A stretch of 64,000 nucleotides of DNA from positions 256,001 to 320,000 of the forward strand of contig CAVTRN010000002.1 of NCBI GenBank assembly GCA_963737155.1, read 5' to 3'. The position numbers were made by a program, and so were the translations under genes. This document shows, piece by piece, positions 1 to 64,000 of the stretch; the stretch's first letter is position 1, and every line of letters begins with the position of its first letter. The DNA comes from Nitrospirota bacterium. GTDB taxonomy: Bacteria > Nitrospirota > UBA9217. The notes beneath the pieces were generated by a model. It saw nothing but the letters and a program-made list of their open reading frames with translations, ran no database searches and was not told the origin of the DNA.

Positions 1-715
1 TGATGGCAGGAAGAATCTCCTCCTTCAGCTTTTTTTTGTTCCCGATAAAATTGTCATCAACAAAGAAGACCTGGCCTCTGAACCCTGATGCGTAAACACT
101 TTCGAGCTCCCTGATGATCTGGTCTTTACCTTTTGTGCGCGGTTTGCGGCCGCAGAGCAGGGTAATGTCACAAAACTCACAGTTGAAGGGGCAGCCTCGG
201 GAATACTGGATATTGATTGAGGCATAGCGCTTCATATTGATGAGCCCCCAGAGCGGGATGGGCGTATCCTGTATGTTGGCCCACTGATCAGTGGTATAGA
301 AATGGCCTGCGGCTCCATTCCGGAGATCTTCCAGAAAAAGGGGCATGGTGATTTCGGCCTCGTTCAGCACCAGATGGTCTACATCCCCGAACGTCTCATA
401 TTCGGTCGTGAAAAGAGGACCGCCGGCGACAACTCTGACGCCGGCTGCCTTGCATCTCGCAATCACTCCTTTCGCCGATTCCTTCTGGACAGACATCGCG
501 CTCACAAAGACGAGATCAGCCCATTTCAGGTCGTCGTCATGCAGTCTTTCCACATTCATATCGACCATTTTTTTCCCCCACTCTTCAGGAAACATCGCTG
601 CAATGGTCAATAAACCGAGGGGTGGACTGCTCGCCTTTCTGTGAATGAATTTCAGGGCATACCTGAAACTCCAGAAGGTGTCAGGGAATTCGGGATAAAT
701 GAGCAGTGCTTTCAA
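1..715 (-). CDS. B12-binding domain radical SAM protein (DUF4070/HpnP-like family), 3' end outside the window
   Basis: Not in the ORF track; translated by hand from TTG at 715, with a GGAGG RBS at 721-725: MKALLIYPEFPDTFWSF...PPLGLLTIAA...VAGGP...SRGCPFNCEFCDI...FFVDDNFIGNK. Cobalamin-binding N-domain plus CxxxCxxC motif. Confidence 0.9.
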   Translation of the reverse strand, partial: MKALLIYPEFPDTFWSFRYALKFIHRKASSPPLGLLTIAAMFPEEWGKKMVDMNVERLHDDDLKWADLVFVSAMSVQKESAKGVIARCKAAGVRVVAGGPLFTTEYETFGDVDHLVLNEAEITMPLFLEDLRNGAAGHFYTTDQWANIQDTPIPLWGLINMKRYASINIQYSRGCPFNCEFCDITLLCGRKPRTKGKDQIIRELESVYASGFRGQVFFVDDNFIGNKKKLKEEILPAI

Positions 716-1285
716 TGAACCCTCCTATCCATCTATTTGTTCTCTCTCGCTTGAAGAGGCTCTTCATGGATTTATATACCACTGATTCCTCTGGTCTTTG
801 TTATAAGTCGTTCCTCGGTCACTCAGCTATTCACAAAATCCTGCAGCCATCCATAGCGCCTGTCCCGGCTGGATTGAAGGAAAATATAATGACAGAAAAT
901 AAGAATATCGAGAATGGCCTCGTTGATTTTATGGTCTCTAACTTTCTCGAATGATTAATTAAAGCCTGATTACCTCTGAAGTCGTAACAATCAGCAACTC
1001 TATATTAGAATAGCAGGTTTTTACAGAGATGTTGGTGCCTAAAAGATAAAGCGGAAATACTTTTCGCCCTTGAAGAAATATCGAAGGTTTCCAAGATTGG
1101 CAACTCGAGCGCCTCAGGAAAATATTTCTGTGGAAGTTACGAGTTGAAACTTAGAATATCGACATGGCTCTGCTTTTCACATGTATAGGAAGCATTCTGT
1201 AATTTCAGGAAAATATAATTGTCACGGGCTACAGCTCGTATTATGTAGTTGACTCACGAGACCGCTAATATGACATGTGGCCTTA

Positions 1286-1951
1286 TCACTCTTGTCTCTG
1301 GATATTTTGGGGTGTATTAACAGCAGGTGAGTTTATTTTCGAGGTCACCTCATACATTTCCAACTTATCAGAGGGGTAGGGTTTTAACATCTTGATCAGC
1401 AAGGAGGGATCCACTATATCGTTACGTAACCAGTCCGCATACTCATCATCAGGTAGGATTACCGGCATTCGACCATGTATTGGCCTGATAAGATCATTCG
1501 ACTCTGTTGTGATAATTGTATTAGTACAGATTTCTTCACCATCGGGTGATATCCACTTATTATAGAGCCCCGCCATTGCAAATGGCTGCTCAGATTTCAG
1601 ACGAATGAGATAGGGTTTCTTGATTTTACCCTCTTTTTTCCATTCAAAGAAGCCGTCCGCTAGTACGAGGCATCGTTGCTTTTGAAAAGCCGTCTTGAAA
1701 CTTGGTTTTTCTGCCACTGATTCAGCCCGAGCGTTAATCATCTTGTAGCCATCGGAGATATCCTTGGCCCAGGAGGGAAGGAAGCCCCATCGTGACTTTA
1801 TCAGCTGCCGTTTCCCCTTGTCTATGGCTATGATAATATCTTGGCTCGGTGCGACGTTATAACTGGGTTTGTAATCGATATTCCATTCGACAATTCCAAA
1901 TAACTTTGCAATGATCTCGATGGCGCTATGGATTTCGAATCTTCCGCACAT
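1286..1951 (-). CDS. yedK: SOS response-associated peptidase (SRAP/HMCES family, abasic-site protection)
   Basis: N-terminal MCGRF with catalytic Cys2, INARAE, GFFEW and HGRMPVIL motifs. Confidence 0.95.
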   Translation of the reverse strand: MCGRFEIHSAIEIIAKLFGIVEWNIDYKPSYNVAPSQDIIIAIDKGKRQLIKSRWGFLPSWAKDISDGYKMINARAESVAEKPSFKTAFQKQRCLVLADGFFEWKKEGKIKKPYLIRLKSEQPFAMAGLYNKWISPDGEEICTNTIITTESNDLIRPIHGRMPVILPDDEYADWLRNDIVDPSLLIKMLKPYPSDKLEMYEVTSKINSPAVNTPQNIQRQE

Positions 1952-1988
1952 GGCTTATCCCCAATAAAAGCATTGGAAAAAGATCACA

Positions 1989-2531
1989 TTACCGTCCTTC
2001 ATATGTCGAGCTATGTCCTCGATGCATAAACCAGTTATCTCTATAGATTTTCGCTAGATCTTTTGATTGAATGACTATCAGATTCTCTGCATTATTGTAT
2101 TCTGCGGCTTTCGTGAAATTGAAACTGCCGGTTACCACAATATCCTCGTCTATGATCATTGTCTTGTTGTGGGCAATTGCATGTTCAGCGTCAATAAAAG
2201 TAGGGATCCCCATATGGGCTGTGAAGTCCGCGGACGAATAGTTGCCTTTATGATTCCTAATAGATTTGTCAAGAATGATTTCGACATGAACACCCCTCTT
2301 ATGGGCATCGACAAGAGACTTAGCGATATCTCTTGATGTGAAGGAGTATGCCTGGACGAGTACTTCAGACTTTGCTTTGTTGAGAGCAGCTACTATCGCT
2401 TCAGTACAGCCTCCCCGAGGGCTAAAATATACTTGCATAGGGGCATTGGTGAGCGTAAGGTCTTTTGTGAATCCGGTAATGGGAAGAGAGAGTATAAGCA
2501 GAAGCAGAATGAGTTTTGATTTCATTGTCAT
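1989..2531 (-). CDS. Secreted phospholipase D-family nuclease (Nuc-like, single HKD motif)
   Basis: Signal peptide; YFSPRGGC, AYSFT, HNKTMIID and TGSFNFT..A...NAEN motifs. Confidence 0.92.
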   Translation of the reverse strand: MTMKSKLILLLLILSLPITGFTKDLTLTNAPMQVYFSPRGGCTEAIVAALNKAKSEVLVQAYSFTSRDIAKSLVDAHKRGVHVEIILDKSIRNHKGNYSSADFTAHMGIPTFIDAEHAIAHNKTMIIDEDIVVTGSFNFTKAAEYNNAENLIVIQSKDLAKIYRDNWFMHRGHSSTYEGR

Positions 2532-2716
2532 TTCCCCGTAATAAAGAACCTTACTATTCTACCTAGAATAGTTATGCCCACGGCAATGCCTATAACTATC
2601 GCAAGAAAAATAGCAAAATAGAGAGCCAACTTGAAGACCAGATAAAACAGCGGGAATAAAACTACGCACAATACTATCGTCAGGCAACCGGTGGCAAAAT
2701 CTTTTTTTTCTAACAT
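2528..2716 (-). CDS. Small two-TM membrane protein overlapping the PLD nuclease start
   Basis: 62-aa hydrophobic ORF with a 4-nt overlap. A homologous copy at 55870-56043 supports it being a real gene. Confidence 0.7.
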   Translation of the reverse strand: MLEKKDFATGCLTIVLCVVLFPLFYLVFKLALYFAIFLAIVIGIAVGITILGRIVRFFITGK

Positions 2717-3017
2717 GAGGTAGCTTGTCCTTTTCCTTTTTATATGGAGCCTATTGCAGATTATAACAGAAGAGGGCTGATGAAAGAAGAGGTAGTATTA
2801 CTTGGCAGCAAATACCAGGTTAGAATGAACGCGTCTGATAAAGTTTCACATATTCTCGATAAACGTCAAGAAGTCAGGTCTAAACGCATAGATCAGCGCA
2901 GATGAATGTCAAAAGGAGAAGTAAGCTTCCCAGTCGACCATGCATGTCTGCTGATGTGAACGGCTGCATCAAGAAAATATCTCTTTGAGCCGGTGCCGTT
3001 CAAAAGATAGAGAGATC

Positions 3018-3311
3018 TTATTTTGGAACCCTATCACACCATGTTCGCTTTTCACATTTAGGACAATAGAGAGATTTGCGATTAAAGCCTCCGCTGATCC
3101 CTGTAAGGTTCTGAAACATGGAAGTGGAAAAAGTTGTACCGCATGTACTACAGCGCCATTTAAACGTGATGGAATTCCAGTAATTGAAAGCAAGAAGTCC
3201 TGATATGGCGCAAAAAATGCCCAACAAAAGGGGCGTAGGCTCAAAAATCAAAAGGAGTACACCGGTGATAAATAAAACTATGCTTACCACAAAATAAAAA
3301 AGATTCTTCAC
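3018..3311 (-). CDS. Small membrane protein with C-terminal zinc ribbon
   Basis: Two TM segments followed by CSTC...CPKC. Confidence 0.65.
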   Translation of the reverse strand: MKNLFYFVVSIVLFITGVLLLIFEPTPLLLGIFCAISGLLAFNYWNSITFKWRCSTCGTTFSTSMFQNLTGISGGFNRKSLYCPKCEKRTWCDRVPK

Positions 3312-3326
3312 GATTTTATCCTAGTC

Positions 3327-3512
3327 TCATGTCTTCCTGATATAAGCATTCAAGCCGATAATCACCGGCTTGCCATCAATTTTCACATCTGTTTCTTTGT
3401 TTCCCCTCGTACTTGCAACCACAAGTGTTTTCCCCGATGCGCTTGGCGTCGGTGTTTCAAGGTCAGCTGTGATGATGAGTTTATTACCTTCGATTTTTGC
3501 GGTGATTGACAT
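3327..3512 (-). CDS. Conserved 61-aa hypothetical protein (SASGKTLVVASTRGN motif)
   Basis: GGAGG RBS before ATG at 3512 and a TG-n-TATAAT promoter near 3541-3549. Two degraded copies elsewhere in the window. Confidence 0.8.
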   Translation of the reverse strand: MSITAKIEGNKLIITADLETPTPSASGKTLVVASTRGNKETDVKIDGKPVIIGLNAYIRKT

Positions 3513-3673
3513 GGGAACCTCCGATATTGAGATGGGGGACATTATATCAAAGTAAATACACGAGAGTGAATTAAATTCTAGTGGTTACGAGATGGAATTT
3601 GCTCATGTGCATCGTGCTTTAGGGCGTCGGTTTCAACGCAACCGCTGTGACAACCTTCCGGTAATTATCTTGG

Positions 3674-4507
3674 TTAAGGCTTGTAATACATGAGTTCCCG
3701 AGCAAAAGGGGATACGTCATGGATGAGCTTCTTTTGTTCCTCCGCGGTCATGGGCTTGAATGAATGGGCAAATTCTATATTCTGCTCGAGTTGTTCGATG
3801 TCGTCGCAGCCGATGACAACGTTTGTTACAGGCTGGGAGAGGGCATAGTGCAGGAAGGGCTCCATACTGATGTACCACGGCAGGCGAGAGGCAAATCCGC
3901 GCAAGTAGACTTTCATGCCGATGATTCCCATGTTTTTCTCACGAGCCAGAGGCAGGACGGCCTCGATAAAACTGTTGTGCTTCTGTTCCGCGGGATTTAC
4001 CGGCATCAATACCGTATCGAAATCGAACGATTTGATGCATTGTCTTATTACCGAGGGATCTTGATGGCCTGTGATGCCAATGAAACGGGTTTTCCCCTGT
4101 TGCTTTGCTTCGACAAAGGCCTCGATAGCGCCACCGGGACCGAAAATTTCTGCAATATCCTCTTCCTCCCTCACGTCGTGTACCTGCCAAAGATCCAAAT
4201 GGTCGGTCCGCATGTTCGTTAGAGTCTCATGCAGATGGGCAAGCGCGCCTTTTTTGCTCCGGCTATGAGATTTGCTCGTAAGGAATATATCCTTCCTCCG
4301 CTCGCCGAGAGCTTTCCCGTAATAGGCTTCGCTTCCCGAGTAAGCCCTTGCCGATTCACAGTAGGTGATGCCCAAATCCAGGGCCCGGTTGATCAATGTG
4401 CGGGCTTCTTTCTCCCGTCCGACGGTTCTGAGGACGCCCTCACCGCCAAGGCCTAGGATAGTGACGTGCTGCCCGGTTTTGCCTAAGATTCGAGTACGTA
4501 GGGACAT
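3674..4507 (-). CDS. Aldo/keto reductase
   Basis: LGKTG..VTILGLGG, ESARAY..SE, FLTSK, DHLDLWQVH, RFIGITGH and GIIGMK motifs. Confidence 0.93.
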   Translation of the reverse strand: MSLRTRILGKTGQHVTILGLGGEGVLRTVGREKEARTLINRALDLGITYCESARAYSGSEAYYGKALGERRKDIFLTSKSHSRSKKGALAHLHETLTNMRTDHLDLWQVHDVREEEDIAEIFGPGGAIEAFVEAKQQGKTRFIGITGHQDPSVIRQCIKSFDFDTVLMPVNPAEQKHNSFIEAVLPLAREKNMGIIGMKVYLRGFASRLPWYISMEPFLHYALSQPVTNVVIGCDDIEQLEQNIEFAHSFKPMTAEEQKKLIHDVSPFARELMYYKP

Positions 4508-4946
4508 GACGAAATTATATCACAGCCAGTCGTTTAATGAATGCTTCCTTCGTTTTGATCTATGTTGACAAATCCGAGGAACAATAGCGCATAGAATAAA
4601 ACACAATCTCAAGCTGAGGGAGATCCAAGTAAATGCAACATGACGACTATTAGCCAAGCACATGACGCATCGATACAGCGGAGAATAAAAGAGCTCATCA
4701 TGTTCATAACTCGAGAGCCATTGGTTCAAGATGGCCCTTGCTAAAAATTTATTATGGGTGCAGTTTCACTGCAGCTTTTGTCTTCTCTCCTTTATAATCC
4801 TCGTCCGATGTCTCTGCCACCGAACTAGGCATTCATAGCTTAAATCTGCAGCTATATCTGACTCTAAACCACCCGCTGATTTGCTTGCGTTTTTACTTGA
4901 ATTGTCCTATTCTCAATATATACTTACTTCTTATTCTAAAGGACTT

Positions 4947-5363
4947 ATGAAAAAACAAGTGGAGTATTTGCAGAAGTTGTTTTACGATATTTGGAATGAT
5001 TTTGGAAGCGTCTATCTCATCGTGAAATATTCGAGCAATACAAGTATCGGAAAACGTGGCTTTTCTGAAGAAGAGATGAAAAAAGGACTGGTTCTTGTTT
5101 TTAATAATAAGACCAACAATAAATTGGACTGGGATGCTGAGGGAAATGTCACTTGCCTTCTCGCTTTTGGCACCCGGAAAGAAGACATATATATTCATCA
5201 CGATGACTTGATGGGAGTGTTTTCACCGGAGGCCGGAGTTCAGTTTGTGAGAAACGATATAAGCAAAGAACCTGCGGCATCGCCCGATAAGGGCGCCGTG
5301 CACGATGATAAAAAACAGGTTATTTCGATGAGCAATTTCAAGAAGCGAAAGACGCGCGATTAG
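4947..5363 (+). CDS. SspB-like ClpXP adaptor (putative)
   Basis: LVLVF...LDWD..G.VTCLLAFG...IYI......GVFSPEAGVQF core, a flexible linker and a C-terminal VISMSNFKKRK resembling the alphaproteobacterial SspB ClpX-binding tail. Confidence 0.6.
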   Translation: MKKQVEYLQKLFYDIWNDFGSVYLIVKYSSNTSIGKRGFSEEEMKKGLVLVFNNKTNNKLDWDAEGNVTCLLAFGTRKEDIYIHHDDLMGVFSPEAGVQFVRNDISKEPAASPDKGAVHDDKKQVISMSNFKKRKTRD

Positions 5364-5431
5364 CATTGACCGGTAAAGGTGGAGTATTTTTGTTTTTTTA
5401 AATATTCACTTTAATCATTGGTATATATTCG

Positions 5432-5812
5432 ATGTCCTATAACACAAAATTGGAAGAGAAGATCGACGCTGCAGTCAATCGCTGGCAGAACGTGGAAAAG
5501 AAGAAGCTTTTCGGCGGCGTTTGCTACCTGCTTAAGGGCAATATGGCGTTCGGCATCCACCAGGACTTCTTGATCGTGCGCATGGACAAGGAGCTGGGGC
5601 GGCAAAGCCTTAAGGACGCTCATGTGCAGCCTTTTGCCATCACTGGAAAACCCATGGCTGGATGGGTCATGGTCAAGGAATCGGGATGGAAGAGCCCGGC
5701 GACGCTAAGAGAATGGATCGATGTTGGCAAGCAGTTTGCTCTATCGTTGCCGGAGAAGAAAGGGAAGGCGAAGACAAAGAAGACGAAGACATTGAAGGAA
5801 TATAAAGCTTGA
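5432..5812 (+). CDS. TfoX/Sxy N-terminal domain protein
   Basis: EKKKLFGGVCYLLKGNM, LIVR, PF..TGKPMAGWVMV and LREWI...FALSLPEK motifs. Confidence 0.88.
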   Translation: MSYNTKLEEKIDAAVNRWQNVEKKKLFGGVCYLLKGNMAFGIHQDFLIVRMDKELGRQSLKDAHVQPFAITGKPMAGWVMVKESGWKSPATLREWIDVGKQFALSLPEKKGKAKTKKTKTLKEYKA

Positions 5813-5828
5813 ATCTATCACTGTTGAA

Positions 5829-6161
5829 ATGCTGATCTCCGACAGCTTAATCGGGTATGAATCTATGATGGCGCTAAATCCAAGTCAGGTGATGGAGATA
5901 TTTTCTCGTTATGCAGTATTGTTTATTCTGGGTGGTGTCGTTTTCTTCTGTGTCTGGCTAATCACGATAATAGATATTGTAGGCGGTGATTTTAAAAATA
6001 ACGCCGATAAAATCATATGGTTCTTTTTCGCTGTCTTAATCCCACCAATAGCGATTATGCTTTATTGCTTCATCGGCAGAGCACAAAAGACAGCTTCAGG
6101 TGTTGAACACAAGCGACATCGATCACAGGTGAGATATAGGGATATCGGGCGAGATGAGTGA
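5829..6161 (+). CDS. PLDc_N-like small membrane protein
   Basis: WLITIIDIV...FKNNADKIIWFFFAVLIPPIA..LY.FIGR pattern. Start codon uncertain. Confidence 0.75.
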   Translation: MLISDSLIGYESMMALNPSQVMEIFSRYAVLFILGGVVFFCVWLITIIDIVGGDFKNNADKIIWFFFAVLIPPIAIMLYCFIGRAQKTASGVEHKRHRSQVRYRDIGRDE

Positions 6162-6799
6162 ACTTTCCATCATATTTGATGCTTACATGAGGAGAATTAG
6201 TAATTTGCTTCGCGGCCTTCATGTCCAGAAGAATCGGTTGGAAATTCAGAAGGTTTCAGAAATGTACGATATCGCGTTGTAACAAGCCATCCAAACCCTG
6301 AAACCTGAACTTCATTCTATAAACTAACGCAATTGTTGCTGCCTATTCTCTCCTGATCAAATTCCCAGGCACTACTAGACCACTCCAACCGTGTCACTAT
6401 ACGTGAATGCCGCTGTTCGAGATTTCATCGAATCCCGATTTTTATTCCGGTGATATACTTATATAAAGTAGATTCCTCAGTACACTGACATGGAAAAGAC
6501 CTTGATTTGAGATATAATTGTGACATAAGACAGGCGGAGAAATAAACTGGCAGCCGAATATGTTGGAATGTCGAATGTTAAGCGTGTCAAGAAAGGGATG
6601 ACCCTACAAAAAATGGCACGATCAAGGATCTTACGCGACCTCGCAGGTTAAAATGGCGCTGGTTCTTCTCGTTTGGCCAAGCACGCAACTAATGCTGGAT
6701 GGTGTATTGAAATTGTATCTTATTATGTGAAACAATAACGTTGAATATACGGGAAATCGGAAAACAACTACATAACAGAGGGAAAAAAAGGAGGGCTAT

Positions 6800-7156
6800 A
6801 TGAGGCACACATCCAGAATTGGGATTATTGTTTTCGCAATGGTCACAGCAATAGCCACGGCATGCACAACTGCCCCTCTACGTATAGAGGGGTCTTCATC
6901 TGAAATCCGTGCCGCTGAAGAGGCAGGGGCGGCTAAAGTACCTAAGGCCTCTCTCTATTTGCAACTTGCCAAGGAGGAACAGGAACGCGCTAATGGGCTG
7001 GCCGCAAAAGGTGAGAAAGAGAAGGCCATGTCGATGCTGTCGCGGTCCAACGCTGACGCTGACCTGGCTGTCGCACTCTCTCGCGAGGACGCTGAAAGAT
7101 CAGAGGAGCGAGCAGCAGTAGAGCGTGTGCGCCAACTTCGGCAAGACAACCCATGA
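6800..7156 (+). CDS. DUF4398 family lipoprotein
   Basis: Lipobox ATAC; IRAAEEAGA...P.A.LYLQLAKE...RSNADADLA motif; GGAGG RBS. Confidence 0.85.
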   Translation: MRHTSRIGIIVFAMVTAIATACTTAPLRIEGSSSEIRAAEEAGAAKVPKASLYLQLAKEEQERANGLAAKGEKEKAMSMLSRSNADADLAVALSREDAERSEERAAVERVRQLRQDNP

Positions 7157-7184
7157 CTTATTCATGACTTAAAAGGAGGCTTTC

Positions 7185-8063
7185 ATGAAAACGATACAAT
7201 TATTTCCCCTAGCCGCTCTCATCACGCTCTTCGTAGGTTGCGCAACGCCTAAGCCGCCAGTTGAACTCGTCGACGCTCGTACGGCCTACCAACGCGCAAG
7301 CGAGGGCCCGGCGGAGCAACTCGTGCCTGCGGAATTACACAGGGCGCATGAGGCACTCGACCTTGCGGAACAGTCATTCCGGAAGGAACCCGACTCGTTC
7401 AAAACTAAAGATCTCGCTTACGTCGCCCAGCGCAGGGCTGAACTGGCGGAAACGCTTGCCGCAATAGCCGCCGACGAGGCAGACAAGGACAAAGCGAACG
7501 CTGATTTCGAGAAGCAACAAGCCGAAATAGTAAAGAAGAAGCAGCAGGACTTGATCGAAGCTGAGAAGCGGACGACTGAAACGCTTGCCGCAATGGAAGT
7601 AGAAAAGGCGAATAAGGAAAAAGCGGATGCTGAAATGAAGGCGGCAGCCGCGCAGGCAGAACTCTCCAAACTCGCTGATGTCAGAGAAGAGGAGCGTGGA
7701 CTGGTCGTCATGCTCTCCGGGAGCGTTCTCTTTCGTTCAAACGAGTCGACCTTGTTGCCAACCGCAGTTGCGAAGCTTGATCAAATGGCCAAAGCGATGC
7801 TGGCAGTTGGCGAACGCAACCTCATTGTGGAGGGTTACACCGATTCACGGGGCTCCGATTCATACAACCAAGAGCTCTCGCAACGTCGGGCCGATGCAGT
7901 CCGCGATTACCTCGTGGAGAGAGGCTACCCGGCTGACCGTATCCAGGCACTCGGAAAGGGTAAGAGCAGCCCGATCGCCGACAACAGTTCAGCAGAGGGA
8001 CGCGCAAACAACCGACGCGTCGAGATCATCATCGAGCGTGAATCGCCGTCATCCAAACCGTAG
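7185..8063 (+). CDS. DUF4398 + OmpA-like peptidoglycan-binding lipoprotein
   Basis: Lipobox FVGC, coiled coil, VEGYTDSRG...NQELSQRRA...NRRVEI. Confidence 0.92.
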   Translation: MKTIQLFPLAALITLFVGCATPKPPVELVDARTAYQRASEGPAEQLVPAELHRAHEALDLAEQSFRKEPDSFKTKDLAYVAQRRAELAETLAAIAADEADKDKANADFEKQQAEIVKKKQQDLIEAEKRTTETLAAMEVEKANKEKADAEMKAAAAQAELSKLADVREEERGLVVMLSGSVLFRSNESTLLPTAVAKLDQMAKAMLAVGERNLIVEGYTDSRGSDSYNQELSQRRADAVRDYLVERGYPADRIQALGKGKSSPIADNSSAEGRANNRRVEIIIERESPSSKP

Positions 8064-8273
8064 TCCGAAAAGAGGAATTACCTAATCCCGGCTTAAGCCG
8101 AATGAACATGCAATCGTCACCAGGAGGCATTTATCATAGAGCACCACAATGAATATCCAAGGGAGCACAAGAATATCACACAGGACAGGGTTTGCGTGGT
8201 TATGTACCTTCCCTGTGGAGCACCGGGTGCATTTTTGGTAAAGAGCGTCATTGTGTCGCCATGATGTATTTCT

Positions 8274-8454
8274 ATGCTAATTTCGGAAAAAGCCATTACG
8301 TTGCTCGAAGGGCATGCTTCAGAGGATGAACTTAGGACAGTTGATGCGCTCGCTGTAGCAACGGCGCTCTGGGAAGACGATATTCTCGTGAGCGCGAACT
8401 ATAAGCACTATAAAAAAAATAGCCTGACTCGATGTGAGCAAATTTGAACCCTGA
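8274..8454 (+). pseudogene. vapC: C-terminal fragment of a VapC/PIN toxin
   Basis: ISEKAITLLE...DALAVATAL....LVSANYKHYKK, then a frameshift in an A-run and a stop before LDVSKFEP. The N-terminal half is absent. Confidence 0.65.
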
Positions 8455-8767
8455 GACAGTACAAACGGGGACCCGCATGACAGAGGAATATACGCAAAAG
8501 TCTCAATTTTTAGCACGTAGGGCACTTTAGTGACGTGTTCCTGGTTCGTGTGCTACCCGACGTCCCTTGAGAACCGGTGATCAACGAAATTGAAGCCCGT
8601 GTTAGTCTTAATCGATTGGCGAGATTAAAGCTTGGCCGCTCGCTCCGATAAAATATGACTCGTACTTCACACGTTAATCCTATTGGGCGGAAGCCACTCA
8701 TTATTTGATGACTTTCCGCTCCTTCCGTCCCGTCGGGCAATTAGATTATCGTAAAGCGGTGAATTGC

Positions 8768-10255
8768 ATGGGGCAACCTCGGGAATTCATACCCGTTACA
8801 ATCGACAAGAGCCACATCACTACCATAGGCGAACGGCTTTACGCTGAGAGCATAGAGTTTGTGCGTGAGCTGGTGAACAATGCGTACGACGCCGACGCGG
8901 AACTCGTAGAGATCATGATGACCGACGATGCAATCGAGATTCGCGATAACGGCTCGGGGATGGATATTGAAGGTCTCAAGCAGTACTTTAATATCGGCTC
9001 GCAGCAGAAGCTCTCTTCACCCAAATCCCCTAGATTCAACCGGGATCGTATTGGCATGTTCGGTATCGGTAAATTTGCCAGTCTTTCTGCCTGCAAACGC
9101 TTCGAGGTGATTACGAAGCGCGAAGACTTCGTTGGGCGAGTGATCTTCGATAAAGAACAGTGGGAGCAGTCGCAAGACGCGTGGCAGCTTCCCTTCGAAC
9201 GACTCCCGGCTGATTTCCGCAAACTGAACGGCACCACAGTGATACTCATCGGTCTGGACAGGATATTCGCTACTAAAGACATCGAGGCAAAGATCGTCGA
9301 GGGCACGCCCATCAAGGCGCCGCACTTTAAGGTCAGGATTAACAACCACACAGTTCAGCCCCGAAGCCTCACTGGCCAAAAGGTGACAGTTATCGACGGT
9401 ACTTCTTTCGGCCCTGTGACTGGAGAAATCGTGATTTTGCCCGAGACAGCGGCACAGACAAATGATCTCGGCATTGAGGTAAAAGTAAAGCAAGTAACCG
9501 TGCGAAGAGAGCTTTTCGGCATGGAAACCTGGGGACGGGCAATGGCCAGGATATCCGGCGAGGTCAACGCGGACTTCCTTCCTGTCACAAGCGACCGCAC
9601 AGGTTTTCTCAGGGACTCTGCCGAGTATAAGGAATTTCTTATCGTGATGGGTAAGGTGATGGAAGACATCAAGGTATTCCTCCAGAAGCTTATTACAAAG
9701 AAGGAAGGAAAGCGCGTTAGCCGGGCCCTAAAGGACGCACTCCAAAAGATTTATCGTTCCCTTGTATTAAACCCGGACCTCTCACCATTCGGTGCGCTTC
9801 CTTTAGGCGACGAAACCAAGGGCGTCGGTGGCGCAGCTGAAATACCGCAGAAAAGGGAAAGACTCTCCGAAAGCGAGGTTAAGCTAGCAGGCCAGCTCGT
9901 GGGAGAGCAGGCACCGCAACCTGAAAAAAAGCGCAAAAAAAAGCCCAAAGTAAAAATACTCACGCCGAATGCCATCATCAAACGGATCAAGTTCGGCGAA
10001 ACTGGGGTATCCTGTGTCGTAGATAGCTTCGGCGAGGAAGGTCCTGAGACCTTCTCCGAAGAGACGACTATCTACATTAATCGGGATCATCCCTTATACA
10101 AGCGGGAATCTGGAAAAATTGAAACCCACACGTTAAACCTTGCTCGCCTTATCACCCAGGAGATAGCCCTCATGAAGGATCCCCGTAATCCCCGGCAGGC
10201 ATTCGAGCGCCAGAGCAAACTCTTGAAGGATGCGTTCATCGATAAGGAAGCATAA
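8768..10255 (+). CDS. Stand-alone GHKL ATPase (HATPase_c_3, MORC/MutL-like)
   Basis: RELVNNAYDADA, IRDNGSGM, IGMFGIGK and NGTTV boxes, an S5-like domain (GEVNADFL...DRTGF) and a C-terminal IYINRDHPLY. Start moved to ATG 8768. Confidence 0.88.
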   Translation: MGQPREFIPVTIDKSHITTIGERLYAESIEFVRELVNNAYDADAELVEIMMTDDAIEIRDNGSGMDIEGLKQYFNIGSQQKLSSPKSPRFNRDRIGMFGIGKFASLSACKRFEVITKREDFVGRVIFDKEQWEQSQDAWQLPFERLPADFRKLNGTTVILIGLDRIFATKDIEAKIVEGTPIKAPHFKVRINNHTVQPRSLTGQKVTVIDGTSFGPVTGEIVILPETAAQTNDLGIEVKVKQVTVRRELFGMETWGRAMARISGEVNADFLPVTSDRTGFLRDSAEYKEFLIVMGKVMEDIKVFLQKLITKKEGKRVSRALKDALQKIYRSLVLNPDLSPFGALPLGDETKGVGGAAEIPQKRERLSESEVKLAGQLVGEQAPQPEKKRKKKPKVKILTPNAIIKRIKFGETGVSCVVDSFGEEGPETFSEETTIYINRDHPLYKRESGKIETHTLNLARLITQEIALMKDPRNPRQAFERQSKLLKDAFIDKEA

Positions 10256-10432
10256 GGTGGGTGCTAAGTGAGGAATTGCTAATCAGGCCCTGTCTTGTAG
10301 GACACTTTTTGAAGTTGTATGAACCGACGGTTTAATACTTTTGGACCCTCTCCACTTTGCCACCGATAGATTTACACGTTGTAAGTCAATCATGTCTCGA
10401 ACCGCTCTGTGATGGCCTTGTGCGAAGCCATC

Positions 10433-10563
10433 ATAGGTGTCGACAAAGCGGCTTTTCTCATGTTAAGAGCAATCGAAGACAATCTTAGAGACTTTCTTGT
10501 CGGAGGAATGGTAGTAACAAAATATGGCAATCCTGTGCGGGGAACCGAAATAGAAAATCTGTG
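10433..10563 (+). pseudogene. Internal fragment of glycerate 2-kinase (DUF4147/MOFRL family)
   Basis: IGVDKAAFLMLRAIEDNL...GGMVVTKYG resembles the family motif IG.GKAA..MA.A.E......G.VVTKYGH. No intact frame. Confidence 0.55.
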
Positions 10564-10826
10564 ATACTGCTCCACGCCGAAGAAAGGTCTTGCGTCCAAA
10601 TCTGCGAATACCAGAATGCACAAACGTCGCAATAGCCGGACCCGTTCCTTCTTATGCCCCGGAGCAAGTTTACCATTGCACCCTTAATACAAAAAGGGGC
10701 GAAGACTGTTTTTTCTCTGCTGTTAAACTGCAGTAAAAGCTGATCAACAGGGCTTTAAAGCTTTGGGAGATCTGGAAATAGCCTGCTATTTTCTACGTGT
10801 ACTGGCACTTGCAAAGAGGGGGACTC

Positions 10827-11576
10827 ATGATCGCAAAAGAACAGATTTTCCAGATCGTTACGCTCATCCTAACCGTCGGATTGCTCGATGCCTTAGAGCG
10901 AAATCGCCCCCGTTTTCCTGTAAACCGCAAACTCAACCTTAAACTGAACATTATTGCAATCCTCGTGGTCATCTTCGTCGGAGAGTTCTGGAAGGCAGCC
11001 CTAATAAAGGGATTCAATGACCTGAATATGTCGGGTCTGCTAGCTTTTGACAGAACAAAGAAGATGCCAAGCGTGGCAAAGATATTGATGGCAATGATTG
11101 TCGCTGACTTTTGTCTCTACTGGGTCCATAGGAGTATGCACCGACGACGAATTCTATGGCTTACGCACGTCTTCCATCACTCTATCGACGAGCTCTGGTG
11201 GCTCTCAGGGTCAAGAACGAGCTTTGTACATCTTCTTATTTTCTCCGCTCCCCAAATTTTTATTGTTTACTATGTATTTCATATGACTCCAATAGAATCG
11301 GGCATCGCCTTCTCAATCGGGGTGATCGTCAATGTCTGGATCCATACAAACCTATCGGTAGACTTGGGCCAGCTGGAATGGCTCATCATTACTCCGAACT
11401 TTCATCGCATACATCACGCAGCACGGGGGCATTCGGGAAAGAATCTCGGATTTGTTTTGACCATTTGGGACAGGATGTTTAGCACTTACGCAAATCCCCG
11501 GACAAACGAGGATATTTTTGCACTTGCCTCTGTTTCAACGCATGGGCGCCTTCTCCGCATGATAGTTGGTATCTGA
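10827..11576 (+). CDS. Sterol desaturase / fatty acid hydroxylase family membrane protein
   Basis: His boxes YWVHRSMH, HVFHHS, WIHTN and FHRIHH; KNLG...IWDRMF.TY. Confidence 0.93.
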   Translation: MIAKEQIFQIVTLILTVGLLDALERNRPRFPVNRKLNLKLNIIAILVVIFVGEFWKAALIKGFNDLNMSGLLAFDRTKKMPSVAKILMAMIVADFCLYWVHRSMHRRRILWLTHVFHHSIDELWWLSGSRTSFVHLLIFSAPQIFIVYYVFHMTPIESGIAFSIGVIVNVWIHTNLSVDLGQLEWLIITPNFHRIHHAARGHSGKNLGFVLTIWDRMFSTYANPRTNEDIFALASVSTHGRLLRMIVGI

Positions 11577-11749
11577 AAGAGTGCAAATGCGTTACTTATT
11601 ATCGCGGGGCTCGGAAAAGTATCGCTGATGTATGCCTCTATGCGGTGGTACTCGGGATAAAGTTTTCGTGGAGAGTAAATAGCTTGTTGCTCAAATGCCA
11701 GCGTAGCCGTTTATGGTCGCCCATATGGGATAGTGCCAGACTGACTATC

Positions 11750-11998
11750 GGGATTTACGATCTCGCGGGATGATCGGATGCCGAGGCTGTAGCATATAAC
11801 AGCAGGGAGACCATCATCGACGGCTCAAAAGCTGCCTGGCCTTTCCGTCACGGCGGTGTTTTCGGTAGAACGCCGTAAGAGCCATTTCTGCTACAACGTC
11901 AAGGACCATCCAAACGAGGTCCTTGGATGGAAGCCACTCCTGCAAGGCGGCAGGAGATATACCTGCTCTCGGTTACAGTCTTTGAAAGATTAGGCCAT
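11750..11998 (-). pseudogene. IS1182-family transposase N-terminal relic
   Basis: Across frameshifts it reads MA*SFKDCNREQVYLLPP / QEWLPSKDLVWMVLDVV.EM.L.AFYRKHRRDG / KGQAAFEPSMMVSLLLYA / SLGIRSSREI (DUF772-like). AGGAG RBS. Confidence 0.75.
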
Positions 11999-12530
11999 CG
12001 AGCTCTCCTTATATGCATGATGGCCAATACCATACTCTTCGTATAACAATTTAAGTGATTTGTGTAGCAGGTTCTGTTATAATGCTTATGTTATCTATTC
12101 CCTTACCAATATGTAGCCTTCCTGATGTTGTTGAAGTTGCAATCAATTGAAACACCAAAACTTCATCGCATATTCTTATTTTTTACGCCTGCATTTGAAA
12201 CTATTAGTGCTCAATTCTCTCCGAAGTCTGCATGCCTTAAAACACCTTCTTTTCTGCTTTATCTTGTCGAGAAATTCGATTATACTTTTTTATTAAACAA
12301 ATAAAGTTCATCACCACATCAGTCAAATGTTCAAAAAGCCCGCAAAGGCATAGTAATGGCCGATGGTATCTATATACATGCTCTTTTACCCAGGATAAAT
12401 CGGGCGTAATGAGATTCGTTTGTGTTGAAGCAGCAGAAAAAGATTTTAATAGCCTGAAATAAAAACATATAATCGTTCGATTCTAGCGGACCGCGAATCC
12501 GCAGTGCTTAACCTGGGGAGTGTAGATTTT

Positions 12531-14399
12531 ATGCCATTAAAAAAACTTCTCTTTGGAAGACGCCTACGGACCGAAGAGGAACAGGCCGAACAAATAGGAC
12601 TCTCGTCAGGCATACCGGTAGTCGGCCTGGATGCCCTCGCCTCGGCCGCATACGGTCCCGAAGCAGCGCTCACTATGCTGCTGCCTTTGGGGACTTTAGC
12701 GGTCGTGTACATCGGCCCGATCACCATACTCATAATTGCCGTGCTTTTCTCCGTTGCCATTTCTTATCGACAAACGATTGTAGCATACCCACAGGGAGGT
12801 GGCTCCTACACTGTCGCAAAAGAAAACCTTGGGGTGGTTCCCGGGCTCCTGGCGGCGAGCGCACTTTGTATCGATTATGTGCTGAATGTGGCGGTAGCAA
12901 TCTCGGCAGGTGTCGGTGCCCTGGTGTCCGCCATGCCGGCGTTACTACCCTACACGCTTCCGTTTTGTCTGATCATTCTGGCGTTTCTTACGATAGTGAA
13001 CCTGCGAGGCATTCGTTCTGCTGGTTTGATCTTCATGTTGCCTACCTACCTGTTCATTGGTTGTCTCGGAACCACCATTTTCGGAGGCATCGTTAAGACA
13101 CTTCTCGCACACGGCCATCCTCTTCCTGTTGAACAACTACCGAAGATTACATCGTCGTCTTCTGTGGCAACCGTCTGGCTGCTGGTACGTGCCTTCGCAA
13201 GCGGCTGTACCGCTCTCACCGGTGTTGAAGCCGTCAGTAACGCCGTCCCCATCTTTCGTGAGCCACGCATTCCTCTGGCCAGGCGGACGCTGACGATTAT
13301 TGTGACAATTCTGGCATTTCTTATCGCTGGTGTTGCCTTCTTGTCTCATAGCTATGGGATCACGGCCACACCTCCGGGCCAGGCGGGGTACCAGAGTGTT
13401 TTATCCCAAATGGTCGTAGCGGTCTCTGGTCGGGGCATTTTCTATTTTGTCAGTATGGCAGCGATCCTTATGGTTGTATCGCTGTCGGCCGATACTAGTT
13501 TTACTGATTTTCCTCGCGTTTGCCGTCTGCTTGCGCTTGATCAGTTTCTGCCCGCCGTGTTCGCTCACCGGGGGCGGCGGTTGGTTTACTCATATGGCAT
13601 AGTCGCTCTGTCTCTGTTATCCGGCATTTTGCTGGTTGTGTTTGGAGGGATCACCGACCGGTTGATACCGATGTTCGCAGTCGGTGCTTTCACGGCATTC
13701 ACTCTTTCGCAGCTCGGGATGGTCTTTCATTGGCGTCGGTCTCGTGAATCGCATGCTGCGCGCTCCCTTCTTCTGAACGGCGCAGGCGCAATAATTACGG
13801 GCCTGACGCTTGTCATTATTACAATATCAAAATTCCTGGAGGGTGCATGGTTGACGATCCTCGTAATTCCATTGCTTATCCTATTGTTTATAGCAGTACG
13901 ACGTCGGGAAAATAAGATTGCACGGCAGGTTGACGATTTCGGGCCATTGAAAATTCCCCACCTTTCTCCACCAATCATTGTGATTCCGGTGCAGCAACTC
14001 GACCGCTTGACCAGAAAGGCTCTGTGTTTCGCCCTCAGCCTGTCGCCCGATATACGAGCGGTCCAGATTCTTGCCGAAGAGATGAAGACCCAGGATTTTT
14101 CTCATCATTGGAGGGATTTGGTGGATCGGCCAGCGCAGGAAGCTGGATACAATTCACCGAAGCTCGTTGTCATCCCCTCCGCCTATCGGGAATACTTCGG
14201 CCCGTTGCTCGGGTACATCAAGCATCTCGGTATCGCCAATCCTGGCCGTGATATTGCGGTCATCGTTCCCGAGCTTGTAGAGAAAAGATGGTACGACTTT
14301 TTGTTTCCCCACAGGGCTTTGCTTCTAAAAAATCTGCTGCTCCTCAGTGGAGGTCCCCACGTCGTTATCATTAACACACCTTGGTATTTGCGTGAATGA
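12531..14399 (+). CDS. APC-superfamily permease, KimA/YdaO-like potassium transporter
   Basis: DALASAAYGPE, SYRQTI.AYP.GGGSY.VAKENLG, GCTALTGVEAVSNAVP.F and DFPR motifs, plus a cytoplasmic C-domain (SAYRE, VIVPE). Confidence 0.9.
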   Translation: MPLKKLLFGRRLRTEEEQAEQIGLSSGIPVVGLDALASAAYGPEAALTMLLPLGTLAVVYIGPITILIIAVLFSVAISYRQTIVAYPQGGGSYTVAKENLGVVPGLLAASALCIDYVLNVAVAISAGVGALVSAMPALLPYTLPFCLIILAFLTIVNLRGIRSAGLIFMLPTYLFIGCLGTTIFGGIVKTLLAHGHPLPVEQLPKITSSSSVATVWLLVRAFASGCTALTGVEAVSNAVPIFREPRIPLARRTLTIIVTILAFLIAGVAFLSHSYGITATPPGQAGYQSVLSQMVVAVSGRGIFYFVSMAAILMVVSLSADTSFTDFPRVCRLLALDQFLPAVFAHRGRRLVYSYGIVALSLLSGILLVVFGGITDRLIPMFAVGAFTAFTLSQLGMVFHWRRSRESHAARSLLLNGAGAIITGLTLVIITISKFLEGAWLTILVIPLLILLFIAVRRRENKIARQVDDFGPLKIPHLSPPIIVIPVQQLDRLTRKALCFALSLSPDIRAVQILAEEMKTQDFSHHWRDLVDRPAQEAGYNSPKLVVIPSAYREYFGPLLGYIKHLGIANPGRDIAVIVPELVEKRWYDFLFPHRALLLKNLLLLSGGPHVVIINTPWYLRE

Positions 14400-14759
14400 T
14401 CGCTGCCATTGTTGACCGCGCGATAAGCTGTACAATTTACGCGAACTATGGGTGATATTGCAACTTTGTAGCTGATCTTCACAGATTGCGCCAGATTTAT
14501 TTCTCAACATTATCTACCTGTAGCTGCTGAAGTTGCCATTCTTACCTGAATTCATTAACGTCTGCCGTAAAAACCCCACTTGATATTATTGATATGGATG
14601 GTAAGGCGGGCCTAAAGTGGTGGCATATTGAATACGAATGTCACACCGAGCTCTTACTTATGCATGTCCCAATTGCAAATATAAATTGCGCCATTAATCT
14701 ATATTCTAATCAAGGGGGAAACTTATACCCATGAGTACGAAGGAGACACGGAGCATGGC

Positions 14760-15000
14760 TTGACTGGCGAGTATATGGCCCACGACTTTTGCTTTGTGCG
14801 AGACCCGTGGTTGGTATGGCTTCACGCACTATCCGATGTCCTGACCGGAATCGCCTACATTTCTATTCCCACCGCAATATAGGAAGCGGTAACGCGCTCT
14901 TGCTCATCTTTTTGTCGCCTATGGCCACCGGGGTACGATTACTTATAGTTTGGAGTCTGCCGGAGCCGGCTACAGTATCGGAAAGGCGACTAGGGATACA
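14760..15000 (+). pseudogene. Relic of an ethylene-receptor-like N-terminal TM sensor domain
   Basis: YMAHDFCFVRDPWLVWLHALSDVLTGIAYISIP matches the pattern MPHG.C.LW.P.LVWLH..SD.LI..AY.SIP. A stop and frameshifts follow. Confidence 0.6.
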
Positions 15001-15253
15001 GTGTTCGGGAAATTTTAAAGAAAAGACTGCTAAGTCATTCTCAGTATCCGTCTAGCGTGTTTTCTATATGGGGATATACCAGTTAGTCCCGAATTCTAGA
15101 GGACCCGTAAGGTGATATTGATCACAGATTATAATCTCTCAATCCTATACTATGATACTGATAAAACAGGTGGGATTTTGATATGACGTGGGCTTGCATG
15201 ATATGTTGGCGGAACCGGCCGTCCGGTCGAATACGGATAACGGAGGATAAAAG

Positions 15254-15829
15254 ATGCTAAAACAAGAAGGGATGATCGATGTCAAGGTAGCGGAGAAGAA
15301 TCCCGTGGCGAGTGCAGTTAAAACCGCAGAACAGGGAATTAACACGATATGCAAGGGAAGCAAGGTTACCGGCAACATGGTCATCAGCCAGGATCTGCAG
15401 ATGAACGGCGACCTCGAGGGGAATATCGCTGCCGAGAACAATGCAAGCATCTTCATCAAGGGCACTTGCAAGGGGAACATCGATGCCAAGGGCGGCAGCG
15501 TCGAGATCGAAGGCGAAATGAGCGGAGGGAATATCAGCGCCGGAGGGTACGTGAAGATTGCCGGCAAGTTTGTCGGCGGCAAGATTCAGGCAAAAGACAA
15601 GATCCACATCAATGGCGAGTTCACAGGCAGTCTCGAGAGCAACGACGTAGAGCTCGGGGCCGCCGCGCGAGGCAAGGGGGAGATTTTGTACAAGGAGACG
15701 CTCTGCATTCAAAAGGGAGCGAAAATGGAAGGCAAAGTCACTCGTGCCGAAGCGGAACGGATGCCCGGGCCGGAACGAAATCCCGAACGAAAAGAGGAGC
15801 CGAAGCTGAAGAAAGGTTTCTTCTCGTAA
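15254..15829 (+). CDS. Bactofilin (polymer-forming cytoskeletal protein) with extended/tandem beta-helix
   Basis: NTICKGSKVTGNM....LQMNGDLEGNI ... GEI.Y.E.L.IQKGAKMEGKV; GGAGG RBS. Confidence 0.9.
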   Translation: MLKQEGMIDVKVAEKNPVASAVKTAEQGINTICKGSKVTGNMVISQDLQMNGDLEGNIAAENNASIFIKGTCKGNIDAKGGSVEIEGEMSGGNISAGGYVKIAGKFVGGKIQAKDKIHINGEFTGSLESNDVELGAAARGKGEILYKETLCIQKGAKMEGKVTRAEAERMPGPERNPERKEEPKLKKGFFS

Positions 15830-15979
15830 AAGATGGGGATGCAAGAGAATGAAACCTTTCAACGGTTATGGTCTCATCCTGCAAGTTGAGCAGGAGAAAA
15901 CTTGTCTACAAATAGGATCTGGCCCGTTTTAAATACATCGTCACGTCCGAGCTCGGAAGTATTTTACGGAGGCTATTTC

Positions 15980-16510
15980 ATGCATAAGCAGTCTCGAATC
16001 GTTCCATTAGTCTTCGGAATAATACTGGGCATTCTGTGTATGATCTATCTGCCCAAATATGTACGGTCCTACCTCCCCGAATCAATAGTGGGAAAAGAAA
16101 TCATGGTCAAGGGGACCGTTGTGGCGAAGGAGAAAAAGGGGGATGCTCTTCTTCTGACCGTGAGTACACCCGAAGGCGCGTTGCTGGCAACTTTCAAACT
16201 GCGGGCCAATGACGTAAATCTTCTCGTCAACGAAAAAGATGAGATCCAATTTGCCCTTCCGAAATACATGCCCTTTATCGACGACCCAAAAATCATACGA
16301 GTTATAAAAGAACAGCAGGTCGTTCCAACGCCGGCCGAAGTCCCCGCGGCATCCATCAGGCCCGTAGGAACCAGTACTAACGGAATTAAACGGCGGCAAC
16401 AGATGAAACCGAAGACCGCAACTCCGGCTCCCAGGAGCGCAAATGAAGTGAATCCGGCGGACCAGGGGAGCATCGCGCTGCCCGCCGGTGATAAGAAGCC
16501 CGAAAATTAA
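15980..16510 (+). CDS. Hypothetical membrane-anchored protein
   Basis: GGAGG RBS, N-terminal TM helix, small beta domain and Pro-rich tail. Confidence 0.7.
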   Translation: MHKQSRIVPLVFGIILGILCMIYLPKYVRSYLPESIVGKEIMVKGTVVAKEKKGDALLLTVSTPEGALLATFKLRANDVNLLVNEKDEIQFALPKYMPFIDDPKIIRVIKEQQVVPTPAEVPAASIRPVGTSTNGIKRRQQMKPKTATPAPRSANEVNPADQGSIALPAGDKKPEN

Positions 16511-17396
16511 ATACGCATTGCATAGCGTTCGCGCCTGGGTCTGCAGAAAGAGATGATCTTATTTTTGGCGTCGAGCACCTCATTTTGGACAGCTATTTCA
16601 GCATGCAATTCGGCGTAGCTCCGCATTATTAACCCGCGCGGCGGCCGGAAACCCGCAAAAGAAAATGTCTCGGCTGAGAGGATCTCAATCTCCAACTCAT
16701 TTAAAGGGTCATTTGTTTTTTTAATTAATATATTTGTAGGGACGCCGAATCGTAAGCACGACTCTGGTGAGGAAGACCGCATGCTGAACGAACCGGCTGC
16801 ACTTCGAGGGTTGCAAATAATGCGCCCTCTTACGAGCCGATTCTGTGTAGGTCACTAACAAAAATTTTTTGATTGTTTCAAACAAAGAGAACTACACAAC
16901 CTAAGCGTTTTTATTCATATCCAGCATGGTTAATACCCGGATTATATTTAACTTATCGGTAAATATTTTTAATAATTTAGTTATTTATTCATAAAGTAAA
17001 TATATTCGCACACATTTATTTAGGTAAGTATTTTGACCATGTTCCTCTTCTTTTGCTTTTGCGGTCACACTAATACCATACTTTCCACCTGATTCAATAG
17101 TATTTTGAAGAAGGTCAGTGTACCACATGCCTTAACGTTCACTACAGCCTGGAGCACGAAGCTGATTGCCGTTGTTGCCCGGAATAGTTGTCGCTTCGCA
17201 TAAAGATGTCACTAAAAACAACCTCTTCGCCGTTCCCATAACAGCCGGATGAAATCGTTTTTTAGCCACTCATGAGTAATGTCCATGATATTGGTTACGC
17301 TTCTGACATTTCTGCATGAAAACAACACCATTTCCCTCCTTTTTATATGTTATAATTAGAGTAAGTGGAAGAAGTTTTTTTGCAAGGAGGCATATT

Positions 17397-17714
17397 ATGG
17401 CAAGCGTTTTGAATGTTAAAGAGAGCAAGGGATTTTGCGATGCAGTCTATACCCAGCTGGCAGACATGAAGGAAAGAATTATTAAACTGAGGGATCAGTC
17501 AGTCGCGAAAAGTCCGGGGAAAGACATCGAAGGCGGGATGTTCGGACGGCACCTGAGCGAGCTCGCGGACCAGATCGACTGGAAGCTCCAGATATTGTCG
17601 CATTCCTGCCCCGTTGATTGGAAAGGCTCTGCGGATTACTTAGAGACGGCGCAAGTGAATACGACGGAGAGATCCGGAGATATTGAATTTTCTCCTGGGT
17701 ATGTCGGCGGGTAG
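17397..17714 (+). CDS. Hypothetical protein (105 aa, helical)
   Basis: AGGAGG RBS, TG-n-TATAAT upstream (about 17348-17356) and a downstream terminator. Confidence 0.75.
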   Translation: MASVLNVKESKGFCDAVYTQLADMKERIIKLRDQSVAKSPGKDIEGGMFGRHLSELADQIDWKLQILSHSCPVDWKGSADYLETAQVNTTERSGDIEFSPGYVGG

Positions 17715-17724
17715 GTAGAGGAAT

Positions 17725-17762
17725 AAAAAAGGCCCCGGCATATATATCTTCGGGGCCTTTTT
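17725..17762. terminator. Bidirectional intrinsic terminator
   Basis: AAAAAAGGCCCCG-loop-CGGGGCCTTTTT. Confidence 0.8.
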
Positions 17763-17950
17763 CGGCAAGGTGGAACTAATATGTAACTAAGACACGCCCT
17801 GCGCTCGCTTCTAAGTACAGGCTTTCGATAATTAGGTTTCATCTCGACCTAAGGGGATTTCTTTATTTGTTCATGAAAAGTGGTAAGATTGCTCGCTTCG
17901 CCCGAAATGACAGAAACATTAAGGATGGATTATTCAACAGGGGGTTGGAT

Positions 17951-18154
17951 ATGGAAACACTTTCTAGGAAGTGCACGGATATCAATACGGTCAGTTCATT
18001 CTGCGACTGCATCGCGGGGGGAGACACTGTGGATCCGGCTGCAAAGGCATTCTGCAACAGGGCGAAAACCGACAAAAACATCACTGGCGACGATCTGGCC
18101 GATCTGAAAAGAGCGCTGATCGATCTGGAAGATGAGGCATGTTGCGAATGCTAG
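17951..18154 (+). CDS. Small Cys-rich hypothetical protein (C-terminal CCEC)
   Basis: G-rich RBS before ATG 17951; 67 aa with 7 Cys. Confidence 0.55.
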   Translation: METLSRKCTDINTVSSFCDCIAGGDTVDPAAKAFCNRAKTDKNITGDDLADLKRALIDLEDEACCEC

Positions 18155-18530
18155 GTCAAGGGTTCCCCAGGGCGGCAGGAAAAGATAATGACCTCACCAG
18201 AATCAATTTAGGGACGTTGTTTCTAAGCTTACATTATCGTTTTACCACAGTTCATTCAAGATACTAAGAAAAGACATGTAGGAAACAACATCCCGTCGGT
18301 GCTCCGGTCGAAATCGATGACGCATGCGAAGGTGGAAGTGATATGCGAGGATCAATATGTGGATTGGAGTCGACCGGGTGGACTACCCGTTTCTGGAAGA
18401 ACTCCCTGTCTTTCTGCTCATCTTTTCGCTGCCTGCTGCCGCCACATTAATCATTGGTGGAAGTTTTTATAGGGCATTCTCGCGCAGGGAGCCTGCAGGG
18501 ACTGCAACCGGAAGGAAAAGGAGAAACACA

Positions 18531-18880
18531 GGTAAGAAGCGGATGGAAGCGTTCAGTGAAGGTGTCCTTGCCATCATCATGGTTTTATAAATGAAAGTGA
18601 CCCACGGCATGTGCTCTCCGCGCTAAGGTCCTTGGAACCAGTCTTCTTCAGCTACGTGCTGAGCTTCATCCATATCGGTATCTACTGGAACAATCATCAT
18701 CACATGCTGCATGTCACCCAGCAAGTGAGCGGTGCAATCCTCCGGGCCAAACCTTCACCTGCTCTTCTGGCTCTCGCTCTTTCCCTTCGTGATCGGATGG
18801 ATGGGGGAAAACCACTTCGCACCGGAGTCGACAGCCCTCTATGGTGTGGTCCTGTTCATGGCTGCGGAACCTTATAAGCC
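18531..18880 (+). pseudogene. TMEM175-family potassium channel pseudogene
   Basis: GKKRMEAFSEGVLAII, SYVLSFIHIGIYWNNHHHML and LHLLFWLSLFPF..GWMGENHFAP...ALYGVVLFMAA, split by stops and frameshifts. Confidence 0.85.
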
Positions 18881-19112
18881 CTCTGCATGACAAACGCCAT
18901 GTTGGGGATGGGGTGCGCTCAATCATTGGTTAACCGGACAATGTAGCCTGAAGGTGGTGTTCTCGAAATATATTTCGCGGTACGGGCCGATGGCCCCACC
19001 GGATCCCACGAGTACCTGCGGGCAAGAGATTCGATCAGCTCAGGCGAACTCAGGGGTTAGTTTTGGAAAACCCGGAACAATTTATCTGTGATAAGAAAGG
19101 CGTGAACGTTTT

Positions 19113-19760
19113 ATGAGTAAACTTCGTGTGTCTTGTTTTGGCATTTCTATTGATGGATTCGGTGCAGGTCCCGACCAGGATTTGAAAAATCCCCTTGGTG
19201 TTGGAGGCCTGAATCTTCACAAATGGCATATTGCCACACGAACCTTTCAAAACCTACTTGGCGACGGTTCTGTGGAAGGAACGACAGGGGTCGATGACGA
19301 TTTTGAAGCTCTCGGGTTTCAAAATATCGGTGCATGGATCATAGGTCGCAATATGTTTGGACCGATTCGAGGTGTTTGGCCGAACCACGACTGGAAGGGC
19401 TGGTGGGGGAGTAATCCGCCATACCACGTCCCTGTTTTCGTATTGACTCACCATTATCGTTCCTCGATCGAGATGAAGGGCGGTACTACATTTCATTTTA
19501 TAACAGACGGTATTGAATCAGCCCTCAAGCAGGCAAGAGAAGCCGCGAGGGGAAAAGACGTCAGGCTTGGTGGGGGTATCGCCACAATTCGAGAATATCT
19601 GAAGGCGGGCCTTGTTGATGAAATGCACCTTGCGATTACTCCGACCCTTTTGGGAACTGGAGAGCATCTACTGAAAGACATTGACCTAACCAGGTTAGGT
19701 TATCAATGTGTGGAACATGTTCCATCTCTAAACGCCACTCACGTTGTCATAAGAAAGTGA
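19113..19760 (+). CDS. Dihydrofolate reductase-like RibD C-terminal domain protein
   Basis: ISIDGFGAGP, IIGRNMFGP, PVFVLTH, DVRLGGG and LVDEMHLAITP.LLG.G motifs. Confidence 0.92.
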   Translation: MSKLRVSCFGISIDGFGAGPDQDLKNPLGVGGLNLHKWHIATRTFQNLLGDGSVEGTTGVDDDFEALGFQNIGAWIIGRNMFGPIRGVWPNHDWKGWWGSNPPYHVPVFVLTHHYRSSIEMKGGTTFHFITDGIESALKQAREAARGKDVRLGGGIATIREYLKAGLVDEMHLAITPTLLGTGEHLLKDIDLTRLGYQCVEHVPSLNATHVVIRK

Positions 19761-20304
19761 CCGTTTAACTACCAGTTCAACTTAATATCCGGGGATGCCG
19801 CGGATATTGCTGTCACTTTTTTCGGTAAAACCCGCGCCAACCCTTCACAAGTTAACTGAATGTTCATGTACGAGTTACAACCCGAATAGTGCACCGCTGT
19901 TGCAGTACACTTTTTTTCCAGTAGAATATGTCATACTTTACACCACACGTCGTATAAAAAAAATTCGTCAGCTTATTGATCGGGACTCCTCTTGTCATCA
20001 AAAAAGCGCTTAACAGGAAGTACATGAAGCTCAGGATTAAACTCTCACCTACCTCCTCGTTCAGTGGATGATACAACGGGGGGGCACCCTTGTCATATTT
20101 CTGGCATCCCACATGCGCAACTTGGATAGCGAGACTTGTCAAAAAGGCGTAGTATTCCGTTTGAAGCTTTTAGCAACTCTCCGTTCGCTGGCGATTTATA
20201 CAACAAATACAGACTTATTATCTTTTATCAACTATGCTATTAACAGCAATGCACCGTCATCTCCAGGATCATGAAAAGTTTCATAAAAAAATGGACAGCT
20301 AAAG

Positions 20305-23300
20305 ATGCCCCCTCATAATACCGATAAGAAGAATATCATGACTGACCGAACGCGTGCTGATGAATCTCTCCAGGAAGATCGAAAGTTTGCCGAAACTTTG
20401 ATAGAGCATTCCGCAGTTGCTACCTTTGTCCTGGATACGGACCACAGGGTGTTAATCTGGAACAAGGCATGCACTGAGCTCACTGGCTTTCCAGCCTCTC
20501 AAATGATTGGAACGCACAACCAGTGGAAAGCATTTTATGACCACAAACGGCCATGCCTCTCTGACATTGTGCTTGATGGTGAATCTAGCGACTTGCCGAA
20601 CCTATATCCGATTTATGGAAAGTCCGCTCTGTCACCGGGCGCACTGTATGCGGAAGGCTGGTATCAGAATCTAAACGGCAAGGACAGATTCCTTCTCTTC
20701 GATGCTGCCCCTGTATACGATAGCAAGGGTAAGTTAATCGCAGCCATCGAAACGTTGCAAGACATCACAGAGCATAAGCAGGCAGAAGCCCTCAGGGAAT
20801 CAGAAGACAAATTTAGAAATCTGGCAGAGAGGTCTCTGGTCGGGATTTATCTCATACAGGACAGCTTGTTCAGGTATGTCAATCCACGCTTGGCGGAGAT
20901 ATTTGGTTATAAGGTAGAAGAATTATTGCATAAGATAGGGCCAAAAGACCTGGTATTGGAGGAAGATTGGCCGATAGTGGAACAAAACTTTCTGAAACGG
21001 CTATCGGGAGAAGTGGCGGCGAGTCATTATGAATTTAGAGGGATCACGAAAAAAGGCGAGATCGTTTTCGTTGAGGTGTACGGCACGAGATTCCTCAATC
21101 AGGCGCGTCCGGCTGTTATTGGCACGTTATTAGATATTACTGAGAAAAAGGCAGCGCTAGAGGAGTTGCGTCAGAAAGAAATCCACTTGCAAGGCGTACT
21201 GGATTCCACAGCTGACGGTATTCTTGCGGTTGATCATAACGGAAAGGTCATTAAGGCCAACCAGAAATTTGCCGATCTTTGGAGAATTCCTCGATCTATT
21301 ATTGATACGGGCGATGCGCATGCCATGGTGAATTCAGTCGTCGATCAGTTGATCGACCCTGCCGCCTTTATTGATAAAGTCAAGCAACTTTATAGCACGG
21401 CGGATATTGCCAAAGATGTACTTTTTTTCAAGAACGGCCGCGTTTTTGAACGCTATTCAGCACCTCTGGTCGAGAAAGATTCTGTTATCGGAAGGGTATG
21501 GTCCTTCAGCGATGTCACCGAGCGTAGGCACGCGGAGGATGCCCTGCGCCTCAGTGAGGAACGCTTCCGGTTGGCCATGCGAGGCGCGAATGATGGGTTG
21601 TGGGATTGGAATCTAAGAACAAATGAAACTTACTTCTCGCCCCGTTGGAAATCAATGCTAGGATATGCCGATGACGAGTTGGAGAGCCACCTCGACACTT
21701 GGAAGCACCTGTGCCATCCGGACGATCTGGAACCCACCTTTGCCTTTGTGAGCGACGTTCTGGAGGAACGCACAGACAAGTACGAGATTCAATTTCGCAT
21801 GCGTCACAAGGATGGGCATTATCGTGATATCCTGTCACGTGCCTTTCTGCTGCGTGACGAGCAAGGCCGCCCGTTGCGATTGGTGGGCACACACGTGGAC
21901 ATCACCGAGCGTAAGGAGGCAGAGGAGAGGCTTCGTAGGAGCGAAAAGGCCTATCGTCGCATCGTAGAGACGGCGACAGAGGGCATCTGGTCTTTGGATG
22001 GCCAGTACCACACCACCTTCGTCAATGCGGCCATGGCCCAAATGCTGGGATACACGCCCGAAGAAATGATTGGAGCACCCATTGACCAGTTTCTGTTCGA
22101 TGAAGATAAAGAGGACCACCGCTTGCATAGGAACGCCCGCTATCAAGGCATTCGCGAGCATTATGAACAGCGCTATCACCGCAAGGACAACAGCGCATGT
22201 TGGTGCCTGCTCTCTTCCGCGCCGTTGCAGGAAGATGAAGGCCAGTTTTCCGGGTCCTTCGTCATGTGCACGGACATTACAAGTCGTAAAGAGACGGAAG
22301 AGGCATTGCGTAAAAGTGAAGATCAGTTCCGCCAGGCTCAGAAGATGGAAGCAGTTGGCCAGCTCGCTGCAGGGGCGGCGCATGACTTTAATAATATCCT
22401 TACTGCGATGATCGGGTACTCGCACCTCGCGCAGATGAAGTTGCAGGAAAATGATCCGGTCAGACACGATATTGATCAGATTCTAGAGGCGTCCAAGAGG
22501 GCTACCGTACTAACGCAGAGCCTCCTTGCATTCAGCAGGAAACAACCAGTCGACTTGGCAGTGATTGATCTGAATCAGGTTATAAAGGGATTCGAGAAAT
22601 TTCTCCTAAGGCTGATCAGGGAAGATATTGACCTCAGGACTATCCCTTCAGTAGATGCTCTGACCGTAATGGCTGACAGGAGCCAACTAGAGCAAGTGAT
22701 TATGAACCTTGTAGCCAATGCCCGTGACGCCATGCCCAATGGGGGGCAGCTGATTATAAAAACGGAATTCAGCATCATGAACGACGAGTTTATCAAGGCT
22801 CATGGATTCGGTAAGGCGGGACAATACGCTCTCATGTCGGTGTCTGACACGGGAACAGGAATGGATGAACACACTAGATCAAGGATATTTGAACCATTCT
22901 TTACGACGAAAGAGGAGGGGAAAGGCACAGGACTTGGTCTTGCTATGGTATTCGGTATCGTCAAGAAACATGACGGGTTCATCCTTGTCTATAGTGAACC
23001 GGGGAAAGGAACCAGTTTCAAAATATATCTTCCTATTGTTCGAACTGCAGCAAAGACAGACAATAACAGTATAGCTGAACCGACAAGGCCGCGGGGTGGA
23101 ACGGAGAGCATTCTGGTGGCAGACAACGATGCTTCTCTAAGAAGCCTGTACAAAGATGTCCTGAATCAGTTTGGTTATAGCGTGATAGAAGCTGTCGACG
23201 GTGCTGACGCCGTTTTAAAGTTTACGCAGAACGTGGATAAGATTCAGCTCGTTATCTTGGACGGGATCATGCCCTCACTGAATGGGAAAGAAGTACTCGA

Positions 23301-23466
23301 AAAAATGAAAGCAGTGAGCCGGAATATCAAGTGCTTGTTCGTGACTGGATATGCCGAATATGTCTTTGAGAAAAATGACTCTCAGAACAATGAAGTGGAA
23401 TTTATGCTCAAGCCGGTCACCCTGGAAAATCTTCTGAAAAAGATTAGAGACTTGCTCGATAAATAG
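20305..23466 (+). CDS. Cytoplasmic hybrid histidine kinase: 5 PAS + HisKA + HATPase + REC
   Basis: Five PAS/PAC units ending DIT/DVT, AHDFNN H-box, NARDAM, DTGTGM, FEPFFTTK, GTGLGL and a C-terminal receiver. No TM segments. Confidence 0.95.
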   Translation: MPPHNTDKKNIMTDRTRADESLQEDRKFAETLIEHSAVATFVLDTDHRVLIWNKACTELTGFPASQMIGTHNQWKAFYDHKRPCLSDIVLDGESSDLPNLYPIYGKSALSPGALYAEGWYQNLNGKDRFLLFDAAPVYDSKGKLIAAIETLQDITEHKQAEALRESEDKFRNLAERSLVGIYLIQDSLFRYVNPRLAEIFGYKVEELLHKIGPKDLVLEEDWPIVEQNFLKRLSGEVAASHYEFRGITKKGEIVFVEVYGTRFLNQARPAVIGTLLDITEKKAALEELRQKEIHLQGVLDSTADGILAVDHNGKVIKANQKFADLWRIPRSIIDTGDAHAMVNSVVDQLIDPAAFIDKVKQLYSTADIAKDVLFFKNGRVFERYSAPLVEKDSVIGRVWSFSDVTERRHAEDALRLSEERFRLAMRGANDGLWDWNLRTNETYFSPRWKSMLGYADDELESHLDTWKHLCHPDDLEPTFAFVSDVLEERTDKYEIQFRMRHKDGHYRDILSRAFLLRDEQGRPLRLVGTHVDITERKEAEERLRRSEKAYRRIVETATEGIWSLDGQYHTTFVNAAMAQMLGYTPEEMIGAPIDQFLFDEDKEDHRLHRNARYQGIREHYEQRYHRKDNSACWCLLSSAPLQEDEGQFSGSFVMCTDITSRKETEEALRKSEDQFRQAQKMEAVGQLAAGAAHDFNNILTAMIGYSHLAQMKLQENDPVRHDIDQILEASKRATVLTQSLLAFSRKQPVDLAVIDLNQVIKGFEKFLLRLIREDIDLRTIPSVDALTVMADRSQLEQVIMNLVANARDAMPNGGQLIIKTEFSIMNDEFIKAHGFGKAGQYALMSVSDTGTGMDEHTRSRIFEPFFTTKEEGKGTGLGLAMVFGIVKKHDGFILVYSEPGKGTSFKIYLPIVRTAAKTDNNSIAEPTRPRGGTESILVADNDASLRSLYKDVLNQFGYSVIEAVDGADAVLKFTQNVDKIQLVILDGIMPSLNGKEVLEKMKAVSRNIKCLFVTGYAEYVFEKNDSQNNEVEFMLKPVTLENLLKKIRDLLDK

Positions 23467-24039
23467 ATGGTCAGACGTGACCTCAAAGCGGCAGCGTAAC
23501 GAGTTGAAAATAGGAGCGGGATATGGGCTCGATTCATCCCTGTCGTTCTTGGAAGAAGACAGACAAAATGGGGTCAGATTTCGATATCGACATTATTGCC
23601 TGTATGTTTACATAATCATAATACAATGTGTATTAGACCGCCAGTTGGTTGTAGATGCTCCTTATCTGTGATGAATCTAATATATATTCATGTCGCAACC
23701 AATAGTCTTTACCCTTGTAAATAAAATTGGCATTCCATGCTTGTAGGTTATCTCACGCAACCTTTCCACTCATTATCATGTTTATCTACTGGTTGAATTG
23801 TGCACTCCCAGCCTATCTTCTCTATCCGAGAATATCTTTTGCGTTGAAGAATTCCCGGGCTCCCTGCCCTTTATGATTCACCGTAGTAAAGATTTTCATA
23901 CTACCAGACCCACCGATATAATGTTTTGGGCCTAAGATAAAATACCCAGAAATATAGGATGTTTTTACAATTACATTCCTGGCAGGCCCTTGGTATAGTG
24001 TAATCAAGAGAAGAGAAAAACGAAAAGGAGGTAAATAAA

Positions 24040-24285
24040 ATGCTTACATACGAGAGAGGTAACAGGATGGAAACAGGTGTCAAGCTGTTGGCAGCCCCGA
24101 TTATAGGGTTGCTCTATGTGGTCTCTCTACCGTTTATCGGCATAGTGACCTTGGCCGCTGTCGCAGGCCGTAAGGTTTTGGACGTCGTGGCCAGCGTGGC
24201 CGGCAAGACTATTTCGTTTGGATGGAGACCCGTGGAGGCGTATTTAGCAGGTAAGAAGAAAGGGCAGGGAAAGGGCGCCAAGTAG
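24040..24285 (+). CDS. Small membrane protein, paralog of the C-half of the next gene
   Basis: AAGGAGGT RBS; shares PxIGLxYxVxLP and VASVAGKxxxFxWRPVEAYLAG with 24384-24803. Confidence 0.75.
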   Translation: MLTYERGNRMETGVKLLAAPIIGLLYVVSLPFIGIVTLAAVAGRKVLDVVASVAGKTISFGWRPVEAYLAGKKKGQGKGAK

Positions 24286-24383
24286 CAGCTCGGCGCAGGT
24301 AACCGGTTACAGCGTTCGCACAGTGCATGAAACAACGAAAAGGGTGCGGATGGTAACGAACATCTATAGAGAGGAGGAAATCC

Positions 24384-24803
24384 ATGTATACGATGGTTGA
24401 TTTTGTCACTCATGTGAAGGGGATCGAGTATATCCTGTCTCTTCTAGCTATTGCAGTGTTCCTGGTGTTCTGGGAGAGCCTGAAGCCGAGACCGTTCAGG
24501 ACCGTGCTCAACACTGGACGTGACGATCTGATGTATATCAGGGAGTCCGGTGGGGTAGGTCACCTAATGAAGAGCGTCGGCAGGATAGCAGCCGTACCGT
24601 TCATCGGTCTGGCTTATATCGTGATGTTGCCGATCGGGTTCTTCGTTGCCCTGGCCGCCGCAGTGGTCAATCTAGCCATCAAGGGCGTAGCGAGCGTCGC
24701 AGGGAAGAGTGTGACCTTTGAATGGAGGCCCGTGGAGGCTTATTTGGCAGGCAGGAAGAATAAAAAGGAAAAGGGTGGGGCCAAGAATGGCGACGTGAAA
24801 TAG
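24384..24803 (+). CDS. Membrane protein with HmcD-like N-terminus
   Basis: GAGGAGG RBS; YTMVDFVTHVKGIEYIL...FWE.L recalls small Hmc-complex subunits (recalled similarity, not verified). Confidence 0.65.
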   Translation: MYTMVDFVTHVKGIEYILSLLAIAVFLVFWESLKPRPFRTVLNTGRDDLMYIRESGGVGHLMKSVGRIAAVPFIGLAYIVMLPIGFFVALAAAVVNLAIKGVASVAGKSVTFEWRPVEAYLAGRKNKKEKGGAKNGDVK

Positions 24804-25406
24804 GTCCCCCTGCCATTAGACGGGAACTGGTTCCATCATAATATATAGAATTGTATTTATTGCCCTGTATATAGTGAGTTACAAAAAGCCTCACTTGCAA
24901 TTAAAAGTGAGGCTAAATATTGAGAAATATTATGAGTCAGTTACCCCGCTCTTTTTCTTGACTTTCACTTAGTACGCTAATTCAATGGGTTGCAGGCTTA
25001 CTGCAGCCCTTTTTTGTTGATTTTGGGGTCGTCTTCTAACAATCTTCTAACACTTTCCAATGGGTGTCCTGAGGCTGCTCCGCAAATCCGATGATCATAT
25101 CAAATCGTTCTGGTTATTCAGGATGCACCTCCTTCAATAAATACCAATAGACATTGAGCGTAGTTGAGATATTCGAGTGTCCGACCTGTCTTACAACACC
25201 CAGAAAAAAATGTATCCAGGGTCACATACTACTTTAGGATTCCCGTATATCATTTAATTCAACGCCACGTTTCGATTTGAAATATATTCTGCCGATGAGG
25301 CAACCCTGAGGGAGCGTTTAGATTAGTAAAAAGGAATAACAACGGGTTCCTCCTAACATAGCTCCGGGGCCATTCACACCGGAGTCTGGACAGACGAGTG
25401 AGCTGA

Positions 25407-26273
25407 GTGACCACATTGATCGACAAGCCATCGGGAAACCATGGCACGATGCATCGCCAGAAGGGTGGATCCAACGAGTGTCCGCCCGCCGTGGGAAACA
25501 CCGTACCTTCTCAGATATTGATCGTTGACGACGATACCGCTCTCCTCGAGCGATATGTGGAGAGTTTTTCCGACTCCTACCGAGTCGTCACAGTCCAGAC
25601 CGGCAGGGTCGCGATCGAGCGGGTGAAACGCCGCAGCGACATCGATCTCGTTGTCGTTGAATATCGGCTGTCCGACATGTCCGGCATCGACGTTATGAAA
25701 GAGATCAAGGACATTGAACCCTCCGTACTCGTTCTCATCGCCACGGCATACGGCGACGAGGAGGTGGCAGTCGAGGCATTTAGGAGCGGCGCCCGCGATT
25801 ACCTCAAGAAGCCATTCAGCATGTCCGAGCTTTCCACGAAGATCGACTTCTATCTCGCTCTCAGGCACGCGGATAAACGGCGCAGAAAGAACATCCTTCC
25901 CGGGTCCGATGAGTCGGCGCAGCCGGGAATGCCACATTCCGCCGTCACCCTCAGCCAGTACAATAAGATCCAGCAGGCCGTTCGTTTTATCAACGACAAT
26001 TACCGAACCGACATCCGCCTTGACATTGTCGCCTGGGAGGCCAGAATGTCACCGGCACACTTTTCGAGAACATTCAAAAAGGTGATGGGCTTGTCCTATC
26101 AGGACTATATCAACAGCCGCAGAATAACGAAGGCCAAGAACCTGCTCCGCACCAGCCCTTGGAATGTAACCGAAATCGCCGTCTCTCTTGGTTTTGCCGA
26201 TCCAACCGGCTTCGGCAGAATTTTCAAAAAGCTCACCGGCCATACGCCTTCCGCTTTCAGAAGCCTGCCCTAG
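25407..26273 (+). CDS. Response regulator with receiver + AraC-type HTH
   Basis: ILIVDDD...ATAYG...GARDYLKKPF, then AVRFINDNY...MSPAHFSRTFKK...EIAVSLGF.D...F.RIFKKLTG.TPS.FR. Exact start uncertain. Confidence 0.92.
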   Translation: MTTLIDKPSGNHGTMHRQKGGSNECPPAVGNTVPSQILIVDDDTALLERYVESFSDSYRVVTVQTGRVAIERVKRRSDIDLVVVEYRLSDMSGIDVMKEIKDIEPSVLVLIATAYGDEEVAVEAFRSGARDYLKKPFSMSELSTKIDFYLALRHADKRRRKNILPGSDESAQPGMPHSAVTLSQYNKIQQAVRFINDNYRTDIRLDIVAWEARMSPAHFSRTFKKVMGLSYQDYINSRRITKAKNLLRTSPWNVTEIAVSLGFADPTGFGRIFKKLTGHTPSAFRSLP

Positions 26274-26296
26274 AAGTGATTTTTTTCCCAAAAGAG

Positions 26297-26358
26297 CATA
26301 AAAAGCCGAGAGCATGTCATATATAGCCGAGACAGGAGCGGTTGACATTTGCTAAGGT
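26297..26358 (+). promoter_or_regulatory. Putative AraC-family tandem operator and promoter of the giant-protein operon
   Basis: CATAAAAAGCCGAGA (26297-26311) and CATATATAGCCGAGA (26318-26332) are 21 bp apart. The second overlaps a weak -35 (GAGACA). Extended -10 TGcTAAGGT at 26350-26358. Confidence 0.55.
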
Positions 26359-26430
26359 TATCCGCAACCGCAGCAATAGTCACATTCGTACCTCCGGATC
26401 ACAGCCCGTGAGAAAGGAACAAGGTGCCGT

Positions 26431-29400
26431 ATGTGCTCGAAGCGGAAGTCTTCAAAGTTGGGAAATTTCCTTAAGGCCCTTTTGTCATGGGGAATAAGGC
26501 CCGGTTTTACGTTTCTCCTCTTTTTCCTCCTCATAGACACGGCCCACTCCGCAGAGGCGGCGAAGATCAAGTGCTCCGTAGCGCCCGCTCCTACGGAGGC
26601 GGTGCAGAAGAACAACCCCGCAAACCAGACTACCGCAACCATCGGCGTGCCTTTCACCTATACCATCACGGCGCCGGTCCAGGGAACCCAGGACCAGGTG
26701 GGGTGCCTCAGAGTTACCAAGTGCGCGGACGACATAGCGGTATCGAATGTTATTGTCACCGACGACCTCACGAAGACGGGCGCGTCCCTTACGTACGTTA
26801 TGAACGCCGCCTACCTGGTGAATACCGCAAGCGGCGCGCGGACTCCGGTAAACGGAGGCGTGCCCCTTGTTTTAGGCGCAAGCAGCTCCTGGCTTTCAAA
26901 CCATCCCGGGATACTGTCCGATTCCACCAAGCACCTGGTATTTTCCTATGAAAATAATCCAGCCCTGGCGTCCATCCCGGCCGGAGACAACATCGAGATA
27001 GACCTTACGGTCGTCCTTGACAACGTCCCGTCGAACATAGCGCAGACGCAGTTTTCAAACACCGCCAACATGTGGTTCGACAAGACGACTAACGGGACCG
27101 TCCTGACGAACCAGGAGGCCCTGCCCGGCACAACGCCGCCCATGACGATCGTCGAGCCCAACCTCGTTGTCACGAAGACGAGTTCGGTTTCGAACGTCTC
27201 CACCGGATCAAAGGTGCTTTATACCGTGAATGTCCAGAACATCGGCGCGTCGGGCGCATGGAATACTACGGTCACCGACAATATCCCTGCCGGCATGTGC
27301 ACCTATGACGTAAGGCCCACGATAACCGCGGCGATTTATGCCGCCGACGGCGTCACCCCGGTCTCGGGGCCGCTCGCTGCCGGCACCGACTTTGCGGTCA
27401 CCTGGAACGGCGGGACCTCGTCATCCTGCCAGCTGACCCTTGCCCTTTTAACGCAAAAGGCCATGATCGGGCCCGACCAGCATTTCATCGTAACCTACCA
27501 GGCAATGCTCGATAACGGCATATCGTCCGGCACGTTCACCAATGTGGCCGGCGCCACGCTCTGGTATAGCGCGAGCAGCTCCTATAGCGGCCGTCGCGAG
27601 TACAGCCGGACGCTCACCAATGGAACGCCCGGGGTTCTCGATTTCCAAGACGCCTGCACCGTCACGGTGGCCTCTTCCAACTATTATCTCCTGAAATCGG
27701 TCGGAGATTTGACGACTGGCGTATATCCGGCAACGTCAGCCTTCCCCGGCGACACGCTCCAGTATACGCTCCAGATCCAGAACTTCACCGCAGCCACGAT
27801 GAACAATATCAAGATAACGGACGACCTCGGTGCCCTGAATGGAGCCAACTTCTTCACTGCAGGCTCGCTTTCCCTTGCCGGCACCAACCTCCCCGCGGGG
27901 ACCTATAGCATCTGTCCCACCTGCGGAACGAACGGGTCAGGTACCGTCACTATAAGCGGCCTTACGATCGCCCCCAATACGCAGTACCAGATCCAGTTCA
28001 ACGTTACGCTGGGAGGAAGCTTATCGAACGGCACCATTGTCAAAAACCAGGCAAGCCAGACCGGCACCGATTCGGCAACCCAAAAATGTTCCGGCGTGAG
28101 CACCAATCCGAATACGAACGGGCCATCACCCCTTGGACAGACAAGCGATGTCACCTCCGTCAACATCATAGTGCCGGCTGGCCTGACGAAGACGTCTCCG
28201 GTTCCCGGGACCGCAACGATCGGGCAGCAGTTCAGCTATACCATCACGGTGCCTGCCGCCCCGGCAAGCGCCACCCTTACCGATGTACACATCCTGGACA
28301 GCCTGCCCCCGAACGTGAGCTTCGTAAGTGCTTCAATAGTATCGGGAGGCACCTGGAACATCATCAGTACCGGCACCGCGACCAGCCTCGTCCTCCAGGA
28401 CTCGGGCAGCGGCATCGACATACCCGCAGGCGGCCAGGCCGTCATCAAGGTGACCGTGGCCCTTAATAACATGTCTGCAAACGTGAGCGGCGTGTCCTTC
28501 ACGAACAGCGCATCGTATACCTATACCAAGAAAAAAGGATGCGGCGCGACAACGACCACGACCGGCGGTTCGGGAACCAGCGCCCCTATGACGGTCGTCG
28601 AGCCGCACCTCACTATCACGAAATCGGTGAGCTATTTTTCGCCGTCCGGCACACCGGCCGGAAGCCCCGCCGCCGTGGGTGACGTACTTCTCTATACCAT
28701 CACCATGGCCAACAGTGGAAATTCAACCGCGTATAATGCCGACGTCATCGATACGCTACCGCCCGGCACAGCGCTTATCGCCGGTTCCGCCACGGCAAAT
28801 ATAAACGGATCTCCGGTGGCCGGATTCAATCCGACCCCGGCCGTTCTAGCCGACGGCGTCATGGACTGGGGCTATCAGAATGGAGATAGCAGCCTAGTCA
28901 TACCCGCAGGCGGGAAACTTGTGGTAACGTTCCAGGCGAAAGTCTCCTCGGTTACCGGAACGCCGATCGTCAACACCGCCTATACGGCATGGACATCGCT
29001 TGCGGGCAGTAATCCCGGCATGCGTACCGGCGCGGGCTGCCCGAACATCACACAGCCCAACAACTATTGTTCCGGCCCTGCCACGGCAACTGTGACATCG
29101 CAGGACCCAACGGCCCTTTCTAAAACCGTGGTCTCCGGCACCTGGAACGGCGGACCAGGAGCCGCCACCCTCCGCATAGGCGACACCGCCCTTTACAGCC
29201 TGGCACTGACCGTCCGTTCCGGAACGACCCAGAACGTGGTGGTGACAGACACGCTTCCCGCCGGACTCTTCTATGACGGCATGGTGTCCATCGCCCCCGC
29301 CTCGGGCGGAAATTTCACTTACGCCGTTTCTTCCCAACCGTCTCTGGGCGCTACCGGGCTTTTGACCTGGAACCTCGGGAACATTTCCAATCTATCGGTC

Positions 29401-32400
29401 GGCAGCGCCGCCACCAGCACACTGACCATCGAGTACCGGGCAAAAGTCATGAAGAACGCGCTTTCACAGACGCCCGTAAAACAAATTTTGACCAACAGCG
29501 CACAGGTCAGCTACGCGATTAACGGCACCGACATGGCTCCCAAAACATCGAGCGCCGCCGTCAACGCATGGCAGCCGGTGCTCGGCGTTTCCAAGACTGC
29601 AGCAGCTGCTGCCGGAGGCGCCGTAGTTAGCGCAGGAGAGATCATCACCTATACCGTGAGTATCGCGAACACTGGAGCGGCGCCCGCCTATGATCCCGCG
29701 CTCGCTGACACGCTTCCCGTAGGGATGCGCCAGGGCGGCGTTACGACTACCGGCGTCACACTGGTAAACACCGCAACTAATGCTATTGTGACGGCGCTTC
29801 CTGTTCCGGCATCCGCATATATCTCCTATAACGCTGCCACTGGAGTCGCCACATGGAACTTCGATACGGGAGTCGCCGATGCCTACAGCATTCCATCCGG
29901 CGACACCCTTAAGGTTACTTACCAGGTCAAGGCAGACAGCACTGTAGCTTCCGGTATCACCCTGGCCAACAGCGCCTTTATCCAGCATTATTACTCGTTC
30001 GACAGCGTTGACGTGCCGGCATACAGCGTGGTTTCCGACAGGCAGGTTTACGGGCCGACCAGCGCAGCGACCGCCATGCTCACCACCTCTTCGGTTGTGT
30101 CCGCCTACACTTTTACCGTCTCGGCGCTTTCTAAGCAGTCCCTGGTTACCACCGCAGCGCTCGGTCAGCCTTTCACCTACCGCATCACGGTACCGGCCGC
30201 GACTAGCCCTAACGCAATGTATAATATTTCGGTCACCGATAATATCGGACTTCAGGCGACCGGTGTGTCCCTTGCCTATGTGGGAGCAAACGCAAGCCTC
30301 GCGTCAGGCGCCAAGTCCTGGGCGACCCTTGCCAATACCGGGATCGCCTCAAATCTTGTCCTTTCCGACACGGTAAGCGGGGGGCTGTACGTCCCAGCCG
30401 GAGACCAACTAATCGTAAACCTTACCGTGGTCCTTACTAACGACACGACCGACAATGTAACCGGCAAGCAGTTCACGAACACGGCGGATTATACATTCAA
30501 TACAGTGAACGGTAACAACGCCACGGTGACGTCGGGCGCTCCCGGAACGAGCTCTCCCGTTACCATCGCGGGTCCAAATCTGACTATGACGAAGTCCGGC
30601 CCAGCGACCATGAGCGTCGGCACGCCGGGCACCTTCACGCTCAACGTGCAGAATGCCGGAACCGCTCCGGCGTGGAATACGACGATAATGGATGTTCTTC
30701 CAAACGTGACCACGCCGGCCAAGGGCGGTATGTGCGGCCAGGCCCCGGCAAACATCACGGCGCGCATTTACCAGCCGGACGGCGTCACGCCGGTCACCGC
30801 CGTCTTGGCAAACGGCACGGACTATGCCGTAGCTTTCACGGGCCTTTCCGGAACACCCGCCTGCACCCTGACGGTTTCCCTGAAATCTACCGCAGCCACT
30901 GCCATTGCTCCGGCTAACCGGCTGATCATCACGTACCAAGCTTCTCTGGACGCAGACACAGTAGGGGGCATTGCCCTAACCAACATCGCAGGCGCAACGG
31001 GATACCAGAGCGCGAATCCGCAAGCCACCGGCGCCTCCGGTAACGTATATACCACGACGAACGTCCTGACGAACGGCACGCCGGGTATCCTTGATTTTCA
31101 GGATGCCTTTATGGTCACTTCGGTAGCCACGGTCGGAAGCTCTGTTCTGACGCCGGTCATCCGCGTACAAAAGACAGTCCAGGACATTACCTCGGGTACC
31201 CAGACCGTATCGGCGGGGGACACCCTGAAATACACCATCACGGTGAACAACATCGGTACAGAAAACGCCGTGGGCGTGACGGTTAGCGACACAATTCCCG
31301 CGAACACCACCTATGTGCCGAACTCCACCACCCTGAACGGATCTGTGGTAGCCGACACCAGCCCCGGCGTTTCCGCTCTCTTAAACAACATGCTGATCAA
31401 TGCCCCATCAAACCCGATACCGGGCGACATGACCGCCGATCCTACTGCCTCAGCCGCCAATACGGCAACCGTCTCATTCGAGGTGAGGGTAAGCGCAAAT
31501 CTGGCTGCCGGCACCGCTATTTCCAACCAGTGCTATGTGAACGGATCCGGAGCGGGGGGCAGCCCGGTCCCGACACAGCCTTCCGGAAACCCTAACAGCT
31601 CTACGCCGAACAGTCCAACCTCGGTCATAGTTGGGAATCCGCCGGTCCTCTCCGCGCAAAAAACTGCAAAGCTCGCCGTGGACATTAACGGGAGTGGCCT
31701 CATGGAACCGGGTGACACCATCCAATACACCATCACCCTTGCCAACTCCGCCGCAGTTCCGGCTTCCGGCGTCGTTCTTACCGACGCAGTCCCGGCAGGC
31801 ACGGCCTATGTGCCTGGCAGCACCACGTTAAACGGCAGCGCCGTAGCCGACGCCGCCTCCGGCGTGTCCCCGCTGTCTTCCGGCATGCCCGTCGTTTCCT
31901 CGAATTCCACAGGAACTTCTTCTAGTGGATCCTTTGCCGCGAACGGTACCGGGACCGTCACCTTCAATGTAAAGGTGAACGCCGGCGTGACATCCGGAAC
32001 GGCCATCTGCAACCAGGGCACCGTGTCGGCAACCGGCATTACGTCCTTCCTGACCAACGCAAGCGGCAGTTCCGCAAGCAGTCCCCAGCCGACCTGCGTA
32101 ACGGTCGGAAGCGCCGAACAGCTTTCCATCACCAAAACGTATGTCGTAGTGGGCGGAGGCTCGCCGCTTCCTGGAAGCACCATTCTGTACACGGTCACCG
32201 CCACGAATACCGGCACGGTCCCGGACACTAACGTTGTGATCACGGATGACCTTACCGCAGTCCTTACACAGTCTACCTATGTCGCAGGATCCGCTGCAAT
32301 GAATGGCTCGGCAAATGGCGTCAGTTTCCTGTCGTCTTTGATCACGGCAAATTACGGGACCGCCGCAGGCCAGCTTGCGCCAGGAGCATCGGCGGTGCTT

Positions 32401-35400
32401 ACCTATAGCGTCAAGCTGAACGGCACGGCGGCTTCCGGCACGGTCGTCACCAACACCGCCCAGGCAGCCTGGAACACGCCACAACAGACGGCGACGGCAA
32501 GCGTCTCCTTCAGCTTAGGATTTCAGCAGGGCGGCTTCTCCGGCAGGGTATGGCAGGACGCCAATTTAAACAAAACGTACGAAACCGGGGAGCAGACGTT
32601 TTCCGGATGGACGGTTAATGTTTACCTGAACGGCCAGGTCATCCATACCGCGTACACCGCAGCCGACGGTACCTACCAGATAAGCGGCCTCGCTCCCAAT
32701 GCCGGAACTTCGAACACATACATGATCCGATTCAGCGCGCCAGGCGCCGGCACGAACACGGCAATGCTGGGATGGGCCGATTCACCGTTCACCAACGGCA
32801 TGCAGCAGATATCGAATATTGTCCTTCCTTCGGGGACAAGCCTGTCGAACCTGAACCTCCCGCTTACCCCCGACGGCGTCATCTACGATTCCGTCGCCCG
32901 CACCCCGATAGCTGGCGCCGCGCTTGTCATGCTCCAAGCCTCCACACAGTCGCCCCTCCCAGCCGCATGCTTCAACGATCCTGCGGCGCAGGGACAGTTA
33001 ACGCTTCCGGGAGGATATTACAAGTTCGACCTGAACTTCAGCGACCCGTCGACCTGCCCGTCAGGCGGAGACTACCTGATACAGGTCACGCCGCCCCCCT
33101 CAGGATACATTGCCGGACTGTCAAAACTTATACCGCCGACAACGGACGCCGTCACGCCGACCTTCTCCGTCCCGACCTGCCCTGGCAGCCCGGCAGACGC
33201 CGTCCCTTCGATCACCGGTTACTGCATGGCAGAGGCTTCCGTCAAGCCGCAGCCGGCCTCGGTGCCAGCCGGACCCGCCACGGACTATTACCTCCATCTT
33301 ACGTTAAGCAGCGCACAGCCCGGGGACAGCCAGATATACAACAACCACATAGCCATCGATCCCGTGCAGAGCAACGCGATCGCCATCACGAAGACCTCAA
33401 GCGTGACGAACGTCACGCTCGGACAGATGGTCCCGTACACCATTTCCCTGACCAACACCCTTTCGGCCAATCTTACGAACCTCGAAGTCGTCGATACGCC
33501 ACCTCTCGGATTCAAGTACGTAGCCGGCTCCGGCATGGTGGACGGACAGAAGGTCGAACCGGCGAAGAGCGGGACAGAGCTAATCTGGAACATCTCCACT
33601 CTCGCTGCGAATTCCCAGCACACCATAAACCTCATGCTGATCGTGGGGGCCGGGGTCACGAACGGCGATTATGTGAACCACGCCCAGGTATTAAACAGCG
33701 TCACCGGGGCCGTCCAGGCCGTAAATAATGCCGCAGGAAACGTTCCGGCCGTGAACAAGTCGGCCACCGCCGTCATAGCCGCTCCGGGCAGCGCCGCCTC
33801 GGCTGTGGCAATTGCCACGGTCCATGTCGCGCCTGATCCTACGATGGACTGCACCGACATTATCGGCAAGGTGTTCGACGACAGGAACGCGAACGGTTAT
33901 CCGGATACTGGAGAGCCGGGACTCCCCGGAGTGAAGGTCGTAACGGCAAACGGCCTCATAGCGACGACGGACAAGTTCGGCCGGTTCCACATCACGTGCG
34001 CCGCGTTCCCCGATGCCGACCGTGGAAGCAACTTCATCATGAAGCTCGACGACCGGACGCTGCCCTCGGGCTACCGGGTCACCACGGACAACCCGCTTGT
34101 ACTCCGGATTACCTCCGGAAAGGCTGCGAAATTCAACTTCGGCGCGACCCTTCACCGCGTCGTGCGCCTGGATATCGCAGACGGTGTTTTCGAACCTCAA
34201 ACGTCCGCGATGCGGGAACAGTGGAATATCCGGATGGACACTCTCTTAAGCGAACTGAAAAAATCCCCGTCCGTCCTGCGGATTTCCTACCTCGCGGACG
34301 CCGAGGATCGAGCGGAAGTATCTGACAGGATCAGCGCTATCAAGAATACGGTGTCGTCCCTGTGGGGAAAGGGGCCTTACAGGCTAACTATCGAGACGGA
34401 AGTCTACTGGCGGCGCGGGGGGCCTCCCGAAAAGCATTCATTTGATACATCATCCGATATCGCCACCGCCGGAATTTATACGCCTGCCTTCCCGGACATG
34501 TCTTCGTCACCAGGAAACGGCGTATCCGACGCGGCAAGCCTGGGCCATGCTGTCGAGAGGCACGCGGCCGCCGATATACCGCGGACCATGTGGGAATTTA
34601 ACTTTGATGCTCCTCTCTCTGAAACTACTTTTACACTTGACGACGGCTTTACCTTATCGTCCTTCCTCGGACGGGATGAAGAGCCGCAAACGGTTTCCGG
34701 CATGACGGGAACGGATTTAACGTCCCTGCCGACAACGACCACGGGAAAGGCGGTCAAGACCATTAAACTTACCGACCTCGTGCCACCCCTCCACTACGGA
34801 TCGGGAGAAGCGGACATCCCGGATATGTATGTCAAGCATCTTAAGGACATCCTGTCTGGCATGAAGGGAAAGAACAACGTCCGCCTGCACCTCGTGGGAC
34901 ATACTGACAATGCGCTCTTGCTCGGGGAAGCCAAAGAGAAGTACGGCGACAATACATCGCTTTCCCGTGCACGTGCCGGTGCCGCAGCACTTGCTCTCGA
35001 GAAGACACTGGGACTTCCCGCTGGTTCTGTCACCTATGAAGGCGTCGGCGAAGCGGGCTCTGCGGTAAGCAACGCGACATTCAAAGGACAGGAAGCGAAC
35101 CGCCGGATCGAGGTTCAAATCTGGTATGACGAAAACTCCAACAGCACTCTCGACAACGGTGGCCTCAACCCGGACCGGGTCGACCGCGTAAAGGTCTGCC
35201 GCGTCGAGACGTTATGCAAGCTCAGCTACGAGGACGGTCTGGCTAAGCGCGCCCGGATACGGAACATCGTTCCGCCGCTTCATATGGACGGAAGTACTTC
35301 GGCCGTATCCGAAGAATTCATCTCCAGCGTGCGCCGGGTGCTCGATGACCTGCGGACGAAGGAACACGTCATCGTCAAATTCATCGGGTATACCGACAGC

Positions 35401-38400
35401 GGGCCGCTTTCGGAGCGTGACCTGCGAATTTACGGAGACCCCATCTCGCTCTCCAAGGCAAGGGCGCGGCGCGCGGCCTTGGCAGTTAGGAACGCGCTCA
35501 AACTCCCGCTGTCCGCAATCGACATTGACGGCCGTGGCGCGGACGGACAGATCGCCCCGAATGACACCGAAAACGGAAGGTCGCAAAACCGGCGCGTCGA
35601 GGTTGAATTCTGGTATGACGACGAACTTAATGTCCTGCCGGACGGTCTCGTTCAGTGCCCGGAACCGGCCCAGCCCGTGGCGGTCACCAGGGTCTTCGAC
35701 GGCCCGTCCGGAGGCATACCGCCCATCCTGTTCGACCGCGGTGAACCGGTGGTCACTCCGGAAATGCTGGAACGCATGCGCATAAGCTTAGCTCTTGCCA
35801 AGGACAAAAAACACGCGCGCCTCCGCTTCATCGGCTATACCAACGACGAACGGCTCGACCGGCGCACCGCGATAGTGTACGGAGACGACATCGGCCTTTC
35901 CGCCTCCCGCGCAAGGCGTGCCATGGACATGGTGAAGGAACGTTTGGTGCTTAACGGCGGGCAGGCCGAGTTCGAAGGGCACGGGTACGTGCAGTCGGAC
36001 GATGTGGCCGCCACCGGCTTCATCGAGTCCGGCACGGCCAGGGTCGAGGTAGAAGTCGTGTATGACGAGATGATGGCCGGCGACAGCACCGACGGTCTTG
36101 ACATTACGAAGGTTACCCGAGACGTCGTCCCGAAGGACCCGCTCGCCTTGAACCTCATGCGCATAACCGTTGACGGGAAGCCCGTAGACGACCCAGACAA
36201 GAGCATCGCCGACATCGAGCGCTGCACCGATGTGGCACTCAGCAAGGCGGATGTGCAGTTCAAGTTCGACGACCTCTCCCTGAAGCCCCGCCTGAACGTT
36301 ACGGCCTGGCCTAATACCGTCCGTTACAAGACGGCTCCGGACGCCATACCGCCCGAGAACCTGGTGCAGTTTCGGATGTACACGAACTACCGGGCCTTCA
36401 TAGTGAGGGCCGAGGTCCGCATCTTCGGCAAAGACGAGTCGACGGCAGGTACGCCCCTCGTGGTTATCCCCGTGGACAAGGACGGGCGCGCTTCCTGGCA
36501 GCCTGTGTTTCCCGGCTACAAGGCCCCCGGGCCAGAGCTCAAGTACGTGCTCCGGGTCTACGACGCCAAAGGTCGCTTTGACGAGACCAAGCCGCTCCCC
36601 ATCTGGATCGTCGACCGGCAGTCTCCGGACATCAGGAGCCGCGATGCCGAAAAAGAGCTTCTGGTCGGCTACGGACAGAACCATCTCTATGTTGACAACA
36701 TTCCAAAGAAGGGCGGCACGATCACGGTCTCCGGGAGCTCGGTCCCGTCCGGACACAATGTATACGTCGCAGGAAGGCCCGTGCCGATAGGAAATGAGGG
36801 CAAGTTCGTCACCGAGGAGATACTGCCTTCCGGCATGCATACCGTCGAGGTGGCGATCCTCGACCAATCCGGCAACGGCGACCTCTTCCTCCGTGACCTG
36901 GAACTTAAAAAAAGCGACTGGTTCGCCACCGGCATCGCCGACTTCACCCTTTCCCAAGATCAAACAAGCGGGCCCGGCTCTTCCCAATACAGCAGCACGA
37001 CGGCGGTCAACAACGGGCTAAACTACGACGGCCGGCTGGCCTACTATACAAAAGGTACCTTCGGCAACGGCTGGCAGCTGACATCCTCCGCGTACACCGG
37101 GGAAGGACCGGTCAGAGACCTGTTCAGCGATTTCGGACAAAGGACGCCCGACGCGCTTTTCCGGAGCATTGATTCCCAGTATTACTACCCAACCTACGGA
37201 GACGACGGCAGCGTGGAAGAGGGGGCTCCCACCCTGGGCAAGTTCTACCTGAAAGTCGAAAATGACGGGAGCTACGGCATGTGGGGCGACTACAAGCTGG
37301 ATTACACTGACAACGACCTGGCCCATGTCGAACGCGGGCTCTATGGACTTTCCGGGCATTATCAGACGGACAGCACCACGAGTTTCGGCGAGAAGCGCTT
37401 CTCCCTGGACGGCTTTTCCGCCCAGCCCGGCACGGTCGCGACGCGCGAGCAGTTTCTGGGCACCGGTGGCACCCTCTACTACCTGCAGCACCAGGGTATC
37501 CTGACCGGCTCGGAAAGCATCTCCATCGAGATGCACGACAAGGACTCCGGCGTCGTGGTCGGCGTCAAGAACCTTGCCGCCTCGGTCGATTACACCATCG
37601 ATTACCTGCAGGGGCGCGTCTCTCTTACGCAGCCCCTGTCACCGACGGCCTCCGGCACCATGGTGGTAAGCTCCGGCAATTCGGCAGGCGACCTCATGTA
37701 TCTGGTAATCGGCTACGAATACGTCCCCTCCGCCGGCGACACGAACAGCATGAGCTTTGGCGGAGAGAGCCACGTCTGGCTGAACGACTACGTGAAATTA
37801 GGCGTCACTGCGGACAAGGAGGGCGGCTCCGAAACTCCGGACGACCTCACCGCAGCCGACCTGACGCTCCGGAAGAACGCCCTATCATGGGTAAAATTTG
37901 AGACATCAAGGAGCAGCGGGTCCGGGATGAACAGCCTCACCTCGAATGACGGCGGCATGACGGAGGCCCCCAACTGTCCGGGCTATATCATCTCCGCAAA
38001 CGGCGTTGCCACGGGAAATCCGGCCTGCCCCTCCTTCAGCAGCCCGGCGGCCGTTTCCGCGGGAGCCTACCGGATAGACAGCAGCCTTGGTTTTGCCGAC
38101 GTCTTTGCCAGCGCTAAAGGCCAGATGACGTTTTACACACAGAGCCTTGGCGCGGGCTATTCGGTCCCCGGGCTCGAGACAGCCACAGACACCAAGCAGT
38201 ACGGAGGCACCCTGAAGGCGCCGATTTCGGCCAAAGTCGATGTGACCGCCAAGACCGATGTAACGAACCGCGACCAGGGATTGAACACGAGCGCCGCCGA
38301 GGTCGACCTTAATTATCACGCAACCGACCATTGGACCGTAAGTCCCGGCGTGCGGGAAGACAGCCGCGAGGACAACTCGCCGGTCGTTCCGCCTACCGAG

Positions 38401-39708
38401 ACAGAGGGCGAAGAGACGAACGCCGCGCTCCGAGCGACGTACGATTCCAAAACGAACTGGAGCGCATACGGCTTCACGCAGGGCACCGTTTCCAAAAGCG
38501 GCGACCGCGAGAGCAACGACCGCATCGGGACGGGCGGCGATTACCGCATTACCGACCGGGTAAAGCTCTTAGGCGAGGTTTCGTCAGGCGACATGGGCGG
38601 CGCGGGAAAACTCGGCATGGCTTATCTCGCCTCCGACCGCACCAACATGTACTTAAACTACGTGTACGACAACGAGACCCCCGACGTCGGGATACGCGCG
38701 GGCAACGGAAACATCGTGTCGGGGATGAAGACCCGGTACGGGGACAGCACCAGCGTCTTTGCCGAGGAAAAGTATTCGTACGGCAGCGTCCCGACGGGGC
38801 TCACCCATGCCGCAGGCGTCGACCTTGCGCCCTATGACCACTGGAACATGGGCGTCAGCCTGGATTACGGGTCGCTCCGGGACCCCATCACCTACGCCGC
38901 GCTCGAAAGGAACGCCGCGACGATCCGCTTGGGCTACGGAATCAAGGGCTTCATCTGGGCCTCCTCATACGAGTACCGCGTCGACAAGACCGAGGTCATA
39001 ACCATCAACCCGGGCGATGCGACCTCGGAAAGCACCGTCGACCAGAACAGCTGGCTTGTCAAGAACGACCTCAAGTACCAGATAGACGACTCGTCCCGGC
39101 TTCTTGCCAAATTCAACCACGCCGAGAGCCACAGCGAAGCAGCGTTCTTCGGCGGCGATTACACCGAGGCGGTCATGGGATACGGCTACCGCCCGGTCAC
39201 AAACGACAAGATCAACGTCCTTTTAAAGTACACGTATTTCTACAACGTCCCGACCACCGCCCAGGTCACCGACACGGTCACCTATACCTCGTCCAACCTG
39301 GAGACAAACAATGCCTCCACGTCCATCCAGAAGAGCAACATCCTGTCATTGGACGCGGACTACGATCTTACCGAGAAGTGGACGGTCGGCGGCAAGTACG
39401 CCTACCGCCTCGGATGGGTCAGCGAGTCCCTGCAGAACCCGGTTTTCTACGAGAGCCGCGCCGCCCTCTATGTCGCCCGCGCCGACTGGCATTTCGTCCA
39501 TCTATGGGACGGCATGGTAGAAGGCAGGCTCCTGGATCTGCCCGACGCACAGGACAAAAAAAGCGGCATTCTCGCGGCAATCTACCGGCAGGTGGGGGCC
39601 AACATCAAGGCGGGCGCCGGCTACAACTTCAGCGATTTTTCGGACGACCTTACACAGCTCGACTACAAGCACCAGGGTTTCTTCGTCAACATGATCGGCG
39701 AGTTTTAG
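26431..39708 (+). CDS. Giant (4425 aa) secreted protein: 13 DUF11/isopeptide-type repeats, SdrD-B-like domains, 3 OmpA-like domains, large C-terminal outer-membrane beta-barrel
   Basis: Signal peptide ending AHS-AEA; repeated K...G...YT(I/V)..N...D.LP...N.A units; GRVWQDAN and GKVFDDRNANG..D.GE.GLPGV; three G(H/Y)T..LS..RA domains; amphipathic strands ending in terminal Phe. Confidence 0.9.
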   Translation: MCSKRKSSKLGNFLKALLSWGIRPGFTFLLFFLLIDTAHSAEAAKIKCSVAPAPTEAVQKNNPANQTTATIGVPFTYTITAPVQGTQDQVGCLRVTKCADDIAVSNVIVTDDLTKTGASLTYVMNAAYLVNTASGARTPVNGGVPLVLGASSSWLSNHPGILSDSTKHLVFSYENNPALASIPAGDNIEIDLTVVLDNVPSNIAQTQFSNTANMWFDKTTNGTVLTNQEALPGTTPPMTIVEPNLVVTKTSSVSNVSTGSKVLYTVNVQNIGASGAWNTTVTDNIPAGMCTYDVRPTITAAIYAADGVTPVSGPLAAGTDFAVTWNGGTSSSCQLTLALLTQKAMIGPDQHFIVTYQAMLDNGISSGTFTNVAGATLWYSASSSYSGRREYSRTLTNGTPGVLDFQDACTVTVASSNYYLLKSVGDLTTGVYPATSAFPGDTLQYTLQIQNFTAATMNNIKITDDLGALNGANFFTAGSLSLAGTNLPAGTYSICPTCGTNGSGTVTISGLTIAPNTQYQIQFNVTLGGSLSNGTIVKNQASQTGTDSATQKCSGVSTNPNTNGPSPLGQTSDVTSVNIIVPAGLTKTSPVPGTATIGQQFSYTITVPAAPASATLTDVHILDSLPPNVSFVSASIVSGGTWNIISTGTATSLVLQDSGSGIDIPAGGQAVIKVTVALNNMSANVSGVSFTNSASYTYTKKKGCGATTTTTGGSGTSAPMTVVEPHLTITKSVSYFSPSGTPAGSPAAVGDVLLYTITMANSGNSTAYNADVIDTLPPGTALIAGSATANINGSPVAGFNPTPAVLADGVMDWGYQNGDSSLVIPAGGKLVVTFQAKVSSVTGTPIVNTAYTAWTSLAGSNPGMRTGAGCPNITQPNNYCSGPATATVTSQDPTALSKTVVSGTWNGGPGAATLRIGDTALYSLALTVRSGTTQNVVVTDTLPAGLFYDGMVSIAPASGGNFTYAVSSQPSLGATGLLTWNLGNISNLSVGSAATSTLTIEYRAKVMKNALSQTPVKQILTNSAQVSYAINGTDMAPKTSSAAVNAWQPVLGVSKTAAAAAGGAVVSAGEIITYTVSIANTGAAPAYDPALADTLPVGMRQGGVTTTGVTLVNTATNAIVTALPVPASAYISYNAATGVATWNFDTGVADAYSIPSGDTLKVTYQVKADSTVASGITLANSAFIQHYYSFDSVDVPAYSVVSDRQVYGPTSAATAMLTTSSVVSAYTFTVSALSKQSLVTTAALGQPFTYRITVPAATSPNAMYNISVTDNIGLQATGVSLAYVGANASLASGAKSWATLANTGIASNLVLSDTVSGGLYVPAGDQLIVNLTVVLTNDTTDNVTGKQFTNTADYTFNTVNGNNATVTSGAPGTSSPVTIAGPNLTMTKSGPATMSVGTPGTFTLNVQNAGTAPAWNTTIMDVLPNVTTPAKGGMCGQAPANITARIYQPDGVTPVTAVLANGTDYAVAFTGLSGTPACTLTVSLKSTAATAIAPANRLIITYQASLDADTVGGIALTNIAGATGYQSANPQATGASGNVYTTTNVLTNGTPGILDFQDAFMVTSVATVGSSVLTPVIRVQKTVQDITSGTQTVSAGDTLKYTITVNNIGTENAVGVTVSDTIPANTTYVPNSTTLNGSVVADTSPGVSALLNNMLINAPSNPIPGDMTADPTASAANTATVSFEVRVSANLAAGTAISNQCYVNGSGAGGSPVPTQPSGNPNSSTPNSPTSVIVGNPPVLSAQKTAKLAVDINGSGLMEPGDTIQYTITLANSAAVPASGVVLTDAVPAGTAYVPGSTTLNGSAVADAASGVSPLSSGMPVVSSNSTGTSSSGSFAANGTGTVTFNVKVNAGVTSGTAICNQGTVSATGITSFLTNASGSSASSPQPTCVTVGSAEQLSITKTYVVVGGGSPLPGSTILYTVTATNTGTVPDTNVVITDDLTAVLTQSTYVAGSAAMNGSANGVSFLSSLITANYGTAAGQLAPGASAVLTYSVKLNGTAASGTVVTNTAQAAWNTPQQTATASVSFSLGFQQGGFSGRVWQDANLNKTYETGEQTFSGWTVNVYLNGQVIHTAYTAADGTYQISGLAPNAGTSNTYMIRFSAPGAGTNTAMLGWADSPFTNGMQQISNIVLPSGTSLSNLNLPLTPDGVIYDSVARTPIAGAALVMLQASTQSPLPAACFNDPAAQGQLTLPGGYYKFDLNFSDPSTCPSGGDYLIQVTPPPSGYIAGLSKLIPPTTDAVTPTFSVPTCPGSPADAVPSITGYCMAEASVKPQPASVPAGPATDYYLHLTLSSAQPGDSQIYNNHIAIDPVQSNAIAITKTSSVTNVTLGQMVPYTISLTNTLSANLTNLEVVDTPPLGFKYVAGSGMVDGQKVEPAKSGTELIWNISTLAANSQHTINLMLIVGAGVTNGDYVNHAQVLNSVTGAVQAVNNAAGNVPAVNKSATAVIAAPGSAASAVAIATVHVAPDPTMDCTDIIGKVFDDRNANGYPDTGEPGLPGVKVVTANGLIATTDKFGRFHITCAAFPDADRGSNFIMKLDDRTLPSGYRVTTDNPLVLRITSGKAAKFNFGATLHRVVRLDIADGVFEPQTSAMREQWNIRMDTLLSELKKSPSVLRISYLADAEDRAEVSDRISAIKNTVSSLWGKGPYRLTIETEVYWRRGGPPEKHSFDTSSDIATAGIYTPAFPDMSSSPGNGVSDAASLGHAVERHAAADIPRTMWEFNFDAPLSETTFTLDDGFTLSSFLGRDEEPQTVSGMTGTDLTSLPTTTTGKAVKTIKLTDLVPPLHYGSGEADIPDMYVKHLKDILSGMKGKNNVRLHLVGHTDNALLLGEAKEKYGDNTSLSRARAGAAALALEKTLGLPAGSVTYEGVGEAGSAVSNATFKGQEANRRIEVQIWYDENSNSTLDNGGLNPDRVDRVKVCRVETLCKLSYEDGLAKRARIRNIVPPLHMDGSTSAVSEEFISSVRRVLDDLRTKEHVIVKFIGYTDSGPLSERDLRIYGDPISLSKARARRAALAVRNALKLPLSAIDIDGRGADGQIAPNDTENGRSQNRRVEVEFWYDDELNVLPDGLVQCPEPAQPVAVTRVFDGPSGGIPPILFDRGEPVVTPEMLERMRISLALAKDKKHARLRFIGYTNDERLDRRTAIVYGDDIGLSASRARRAMDMVKERLVLNGGQAEFEGHGYVQSDDVAATGFIESGTARVEVEVVYDEMMAGDSTDGLDITKVTRDVVPKDPLALNLMRITVDGKPVDDPDKSIADIERCTDVALSKADVQFKFDDLSLKPRLNVTAWPNTVRYKTAPDAIPPENLVQFRMYTNYRAFIVRAEVRIFGKDESTAGTPLVVIPVDKDGRASWQPVFPGYKAPGPELKYVLRVYDAKGRFDETKPLPIWIVDRQSPDIRSRDAEKELLVGYGQNHLYVDNIPKKGGTITVSGSSVPSGHNVYVAGRPVPIGNEGKFVTEEILPSGMHTVEVAILDQSGNGDLFLRDLELKKSDWFATGIADFTLSQDQTSGPGSSQYSSTTAVNNGLNYDGRLAYYTKGTFGNGWQLTSSAYTGEGPVRDLFSDFGQRTPDALFRSIDSQYYYPTYGDDGSVEEGAPTLGKFYLKVENDGSYGMWGDYKLDYTDNDLAHVERGLYGLSGHYQTDSTTSFGEKRFSLDGFSAQPGTVATREQFLGTGGTLYYLQHQGILTGSESISIEMHDKDSGVVVGVKNLAASVDYTIDYLQGRVSLTQPLSPTASGTMVVSSGNSAGDLMYLVIGYEYVPSAGDTNSMSFGGESHVWLNDYVKLGVTADKEGGSETPDDLTAADLTLRKNALSWVKFETSRSSGSGMNSLTSNDGGMTEAPNCPGYIISANGVATGNPACPSFSSPAAVSAGAYRIDSSLGFADVFASAKGQMTFYTQSLGAGYSVPGLETATDTKQYGGTLKAPISAKVDVTAKTDVTNRDQGLNTSAAEVDLNYHATDHWTVSPGVREDSREDNSPVVPPTETEGEETNAALRATYDSKTNWSAYGFTQGTVSKSGDRESNDRIGTGGDYRITDRVKLLGEVSSGDMGGAGKLGMAYLASDRTNMYLNYVYDNETPDVGIRAGNGNIVSGMKTRYGDSTSVFAEEKYSYGSVPTGLTHAAGVDLAPYDHWNMGVSLDYGSLRDPITYAALERNAATIRLGYGIKGFIWASSYEYRVDKTEVITINPGDATSESTVDQNSWLVKNDLKYQIDDSSRLLAKFNHAESHSEAAFFGGDYTEAVMGYGYRPVTNDKINVLLKYTYFYNVPTTAQVTDTVTYTSSNLETNNASTSIQKSNILSLDADYDLTEKWTVGGKYAYRLGWVSESLQNPVFYESRAALYVARADWHFVHLWDGMVEGRLLDLPDAQDKKSGILAAIYRQVGANIKAGAGYNFSDFSDDLTQLDYKHQGFFVNMIGEF

Positions 39709-39826
39709 GAGATATGGGATGTCCAAGGCCTTTACAGTGAATGATGAAAACAGGAAACCGGACAATCCTGTTGCCGCAATTTCAAAGAAGCATAAAAAAG
39801 AATTTTCCGAATGGGAGGGAATCAAG

Positions 39827-40342
39827 ATGTTTTACCGGCTGGCAGGCATCGTGGTTACGGTTTTCGTACTCTGTATTTACTCTTCCGCTTACGGAGCGGA
39901 CATCACCAAGGAAGAGCTGAAGGGCCAGGACGAACAGGTCCAGGATATCAAAAGCGATGTCCTTTCTATCTCCGCCGAGCTCGAAAAGCTCGAGGAAAAG
40001 CTTTTGTACCCGTCCAGCACGGAGGTCTCGGTATTCGTGTCCCTGGAAGCAGGCGAAACTTTCACGCTCGACGCGGCGGATATTACGATTGACGGAAACA
40101 CTGTCGCCCGGCATGTCTACACCTTCAAGGAGACCCTTGCCATGAGAAGGGGCGGGGTAGAGCGCATCTATACCGGCAATATCAAGACCGGCGACCATGA
40201 CCTCACGGTCCTTGTCATCGGAAAAACCGGGGGAGGCTCCGACCTCAAGGAAACGGAGCACTTCAAGGTCACCAAGGATGTCGCTCCCAGGATCGTCTTG
40301 GTCACGCTTTCCGACCAGGGCATAACGGAGAACAGCAGGTAA
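39827..40342 (+). CDS. Secreted protein (coiled coil + beta-sandwich), first accessory gene of the glt-like cluster
   Basis: GGAGGG RBS before ATG 39827, signal peptide ending AYG-A, heptad segment, then a beta-rich domain. Confidence 0.8.
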   Translation: MFYRLAGIVVTVFVLCIYSSAYGADITKEELKGQDEQVQDIKSDVLSISAELEKLEEKLLYPSSTEVSVFVSLEAGETFTLDAADITIDGNTVARHVYTFKETLAMRRGGVERIYTGNIKTGDHDLTVLVIGKTGGGSDLKETEHFKVTKDVAPRIVLVTLSDQGITENSR

Positions 40343-40345
40343 AAC

Positions 40346-42229
40346 ATGAAAAGGCTCATTTTTCCACTGCTCCTCTTGATATTCTCGGCGTCTCCATCAC
40401 CGGCGGGAACGCCGAAACCGATAGATCTAAAAGATCTTTATTTCGGAGAGGCCCTCTACCACGCATACCAGGGGGAGTGGTTTGACGCCGTTTCCCGGCT
40501 CGACACGGAGCTTGCCCTTCATTACGGGGTCGATGAGCCGGAGCGGGACACCCTTCATTACCACGTCAACCAGGCGGAGTTCGATGTGGGAGACTTCGAA
40601 CTTGACTACCGGATGCACGGGAAGGCCGGGCACGCCATCAAGGAAGTGATCGAGGGGAACGTTCCCGAGATTGTCAAAAACGAGGCAATCTACCGCCTCG
40701 CGCGCATATATTTCCAGAAAGGACAGCCCAAGGATGCACAGGAGGCCGTGGACCGCATCAAGGGCGCCGTCCCCGAGAAAATTAAATATGACCTTGCTTT
40801 CTTCAAGGCGGAAATACTCATGGCGAACGGCCGCTACGGCCTGTCGGCCAAAATATTCTCCGGTATTGAGGACGCTCCGGGTTTTTCAGGCTTTTGCAAC
40901 TACAACCTGGGGATCGCCCTCCTGAAAGACGGGAAGGAGATCCAGGGACTGCGGGCACTCGACCGGGCAGGACAGATTAAGAGCGCAGACAATGTCACGC
41001 TTGCGGTCAGGGACAAGGCAAACCTCGTCTTCGGCGAAAAGCTCCTTTCGGAGAAAAAATTCGCAGCCGCCAAAAACATCCTGGACAGGGTGCGGCTGAC
41101 CGGCCCTTTCTCCGACCGGGCGCTCTTAGGCTCCGGATGGGCCGACGCTTCCCTTGGCGATTACCGGAACGCCCTGGTTCCCTGGACGGTCCTTTCAGAA
41201 AGATCCGCCATCAACGCTTCCGCAGAGGAGGCCATGCTCGCGGTCCCCTATGCTTATATAAAGCTCGGAGTCTACAGCAAGGCGGCCGTCCTGTACAGCC
41301 GGGCATTAGAGACGTTCGGCAGGGAGATCAAGAAACTTTCAGCCTCGATAACGAGCATCCAGGAAGGCAAATTCCTCACAGCGCTCCTGCGGGAAGAGCT
41401 GAAGCAGGACCCCGACTGGGTCGTAAAGCTGCGCAATCTCCCGGACGCCCCCGAGACGTACTACCTCCTTGACCTTCTTGCTTCCCAGGATTTCCAGGAG
41501 TCCCTCAAAAATTACCTGGACCTCCAGGAGCTTCGCGGGAAGCTATCGACGTGGGCGGGCGACCTCATCGCATTCAAGGACATGACGATGAAGCGCCGGG
41601 ATTATTACGAGCCGCTCCTCCCGGACATCGACCGCGAATTCCGCAGTCTTGACACCCTCATGCGCCTCAGACTTTCACAAAAGGACCGCATTGAAAAAAG
41701 ACTCCATGCCATGCTGACGGCGCCCAGGCCCGAGGATCTTCAAACCGCCGATGAGCGCATCACGCTCCTCAAGCTTGACCGGATGGAGCAAATCCTCGGT
41801 TCCGCCCCGTACGCTTCTGACGCCTTGGGCCGTATCAAACTTCTCCGGGGCGTCACCACCTGGAACATGTATGCGGAGTACGACCAGCGTCTGACAGAAG
41901 CCTTCAGGCACCTTCATGATGTAAACAAAGAAATCGACCGCATGAGGAATGAATATGCCTCCTTCATCCGAACCCGCCAGGCCGCCACGCAAAGCTACGA
42001 GGGCTACGACGACAGCATCCGCGTCTTAAGCGATCGTACCGCCGCCGCGGCAAAGAAAGTGGAGGAACTGAAGGCCCGGCAAGGGAAAATCCTCGAGACT
42101 ATGGCCATAAATGAACTGACCAGGAGGCGCGACCGCCTCGAACAATACCAGATAGACGCGCGCTTCGCCATGGGTGACAGCTATGACCGTGCCAGAAAAG
42201 CCCAGGACAGCACGAGGCCCGGACAATGA
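40346..42229 (+). CDS. Periplasmic TPR + coiled-coil protein (GltC-like)
   Basis: Signal peptide, TPR-like units (YRLARIYF, YNLGIALL, ALLGSGWA) and a long helical C-terminus. Confidence 0.8.
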   Translation: MKRLIFPLLLLIFSASPSPAGTPKPIDLKDLYFGEALYHAYQGEWFDAVSRLDTELALHYGVDEPERDTLHYHVNQAEFDVGDFELDYRMHGKAGHAIKEVIEGNVPEIVKNEAIYRLARIYFQKGQPKDAQEAVDRIKGAVPEKIKYDLAFFKAEILMANGRYGLSAKIFSGIEDAPGFSGFCNYNLGIALLKDGKEIQGLRALDRAGQIKSADNVTLAVRDKANLVFGEKLLSEKKFAAAKNILDRVRLTGPFSDRALLGSGWADASLGDYRNALVPWTVLSERSAINASAEEAMLAVPYAYIKLGVYSKAAVLYSRALETFGREIKKLSASITSIQEGKFLTALLREELKQDPDWVVKLRNLPDAPETYYLLDLLASQDFQESLKNYLDLQELRGKLSTWAGDLIAFKDMTMKRRDYYEPLLPDIDREFRSLDTLMRLRLSQKDRIEKRLHAMLTAPRPEDLQTADERITLLKLDRMEQILGSAPYASDALGRIKLLRGVTTWNMYAEYDQRLTEAFRHLHDVNKEIDRMRNEYASFIRTRQAATQSYEGYDDSIRVLSDRTAAAAKKVEELKARQGKILETMAINELTRRRDRLEQYQIDARFAMGDSYDRARKAQDSTRPGQ

Positions 42230-45200
42230 TGATAAACAGACGCCTTCCTTATATTCTATTCGCTCTTTCGCTTCTTTCCGCCTCCTGCCAGGCTCCCCGC
42301 CCAACGGACACGCTGGGAAGTCTTCGCGGAGAGCACATCGATATCAAGGAAGAGCGGATCACGGGCGGCCTCGACAAGGCCATGGAAGGGTACCAGCGTT
42401 TCCTCGAAGATACGCCGGAATCCTCCAAACTGAAGCCCGAGGCAATGCGCCGTCTGGCGGATCTTAAAATCGAGAAGGAATACGGCGTTCTTGAAGGCGG
42501 AGCGGCAGGGCTCGTGAACCGCGCATCGTTAAGCACCGCGACTCCGCCTTCCCCGGAGCATGAGTCGCAGTCCGATTTCGAGAACAGGGCGGGAGCGCTT
42601 TTGGAAGGGGAGACAGCAGCGCCGGGAAGCCTTGAACGTCGAGGCGCCCGCGAGGCCATTGCGCTCTACCAGAAACTTCTTAGCGAATATCCCCATTACG
42701 AGCACAAAGACGATGCGCTCTACCAGATGTCCCGGGCCTACGATGAACTGGGGGAGGCCGACCTCGCCATGAAAGCCATGGGCAGGATGGTGCGGGACTA
42801 TCCCGCATGCCAGTACATGGACGAGGTGCAGTTCCGGCGTGCCGAATACTTCTTCACCCGGAAGCGCTACCTGGATGCCGAGGACGCGTACCAGAGTGTT
42901 ATCCACAGGGGACCGGGTTCGTATTTTTATCAGCTCGCCCTGTACAAGCTCGGATGGACATTCTACAAGCAGGAGCTTTACGATGAAGCTCTTGGCAGCT
43001 ACGTTGCGCTTCTCGATTACAAGGTCAAGACGGGCTACGATTTCGCGCAGGCCGCCGACAAGATGGAGAAAAAACGCATCGACGATACTTTCAGGGTGAT
43101 AAGCCTCTGCTTCTCCAATTTGGGAGGGCCCAAGACCGTTGCGGAATACTTCGTAAAGCACGGTCCAAGAAGCTACGAGGACGGCATCTACAGCAATCTC
43201 GGCGAGTTTTACTTCGACAAGCGCCGGTATGCCGATGCGGCGGCAACATACAAGGCTTTTGTCGGCATGAACCTCTTCCACAGGAAAGCGCCTGCATTTG
43301 AGATGCGGGTGATCGATATCGATATCGCCGGAGGGTTCCCGAGTCTCGTCATCGATGCGAAAAAGGAGTTCTCCAGGACGTACGGGCTTGATGCCCCCTA
43401 CTGGAAACACTACAAGCCGGAAAACCGTCCGGAGGTCATGGCGTGGCTCAAGACAAACCTGACCGACCTGGCAAAGCATTACCATTCGCTGTACCAGGAC
43501 AAGGAGCAAGCAAAGGACAGGGGGACCAACTATGAGGAGGCCATGCACTGGTACAGGCAGTTCCTCGCTTCCTTCCCGAAAGACCTGGTTTCTCCGGCCG
43601 CCAATTATCTTCTGGCTGACCTCCTCATGGAGAACGGCGCATACGGCCCGGCCGCGGCGGAATACGAAAAGACATCTTACGGCTATCCCCGCCACGGCAA
43701 ATCCGCCCAGGCCGGCTACGCCGCCGTCTACGCCTACCGCCAGGAACTTGCCACTGCGGCTTCGGAGCACAAGGACGAGGTGAAGCGGAAGGCCGTTGCC
43801 TGCTCGCTCAAGTTCGCCGCAACTTATCCGGAGCATGAGAAGGCGGCTATAGTCCTCGGAGCCGCCGCGGACGATCTGTACGGGATGAAAGACTTCGAAC
43901 AGGCGCTGGCCGCCGCGAGCAAACTCGTCCTTGCCTACCCCAAGGCCGATGCCGATATCATGAGGGAAGCCTACGTCGTTATCGGCCATTCGACCTACGA
44001 GCTTCACCGCTATGCCGAAGCCGAGGCCTCCTACGGTAAGGTGCTTTCGCTCCTCCCCGCCGGAGATAAAAGCAGGGACGGGATAAGCGACAACCTCGCA
44101 GCATCCATCTACAAAGAGGGCGAGCAGGCCAGCCTTGCCAAGAATTACCGTGCCGCAGCAGACAATTTCCTGCGGGTGGGGCAGACGGTGCCCGCCTCCA
44201 AGATCAGGGTCAACGCCGAATACGACGCGGCGACCGCCCTCATTCTGCTCAAGGACTGGAAAACGGCAGCGTCCGTCCTTACCGGGTTCCGCGATAAATT
44301 CCCCAGGAGCGACCTCCTGCCCGAGGTGACCAAGAAGATCGCCTACGTTTACCGCGAAGACGAAAAGTTCGGCCTGGCGGCCGGCGAATATGAACGCATC
44401 GAGACAGAATCGAAGGACGATGTTATACGGCGCGCATCTCTAGAGACCGCGGCGGAACTCTACGACAAGGCCGGCGACCGGGACCGCGAGCTTGCCGCAT
44501 ACCGGCTTTATGTGGACCATTTCCCGCATCCCGCCGAACCCAACATGGAAACGCGTGCAAAGATCGCCGCCATGCTTAAGACAAACGACCATAGCGGGTA
44601 TCTCGCCGAGATTACGGACATGGTGGCAGTCGACGCTTCCGCCGGGTCGGAGCGCACGCCCCGTACCCGGCATCTGGCCGGCACCGCCGCACTCGTTTTG
44701 GCCGAGCAGACTTTTGGCCGGTTCACCTGTGTAAAACTGACGGAGCCGTTCAAGGAAAACCTTGAAAAAAAGAAGGCACTGATGGAGGCCTCATCGCAGG
44801 CAATGAACAAGCTCCTGGATTACGAGGACGGACTTGTGACCTCGGCCGCGACTTACTATCTGGCCGAGATTTACGCGGATTTCGGCAGGGACCTGAAGGA
44901 GTCCGAGCGTCCCAAAGACTTAAGCCCCAAGGATCGGCAGGAATACGATCAGGCGATCGACAGCCAGGCTTCCCCGTTCATGGAGAAGGCCATAGAGACG
45001 CACAAGAGCAATCTCGATCTCATTTCGCGCAGTATTTACAACGAGTGGATCGAAAAGAGCCTGGAAAGGCTGGCCGTGCTCGTTCCCGACCGCTACAACA
45101 AGACGGAAGAGGAGAGCGACGTCATCACTTCGCCGGACACCAACCTCTATGCCGTCAAACGCCAGGATGAGCCCGGGGCCCTGACAGAAAAAGTAACAGC

Positions 45201-45288
45201 ACCGCAAAGTGAACAAAAACTCCTCTCTTCGCCGTCCGGGACGGTCGTACCGGCACGTACGGCGACGAAGGAACAGGAACCAAAATAA
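42226..45288 (+). CDS. Large TPR lipoprotein (GltD/AgmU-like)
   Basis: Lipobox SASC; many TPRs (ALYQMSRAY, EVQFRRAEYFF, ALYKLGWTFYK); C-terminal YYLAEIYADF...SERP..L......Y...I..QA.PF.EKAIE. Confidence 0.85.
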   Translation: MMINRRLPYILFALSLLSASCQAPRPTDTLGSLRGEHIDIKEERITGGLDKAMEGYQRFLEDTPESSKLKPEAMRRLADLKIEKEYGVLEGGAAGLVNRASLSTATPPSPEHESQSDFENRAGALLEGETAAPGSLERRGAREAIALYQKLLSEYPHYEHKDDALYQMSRAYDELGEADLAMKAMGRMVRDYPACQYMDEVQFRRAEYFFTRKRYLDAEDAYQSVIHRGPGSYFYQLALYKLGWTFYKQELYDEALGSYVALLDYKVKTGYDFAQAADKMEKKRIDDTFRVISLCFSNLGGPKTVAEYFVKHGPRSYEDGIYSNLGEFYFDKRRYADAAATYKAFVGMNLFHRKAPAFEMRVIDIDIAGGFPSLVIDAKKEFSRTYGLDAPYWKHYKPENRPEVMAWLKTNLTDLAKHYHSLYQDKEQAKDRGTNYEEAMHWYRQFLASFPKDLVSPAANYLLADLLMENGAYGPAAAEYEKTSYGYPRHGKSAQAGYAAVYAYRQELATAASEHKDEVKRKAVACSLKFAATYPEHEKAAIVLGAAADDLYGMKDFEQALAAASKLVLAYPKADADIMREAYVVIGHSTYELHRYAEAEASYGKVLSLLPAGDKSRDGISDNLAASIYKEGEQASLAKNYRAAADNFLRVGQTVPASKIRVNAEYDAATALILLKDWKTAASVLTGFRDKFPRSDLLPEVTKKIAYVYREDEKFGLAAGEYERIETESKDDVIRRASLETAAELYDKAGDRDRELAAYRLYVDHFPHPAEPNMETRAKIAAMLKTNDHSGYLAEITDMVAVDASAGSERTPRTRHLAGTAALVLAEQTFGRFTCVKLTEPFKENLEKKKALMEASSQAMNKLLDYEDGLVTSAATYYLAEIYADFGRDLKESERPKDLSPKDRQEYDQAIDSQASPFMEKAIETHKSNLDLISRSIYNEWIEKSLERLAVLVPDRYNKTEEESDVITSPDTNLYAVKRQDEPGALTEKVTAPQSEQKLLSSPSGTVVPARTATKEQEPK

Positions 45289-45316
45289 GAAGAAGGCTTG
45301 CGGCATGGAGAAGACA

Positions 45317-46003
45317 ATGAAGGACAGAAAGGGATTTCTTTTAACAGTGTCCGGATGTAAGTGCATAGCCGCAGTATTGTTCCTTGCCGCCCTGGCCATT
45401 GCTCTCTCCGGCTGCGCCACCGGAGCAAAGGGCCTGCCGAAACCCGCCCTGACCGTAGCATTTACGGGGCCGTCCGTGGAAAGGCTCGCGGACGGACAGC
45501 AGGGGTTCGTGATCCATGACAAGCCCATCACGGATGCCCGGGCCCGCGAGGAATTTGACCGCGCCGTCAAACTCCTCTCCGACGGGAACAACGGCGGGGC
45601 CATCGAGCTTCTTTCCAAGGTGATCGAGCAGACGCCCCTGGTCACGGCTCCCCATATCGACATCGCTGTGGCCTACATGCGGTCCGGTGAGACCGTGACG
45701 GCCGAGGCCCACCTGAAGACGGCGCTCGGCCTTATCCCCGGCCATCCGGTTGCCAGCAATGAATACGGGCTTCTTCTCCGGAGGGCAGGCCGTTTTAAGG
45801 AAGCCAGGGAAGTCTACCAGAAGGAGACTGCGCTCTTCCCGGAATACCTGCCGGTCCACAAGAATCTCGGCATCCTTCTGGACCTGTATATGAATGACCC
45901 GGAAGGCGCCCTTCGTGAGTTCAATACCTACATCGCCGGCGAACCTTCGGACACAAAGGTAAAAACCTGGATTGCCGAACTGAAGACACGGCTCAAACGT
46001 TAG
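45317..46003 (+). CDS. TPR lipoprotein (GltE/AglT-like)
   Basis: GGAG RBS before ATG 45317, lipobox LSGC, TPRs and NLGILLDLYM......A...F..Y...WIAELK. Confidence 0.85.
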   Translation: MKDRKGFLLTVSGCKCIAAVLFLAALAIALSGCATGAKGLPKPALTVAFTGPSVERLADGQQGFVIHDKPITDARAREEFDRAVKLLSDGNNGGAIELLSKVIEQTPLVTAPHIDIAVAYMRSGETVTAEAHLKTALGLIPGHPVASNEYGLLLRRAGRFKEAREVYQKETALFPEYLPVHKNLGILLDLYMNDPEGALREFNTYIAGEPSDTKVKTWIAELKTRLKR

Positions 46004-46022
46004 GTGATAGGGAGGAGAAAAC

Positions 46023-46352
46023 ATGTTTCGGAAAGCACTTCTTTGGTTTTTCCTGTATCTTTGTTTGGCGGGAATTGCCGTCGCCGGAGACAATGAACCG
46101 GCGGCCAAGCGTACATTAACATTGGCACAGGAGAAAAATGATGCGAAGACGGGTGAAGCCAAGAAGCTTTCCGGAATGTCCATCGTTGGAAACGACGAGG
46201 CCCCCAAAGCTCTTTACATCGTGCCCTGGAAAAGCTCCGAGATGGGTGAAGGGGCCGGTTTTAATATGGTGCTCGATGCTTCGGACACGCCCGTGGACCG
46301 CGATGTGTTCAAGCGCCAACTGGAGTTCTACGAACAGAGCACCAAAAAATGA
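46023..46352 (+). CDS. Small secreted protein (GltF-like)
   Basis: GGAGG RBS, signal peptide ending AVA-G, LSGMSIVGNDEAPKALYIVPWK motif. Position next to the GltE-like gene matches gltF. Confidence 0.7.
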   Translation: MFRKALLWFFLYLCLAGIAVAGDNEPAAKRTLTLAQEKNDAKTGEAKKLSGMSIVGNDEAPKALYIVPWKSSEMGEGAGFNMVLDASDTPVDRDVFKRQLEFYEQSTKK

Positions 46353-46389
46353 CATCGCTGTCAGAACAGCTAAAAAAGGAGGAAACACA

Positions 46390-47088
46390 ATGTTTATCGT
46401 ACGGTTTTTTCAGAAGGGCGGTTTGTTCATGTTCCCCATTTTGTTCGTGCTCCTGATCGGCCTGGTCATCGCGATCGAGCGCTGGATCCACCTGAAGCGC
46501 GTCCGGGAGGAGAACAAAAAAACGTGGGACAAAATCTGTCCCGCGCTGGATAAGGGTGAGTTCGACAAGGCCCGGGAAATCGCCAGCAAAGACACGTCAT
46601 CCATGGCGCAGATGCTCTCCATGGGACTGGCCAGGCAGGGCGCGGTCAGGCGCCGCGAGGACATCGAGATCGCCATGGAGGAAAGCATGATGGAGATTGT
46701 CCCCCAGCTGGAGAAGCGCACGCCATATCTTGCGCTCTTTTCCAACATCGCCACCCTGTTCGGGCTTTTGGGCACGATCATGGGTCTCATTATGGCTTTT
46801 GCCGCTGTGGCCACCGCAAGCCCGGCGGAGAAGGCGGCACTCCTTGCCGCCAGCATTTCCGAAGCAATGAACTGCACCGCCTTCGGCCTGATGTCCGCGA
46901 TCCCGCTCCTTTTGCTCCATGCGAAGCTCCAGACGAACACGGGCCAGATCATAAACGGCCTTGAGATGGCGGCGGTCAAGTCATTGAACGCCATTTCCAG
47001 CTTCACCAAGCGCCAGTTCGAAAGGACCCAGGCGTTACCGGGCGACACTATGACAGGAGCCGACCATGTTCAAGCGATATCGAAATAA
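46390..47088 (+). CDS. MotA/TolQ/ExbB proton channel subunit (AglR-like)
   Basis: AGGAGG RBS; GGLFMFPI, IAIERW, NIATLFGLLGTIMGLI.AF and ISEAMNCTAFGL..AIP motifs. Confidence 0.93.
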   Translation: MFIVRFFQKGGLFMFPILFVLLIGLVIAIERWIHLKRVREENKKTWDKICPALDKGEFDKAREIASKDTSSMAQMLSMGLARQGAVRRREDIEIAMEESMMEIVPQLEKRTPYLALFSNIATLFGLLGTIMGLIMAFAAVATASPAEKAALLAASISEAMNCTAFGLMSAIPLLLLHAKLQTNTGQIINGLEMAAVKSLNAISSFTKRQFERTQALPGDTMTGADHVQAISK

Positions 47089-47581
47089 GAGGAACGCGAA
47101 GAAACCATCGGATTTCGATACCGACATCATGCACCTCATCAACCTGACGCCGATGATGGACATCCTTACAGTCTTGGTGGTCTTTCTGCTCATCACCGCC
47201 GTCTTTATCAGCATAACGATCGAGGAGCTTGCCGTACCGACTGCAGCCGGCGCGGAGACGCACAGCATGCCGAATTTCGCCATCGAGGTGATTGTCCGCA
47301 GGGCGGGACTCGAGATTGCCAATGGTTCGGTGGTTTCGGACAGGATACCCAAAAAGGACGACCAGTATGATATCGGGGCGCTTACGAAGACGCTCATTCG
47401 CCTTAAGGCCCAGTACCCGGATAAAGAGGATGTTTCGGTCCTGATGGAACCGGACATCAAGTACGACCACCTCATCGAGATCATGGATGCGGTACGAAGC
47501 ACCAACGCGGTGCCTGAAGGCGGCGGAGAGGCCAGAAAAATCGAACTCTTCCCGAAGATATCCATAGGAGACGCGCCATGA
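47066..47581 (+). CDS. ExbD/TolR subunit 1 (AglQ-like)
   Basis: INLTPMMDILTVLVVFLL with the conserved TM Asp; YDHLIEIMDAVR. Confidence 0.92.
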   Translation: MFKRYRNKRNAKKPSDFDTDIMHLINLTPMMDILTVLVVFLLITAVFISITIEELAVPTAAGAETHSMPNFAIEVIVRRAGLEIANGSVVSDRIPKKDDQYDIGALTKTLIRLKAQYPDKEDVSVLMEPDIKYDHLIEIMDAVRSTNAVPEGGGEARKIELFPKISIGDAP

Positions 47582-48060
47582 GGGCCACAAGACGCATGAA
47601 ACGGATGGAGCGGAACAACACACGGGGGGTGATCAAGGGGCTCGGCATAAACCTTATCCCGATGATGGACGTTCTCACCGTCCTGGTGTTCTTTCTTCTT
47701 TTTCACTCGTTCAACAGCACCCTGCCGGACGCGCAGATCGCGCTTCCCGATTCCGCTGTCCCGACCAGGCCACGGGAAACGGTTGCGATTGTGGTAAGTC
47801 CCGAATCGGTTATGGTCCAGGGTGAATCCGTGGTCAGCACTCCCAAGCTCCTTGATGACGGGGTCGTGATGGTCAACGAACTACGGGACCGGCTTTTGCA
47901 GATCGGGAACGGTGCAAAGGCTGCCGCCGAAACCATGGAGGTCACGCTTCTCGCCGATAAGACGATACCGTTCAAGGTGCTGAAGAAAATAATGTCAACC
48001 TGCACGGCCTGCGGATACGGAAGGATATCCCTTGCCGTGGCGGAGAAGGCGGAAAAATGA
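47578..48060 (+). CDS. ExbD/TolR subunit 2 (AglS-like)
   Basis: INLIPMMDVLTVLVFFLL; ADKTIPFKVLKKIMSTC...GY..ISLAV. Confidence 0.92.
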   Translation: MRATRRMKRMERNNTRGVIKGLGINLIPMMDVLTVLVFFLLFHSFNSTLPDAQIALPDSAVPTRPRETVAIVVSPESVMVQGESVVSTPKLLDDGVVMVNELRDRLLQIGNGAKAAAETMEVTLLADKTIPFKVLKKIMSTCTACGYGRISLAVAEKAEK

Positions 48061-49445
48061 CGACGGCCATTTTAGAAGAGGAACTATCCCAGCTTGACGT
48101 CCAGACCCAAAACGCCCTGAAACGGCTAACCGCCCTGGAAGAGGATCTTCGGGCCGTGGACGCAGAGCTGGGAACATTCGCCACCGACCGGCAGCGCTTT
48201 GACGCGCTTAAAGACGTCTTAAGTTCCCTCGACAAGCTTGGAGAGCTCAAGGCGGGCGAGCTCTTTTGGGCAGGACTCGCCGAACAGCAAAATGCCGAAG
48301 TACACCTCAAGCGCGCGAGGAACCGGGTCGCGTTTTTCGAAGGCGATATCAGCGGAATCCTTGAGAAGAAGGCGACCCTTCAGGGAGAGATAAACCGGAG
48401 TCTTGACGAACTGGCCTATCTCCAGGAGGTAGTGCGCGAGGCGTATGAGCGCGACGAACGGCGCGAGGAGGAATATTTCGTCGACCGCGAGATTTCGCCC
48501 GTTCCCAATCACACGATGGCGCTGCCGGGGGACGATCGTTCCGAGAGCGAACGGCGGTACCGCAGGTCACTCCTTGTCGCGTTGCTGTTCTATATCCTGT
48601 TCGGAGCCGTCATACGTCTCTGGGTGCTGCCGCCACCGGAACAGCCCACCATTACGAAGGTCCCCGAACGCCTTGTCTCCATGCTCCGGAAGGAGCCGCC
48701 CAAGCCCGAGCCGCAGCCCCCGCGCCGCAACGAGGAAAAGAAGCCCGAAACAAACAGGCAAAGGGTGCCGGAGAAACGGCAGGAAGAAAAACCCAAGGCC
48801 ATGGTTTCGGAAACACAGACCGTACAGAGTAACGTGGAGCATACGGGGGTCCTTGCCTTCAAGGAGTCCTTGAAGGGTCTCTTGGACGAAGCCCCCGCTG
48901 CCCGTCTCGGAACCGAGGCGCGTCTGAATAACCAGGCGGCCGTGTCCGCAGGCCAGGCCCGTCCAAGCCGGTCTCTCGTTGCCCTGCAGTCGGCGGGCGG
49001 TTATAGCGGCGGCATCAGCAGCTCCGGGATCAGCCGCTCGATAGGCAGCGGAAACGGACGGCGTATCGGCGCAGTCGGGTTCACCCGGGTGGAAAACACG
49101 ATTGCCGGGGTGGCGGGAGATGCGAGGCCGGTTTCATCCGGGCCCGGGCCGGGCCGTACCGATGAAGAGATCCAGATTGTTTTCGACCGGTACAAGGCGT
49201 CACTCTACCGGCTCTACAATGCACAGCTCAGGAAGGATCCAACGCTTCGGGGCAATATCATCTTGCGCATCATCATCGAGCCGGGCGGTGAGGTTTCTTC
49301 CTGCACGGTGCAGTCGAATAACCTTGCTTCGGAAGTGCTTGTTTCACAGGTTGTCGAACGGGTCAAGAAGTTCAACTTTGGGCCGAAAGAGAAGGTATCG
49401 AGACTTATCATTCTGTACCCGATTGATTTCCTGCCTGCAGTGTAG
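48057..49445 (+). CDS. TonB-like energy transducer with AgmX/PglI (GltG-like) C-terminal domain
   Basis: Cytoplasmic coiled coil, single TM, Pro/Lys/Glu-rich then Gly/Ser-rich linker, and RTDEEIQIVF...LY...LRKDPTLRG.I...IIIEPGGEV...YPIDFLP. Confidence 0.88.
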   Translation: MTTAILEEELSQLDVQTQNALKRLTALEEDLRAVDAELGTFATDRQRFDALKDVLSSLDKLGELKAGELFWAGLAEQQNAEVHLKRARNRVAFFEGDISGILEKKATLQGEINRSLDELAYLQEVVREAYERDERREEEYFVDREISPVPNHTMALPGDDRSESERRYRRSLLVALLFYILFGAVIRLWVLPPPEQPTITKVPERLVSMLRKEPPKPEPQPPRRNEEKKPETNRQRVPEKRQEEKPKAMVSETQTVQSNVEHTGVLAFKESLKGLLDEAPAARLGTEARLNNQAAVSAGQARPSRSLVALQSAGGYSGGISSSGISRSIGSGNGRRIGAVGFTRVENTIAGVAGDARPVSSGPGPGRTDEEIQIVFDRYKASLYRLYNAQLRKDPTLRGNIILRIIIEPGGEVSSCTVQSNNLASEVLVSQVVERVKKFNFGPKEKVSRLIILYPIDFLPAV

Positions 49446-49794
49446 CTTTGCAAGCGGGGGACGGCAAACCGGGTTCCTGGTACGGAAGAGGACTCTTGAC
49501 CGCAGATGAAGGCGTGGGTAAATAGGTGCAAAGTGCGATCAAAAATAACAGTGATAATTTGCAATGTGAAGTCCTCCCCGTCTCGATGACACTAATCCGA
49601 AACGCTTTGTAAAAGGGATCGAGATACTCATGAATCACGTTGAGAAGACATTAAACACGCCGCTACATGAAAGAGGAAAGACAGCATTTTGACCACCAGA
49701 ATAAATCAAAGATTCATGATGCGAAGTTTAATGAGTATACGTCTGTAGCTTAGGAGAAAAATTTTTCAGGTTTAAACAGAGCTTTTCTGGGCAA

Positions 49795-49880
49795 GTTGGG
49801 TTCGAGATCCGAAAGTCGTCGGTTCAAATCGGCCGCCGCCAAATTGTCAAGGGGTTACAGCATTAGCTGTAACCCCTTTG
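49795..49880 (+). repeat. Eroded tRNA-fMet 3' fragment + hairpin, copy A (probable att scar)
   Basis: GGGTTCGAGATCCGAAAGTCGTCGGTTCAAATCGGCCGCCGCCA followed by TCAAGGGGTTACAGC-ATTA-GCTGTAACCCCTT. Confidence 0.7.
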
Positions 49881-49951
49881 TCGCCTTGTTGGGCCGCTTG
49901 CGGGCCAGTCTTCACAATAATGTTTTCGCAATCGAAAAATGAGAGGTGGCA

Positions 49952-50110
49952 ATGGACCAAAACGACAAACCGGTAGTCTCATTGTCGAAGGGAAAGAGGG
50001 AAGAAGTATTCAATAATGTCTTCGCAAAGGAGGAAGGGATCATTATCGAGTTCGATACGCCCGCAAACAACGGAAAAATTCGCGCACTTCGACGTGTGCC
50101 GGCTGTTTAA
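49952..50110 (+). CDS. Possible 52-aa protein
   Basis: GAGAGG RBS; MDQNDKPVVSLSKGKREEVF...RRVPAV. No recognised motif. Confidence 0.35.
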   Translation: MDQNDKPVVSLSKGKREEVFNNVFAKEEGIIIEFDTPANNGKIRALRRVPAV

Positions 50111-50428
50111 AACCGTATACTTCTATTTTTTGGCTTGACAGTTTGCTGCTACGATTCTTTCTGAAATGTTCATTTTATGATATAGTCGTATCATGATGAC
50201 TCCTTCCTGTTGATTGAGTGGATGGCATTGAGATATAGAAGTTTAATGCAAAAATCATTAAAATATGGAGGAGATCCAAATGCCCAATTTTGAATATACA
50301 TACAAAAACTGTAGCAAAGAGTTTTCTATTTACCTCTCTCTTACGGGATGGAACAGTAAGGTGGTGCTTGCAAATAAATGGATCAACGGACAATCGAGAA
50401 CAACCGTCAAAAAATAGCGAGGTAACAA

Positions 50429-50617
50429 ATGGTAGATAAAACAACAACGATTCCGTGTCCGCAATGCAGCGGTAAAGGCTCCATACAGTGTTCTGTCTGC
50501 CGGGGGCAGGGAAGGCAGCCCAGTTCAAATGCCGCGCAGCGACCCTGTCCAAATTGTCATGGAACGGGAAAAAGCATCTGTCCTCGGTGTCGGGGCGCCA
50601 GAAAAATAACTGAATAA
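50429..50617 (+). CDS. Stand-alone DnaJ-type zinc-finger microprotein
   Basis: CPQCSGKG, CSVCRGQG, CPNCHGTG and CPRCRGAR; GAGGT RBS. Confidence 0.8.
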   Translation: MVDKTTTIPCPQCSGKGSIQCSVCRGQGRQPSSNAAQRPCPNCHGTGKSICPRCRGARKITE

Positions 50618-50826
50618 AGATAAACATTACGTAGCGGTTTATCAAGTTCGGATGAGCTGGAAGATGCTCCTCACAACTAAAGCGCAAGATGCAATACGCG
50701 ACCTGTGGGGCTCCCAGCTGTTAAGACCGATGGTTGTGTTATATGGACAAATCACTGTGACTGAGGAACGAACCGATTAGGTATGGTCCTCTACGGGCTA
50801 TTGTAACAAAAGAGTATCGAAAGAGA

Positions 50827-50900
50827 TCGTCGGGTTTATAACCCAAAACGAGAGGTTCAAATCATCTCCCCGCTATCAAAAATTCAAGGGGTTACAGCGT
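50827..50900 (+). repeat. Eroded tRNA-fMet 3' fragment, copy B (probable att scar)
   Basis: TCGTCGGGTTTATAACCCAAAACGAGAGGTTCAAATCATCTCCCCGCTATCA, then TTCAAGGGGTTACAGCG. Confidence 0.72.
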
Positions 50901-51153
50901 ACGCAGTCAGGAACCGAAGCGGGGTGAGAACGTGCGGGGTAGTGTAGTGTCACCTCCTCGAACTAGGCTGTGCATATGATAGTCCTTCGTTCCCCGAAAG
51001 TTACCTGCCTTCCTCTCCTACTATAATATTACTTTCAGGAAGCTCGCTGGAGTGATTATAGAATATGATATAATCAAATCAATACAGTACGTAGAACGAA
51101 AAAATGGCGGCTAAAATATTGTTTCTCAATTATGGACAAAGAGGAGGTGTGTC

Positions 51154-51564
51154 GTGAGAGAAATCAAATGTGCAAGTCTTGGATATACATGCAAGTGGAA
51201 GCATATTGCCAATACCGAGGAATTACTCGCCGATATCACGGCAATCCATCTGCGTGATATTCACGGGGTGAAGGAAATCAGCCCGGGCATGCTGGGAAAG
51301 ATAAAAAACGCCTTTTCGCCCCCAACTGAAGTAGAAGCCGCAGAACTTGATGATATTAAAACGAAGGTATATAACTGCGATATCGGTCCGAATTGCTCCT
51401 GGCGGTATATAGCTATGACAGAGGAGCTTATTGTAGACGGCGCGGCAGTACATGCCAGGGAAGCTCACGGCATCAAGGAGTTTTCTCCCGCAATGATAGC
51501 CAAGGTTAAAAATGCTGCTCACGAATGGTCTTCGGATAGCGATAAAAAAAGGAAGGTAGCGTAA
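51154..51564 (+). CDS. Tandem DUF1059-domain protein
   Basis: Two C..(L/I)G..C.W...A.TEE.......H.R..HG.KE.SP.M..K.KNA units; GAGGAGG RBS. Confidence 0.85.
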   Translation: MREIKCASLGYTCKWKHIANTEELLADITAIHLRDIHGVKEISPGMLGKIKNAFSPPTEVEAAELDDIKTKVYNCDIGPNCSWRYIAMTEELIVDGAAVHAREAHGIKEFSPAMIAKVKNAAHEWSSDSDKKRKVA

Positions 51565-51899
51565 GGAGGTCGCAACGAGACAGGAGATAATAGGTTACAG
51601 ACAAAAGCATTAGATGAATGAGGTTGAGGCTATGCGGTGATTATCGATAGCAGGAGGTAATTCCTATGCCAGAGATACTAAGAAAAGTTAAATGACCTAA
51701 ATGTGGCTTTGTGGTGCAAAGCCATGATGAAAAGGAAATCGCAGAGATTATTATGCATCATGCTAAGAAATCGCACAATACAGATATAACTGAAATAGAG
51801 GTTAGAGAGAATATGAAAGATGTCGCGTAAACCACATGACAACTGAGACATGCCGTCTGAAGGGACGTGGTGATTCCATGCCCCTTTTTCATGAACGGG

Positions 51900-51986
51900 T
51901 CGTCTTTTTCCGCTAATTTCATCCTCAGCCTTCTTGGTGATGGATGCCGTTTCCGCCATCTTTACTACAAACTGTGCTTTTGTCAT
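51900..51986 (-). pseudogene. N-terminal fragment of an HU DNA-binding protein
   Basis: MTKAQFVVKMAETASITKKA matches the HU first helix-turn-helix. The rest is missing. Confidence 0.5.
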
Positions 51987-52128
51987 TACCATTGCGATGA
52001 ATGCACTTCCTGTGATTGAAATCGTGTTGCAATGCACGCAAATGTAGACTATTGGAAGAATTATGACAAGGATTTTCAAGCAAGTAGCGGTTGGAGCATG
52101 TTTGAAGAAAACAGCTGCGCTACGAGGA

Positions 52129-52494
52129 CTACGGAGTCATTAGCACTAACTGATGCAAAAGAGATAAATTCTGAGCCAAATCGACTTTGTATAGGAACTT
52201 ATTGGCACCTGCTTCGGCAAAAGCCTGACCCTTGTACTCACTACTAAAGCCCATGATGTATACATCAGGACGGTTATACCGTATCAATCTACACACACTA
52301 TCTCCCTTTAATCCTGGCATATTATAGTCAATGAGAATCATGTCAAAGTCGTGCTCTTTTGAAAGGTTAACGGCATCTACACCGTTATCGCAACACGATA
52401 CCGTATGCCCATATTCTTCCAGTAATAGTTGAATAACGCTGGCGAGCATTTTGTCATCATCTACAATGAGGATTGATTTTTTGTTTTGCACCAT
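52129..52494 (-). CDS. Single-domain response regulator
   Basis: ILIVDDD, DMILIDYNMPGLKG and AGANKFLYK motifs; GGAGG RBS. Confidence 0.88.
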   Translation of the reverse strand: MVQNKKSILIVDDDKMLASVIQLLLEEYGHTVSCCDNGVDAVNLSKEHDFDMILIDYNMPGLKGDSVCRLIRYNRPDVYIMGFSSEYKGQAFAEAGANKFLYKVDLAQNLSLLHQLVLMTP

Positions 52495-52646
52495 GCCCTC
52501 CCCTGCATGTTCATTCTACTAGAGTAAGACACTACTGCCCTCAAATAGGTTGAATCGTGTGAGAAATCACAGCGTCAGCAGTAACAGAATGATAGGAAGA
52601 AATTCAAGGCGACAGATATGGCCTTTTATCGCTATATGTTTCTCGA

Positions 52647-53035
52647 TCAGGTTTTGGATTCAAGAACCGCTTGCGAAAACAGTTTTACAACTACCTCATG
52701 TATTTCGGTTGATGTGAACGGTTTTATCAAAAGACCTTCTGCAAGTTGGATGGCTTCCCTCCACTCCACTTCTTGACCCTTCGAGAAAACCACAATAATC
52801 GGGATATTTTTAAAGGCTTCCTGCTTCTTAACCCTCTTGATAAATTCAAGACCGTTCATGCGACGCAGATGCAATATCAACAAATAAGAAGATTTACACC
52901 AGGGTTACTGGCAAACTGATTCAGCCCTTCCTGTCCATTGAGTGCTGTTAGAACAGAACAATTGTATCTCACTAATGTTATTTGATAAATATGATGAAGT
53001 GGAGCCGAGTCATCAACAACAATATTCTTTAACAC
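52647..53035 (-). pseudogene. Frameshifted CheY-like receiver, copy 1
   Basis: KNIVVDDS...NGQEGL...NLLI / MNGLEFIKRVK...IPII...LIKPF split over two frames. Confidence 0.8.
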
Positions 53036-53084
53036 AATAATTAGCACTCCTCTAAGGCAGAAATCATCATGACCTGCGTCTACT

Positions 53085-53143
53085 TCCTGATTGATATAAG
53101 CATCCAAGCCGATAATTACTGGTTTACCATTAATAATCACATC
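53085..53143 (-). pseudogene. 3' fragment of the 3327-3512 small gene
   Basis: INGKPVIIGLDAYI versus IDGKPVIIGLNAYI. Confidence 0.7.
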
Positions 53144-53745
53144 GTAAGTTTTTTAACTACTTCTCCTAGTGACCGCTTTATTGTACTGCCTGTAAAGGCT
53201 AGAACGGCAAGGGCAGAAGCAAATACGATCATTACCGAAATACAATATGTAGGAACATAATATCTCCACTGCTTCTCATAATTGGTTTGACAAAAAGGAC
53301 ATTATCAAACTGTCTTTCGAGTTCACCCATAAGGTGGTTTCCACATTTCTTGTGGTCAAGCATGAAAAATCGCTATGTTGTCTTGCTGTTTGTTCTCACT
53401 ATATCTGCTAAGGTTAGATCCATATATGTACCATCAGGCAAAGGGATCAGTTTGAATAACCACTATTATTAGTCTATACCATAAATAATAGCACATGATG
53501 TTAATAATGTCAATTTAAAATTTGAGTATTAGCTGCCGTCTGTGCAACAAGCTTCTTTAGATAATGGGAAAAGGACAGGTACTCGATTGTCCCGTGACTT
53601 AGAATAGATATTATCGAGATGAAAGGGAAAAGGTTTGCTGTAAGAACGGGACATTTGTATAGCGGCATGTGATTTGATAAAATAGACGAAGAGCCGGGGA
53701 AAGAGAATATTCTGGTAAGGTTATGATTTAGTGTCGGTGAAAATG

Positions 53746-53931
53746 CTATTTAGAAATATCCTTTTCGTCTTCAATCCCAAATAGCTTCCGATGAAACTTA
53801 TAATCATAATCATCTTTTACACATGTTTGCATAATTTTCAGATACCACTCGGCATGTTTTCTATCCAACCCGTCCTCCATTAATTTGCTGATATACGCAA
53901 GTTCCTTCTTGGTATATTTTTTCTCGTTCAT
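53746..53931 (-). CDS. Hypothetical 61-aa protein, probably leaderless; promoter hit by ISL3
   Basis: Open frame. The reconstructed pre-insertion upstream sequence is TGcTATAATtgtctaATG. Confidence 0.55.
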   Translation of the reverse strand: MNEKKYTKKELAYISKLMEDGLDRKHAEWYLKIMQTCVKDDYDYKFHRKLFGIEDEKDISK

Positions 53932-53941
53932 TAGACAATTA

Positions 53942-55316
53942 GGCTCATGGCACCCTTCTGTGGGTAAAAGACCACGGATGGAATCGATTCATCCAGGGAG
54001 TGTAGGCCTGAATGATCTTCAAATCTAGATAGGCATTGTCTCGATAACCGTATGCGCGGCGAATTACATTTCTTGCTTTAGCGTTTGCGGCCTCAATAAA
54101 TCCAAGCGGCGCTTTATTATCGCAATACGCCAAAATACCATCCAGATGCTTTTCCACCATACGTGCGAATTTTTGCATCGGCTTCAGTCGACTCCATTTA
54201 AGTTGGTCTACCCAACCTCGAAAGAACTTGCGTGCCCATGTTATTGATTCATAGCTCCACAAGTGCCCAAACGTCTCTTTCATCAAATGCGCCTTAAACA
54301 ATCGCTTATTTGCTCGCAATGCGTCATTCAGCTCTACCCGCGCATTTCCTCGTACATGGGCTTGACGGGAAAGCAGAATAAATTTTTTCCCCGACAGTCG
54401 GCCTTTCATCCATTTCCCGGCCTTTCGGATCTCCTGTACTCGCACAGCATTAAGAGCTTTTAGTAAGTGTTGGATAACGTGAAACTTATCGTAAATAATC
54501 TGCGCACTCGGACAGTGCTTGCGGACACTGTTGCGGAACGGCTTCCACATGTCCATTACTGCATGGGTGATTATATGAGCACGCTCTTTGCCAAACCACT
54601 TCCAGAACTTGCTCAAGTTGCGTTCTTTTCGCCCTTTTCCCACAAACAGCATCTCGGGACCACGAGGTCCATCCAGAGCGCTTATCATGTGCTTATACTT
54701 ATGACCCTTGCCCTTTCCATGGGAAAGTTCATCCATGCCCAATACGTTTATGCCGTCCAGAGGGCGGTTTGCCTGCTCTTCTTGTAATGCCTGTTTATCG
54801 ATCGCCTTGACCGTATGTCGGTGCAGCATCAGGATATCGCCCACGGCCTTGACCGTTGTCACTTTGCACAATTCCTTGGTTACATGCGCCAATTCTGCGG
54901 TGACCCGCGGTCCTCGGACATCTACAAAATCAAGAGGTTCCGATAAAATCCCGCACGCTTTACAGTTGCCGCGGTAGCGCTCGAATCGGATAAATGTTGG
55001 GGTACTCCAAAACAGTAAATGGCGGACCTCAAATTCCTTGCTGTCGTATCCGCCGACGTCTATTACACCACACTTCGCGCATGTATGAGTTTTATGATCC
55101 CGAGCTATCGTAACAATGACGGATATACGTTCCTTTCGGTATCCTATATCAAACTCCGTCACATGATGCCCTTGAATTCCTAATAAGCGTGTGAGATAAT
55201 CTAAATGCATCCGGAAGGCCCCTCCTTGCTTAATGATTGCGAGTCATTTGCAAGAAGTTAACGCTTTCCGGGTGTCTTTTCAACGCATTTCAGCCCATAG
55301 TATCGTGCCAAGAGCC
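53942..55316 (-). mobile_element. Complete ISL3-family insertion sequence (1375 bp)
   Basis: Terminal IRs GGCTC(A/T)TGGCAC; 8-bp target duplication GACAATTA at 53934-53941 and 55317-55324. Confidence 0.93.
53945..55210 (-). CDS. ISL3 transposase
   Basis: CAKCG...CKACG zinc finger, LGMDE, MDMWKPF, YDKFHV and EAANAK.....RRAYGYR motifs. Confidence 0.95.
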   Translation of the reverse strand: MHLDYLTRLLGIQGHHVTEFDIGYRKERISVIVTIARDHKTHTCAKCGVIDVGGYDSKEFEVRHLLFWSTPTFIRFERYRGNCKACGILSEPLDFVDVRGPRVTAELAHVTKELCKVTTVKAVGDILMLHRHTVKAIDKQALQEEQANRPLDGINVLGMDELSHGKGKGHKYKHMISALDGPRGPEMLFVGKGRKERNLSKFWKWFGKERAHIITHAVMDMWKPFRNSVRKHCPSAQIIYDKFHVIQHLLKALNAVRVQEIRKAGKWMKGRLSGKKFILLSRQAHVRGNARVELNDALRANKRLFKAHLMKETFGHLWSYESITWARKFFRGWVDQLKWSRLKPMQKFARMVEKHLDGILAYCDNKAPLGFIEAANAKARNVIRRAYGYRDNAYLDLKIIQAYTPWMNRFHPWSFTHRRVP

Positions 55317-55394
55317 GACAATTATAGCAGAAGGTTTGTTGAGGCGGGTTAATACGACAACTAATGACCTTAGTATGAGGTAAAAACGATAAAC

Positions 55395-55841
55395 CTTATT
55401 TTAGTAAGCAGCTTCTCCGCATTATTGTTTTCTTAGTGAAGTTGAAACTGGCTGTTCCCAGGCAAGGATCATAATCTTCTTGTGAGCAATAGTATGTTGA
55501 GGATCAATATACGTTGTTATCCCCATATGAGTCATGAAAATTCCCGCACTATATTTTTTAGACCTGTTCATTTTGTCAAGAATGATTTCGACATGGACTT
55601 ACCATTTGTGTGTGTGTCTACAAGTGCTTTGGCGAGGTCATGATGTAAAATGAGTATGCCTATATAAGAACTTAATTCTTTGCCCTATCCACAGCATCTA
55701 AAATAGCTTCGGTACAACCGCCATTAGGAAAAAAATTGACTTCAGTAGAAGCATTATTCAGAGTGATGTCTTTTGCGGATACAGTGATAGGCAGAATGAT
55801 AATTAGAAGAAACATCAGAATGGGTTTGATTTCACGGTCAT
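55395..55841 (-). pseudogene. Degraded copy of the PLD nuclease gene at 1989-2531
   Basis: Collinear DNA similarity (for example identical TTTGTCAAGAATGATTTCGACATG); residual PNGGCTEAI, VEIILDK, IAHKKIMI, SFNFTK and NNAE with stops and frameshifts. Confidence 0.85.
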
Positions 55842-55869
55842 TTTCCCGCAAGAAAATGATCTCACTAAT

Positions 55870-56043
55870 CTACCTATAAAAGATTCTACCTATACAAGTT
55901 AACCCCAAAATAATTGCTATGACTATTGAAAGGGGGATAGCAATAACACGAATCAACCTGAAGACCAGTACGAAGAGCGGAATTAAAGCCAAGCCTATGG
56001 TTACAATCAAACAACCTTTAGCGATATCTTTTGCTTCAAGCAT
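55870..56043 (-). CDS. Homolog of the small membrane protein at 2528-2716
   Basis: MLEAKDIAKGCLIV...P.F.LVF.L...GRI versus MLEKKDFATGCLTI...PLFYLVFKL...GRI. Same position upstream of the PLD gene. Confidence 0.65.
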   Translation of the reverse strand: MLEAKDIAKGCLIVTIGLALIPLFVLVFRLIRVIAIPLSIVIAIILGLTCIGRIFYR

Positions 56044-56152
56044 CGGGCAACTCTTTCTGTTTTTATCCAGATAAAACCTATTTAAAATTATAACAGAATT
56101 GGAATATGCGGGAAGAGGGAACGATATCTTGATTATTTGATCATATTTCCAA

Positions 56153-57567
56153 TGTTTTGGCTCAGCGTGAACTGGACTTTTAGCCGATTTGAGATACACT
56201 ACTATCTCGAACGGAGGAAAGTCCATGAAAAAGAAACGTCACAACTACACACCCGAAGAAAAAGTCATGATCCTCAAACGTCATTTGACCGAAGGAGTCG
56301 CTGTTTCCGTTTTGTGCGACGAGTACCATCTTCAGCCCAAAGTTTTCTACGATTGGCAGAAGCAGTTGTTTGAGAATGCCTCGGCAGCATTCATTCGAGG
56401 CACCAATGGCTCCAACCGCAAAGATCAGAAGCGCATCCAACAGCTTGAAGAGAAGCTCCAAAAAAAGAATGAAGTAGTGTCCGAGCTGATGGAGGAGCAT
56501 GTAAAGTTAAAAAAAGAACTTGGGGAGCTTTAACCGGCGTCTGGGTTCCCCATGATACAAGAGACGCTATCGTTGACTTTGTCCAGAAATGGAACGATAA
56601 GACTGGCATCCCGATCACACATTTCATCGACTGGCTTGCCGTCCGCAAGAGCAAATTCTACACCTGGATCAAACGCTACGGCAAGGTCAACGAGCATAAT
56701 GCCCCCATCCCTCGTGATTTTTGGCTGGAGGAATGGGAACGAGAAGCAATTATTCAGTTCTGCATCAATAACCCGCTTGAAGGCTACCGGCGGCTCACGT
56801 TCATGATGCTCGACCGGAACGTGGTTGCAGTCAGCCCCGCCAGTGTATGGCGTATTCTTTCAAAGGCAGGGCTTTTAGAGCGGTGGAACAAAAAACCCAG
56901 CAAGAAGGGCACCGGCTTTGTTCAGCCGCTTCTGCCCCACGAACATTGGCACGTAGACGTTTCATACATCAACATTTGCGGCACGTTTTACTACTTGTGC
57001 AGCTTTCTCGACGGATGCAGTCGTTTTATCATCCACTGGGAGATCCGGGAGAAGATGGAGGAGACGGATATCGAGATCATCCTTCAAAAGGCAAAGGAGA
57101 AGTTCCCGGAAGCGCGTCCCCGGATCATATCGGACAACGGTCCACAGTTCATCGCCAAGGACTTCAAAGAGTTCATTCGGCTGTCCGGTATGACGCATGT
57201 ACGGACGTCGCCTTATTATCCGCAGTCAAACGGCAAACTGGAGCGGTTCCATAAAACAATCAAAGGAGAATGCATTCGCCCGAAGACACCGCTCTCACTT
57301 GACGAAGCCAGGAGACTTGTGGCAGAGTACATCGAGCACTACAACACCGTCCGACTCCATAGCGCCATCGGTTACATCGCCCCCGCAGACAAACTGAACG
57401 GTAGGGATAAGGAGATTTTCAAAGAACGGGATCAGAAGCTTGAAGCCGCCCGGGAACAACGCAGAGTCAAGAGACAGCAGGTATATGAGAAAAGCGCCCG
57501 ATCCGGGGCATCCGGATATCCCTTAACTCAGATGGCTACACTGTCCACTTCCGACTGAGGCAAAACA
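56153..57567 (+). mobile_element. Complete IS3-family insertion sequence (1415 bp)
   Basis: IRL TGTTTTGGCTCAGCGTGAACTGGAC; IRR (reverse complement) TGTTTTGCCTCAGTCGGAAGTGGAC; 4-bp target duplication CCAA. Confidence 0.93.
56225..57558 (+). CDS. IS3 transposase OrfA (56225-56533) / OrfB joined by -1 programmed frameshift
   Basis: OrfA HTH + leucine zipper; slippery AAAAAAAG at 56509-56516; the -1 frame stays open into WHVDVSY...SDNGPQF...SNGKLERF (DDE). Confidence 0.92.
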
Positions 57568-57577
57568 CCAATACTAA

Positions 57578-57885
57578 CTAATGATTATGCGATCCTATCA
57601 ATGAAACTTTTGCGAACAAAGTAGACATTATGAAGAAGACCGCAATAATCGGGATATTTCTAAAGGTATCCTGCTTCTTAACTCTCTTGATAAATTCAAG
57701 ACCGTCCATGGGAGGCATATACATATCAACAATAAGAAGATTTATGTCAGGGTTACTAGCAAGCTGATTCAGCCCTTCCTGTCCATTGAATCTGTTAGAA
57801 CAGAACATTTGTATCTCGACAATGTAATTTGATAAACCTGGTGAAGTGCGGCCGAATCATCAACAACAAGGATTTTCTTTAACAC
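57578..57885 (-). pseudogene. Frameshifted, truncated CheY-like receiver, copy 2
   Basis: About 260 bp highly similar to 52791-53051; KKILVVDDS / NGQEGL...DMYMPPMDGLEFIK. C-terminus lost. Confidence 0.8.
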
Positions 57886-57983
57886 AATAAATAGCACTCC
57901 TTTATAACACCACAAGAATAGAATCCTACTATTGCAGAGTCACAGTATAAATATGCTGCTCTTCGAAGAGGTTAAATTGCATA

Positions 57984-58601
57984 TCATTTCACTATATACT
58001 TATTCAGAAAATCAAGAAATATCCGCAACGTTTCCTTGTCTGATGTCTTTACATCAGAAAATTCCATGCCAATAAAATATGCTTCTTGCTGTTTTACTAA
58101 ATGCTTTATTCTACAAGCTAAATGAACCTCTTTGTGCAAGAGTTGATATGTTATCGCATAGGCTTCTGCGGGTAGTAAATTCCTGCTTTCCTGTACTGGT
58201 ACTTTTAATCCGCATCCTCCTTCGCTGATGTCAATCATGACTGCATCAGGAATCGTCTGCCCAGAAGCATCTATGAGGTTGACCGACAAATCAGTTTTGA
58301 ATCGTGGTGCAACCCTGAGTTTTAAACACGCTATTTCCTGCGGATATTTGATAAACACCAGAGGAAACGGAACCTGAATTGTGATAATTTCCGATTCAAA
58401 GCCATATGCAACACCGTTCTGCAAAAAACGCACTTTGCTTGGTTCATTAGTCTTAAGCTTTGCTGGCAAATTATTAACATAGACGGCATCTGTCAGAATG
58501 AACGCATTATGCTTCCAACCTAAAACCCGAGTTGACAGATAAGCTTTGTAATATGTTTCGATTGATAAAGTTAGTCCGACATTAAAAACGATGTTTTCCA
58601 T
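57984..58601 (-). CDS. YcgR-like PilZ domain protein (PilZN + PilZ)
   Basis: VRFLQNGVAYGFES N-domain; RVAPR (RxxxR) and DISEGG (DxSxxG); GMEF. Confidence 0.9.
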   Translation of the reverse strand: MENIVFNVGLTLSIETYYKAYLSTRVLGWKHNAFILTDAVYVNNLPAKLKTNEPSKVRFLQNGVAYGFESEIITIQVPFPLVFIKYPQEIACLKLRVAPRFKTDLSVNLIDASGQTIPDAVMIDISEGGCGLKVPVQESRNLLPAEAYAITYQLLHKEVHLACRIKHLVKQQEAYFIGMEFSDVKTSDKETLRIFLDFLNKYIVK

Positions 58602-58652
58602 TTCCTAATTCCTTCTTGCTAAAAAACTGCAAGTAACAAAGCGGCTTATCAG

Positions 58653-58852
58653 TCATTGAGGCGTTATCTTCTGTTTCCTGATATATGCATTCAAGCCAAC
58701 AATCACTGGCTTACCATCTATCATAACATCTGTTTTCTTGTTACCTCTTGTACTCGTTACCGCAAGAGTTTATCCCGATGCACTCGATATTAGTGTTTTC
58801 AGGTCAGCGGTTATGATTAGTTTGCTGCCTTAATTTTATCGATAAGCGCCAT
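58653..58852 (-). pseudogene. Degraded full-length copy of the 3327-3512 small gene
   Basis: GSKLIITADLKT...SASG*TLAVTSTRGNKKTDVMIDGKPVIVGLNAYIRK with a stop and a frameshift. The homologous TG-n-TATAAT promoter is retained near 58882-58890. Confidence 0.85.
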
Positions 58853-58921
58853 GTAAATTTCCGTTGCTGAGATGGGTGTTATTATAACAGAGATGATACT
58901 ACAGATTATTAATATAAGGCA

Positions 58922-59014
58922 TCGGGTTCATTCCCCGAAAGTCACCAGTTCAAATACGGCCCCCGCTACCAAATTATCAAGGGGTTACAGCGTAAGCCGT
59001 AACCCCATTTTTTT
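58922..59014 (+). repeat. Eroded tRNA-fMet 3' fragment + hairpin, copy C (probable att scar)
   Basis: TCGGGTTCATTCCCCGAAAGTCACCAGTTCAAATACGGCCCCCGCTACCA, then TCAAGGGGTTACAGC-GTAA-GCCGTAACCCC-ATTTTTTT. Confidence 0.75.
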
Positions 59015-59285
59015 AAAAAGGACGGTATCAGGAGGACGGAACGGGAGGGTTTTTTGGACCCCCACAGGCACAACCACCTTACAGGATAACCGGAACGCCA
59101 AGATCGGGGTTCCGCAGCTTGCCTGTGAGACCCCCAAAACCACACTTTCTCTACCTTTGCCGGCCGCAAACCGGCTAGTTTACCCGCTCGTGATTCAGGC
59201 CGCCTAAAAGAAATCCCGCTGCCTTCATTGTCTGGTTCTTCGATATAATCGAGAAAACATGATCTTTCTCCACACCTTCTGGTAT

Positions 59286-59741
59286 CTATTTTAGCGGGTT
59301 TCGTTTACGATGCACAAGAGTTCCACTGTAGTACTGTCTGATAAATGCTCTAATTTCTGATTCAAGAGAAAGCAACGGTTTGATTTTACAACCGAGAGCA
59401 AGTTCAATATCGGTAATTTCATTTAAATCAGAAGGGTAAGGCATTGCAACTTCAAGAGTATTTCCTACTTTTCTTACTGGGATAAATTCGTATTTTCGTA
59501 CAATTGATTCTTCAACTTTTATCAGTTCCTCATCAGAAAAATTTTTAGAGAATATATCTACATAAGGTACATTGATATGTTGAGAGATTGCTATAGCTAT
59601 CTCAATTTCATCAACAAAGTTTAATTCAGTAATGATATGACCTAGTTTACCACCCGATTTTTTTTGATGCGCTAATGCATCTGCCAATTGTTTTTCATTG
59701 ATAAGTTTTGATTCTATGAGCATTTCACCTAACTTCATCAT
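59286..59741 (-). CDS. Stand-alone GspE/PilB N-terminal (MshEN/T2SSE_N) domain protein
   Basis: KLGEMLIE..LI...QL..AL..QK..G.KLG.I...L.FV, then LEVAMPYPSDL....DI....GCKIKP. No ATPase domain. Confidence 0.88.
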   Translation of the reverse strand: MMKLGEMLIESKLINEKQLADALAHQKKSGGKLGHIITELNFVDEIEIAIAISQHINVPYVDIFSKNFSDEELIKVEESIVRKYEFIPVRKVGNTLEVAMPYPSDLNEITDIELALGCKIKPLLSLESEIRAFIRQYYSGTLVHRKRNPLK

Positions 59742-59838
59742 TGGATAATCTCCCTAACCCGGCAATATTATAGAATCTGTCGTATAAAAGTTTAAAAGCA
59801 ACGTCCGATTATTAACAAGTTTATAAACTTCTAATCTT

Positions 59839-60179
59839 CTATTGATAAATCGGTGCTTCCATTTTTGAGGCCCAGATATTTTCAACTTCGTTACGGATAA
59901 AGTCGAGTTTGAAATTCATTAGCATCGTTTCCGCTTTTTCACTAAGGAAGCTGTAATGCCATCCCCAATCCATTTTATAAAATCCGACCTCTCCGTCAAC
60001 GGCAATACGTACGAAGAAAGCACCGCCTTTAGTACGTCCGCCCGGAAGAACTAAGTACGCTCGACGTCTGTTTTTGAAAACATCCTCAACAAATTCTGTT
60101 GTGACTTGATTGTTACTCGTTCTTTCCTTTTTGTAGATCCAATATTATTCTTTGATGGTGATACAGGCGTTTCTTTCAC
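59839..60179 (-). pseudogene. Probable frameshifted gene of unknown function
   Basis: GGAGG RBS + GTG start; the frame switches into a second open frame (EFVEDVFKNRRRAYLVLPGG...MDWGWHYSF...). Confidence 0.3.
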
Positions 60180-60380
60180 TAATAACCTCCATCACCATAA
60201 TTGCCAATAAATCCATATTAGAGCTATTTTTCACTAAGTGCAAGTAATCAATTTTATCACGGTTTACCAGAATACTTGAATCCTGTATAATAACCACGCC
60301 ATGAAAACATCTTACAAAGCTAAAAGTAATTGCCCATTGTCTTTACGGTGGAACCAAAAAGACCGGGAGTGATGTAAATC

Positions 60381-60917
60381 ATGATTCTCCACTGCACCCA
60401 AAAACTGCTGAAGGAACTCGGAAGCCCTCACCTCCAGAATCCTGGTGAATCTATCACAGGTCTCGGTAACTGGTACGCCAACCTGCTTGCGATTGACCGG
60501 AGAAAATGCATCCTCTTCACCAACGAGAAAACTCTGTACTCCTTCCTTATCCTCAAGGTTAAGAAAGAGAACCTGAAGAACATTGTTGATGACTTCCTGT
60601 TCAATCTGAACTTGAATCTACAGGCTGAAGGATTCCCTATTGAAGTTATAGGCAGGGTCATGCAAGAGTACACGGATATCGGCTTTGCCAAAACCGCAAG
60701 TAGGCAAATTCTCGATTCTATGAATGAACTCACCTTCCAGTATAAATATCTTATCATAAATCGTTATGGGGGCATTGAAAATATCAGGATTCTCAGAGTC
60801 AATAAGGAAATTAACAGGGTCATTACGCGGGTGGGGAAAGTATATTCCTACCCCATTGAGTCCTTGCGGAAGATATTGATGGGGGAGAGTCAAGCGATAT
60901 ACAAGACGGATTCATAG
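60381..60917 (+). CDS. DUF6933-like protein
   Basis: ILHCTQKLLKEL...LGNWYANL..IDRRKCILFTNEKTLYSF...AKT.SR.IL.SMN. Confidence 0.75.
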   Translation: MILHCTQKLLKELGSPHLQNPGESITGLGNWYANLLAIDRRKCILFTNEKTLYSFLILKVKKENLKNIVDDFLFNLNLNLQAEGFPIEVIGRVMQEYTDIGFAKTASRQILDSMNELTFQYKYLIINRYGGIENIRILRVNKEINRVITRVGKVYSYPIESLRKILMGESQAIYKTDS

Positions 60918-61522
60918 CCTCATGCTGTTACCATTCCCGTTGCCACACAGCATTTCAATTGCCGTTTAGGAATCTAGTCTATTTGGGCAGAGGCAAACTG
61001 TTGTGTGTGTTTCTCGGCGGTAGGATTGCTCTTTCAATGGCTGTGAAGCAGGTGGATAATCGGAAGAGGCAGACGGCGTTGAGTTATTTGGTTATGAAAT
61101 TGTACTGGAAGGAACTCATCAGGACAGTCTGAACCTTCCGAATAAAAAGCTGTACCTTGGGTTTCAGGTAATCTTGAGGTGAATAGCATCTTTTTTGCCC
61201 TAGCAGAAGCTTTAGGCTTCCCTCTCTGTTGCTAGTGAGGGCTTGCACACTGCAATCTGGCGTTAGGCTGTTAAATGCGTGTTTCCTCCGCCTCAAAGCC
61301 CAAGGTACCTGTATGAATCACTGGCGACTTCTTTCACCATTCTCAATGTTGAATTCAGCGTTAATGAAACTATAGCAGAGGAATTCCGTAACGTCAAGGT
61401 AGGAACAAGTGATTTTGGTAAAACTGCGAGCGGAGTGCTTCAGCACGTATATCAAAAAAAACATTACAAAAAATAGTTTTAATTCAATTCATCGGACAAT
61501 CTATGATTGCTGTCGCCCGATC

Positions 61523-61563
61523 AAAAAAAAAGGGTTGGCATAATATGCCAACCCTTTTTTTTT
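61523..61563. terminator. Bidirectional intrinsic terminator
   Basis: Perfect inverted repeat A9-GGGTTGGCAT-aat-ATGCCAACCC-T9. Confidence 0.85.
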
Positions 61564-61901
61564 CTTTATTGATGCTATGCTGCACTTATGAGGCATCAAG
61601 TAGAGCTTCAAACACGAAAAAAACCGTTTCTCTGCTGCTCGATGCTTCCCGCTTCAATTGCATCAGTGCGAGCATTTCGGGCAAACTACATTGCACCGTA
61701 TACAGATTGAACGACTGCAAGGAAGCCATGCTCCGTCTTTTTTATCCCGCTCGCGCGATAGTTCGTATTCATAGACTACCTTCATTCCCCAGACTTGCCA
61801 ACTCGGCATGCTTCTCATGATTACCTCCTTAGCGATTGACAATAGTGAAATTATCTGTTTCTGCCATGCCCGACACTTTTATGATTATGATAGCCACCGC
61901 C

Positions 61902-61930
61902 TTGACATATGTCCAATATATTGATAATAT
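61902..61930 (+). promoter_or_regulatory. Putative sigma70 promoter of the LysR gene
   Basis: TTGACA-17 bp-TAATAT, overlapping an AT-rich dyad with T-N11-A spacing. Confidence 0.45.
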
Positions 61931-61950
61931 CCATTTAATACTTTTTAGAT

Positions 61951-62847
61951 ATGGAACTACGACATCTCAAATACTTTGTTGCAGTGGCCGAAGCACTCCA
62001 TTTTGGGAGAGCTGCCAAAAAGCTTAACATCGCACAGCCGCCCTTGAGCCAGCAGATCATGAACCTGGAAGAAGAACTCGGGATAAAGCTGTTCGACAGG
62101 TCCAGGCGAAACATACAGATGACTGCTGCCGGCGTTTATTTTTTTAAAGAGGCCAGGCAGGTCCTTTTGCATGTTGAAGAGGCTGCTGAAACAGCCAGAA
62201 GGATTCACCACGGAAAGGCCGGACGTCTGGTTGTAGGGTTCGTGGGTTCAGTGATCCATACTTTTTTGCCTGAAGGGTTGCGATTATTCCGGGAGCGCTT
62301 CCCGGAGGTAGAGCTGGAACTGCATGAGATCAATACCGCAGAACAGATAGCGTCGCTTCATGCGAAACGCATTGATGTTGGATTCTTCTACACGGGCGCT
62401 GAGGATTCCATGCTTGCATCAAAAACGCTCACACTGGCTCCTTTGATGGCGGTATTGCATAATAAACACCGTCTCTCAAGCCGTAACTCGGTGCAAATCA
62501 AGGAACTGGCTCATGAGCTTTTCATTGCAAACACACGCTCCTCAGAGCCGGTTGTCCGTGATGCCTTTATCAGCCTGTGTCATTCTGCCGGCTTCAGCCC
62601 GAAAATAGCACAGGAGGCAGGGCAGGTACAAACCGTGCTGGGTCTTGTAGCTTCCGGACTGGGAGTCTGCCTCCTCCCCGATTTTATAAAAAATATCAGG
62701 CGTCCGGGAGTACAGTATATTCCGTTGTCAGGATCACCGCCGGAGGTAAAACTTGCCGTAGTCTGGCGCAGCGATAATGCTTCCATCCTGGTAAAGTCAT
62801 TTGTAAATTTAATTGAGTCTTATTCGAATTTCGACTGGGAACGTTGA
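61951..62847 (+). CDS. LysR-family transcriptional regulator (BenM/AlsR/HcaR-like)
   Basis: MELRHLKYFVAVAEALHFGRAA.KL.IAQPPLSQQI..LEEELG..LF.R HTH plus substrate-binding domain. Confidence 0.96.
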   Translation: MELRHLKYFVAVAEALHFGRAAKKLNIAQPPLSQQIMNLEEELGIKLFDRSRRNIQMTAAGVYFFKEARQVLLHVEEAAETARRIHHGKAGRLVVGFVGSVIHTFLPEGLRLFRERFPEVELELHEINTAEQIASLHAKRIDVGFFYTGAEDSMLASKTLTLAPLMAVLHNKHRLSSRNSVQIKELAHELFIANTRSSEPVVRDAFISLCHSAGFSPKIAQEAGQVQTVLGLVASGLGVCLLPDFIKNIRRPGVQYIPLSGSPPEVKLAVVWRSDNASILVKSFVNLIESYSNFDWER

Positions 62848-63126
62848 AAATCCTTTCCCTATGACCCGAGCGTCAGATGACGTCCGCGAAGAAGGTGAAA
62901 TAGGGATGTTCCGCAATGGAGCGAAGCTTCCCATGTATCTTACGAGCATTTCGAGCCGACTCAAGGACGGCGCAGTGCTTCCTGAAACCTCGTAACGACA
63001 TGGTTCAAAGACAAGATCAGTGAACGGAATTATCAGACACTCAATAATAGCTAACCTGCACACAATCTCAGGTTGCCATATCTAAAGGCACACCCCCCGG
63101 TTATACAAACACCTCCCAGCGCATTG

Positions 63127-63395
63127 TTCGTATGGATCCGCCAAGGCCGCTTCTAATCCCAGGAAACACGAAGGCGTGACCTTTGAAGAGGCTAAGCATG
63201 TTCTATTCGATCCATTTGCTCTCACTCATGAGGATAGTGATGCCCAAGGTGAACAGTGGATTGTAACTTCGGGTATTGGAGGAAAAGGGAGAATTCTGGT
63301 TGTCCTCTACACATACCGAGAATAAACAATTCGGCTTATTGCGGTTTGGAAGGCAAGTGAGGCTTAACGGATAAGATATGAAAAACATTTAAGAT
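63127..63395 (+). pseudogene. brnT: BrnT toxin pseudogene
   Basis: KAASNPRKHEGVTFEEA..V..DPFALT.ED....GEQ.....G.....RILVVLYTYRE*TIRLI...KA with internal stops. Confidence 0.85.
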
Positions 63396-63402
63396 AAGGC
63401 AT

Positions 63403-63615
63403 ATGCAAAGTTCAAGAATTACGATTTTTCAATGCAAAACCAGTTGCGAACACTCCGCATCTGACAAGTTCCAGGCTTCAGCCGGCAAGAAGCTCATATT
63501 ACCATGAGCGTTAACAGCAATGTCCTGGCTGTATTCAAAGCATGGGCAGAGATTGCCGGTGGCAGCTATCAGACATTGCTGAATGAAGCAGTGAAACAGT
63601 TTGCTCACGGCGTGG
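63403..63615 (+). pseudogene. brnA: BrnA antitoxin pseudogene
   Basis: NYDFS / AKPV..TPHL / ITMSVNSNVLAVFKA.A...GGSYQTLLNEAVKQF across frameshifts, directly after brnT. Confidence 0.75.
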
Positions 63616-63871
63616 CCCCTCTTCCGCAGTTAAAAATTCAAGGTTCCAGTAAATCATTTTCTTAGCTGGCAAAATAACTATGGAATAACATACTTCCCTC
63701 CTAAAGATAATCATAATTATGCCGATAAATAATCTGTCATCTAAAGATGAGACATGTATCCCGTCTCTCTGTAGTAGATTAGCAAGGTGCGCTTTGTAGG
63801 TGCGGTTTCTCTAAATGAGTATTCTGGGAACACAATATATTGTCATGGATTGTCAAAAAAGGAGGATTGCA

Positions 63872-64000
63872 ATGTTTAAAATGTTCAGGTTTTTAAGCGG
63901 GATCATGGTCTTGTCTGTTGCTCTGCTTATGGCTGGATGCAGTGGGTCGTCAAGCAGCGGGACCACAAGCAGCGGATCAACGAGCAGTAGTAGCAGTGCA
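63872..64000 (+). CDS. Lipoprotein N-terminus with Ser/Gly/Thr-rich tether, continues beyond the window
   Basis: AGGAGG RBS; MFKMFRFLSGIMVLSVALLMAG-C then SGSSSSGTTSSGSTSSSSS. Confidence 0.8.
   Translation, partial: MFKMFRFLSGIMVLSVALLMAGCSGSSSSGTTSSGSTSSSSSA

Follow-up and report, generated by a model that had tools for sequence, protein, structure and literature searches.

A Fused Stalk-and-Barrel Gene beside an Agl-Glt-Type Motor Gene Set in a Nitrospirota Bacterium: A Candidate Widespread Envelope Module

Gene Layout and Genome Setting

The locus spans positions 25,407 to 49,445 of the window, by which we mean the whole 64,000-nucleotide stretch of Nitrospirota DNA that was analysed. Eleven open reading frames lie here on the + strand, co-oriented and abutting, as the original prediction had stated; downstream of the giant gene, gaps and overlaps run from −23 to +37 bp, the exception being 118 bp before p207 when its start is placed at 39827. 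The features are as follows.

25407–26273, + strand: response regulator, REC plus AraC-type HTH (Response_reg 82.3 bits, HTH_18 82.1 bits)
26431–39708, + strand: whole gene of the 4425-aa fused protein, with DUF11 in 8 stretches and OmpA mid-protein
26431–34428, + strand: module 1 (aa 1–2666), a signal peptide followed by repeats of DUF11 type and of isopeptide-forming pilin-like type
34429–34542, + strand: fusion linker (aa ~2667–2704; alignment A2)
34543–36147, + strand: start of module 2, an N-terminal motif, then three OmpA-like peptidoglycan-binding domains (aa ~2776–3210)
36148–39708, + strand: remainder of module 2, two beta-sandwiches (aa ~3274–3494) and a very large predicted outer-membrane beta-barrel region (aa ~3495–4425)
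39719 or 39827–40342, + strand: p207, secreted, 207 or 171 aa, a constant module member
40346–42229, + strand: TPR627, secreted, with a plain signal peptide (TPR_19 30.8 bits)
42226–45288, + strand: TPR1020, lipoprotein with YbgF/CpoB- and BamD-type TPR units (lipobox LSASC)
45305–46003, + strand: TPR264, small GltE/Tgl-like TPR lipoprotein (TPR_14 44.2 bits; lipobox LSGC)
46023–46352, + strand: p109, secreted, 109 aa, a constant module member
46390–47088, + strand: TolQ/ExbB/AglR-like proton-channel subunit (MotA_ExbB 84.8 bits)
47066–47581 and 47578–48060, + strand: two ExbD/TolR/AglQ-S-like subunits (ExbD 58.3 and 60.4 bits)
48057–49445, + strand: GltG-like force transducer (NF033768 AgmX/PglI C-terminal domain, 53.3 bits)

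The cluster falls within the highest-GC block of the 4.84-Mb genome, which has its closest relatives among the Nitrospirota, and IS elements flank this block. Dozens of genomes share the gene set, which is more than chance; the locus is best explained as a widespread envelope module of ten genes, here complete and joined by a lineage-specific regulator. Recognisable GltA/B/H barrels, GltI/J/K, a CglB adhesin, and a TonB-dependent receptor had been reported missing from the cluster, and profile searches of the eleven proteins agreed, with no match to TonB_dep_Rec, VWA, autotransporter, or GltA/B/H/K-type families at the thresholds used.

A Giant Protein Made from Two Genes

The original prediction centred on one giant protein, a description that holds for few of its relatives: the corresponding genes are split in 65 of the 68 assessable loci and fused in 3. 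By sequence comparison, two neighbouring genes, one for a DUF11/isopeptide-domain repeat protein and the other for a protein of ~1700 aa with three OmpA-like domains and a very large C-terminal barrel, have been joined in a lineage-specific fusion to give the 4425-aa protein. The fusion was seen in the window, in same-genus relatives (open frames of 4291–4655 aa), and in a gammaproteobacterial MAG (L064). In the protein collection, 69 fused-size relatives compare with at least 1667 clusters in the 957–3047 aa band, which are mostly ~1700 aa among the 120 matches listed. We read the fusion as "Rosetta stone" evidence for a partnership of stalk and barrel.

Module 1 matches TIGR01451 (304 bits, 10 stretches) and TIGR04226 RrgB_K2N_iso_D2 (219 bits, 5 stretches), as well as DUF11, DUF7619, DUF7927, and SdrD_B. 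The module closes with a conserved domain of ~200 aa (aa 2470–2666; 56–70% identity across phyla) that carries the terminal motif LTIETEVYWRRGGPP; in 65 of 68 loci a separate module-1 reading frame stops a few residues past WRRGGPP. The linker that follows occupies the place where separate genes have a stop codon, then a spacer, then the second gene's signal peptide; in alignment A2 a signal peptide is seen here in each of the 32 separate barrel proteins and is missing from the window protein. We assume that the DUF11 repeats are placed at the cell surface; a periplasmic location is the alternative.

Past the linker, the motif LGHAVERH..D....W is kept from the separate proteins, where it reads G-E-A-V-E-R-H-L (alignment A2). 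The three OmpA-like domains match Pfam OmpA (66.8 bits, 3 stretches) and TIGR03350 type_VI_ompA (111 bits), with TssL, OmpA-family, and OprF C-domains as sequence matches in the PDB; they would place the N-terminal part of module 2 on the periplasmic side, where the TPR and GltG-like proteins could reach it. No Pfam family matched the barrel region, which has relatives at 554 or more loci in species genomes. An AF2 model built on 71 rows (pLDDT 68.7, pTM 0.55) has at least 29 long strands within the last 550 residues, and a second model reached pLDDT 62.6, so that both are only moderately confident; the protein ends in NMIGEF, its last residue being F. VIA-align returned generic outer-membrane barrels over model residues 256–1186 (maltoporin Z 15.7, FimD 14.2, MtrB 14.2, SprA 12.7), and the best Foldseek matches were to LptD, at a low TM of 0.20–0.25. 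The barrel model supports a predicted outer-membrane location.

Could such a barrel be an energised importer of bulky substrates, for instance pieces of polysaccharide or nutrients bound to minerals, with the DUF11 protein as the arm that captures them at the surface and the GltG-like protein as TonB? The cluster does hold ExbB/ExbD/TonB-like parts, TonB-dependent transporters are among the structural matches, and carriers include polysaccharide degraders (Microbulbifer, Cellvibrionaceae) as well as iron and sulfur oxidisers. However, the barrel protein matches neither TonB_dep_Rec nor a plug family, porins outscore TonB-dependent transporters among structural matches that are of a generic kind, and TonB_C stays under its cut-off while the Glt-type domain exceeds it. 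To our knowledge, known TonB-dependent uptake systems feature neither OmpA-like domains nor a trio of TPR proteins. Overall, we regard import as improbable, even though a Fibrobacter cluster, described below, has been proposed to import cellodextrins (PMC6851124).

The Motor, TPR, and Small Secreted Proteins

The GltG-like protein has a coiled cytoplasmic N-terminal part and a single TM helix, followed by a linker rich in Pro, Lys, and Glu and by a TonB-like C-domain whose mean column identity is 74% over 18 loci. It fails TonB_C (18.0 bits against a cut-off of 24.6, E 0.004), is matched by the gliding_GltG profile over aa 207–456 (E 1.7e-8), and passes the AgmX/PglI domain model at 53.3 bits against a cut-off of 40, which bears out the earlier claim of an Agl-Glt-like motor. 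Its proposed partners are a TolQ-like subunit (73.8 bits with the tolQ model, under the cut-off of 221), encoded at one of nine MotA_ExbB loci in the genome, and two ExbD-like subunits; the Asp said to be intact in the single TM helix of each can be read in the translations, as PMMDILTVL and PMMDVLTVL.

The three TPR proteins, two of them lipoproteins, were likewise found as predicted, with TPR-family hits in all three and with lipoboxes in TPR1020 and TPR264. TPR627 has a long, helical C-terminal half and is 45–77% identical across loci; TPR627 and TPR1020 are counterparts of GltC and GltD, respectively, by size and position alone. TPR264 gives weak matches to gliding_GltE (E 1.5e-5, 24 bits against 225) and to Tgl. 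Of the small secreted proteins, p207 (~145 aa) has no Pfam or NCBIfam match and falls only in clusters of hypothetical proteins in the Atlas, yielding no name there; it occurs with either of the gene orders described below and in paralogous clusters; p109 has no family match in profile searches and is 46–80% identical across loci.

The original prediction also asked whether these proteins suit Tol-Pal or TonB families better than Glt, and here the answer is divided: the TonB-type C-domain is Glt-type, but the best named matches of TPR1020 are YbgF/CpoB (tol_pal_ybgF 104.3 bits, 4–8 stretches) and BamD (73.5 bits), so we do not assign the TPR proteins to Glt over Tol. The cluster is not the housekeeping Tol-Pal system; a canonical TolQ-TolB locus lies elsewhere (C2:1.19 Mb), with TolB at 389.9 bits, above cut-off. 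A Tol-Pal-like tether would use the proton-motive force (PMF) to position the OmpA-barrel protein, anchor a DUF11 surface layer, and stabilise the outer membrane, with no transport or movement. Such a tether would be in keeping with TPR1020 passing the YbgF cut-off (90.1), with TolQ as best named stator match, and with the three peptidoglycan-binding domains; against it are the complete TolQ-TolB locus already in the genome, the AgmX/PglI type of the C-domain, the lack of TolB or a Pal-type lipoprotein in the cluster, and a barrel region of ~930 residues that is superfluous for tethering alone. In its favour, too, the OmpA and TPR proteins of a Fibrobacter succinogenes cluster have been interpreted as a complex at the surface that is anchored to the wall (PMC6851124); overall, we consider the tether unlikely. 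In that cluster, FSU_2396 (OmpA), 2397/2398 (TPR), 2400 (TolQ-type), 2401/2402 (ExbD), and 2403 (TonB-type) are co-expressed, and a 180-kDa fibro-slime adhesin migrates together with FSU_2396 and 2397 (PMC6851124, PMC8092306). We treat these genes, as candidate homologues, as a literature lead in favour of the motor-and-client reading proposed below.

Domain matches support the view that the motor, TPR, and TonB-type genes represent the Agl-Glt core type. The claim of an undescribed operon type did not survive for this part of the locus: the motor set equals the published "core complex" (PMC3169522, PMC3858216, in the portions that treat it). Luciano et al. had described these Group B genes in 2011, with function unknown, and in their account of non-myxobacterial genomes the genes form a single operon with three TPR proteins (PMC3169522). 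Set beside that core, the nine-gene set here comprises the TolQ-like, two ExbD-like, GltG-like, three TPR, and two small secreted proteins. The core has been termed a "basal transport machinery" with a function that may be set by its cargo (PMC3858216).

A true Myxococcus-like gliding machine, with the stalk protein as substratum adhesin, is accordingly worth weighing: the core set is type-homologous to AglRQS plus GltC/D/E/G in the relevant part of PMC3169522, and a stalk that is long and of isopeptide type would carry load. Yet Group A (GltA/B/H/K, GltI/J, CglB-type VWA) was undetected in the cluster, wall anchoring of the barrel by OmpA-like domains would speak against a travelling complex, and the same part of that paper holds the core genes to be insufficient for motility and most carriers not to be known gliders (PMC3169522). 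Gliding is thus very improbable.

Linkage of the Pair to the Motor Set

Linkage was surveyed in the best 80 of at least 554 barrel-region relatives; 20 loci were undeterminable and left out of the fraction. Of the 60 determinable loci, 59 have the motor set next to the pair; two gene orders and several phyla are represented (Nitrospirota, Pseudomonadota, Thermodesulfobacteriota, and Acidobacteriota). The original prediction had to reckon with giant homologues that usually lack the motor; instead, homologues of the barrel part are found with it throughout this set, save at one locus where the motor set lies ~950 kb off in the same genome. In 31 of the 80 loci the motor genes are directly downstream, in the window order (19 with all nine genes, 12 cut by contig ends but consistent). 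In another 28 they are upstream on the same strand: fetched DNA confirmed each gene in 3, TPR1020 coordinates 11–30 kb upstream place the set in 24, with contig identity taken from coordinates and strand, and an upstream GltG-like match alone does so in 1. On the barrel tree the giant-first order requires at least 2 changes; gene order changed while the genes remained together. TPR1020, our marker in genome surveys, is present in 34 of the 36 genomes of the group that is not giant-first.

The dependence is one-sided, and motor sets occur without the pair. In a set of 27 Nitrospirota genomes that have an orthologue of TPR1020, the barrel is on the same contig in 20 and on another in 2, and an orthologue-level barrel match is absent from 5; in one of these (G155), the 11 kb upstream and 9 kb downstream of the motor set contain no such match. 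Two Microbulbifer genomes carry a paralogous motor cluster (31–33% identity) from p207-like to GltG-like genes, in which p109 was undetected and a barrel/DUF11 neighbour is absent. The fusion, the linkage, and this one-sidedness are new here; the motor set was already known.

Neighbourhood by mere descent or island co-transfer, with no functional coupling, would fit the IS-flanked, highest-GC setting, the genome with its parts 950 kb apart, and the motor sets that lack a pair. It is made extremely improbable by linkage at 59 of 60 determinable loci across these phyla, by two gene orders with more than one origin, and by the marker's presence in 34 of 36 genomes outside the giant-first group.

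Proposed Working and Meaning

The best explanation, which we consider probable, makes the barrel and stalk an exchangeable client pair in the outer membrane, served by a Glt/Tol-like transducer that runs on PMF; the pair would be no fixed part of this motor. The original prediction, in which the giant protein replaces the whole outer-membrane platform, is partly borne out, and that replacement is for now a hypothesis. The TolQ-like and two ExbD-like proteins would form a proton-driven stator in which proton flow moves the GltG-like protein; the three TPR proteins would scaffold the periplasm and pass this motion on to the wall-anchored barrel protein by way of its periplasmic part. The barrel may grip the stalk protein at its conserved C-terminal domain while the repeats reach the surface, and through this chain the motor would power stalk export, surface display, or mechanical loading. 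Topology, contacts, and direction of transport are inferred, as is the choice among export, display, and pulling; adhesion is our leading guess for the physiological role. A partnership that recurs in many phyla points to the long-sought cargo of the Agl-Glt core machine.

The regulator belongs to the locus only in Nitrospirota. A copy that is 72–93% identical lies upstream of the DUF11 gene in all six Nitrospirota relatives fetched; in the other 80 loci none adjoins the module, save a 28% match in one (L050). Its GC content of 55.1% is similar to that of the remaining block.

The locus and its setting

Eleven co-oriented, mostly abutting or overlapping genes at 25407-49445 were borne out by ORF listing and translation—a REC-AraC regulator, a giant protein of 4425 aa, and a motor set consisting of p207, three TPR proteins (TPR627, TPR1020, and TPR264), p109, a TolQ-like protein, two ExbD-like proteins, and a GltG-like protein of the TonB type. 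As an observation, the cluster is real and far beyond chance. All eleven genes have a G+C content of 51.5-59.6% against 42-49% in the flanks; the source genome (G000; 4.84 Mb in two contigs, the window being C2:256001-320000) averages 49.4%, and its two highest-G+C 5-kb windows lie inside the giant gene. This high-G+C block is followed, after a few kb, by two mobile-element genes:

53945-55210, minus strand, ISL3-family transposase
56803-57558, plus strand, IS3-type integrase

The intervening stretch, 49446-53944, is gene-poor with 41.9% G+C, and no clear intrinsic terminator was found after 49445 (3 sites vs 2.2 expected). Upstream of the regulator, 20305-23466 (plus strand) encodes a receiver-bearing hybrid PAS histidine kinase; no counterpart was seen at that place in the six Nitrospirota relatives fetched. 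A small OmpA and DUF4398 protein (7185-8063, plus strand), 18 kb upstream, is unrelated to the locus. The regulator is a member of the locus in Nitrospirota only: it stands upstream in all six fetched relatives, often with a second, partial copy, and elsewhere it does not adjoin the module (tblastn, 80 loci). In five of these six relatives (loci L118-L123), a second, N-terminally shorter REC-AraC copy lies between the full copy and the gene that follows it, which encodes the stalk described below.

A giant protein formed from two neighbours

The first 2470 residues of the giant protein hold ten DUF11-type repeats (TIGR01451, 304 bits, 10 stretches) and five isopeptide-forming D2 domains (TIGR04226, 219 bits, 5 stretches), the isopeptide bonds themselves being predicted; we refer to this module as the stalk. 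The second module, the barrel protein, contains three OmpA-like domains at ~2776-3210 (PF00691, 66.8 bits, 3 stretches; TIGR03350, 111 bits). Domains of this kind bind peptidoglycan in the periplasm, and the three found here, with predicted binding, match solved peptidoglycan-binding domains in the PDB by sequence. The ~1200 residues that follow match no family in Pfam or NCBIfam.

The original prediction treated the giant protein as one unit; this did not hold, as it is a fusion of two conserved neighbours. A single barrel sequence used as a query found no related locus, and alignment A1 as a query found at least 554 in species genomes. In the best 80 of these at least 554 loci the barrel ORF is usually ~1700 aa with its own signal peptide, and the DUF11-type protein is usually a separate ORF immediately upstream, which stops a few residues after a conserved ..LTIETEVFWRRGGPP. 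The two modules are split in 65 of 68 assessable loci and fused in three (L002, L003, and L064). All 32 separate barrel proteins in A2, the alignment spanning the fusion junction, start with a signal peptide, after which comes a G-E-A-V-E-R-H-L..D....W motif; A2 excludes loci whose local alignment fell on OmpA domain two. At the junction in the window, a 38-residue linker follows WRRGGPP (aa 2660-2666) and the motif is kept as LGHAVERH (aa ~2704-2711). Conservation in the stalk protein peaks over the final ~200 residues, with 56-70% identity across phyla; in a PDB sequence search this C-terminal domain gave weak SdrD B-domain matches alone (E 0.038).

We rejected an assembly artefact as the origin of the fusion: the frame stays open over 4291-4655 aa in three further genomes of the genus, against ~1716 aa in family-level relatives. 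As related strains that overlap loci L003 and P0005, these genus genomes give a check that is not fully independent. Five soil-metagenome runs contained 14-22% of sampled words, with no RNA run among the matches listed. Pieces of 35-307 bases were recovered from four soil-metagenome runs, and all six of at least 150 bases are identical to the window; none of the pieces spans the junction (34514-34717), and they have no bearing on fusion or expression.

The barrel is widespread. Its last 946 residues as a query returned 69 relatives that share the domain set and measure 2433-7744 aa, and at least 1667 clusters of 957-3047 aa among 8000 scored candidates; the 120 matches listed for this size band are mostly 1650-1830 aa, with cluster names that include 'OmpA family protein' and 'flagellar motor protein MotB'. 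A separate family of ~2000-aa proteins, present at G078:C9:269355-271913 and in about 15 other Nitrospirota genomes, is ~26-31% identical to the barrel region, for most members over the first ~350 residues alone. One barrel gene, L026:9164-12721 from a Desulfuromonadales MAG, is interrupted by a single in-frame stop near residue 859 of the last 1186; L026 was for this reason left out of alignment A4. L040 was dropped because it duplicates L039.

AlphaFold2 models point to a very large outer-membrane barrel in the C-terminal part of this module, and to nothing more specific. The last 946 residues were modelled from 18 rows with a pLDDT of 62.6, and the last 1186 residues from 71 rows with a pLDDT of 68.7 and a pTM of 0.55, a moderate confidence. 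In the latter model, two beta-sandwich domains precede ~930 strand-rich residues, and at least 29 long strands fall within the final 550. Foldseek ranked LptD, TonB-dependent transporters, and SlpA highest at low TM, and VIA-align returned porins, ushers, MtrB, and SprA at Z 12-16; neither named a specific translocon family on either model, the matches being generic outer-membrane barrels alone. The barrel protein does not match the Autotransporter family, whose classical type Va beta-domain is a ~280-aa, 12-strand structure.

Linkage of the pair to the motor set

We scanned the 80 best of at least 554 loci by tblastn with the window proteins, and then searched the genomes lacking downstream matches. 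The motor genes lie directly downstream of the stalk-barrel pair in window order ("giant-first") at 31 of 80 loci, 19 of them complete and 12 cut by a contig end but consistent. At another 28 the motor set is upstream of the pair, in the order p207-TPR627-TPR1020-TPR264-p109-TolQ-ExbD-ExbD-GltG-like-stalk-barrel; for three of these each gene was verified on fetched DNA, for 24 the order is deduced from a same-strand TPR1020 match 11-30 kb upstream, and for one from a GltG-like match alone. A single locus is unlinked (L065), with TPR1020-like and GltG-like genes ~950 kb away in its genome, and 20 loci are undeterminable since a contig ends in or near the gene. TPR1020 was searched for in 36 of the 49 loci that are not giant-first, the other 13 being on short contigs; the marker was found in 34 of the 36 genomes searched, and the two lacking it are small MAGs that also have no GltG-like match. 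In Microbulbifer sediminum, two tandem stalk and barrel pairs (L039 and L040, ~16 kb apart on one contig) have a single motor set upstream.

A FastTree of the barrel region (71 rows, midpoint-rooted for drawing only) places the Nitrospirota clade among Pseudomonadota rows, which, together with the G+C contrast, fits acquisition of the locus by transfer. Mere co-transfer of pair and motor was weighed as an explanation for their proximity. On the other side, the giant-first order needs at least two changes in this tree, and the pair almost never turned up without the motor.

The motor set does occur without the pair. Among 401 sampled genomes of the phylum, orthologue-level TPR1020 (at least 53% identity) is restricted to the window's family, where it is present in G000 and in 26 of 63 genomes (7 of 14 in the genus). 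Of these 27 genomes, 20 have the barrel within a few kb on the same contig, two have it on another short contig, and five have no orthologue-level barrel match. Four of the five were fetched: G155 has a complete set from p207 to the GltG-like gene and no related gene within 11 kb upstream or 9 kb downstream; G151 and G266 have no pair within ~3 kb upstream; and G179 has none within 10 kb downstream, its contig ending 0.8 kb upstream. Two Microbulbifer genomes also carry a second, paralogous set running from a p207-like to a GltG-like gene (TPR1020 at 31-33% identity), in which p109 was not detected and barrel and stalk are absent. In Microbulbifer donghaiensis (G015), this set (L106:14376-L107:1147) has PSD2 (DUF1585), LamG/cytochrome c-like, and ApbE genes upstream, which might be partners specific to this barrel-less motor set.

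With the pair almost never found without the motor and the motor sometimes found without the pair, the dependence looks one-sided. The original prediction had tied a Glt-core motor to a huge outer-membrane, adhesin-like protein that served as its platform; the kind of association stands, and the protein is most likely a client of the motor instead of a platform that it cannot do without. In some lineages the module seems to be in decay, as stop codons interrupt both TPR1020 and the barrel region in several relatives. In-frame stops or fragments in these two genes were seen at G187:C3:796993-800053 and on G263:C8, G275:C6, and G245:C5.

A motor set of a known kind

Luciano et al. (2011, PMC3169522) describe, in the part of the paper used here, a 'Group B' in which gltC, gltD, gltE, and gltG cluster with aglR, aglQ, and aglS, the carriers being Gammaproteobacteria, a betaproteobacterium, Geobacter, and Fibrobacter; the function of this core complex is unknown, it is insufficient for motility, and it 'contains an additional gene' without Myxococcales homologues. 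The window's motor set resembles it in composition. One TolQ/ExbB-type gene (MotA_ExbB, 84.8 bits) stands side by side with two TolR/ExbD-type genes (ExbD, 58.3 and 60.4 bits), adjacent and overlapping, and both ExbD/TolR-type proteins have an Asp in the TM helix. The GltG-like protein (462 aa) has a cytoplasmic coiled part, one TM helix, a Pro/Lys/Glu-rich linker, and a TonB-like C-domain of the AgmX/PglI kind, which passes model NF033768 at 53.3 and 56.9 bits (cut-off 40); the gliding_GltG profile aligns to the protein with an E of 1.7e-8. The three TPR proteins have sizes fitting GltC, GltD, and GltE, and two have lipoboxes. TPR264 matches gliding_GltE weakly, with 24 bits against 225, and TPR627 and TPR1020 gave no Glt-named match in profile searches, even at E up to 10; TPR1020 passes the YbgF TPR-unit model through repeated units (104.3 vs 90.1). 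The secreted proteins p207 and p109 have no family in Pfam or NCBIfam, and an Atlas search with p207 returned hypothetical clusters only. All motor members lie in one region, and the same set recurs in other phyla.

From the Group B descriptions in PMC3169522 and PMC3858216, as far as the portions used extend, the motor part is thus a member of a known, uncharacterised kind, and the idea of an undescribed machine is set aside for it. Both systems share the TolQ-like and two TolR-like proteins, the GltG-type transducer, three TPR proteins, a single operon, and a patchy distribution, as if horizontally spread, that includes Desulfuromonadales and marine Gammaproteobacteria. The main texts on the Group B core name no outer-membrane partner or cargo; the present set differs in its constant neighbours, a DUF11 stalk and an OmpA-barrel protein, which the window's lineage has fused. 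We found no tie of DUF11 or OmpA-barrel proteins to the Glt core in the literature searched—PMC12204202 does not treat Glt proteins, and PMC9946355 lacks the terms sought—and the supplements of PMC3169522 and PMC3858216 may already draw the neighbouring genes.

Comparison with other systems

True gliding was considered on account of Myxococcus xanthus, whose Agl-Glt and Agl-Nfs systems have the same type of motor and periplasmic scaffold. There, one motor serves Glt or Nfs outer modules, which parallels the client-like stalk-barrel pair. The eleven proteins do not, however, make up the full Myxococcus gliding machine: Pfam and NCBIfam found no GltA/B/H porins, GltK, GltI, GltJ, GltF, or CglB among them, and the GltJ profile matches solely through the shared C-domain. 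Unlike in M. xanthus, where these porins, GltK, CglB, GltI/J, and an FHA domain occur, the outer module here is a single huge barrel protein, predicted to be wall-anchored, with a repeat stalk.

A Tol-Pal-like tether is suggested by several shared parts—a TolQ/TolR-type stator, a TolA/TonB-type transducer, TPR units of the YbgF (CpoB) type, and an OmpA-like component of the outer membrane with predicted peptidoglycan binding. Unlike Tol-Pal, the cluster has no TolB, no Pal lipoprotein, and a C-domain of the AgmX/PglI type, and its proteins miss the Tol equivalog cut-offs (tolQ 73.8 vs 221; tolR 37.9 and 30.6 vs 127.3). Of nine MotA_ExbB loci in the whole genome, one at C2:1.19 Mb has a TolQ-type gene adjoining a canonical TolB (C2:1193690; 389.9 bits, above cut-off); the cluster is therefore an extra system, and housekeeping Tol-Pal is ruled out. 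Two ExbB-type and TonB-like loci with equal or near-equal scores (G000:C1:1263630-1264907 and G000:C2:2105682-2106959) suggest a duplicated segment on the two contigs.

A TonB-like importer was weighed as well, given the TonB-like C-domain and the presence of TonB-dependent transporters among the generic structural matches of the barrel models. The C-domain falls below the Pfam TonB_C cut-off (18.0 vs 24.6 bits) and that of tonB_Cterm, and the barrel protein has no Pfam match to TonB_dep_Rec or Plug.

A further likeness is found in Fibrobacter succinogenes, a genus among Luciano's core-complex carriers (PMC3169522, in the part used). According to the passages drawn from PMC6851124 and PMC8092306, FSU_2396 encodes an OmpA protein, 2397 and 2398 TPR proteins, 2400 a TolQ-type protein, 2401 and 2402 ExbD proteins, and 2403 a TonB-type protein; the cluster is highly expressed and cellulose-induced, and FSU_2396 and 2397 occur in one complex with a 180-kDa fibro-slime adhesin. 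FSU_2396-FSU_2404 has the same order of annotated functions as our locus, a likeness by annotation alone. The Fibrobacter adhesin is encoded elsewhere and belongs to another family; here the stalk gene adjoins the barrel gene.

Type IX secretion and gliding (GldLM, SprA, and SprB) likewise combine a PMF motor, periplasmic coupling, a very large barrel, and a giant repetitive adhesin; the protein families are unrelated to the locus, SprA being just one generic barrel match (Z 12.7). LapA-type retained adhesins and usher or two-partner barrels also place a dedicated barrel beside a long repeat adhesin, and a conserved terminal adhesin domain could serve as a retained anchor, as in the LapA type. 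These systems rely on type I secretion, chaperone-usher, or TpsB families, all working without a proton-driven motor; unlike in them, the conserved putative anchor here is C-terminal and the barrel has OmpA-like domains.

Proposed working and implications

Gene content, fusion, and the one-sided linkage are observed, and the mechanism built on them is a proposal. In stators of the TolQR/ExbBD type, proton flow drives the movement of a TonB/TolA-type partner. For the present machine, we infer that the OmpA region of the barrel protein and its conserved N-terminal peptide would lie in the periplasm, within reach of the TPR and GltG-like proteins. The fusion sets the stalk's C-terminal domain beside the barrel protein's N-terminus; therefore, the stalk is probably held by the barrel, at its periplasmic face or in its lumen, from where the repeats would be threaded outward. 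The motor would energise export of the stalk, its continued display, or pulling. In the M. xanthus model, as presented in the section of PMC11761067 used here, GltD is the binding partner of GltG, and GltC makes the bridge to the periplasmic N-terminal segments of the outer-membrane porins. A complex prediction of the GltG-like C-domain (A3) with the barrel N-region (A2) scored 0.00, which gives no answer and is neutral on binding.

More tentatively, the wall-anchored barrel and stalk may be the original cargo and outer module of Agl-Glt machines, with proton-powered adhesin threading as the first use and gliding and spore coat as later re-uses; we regard this origin as possible and rather unlikely. 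If true, an undescribed pathway, shared by several hundred species or more across many phyla, would pass a very long, mechanically tough adhesin through a dedicated barrel and afterwards hold or load it.

The core complex has been described as a basal transport machinery that stands alone and may be specialised by its cargo (Wartel et al. 2013, PMC3858216, in the part used); its role outside gliding bacteria has been open since 2011 and its cargo not known, going by the portions of PMC3169522 and PMC3858216 used. The constant neighbour pair, one polypeptide in the window's lineage and conserved in two gene orders, is a concrete candidate for both the cargo and the outer-membrane end. Knock-outs and surface-exposure assays are within reach, since several carriers are in culture, among them Microbulbifer species, Alkalilimnicola ehrlichii, Thiohalomonas denitrificans, and Sulfurifustis variabilis. 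Homology of the Fibrobacter cluster, if confirmed, would also make the module relevant to cellulose binding by Fibrobacter. Even if the reading is wrong, the annotation is corrected for about 1700 clusters, many of which are named 'flagellar motor protein MotB' or 'OmpA family protein'.
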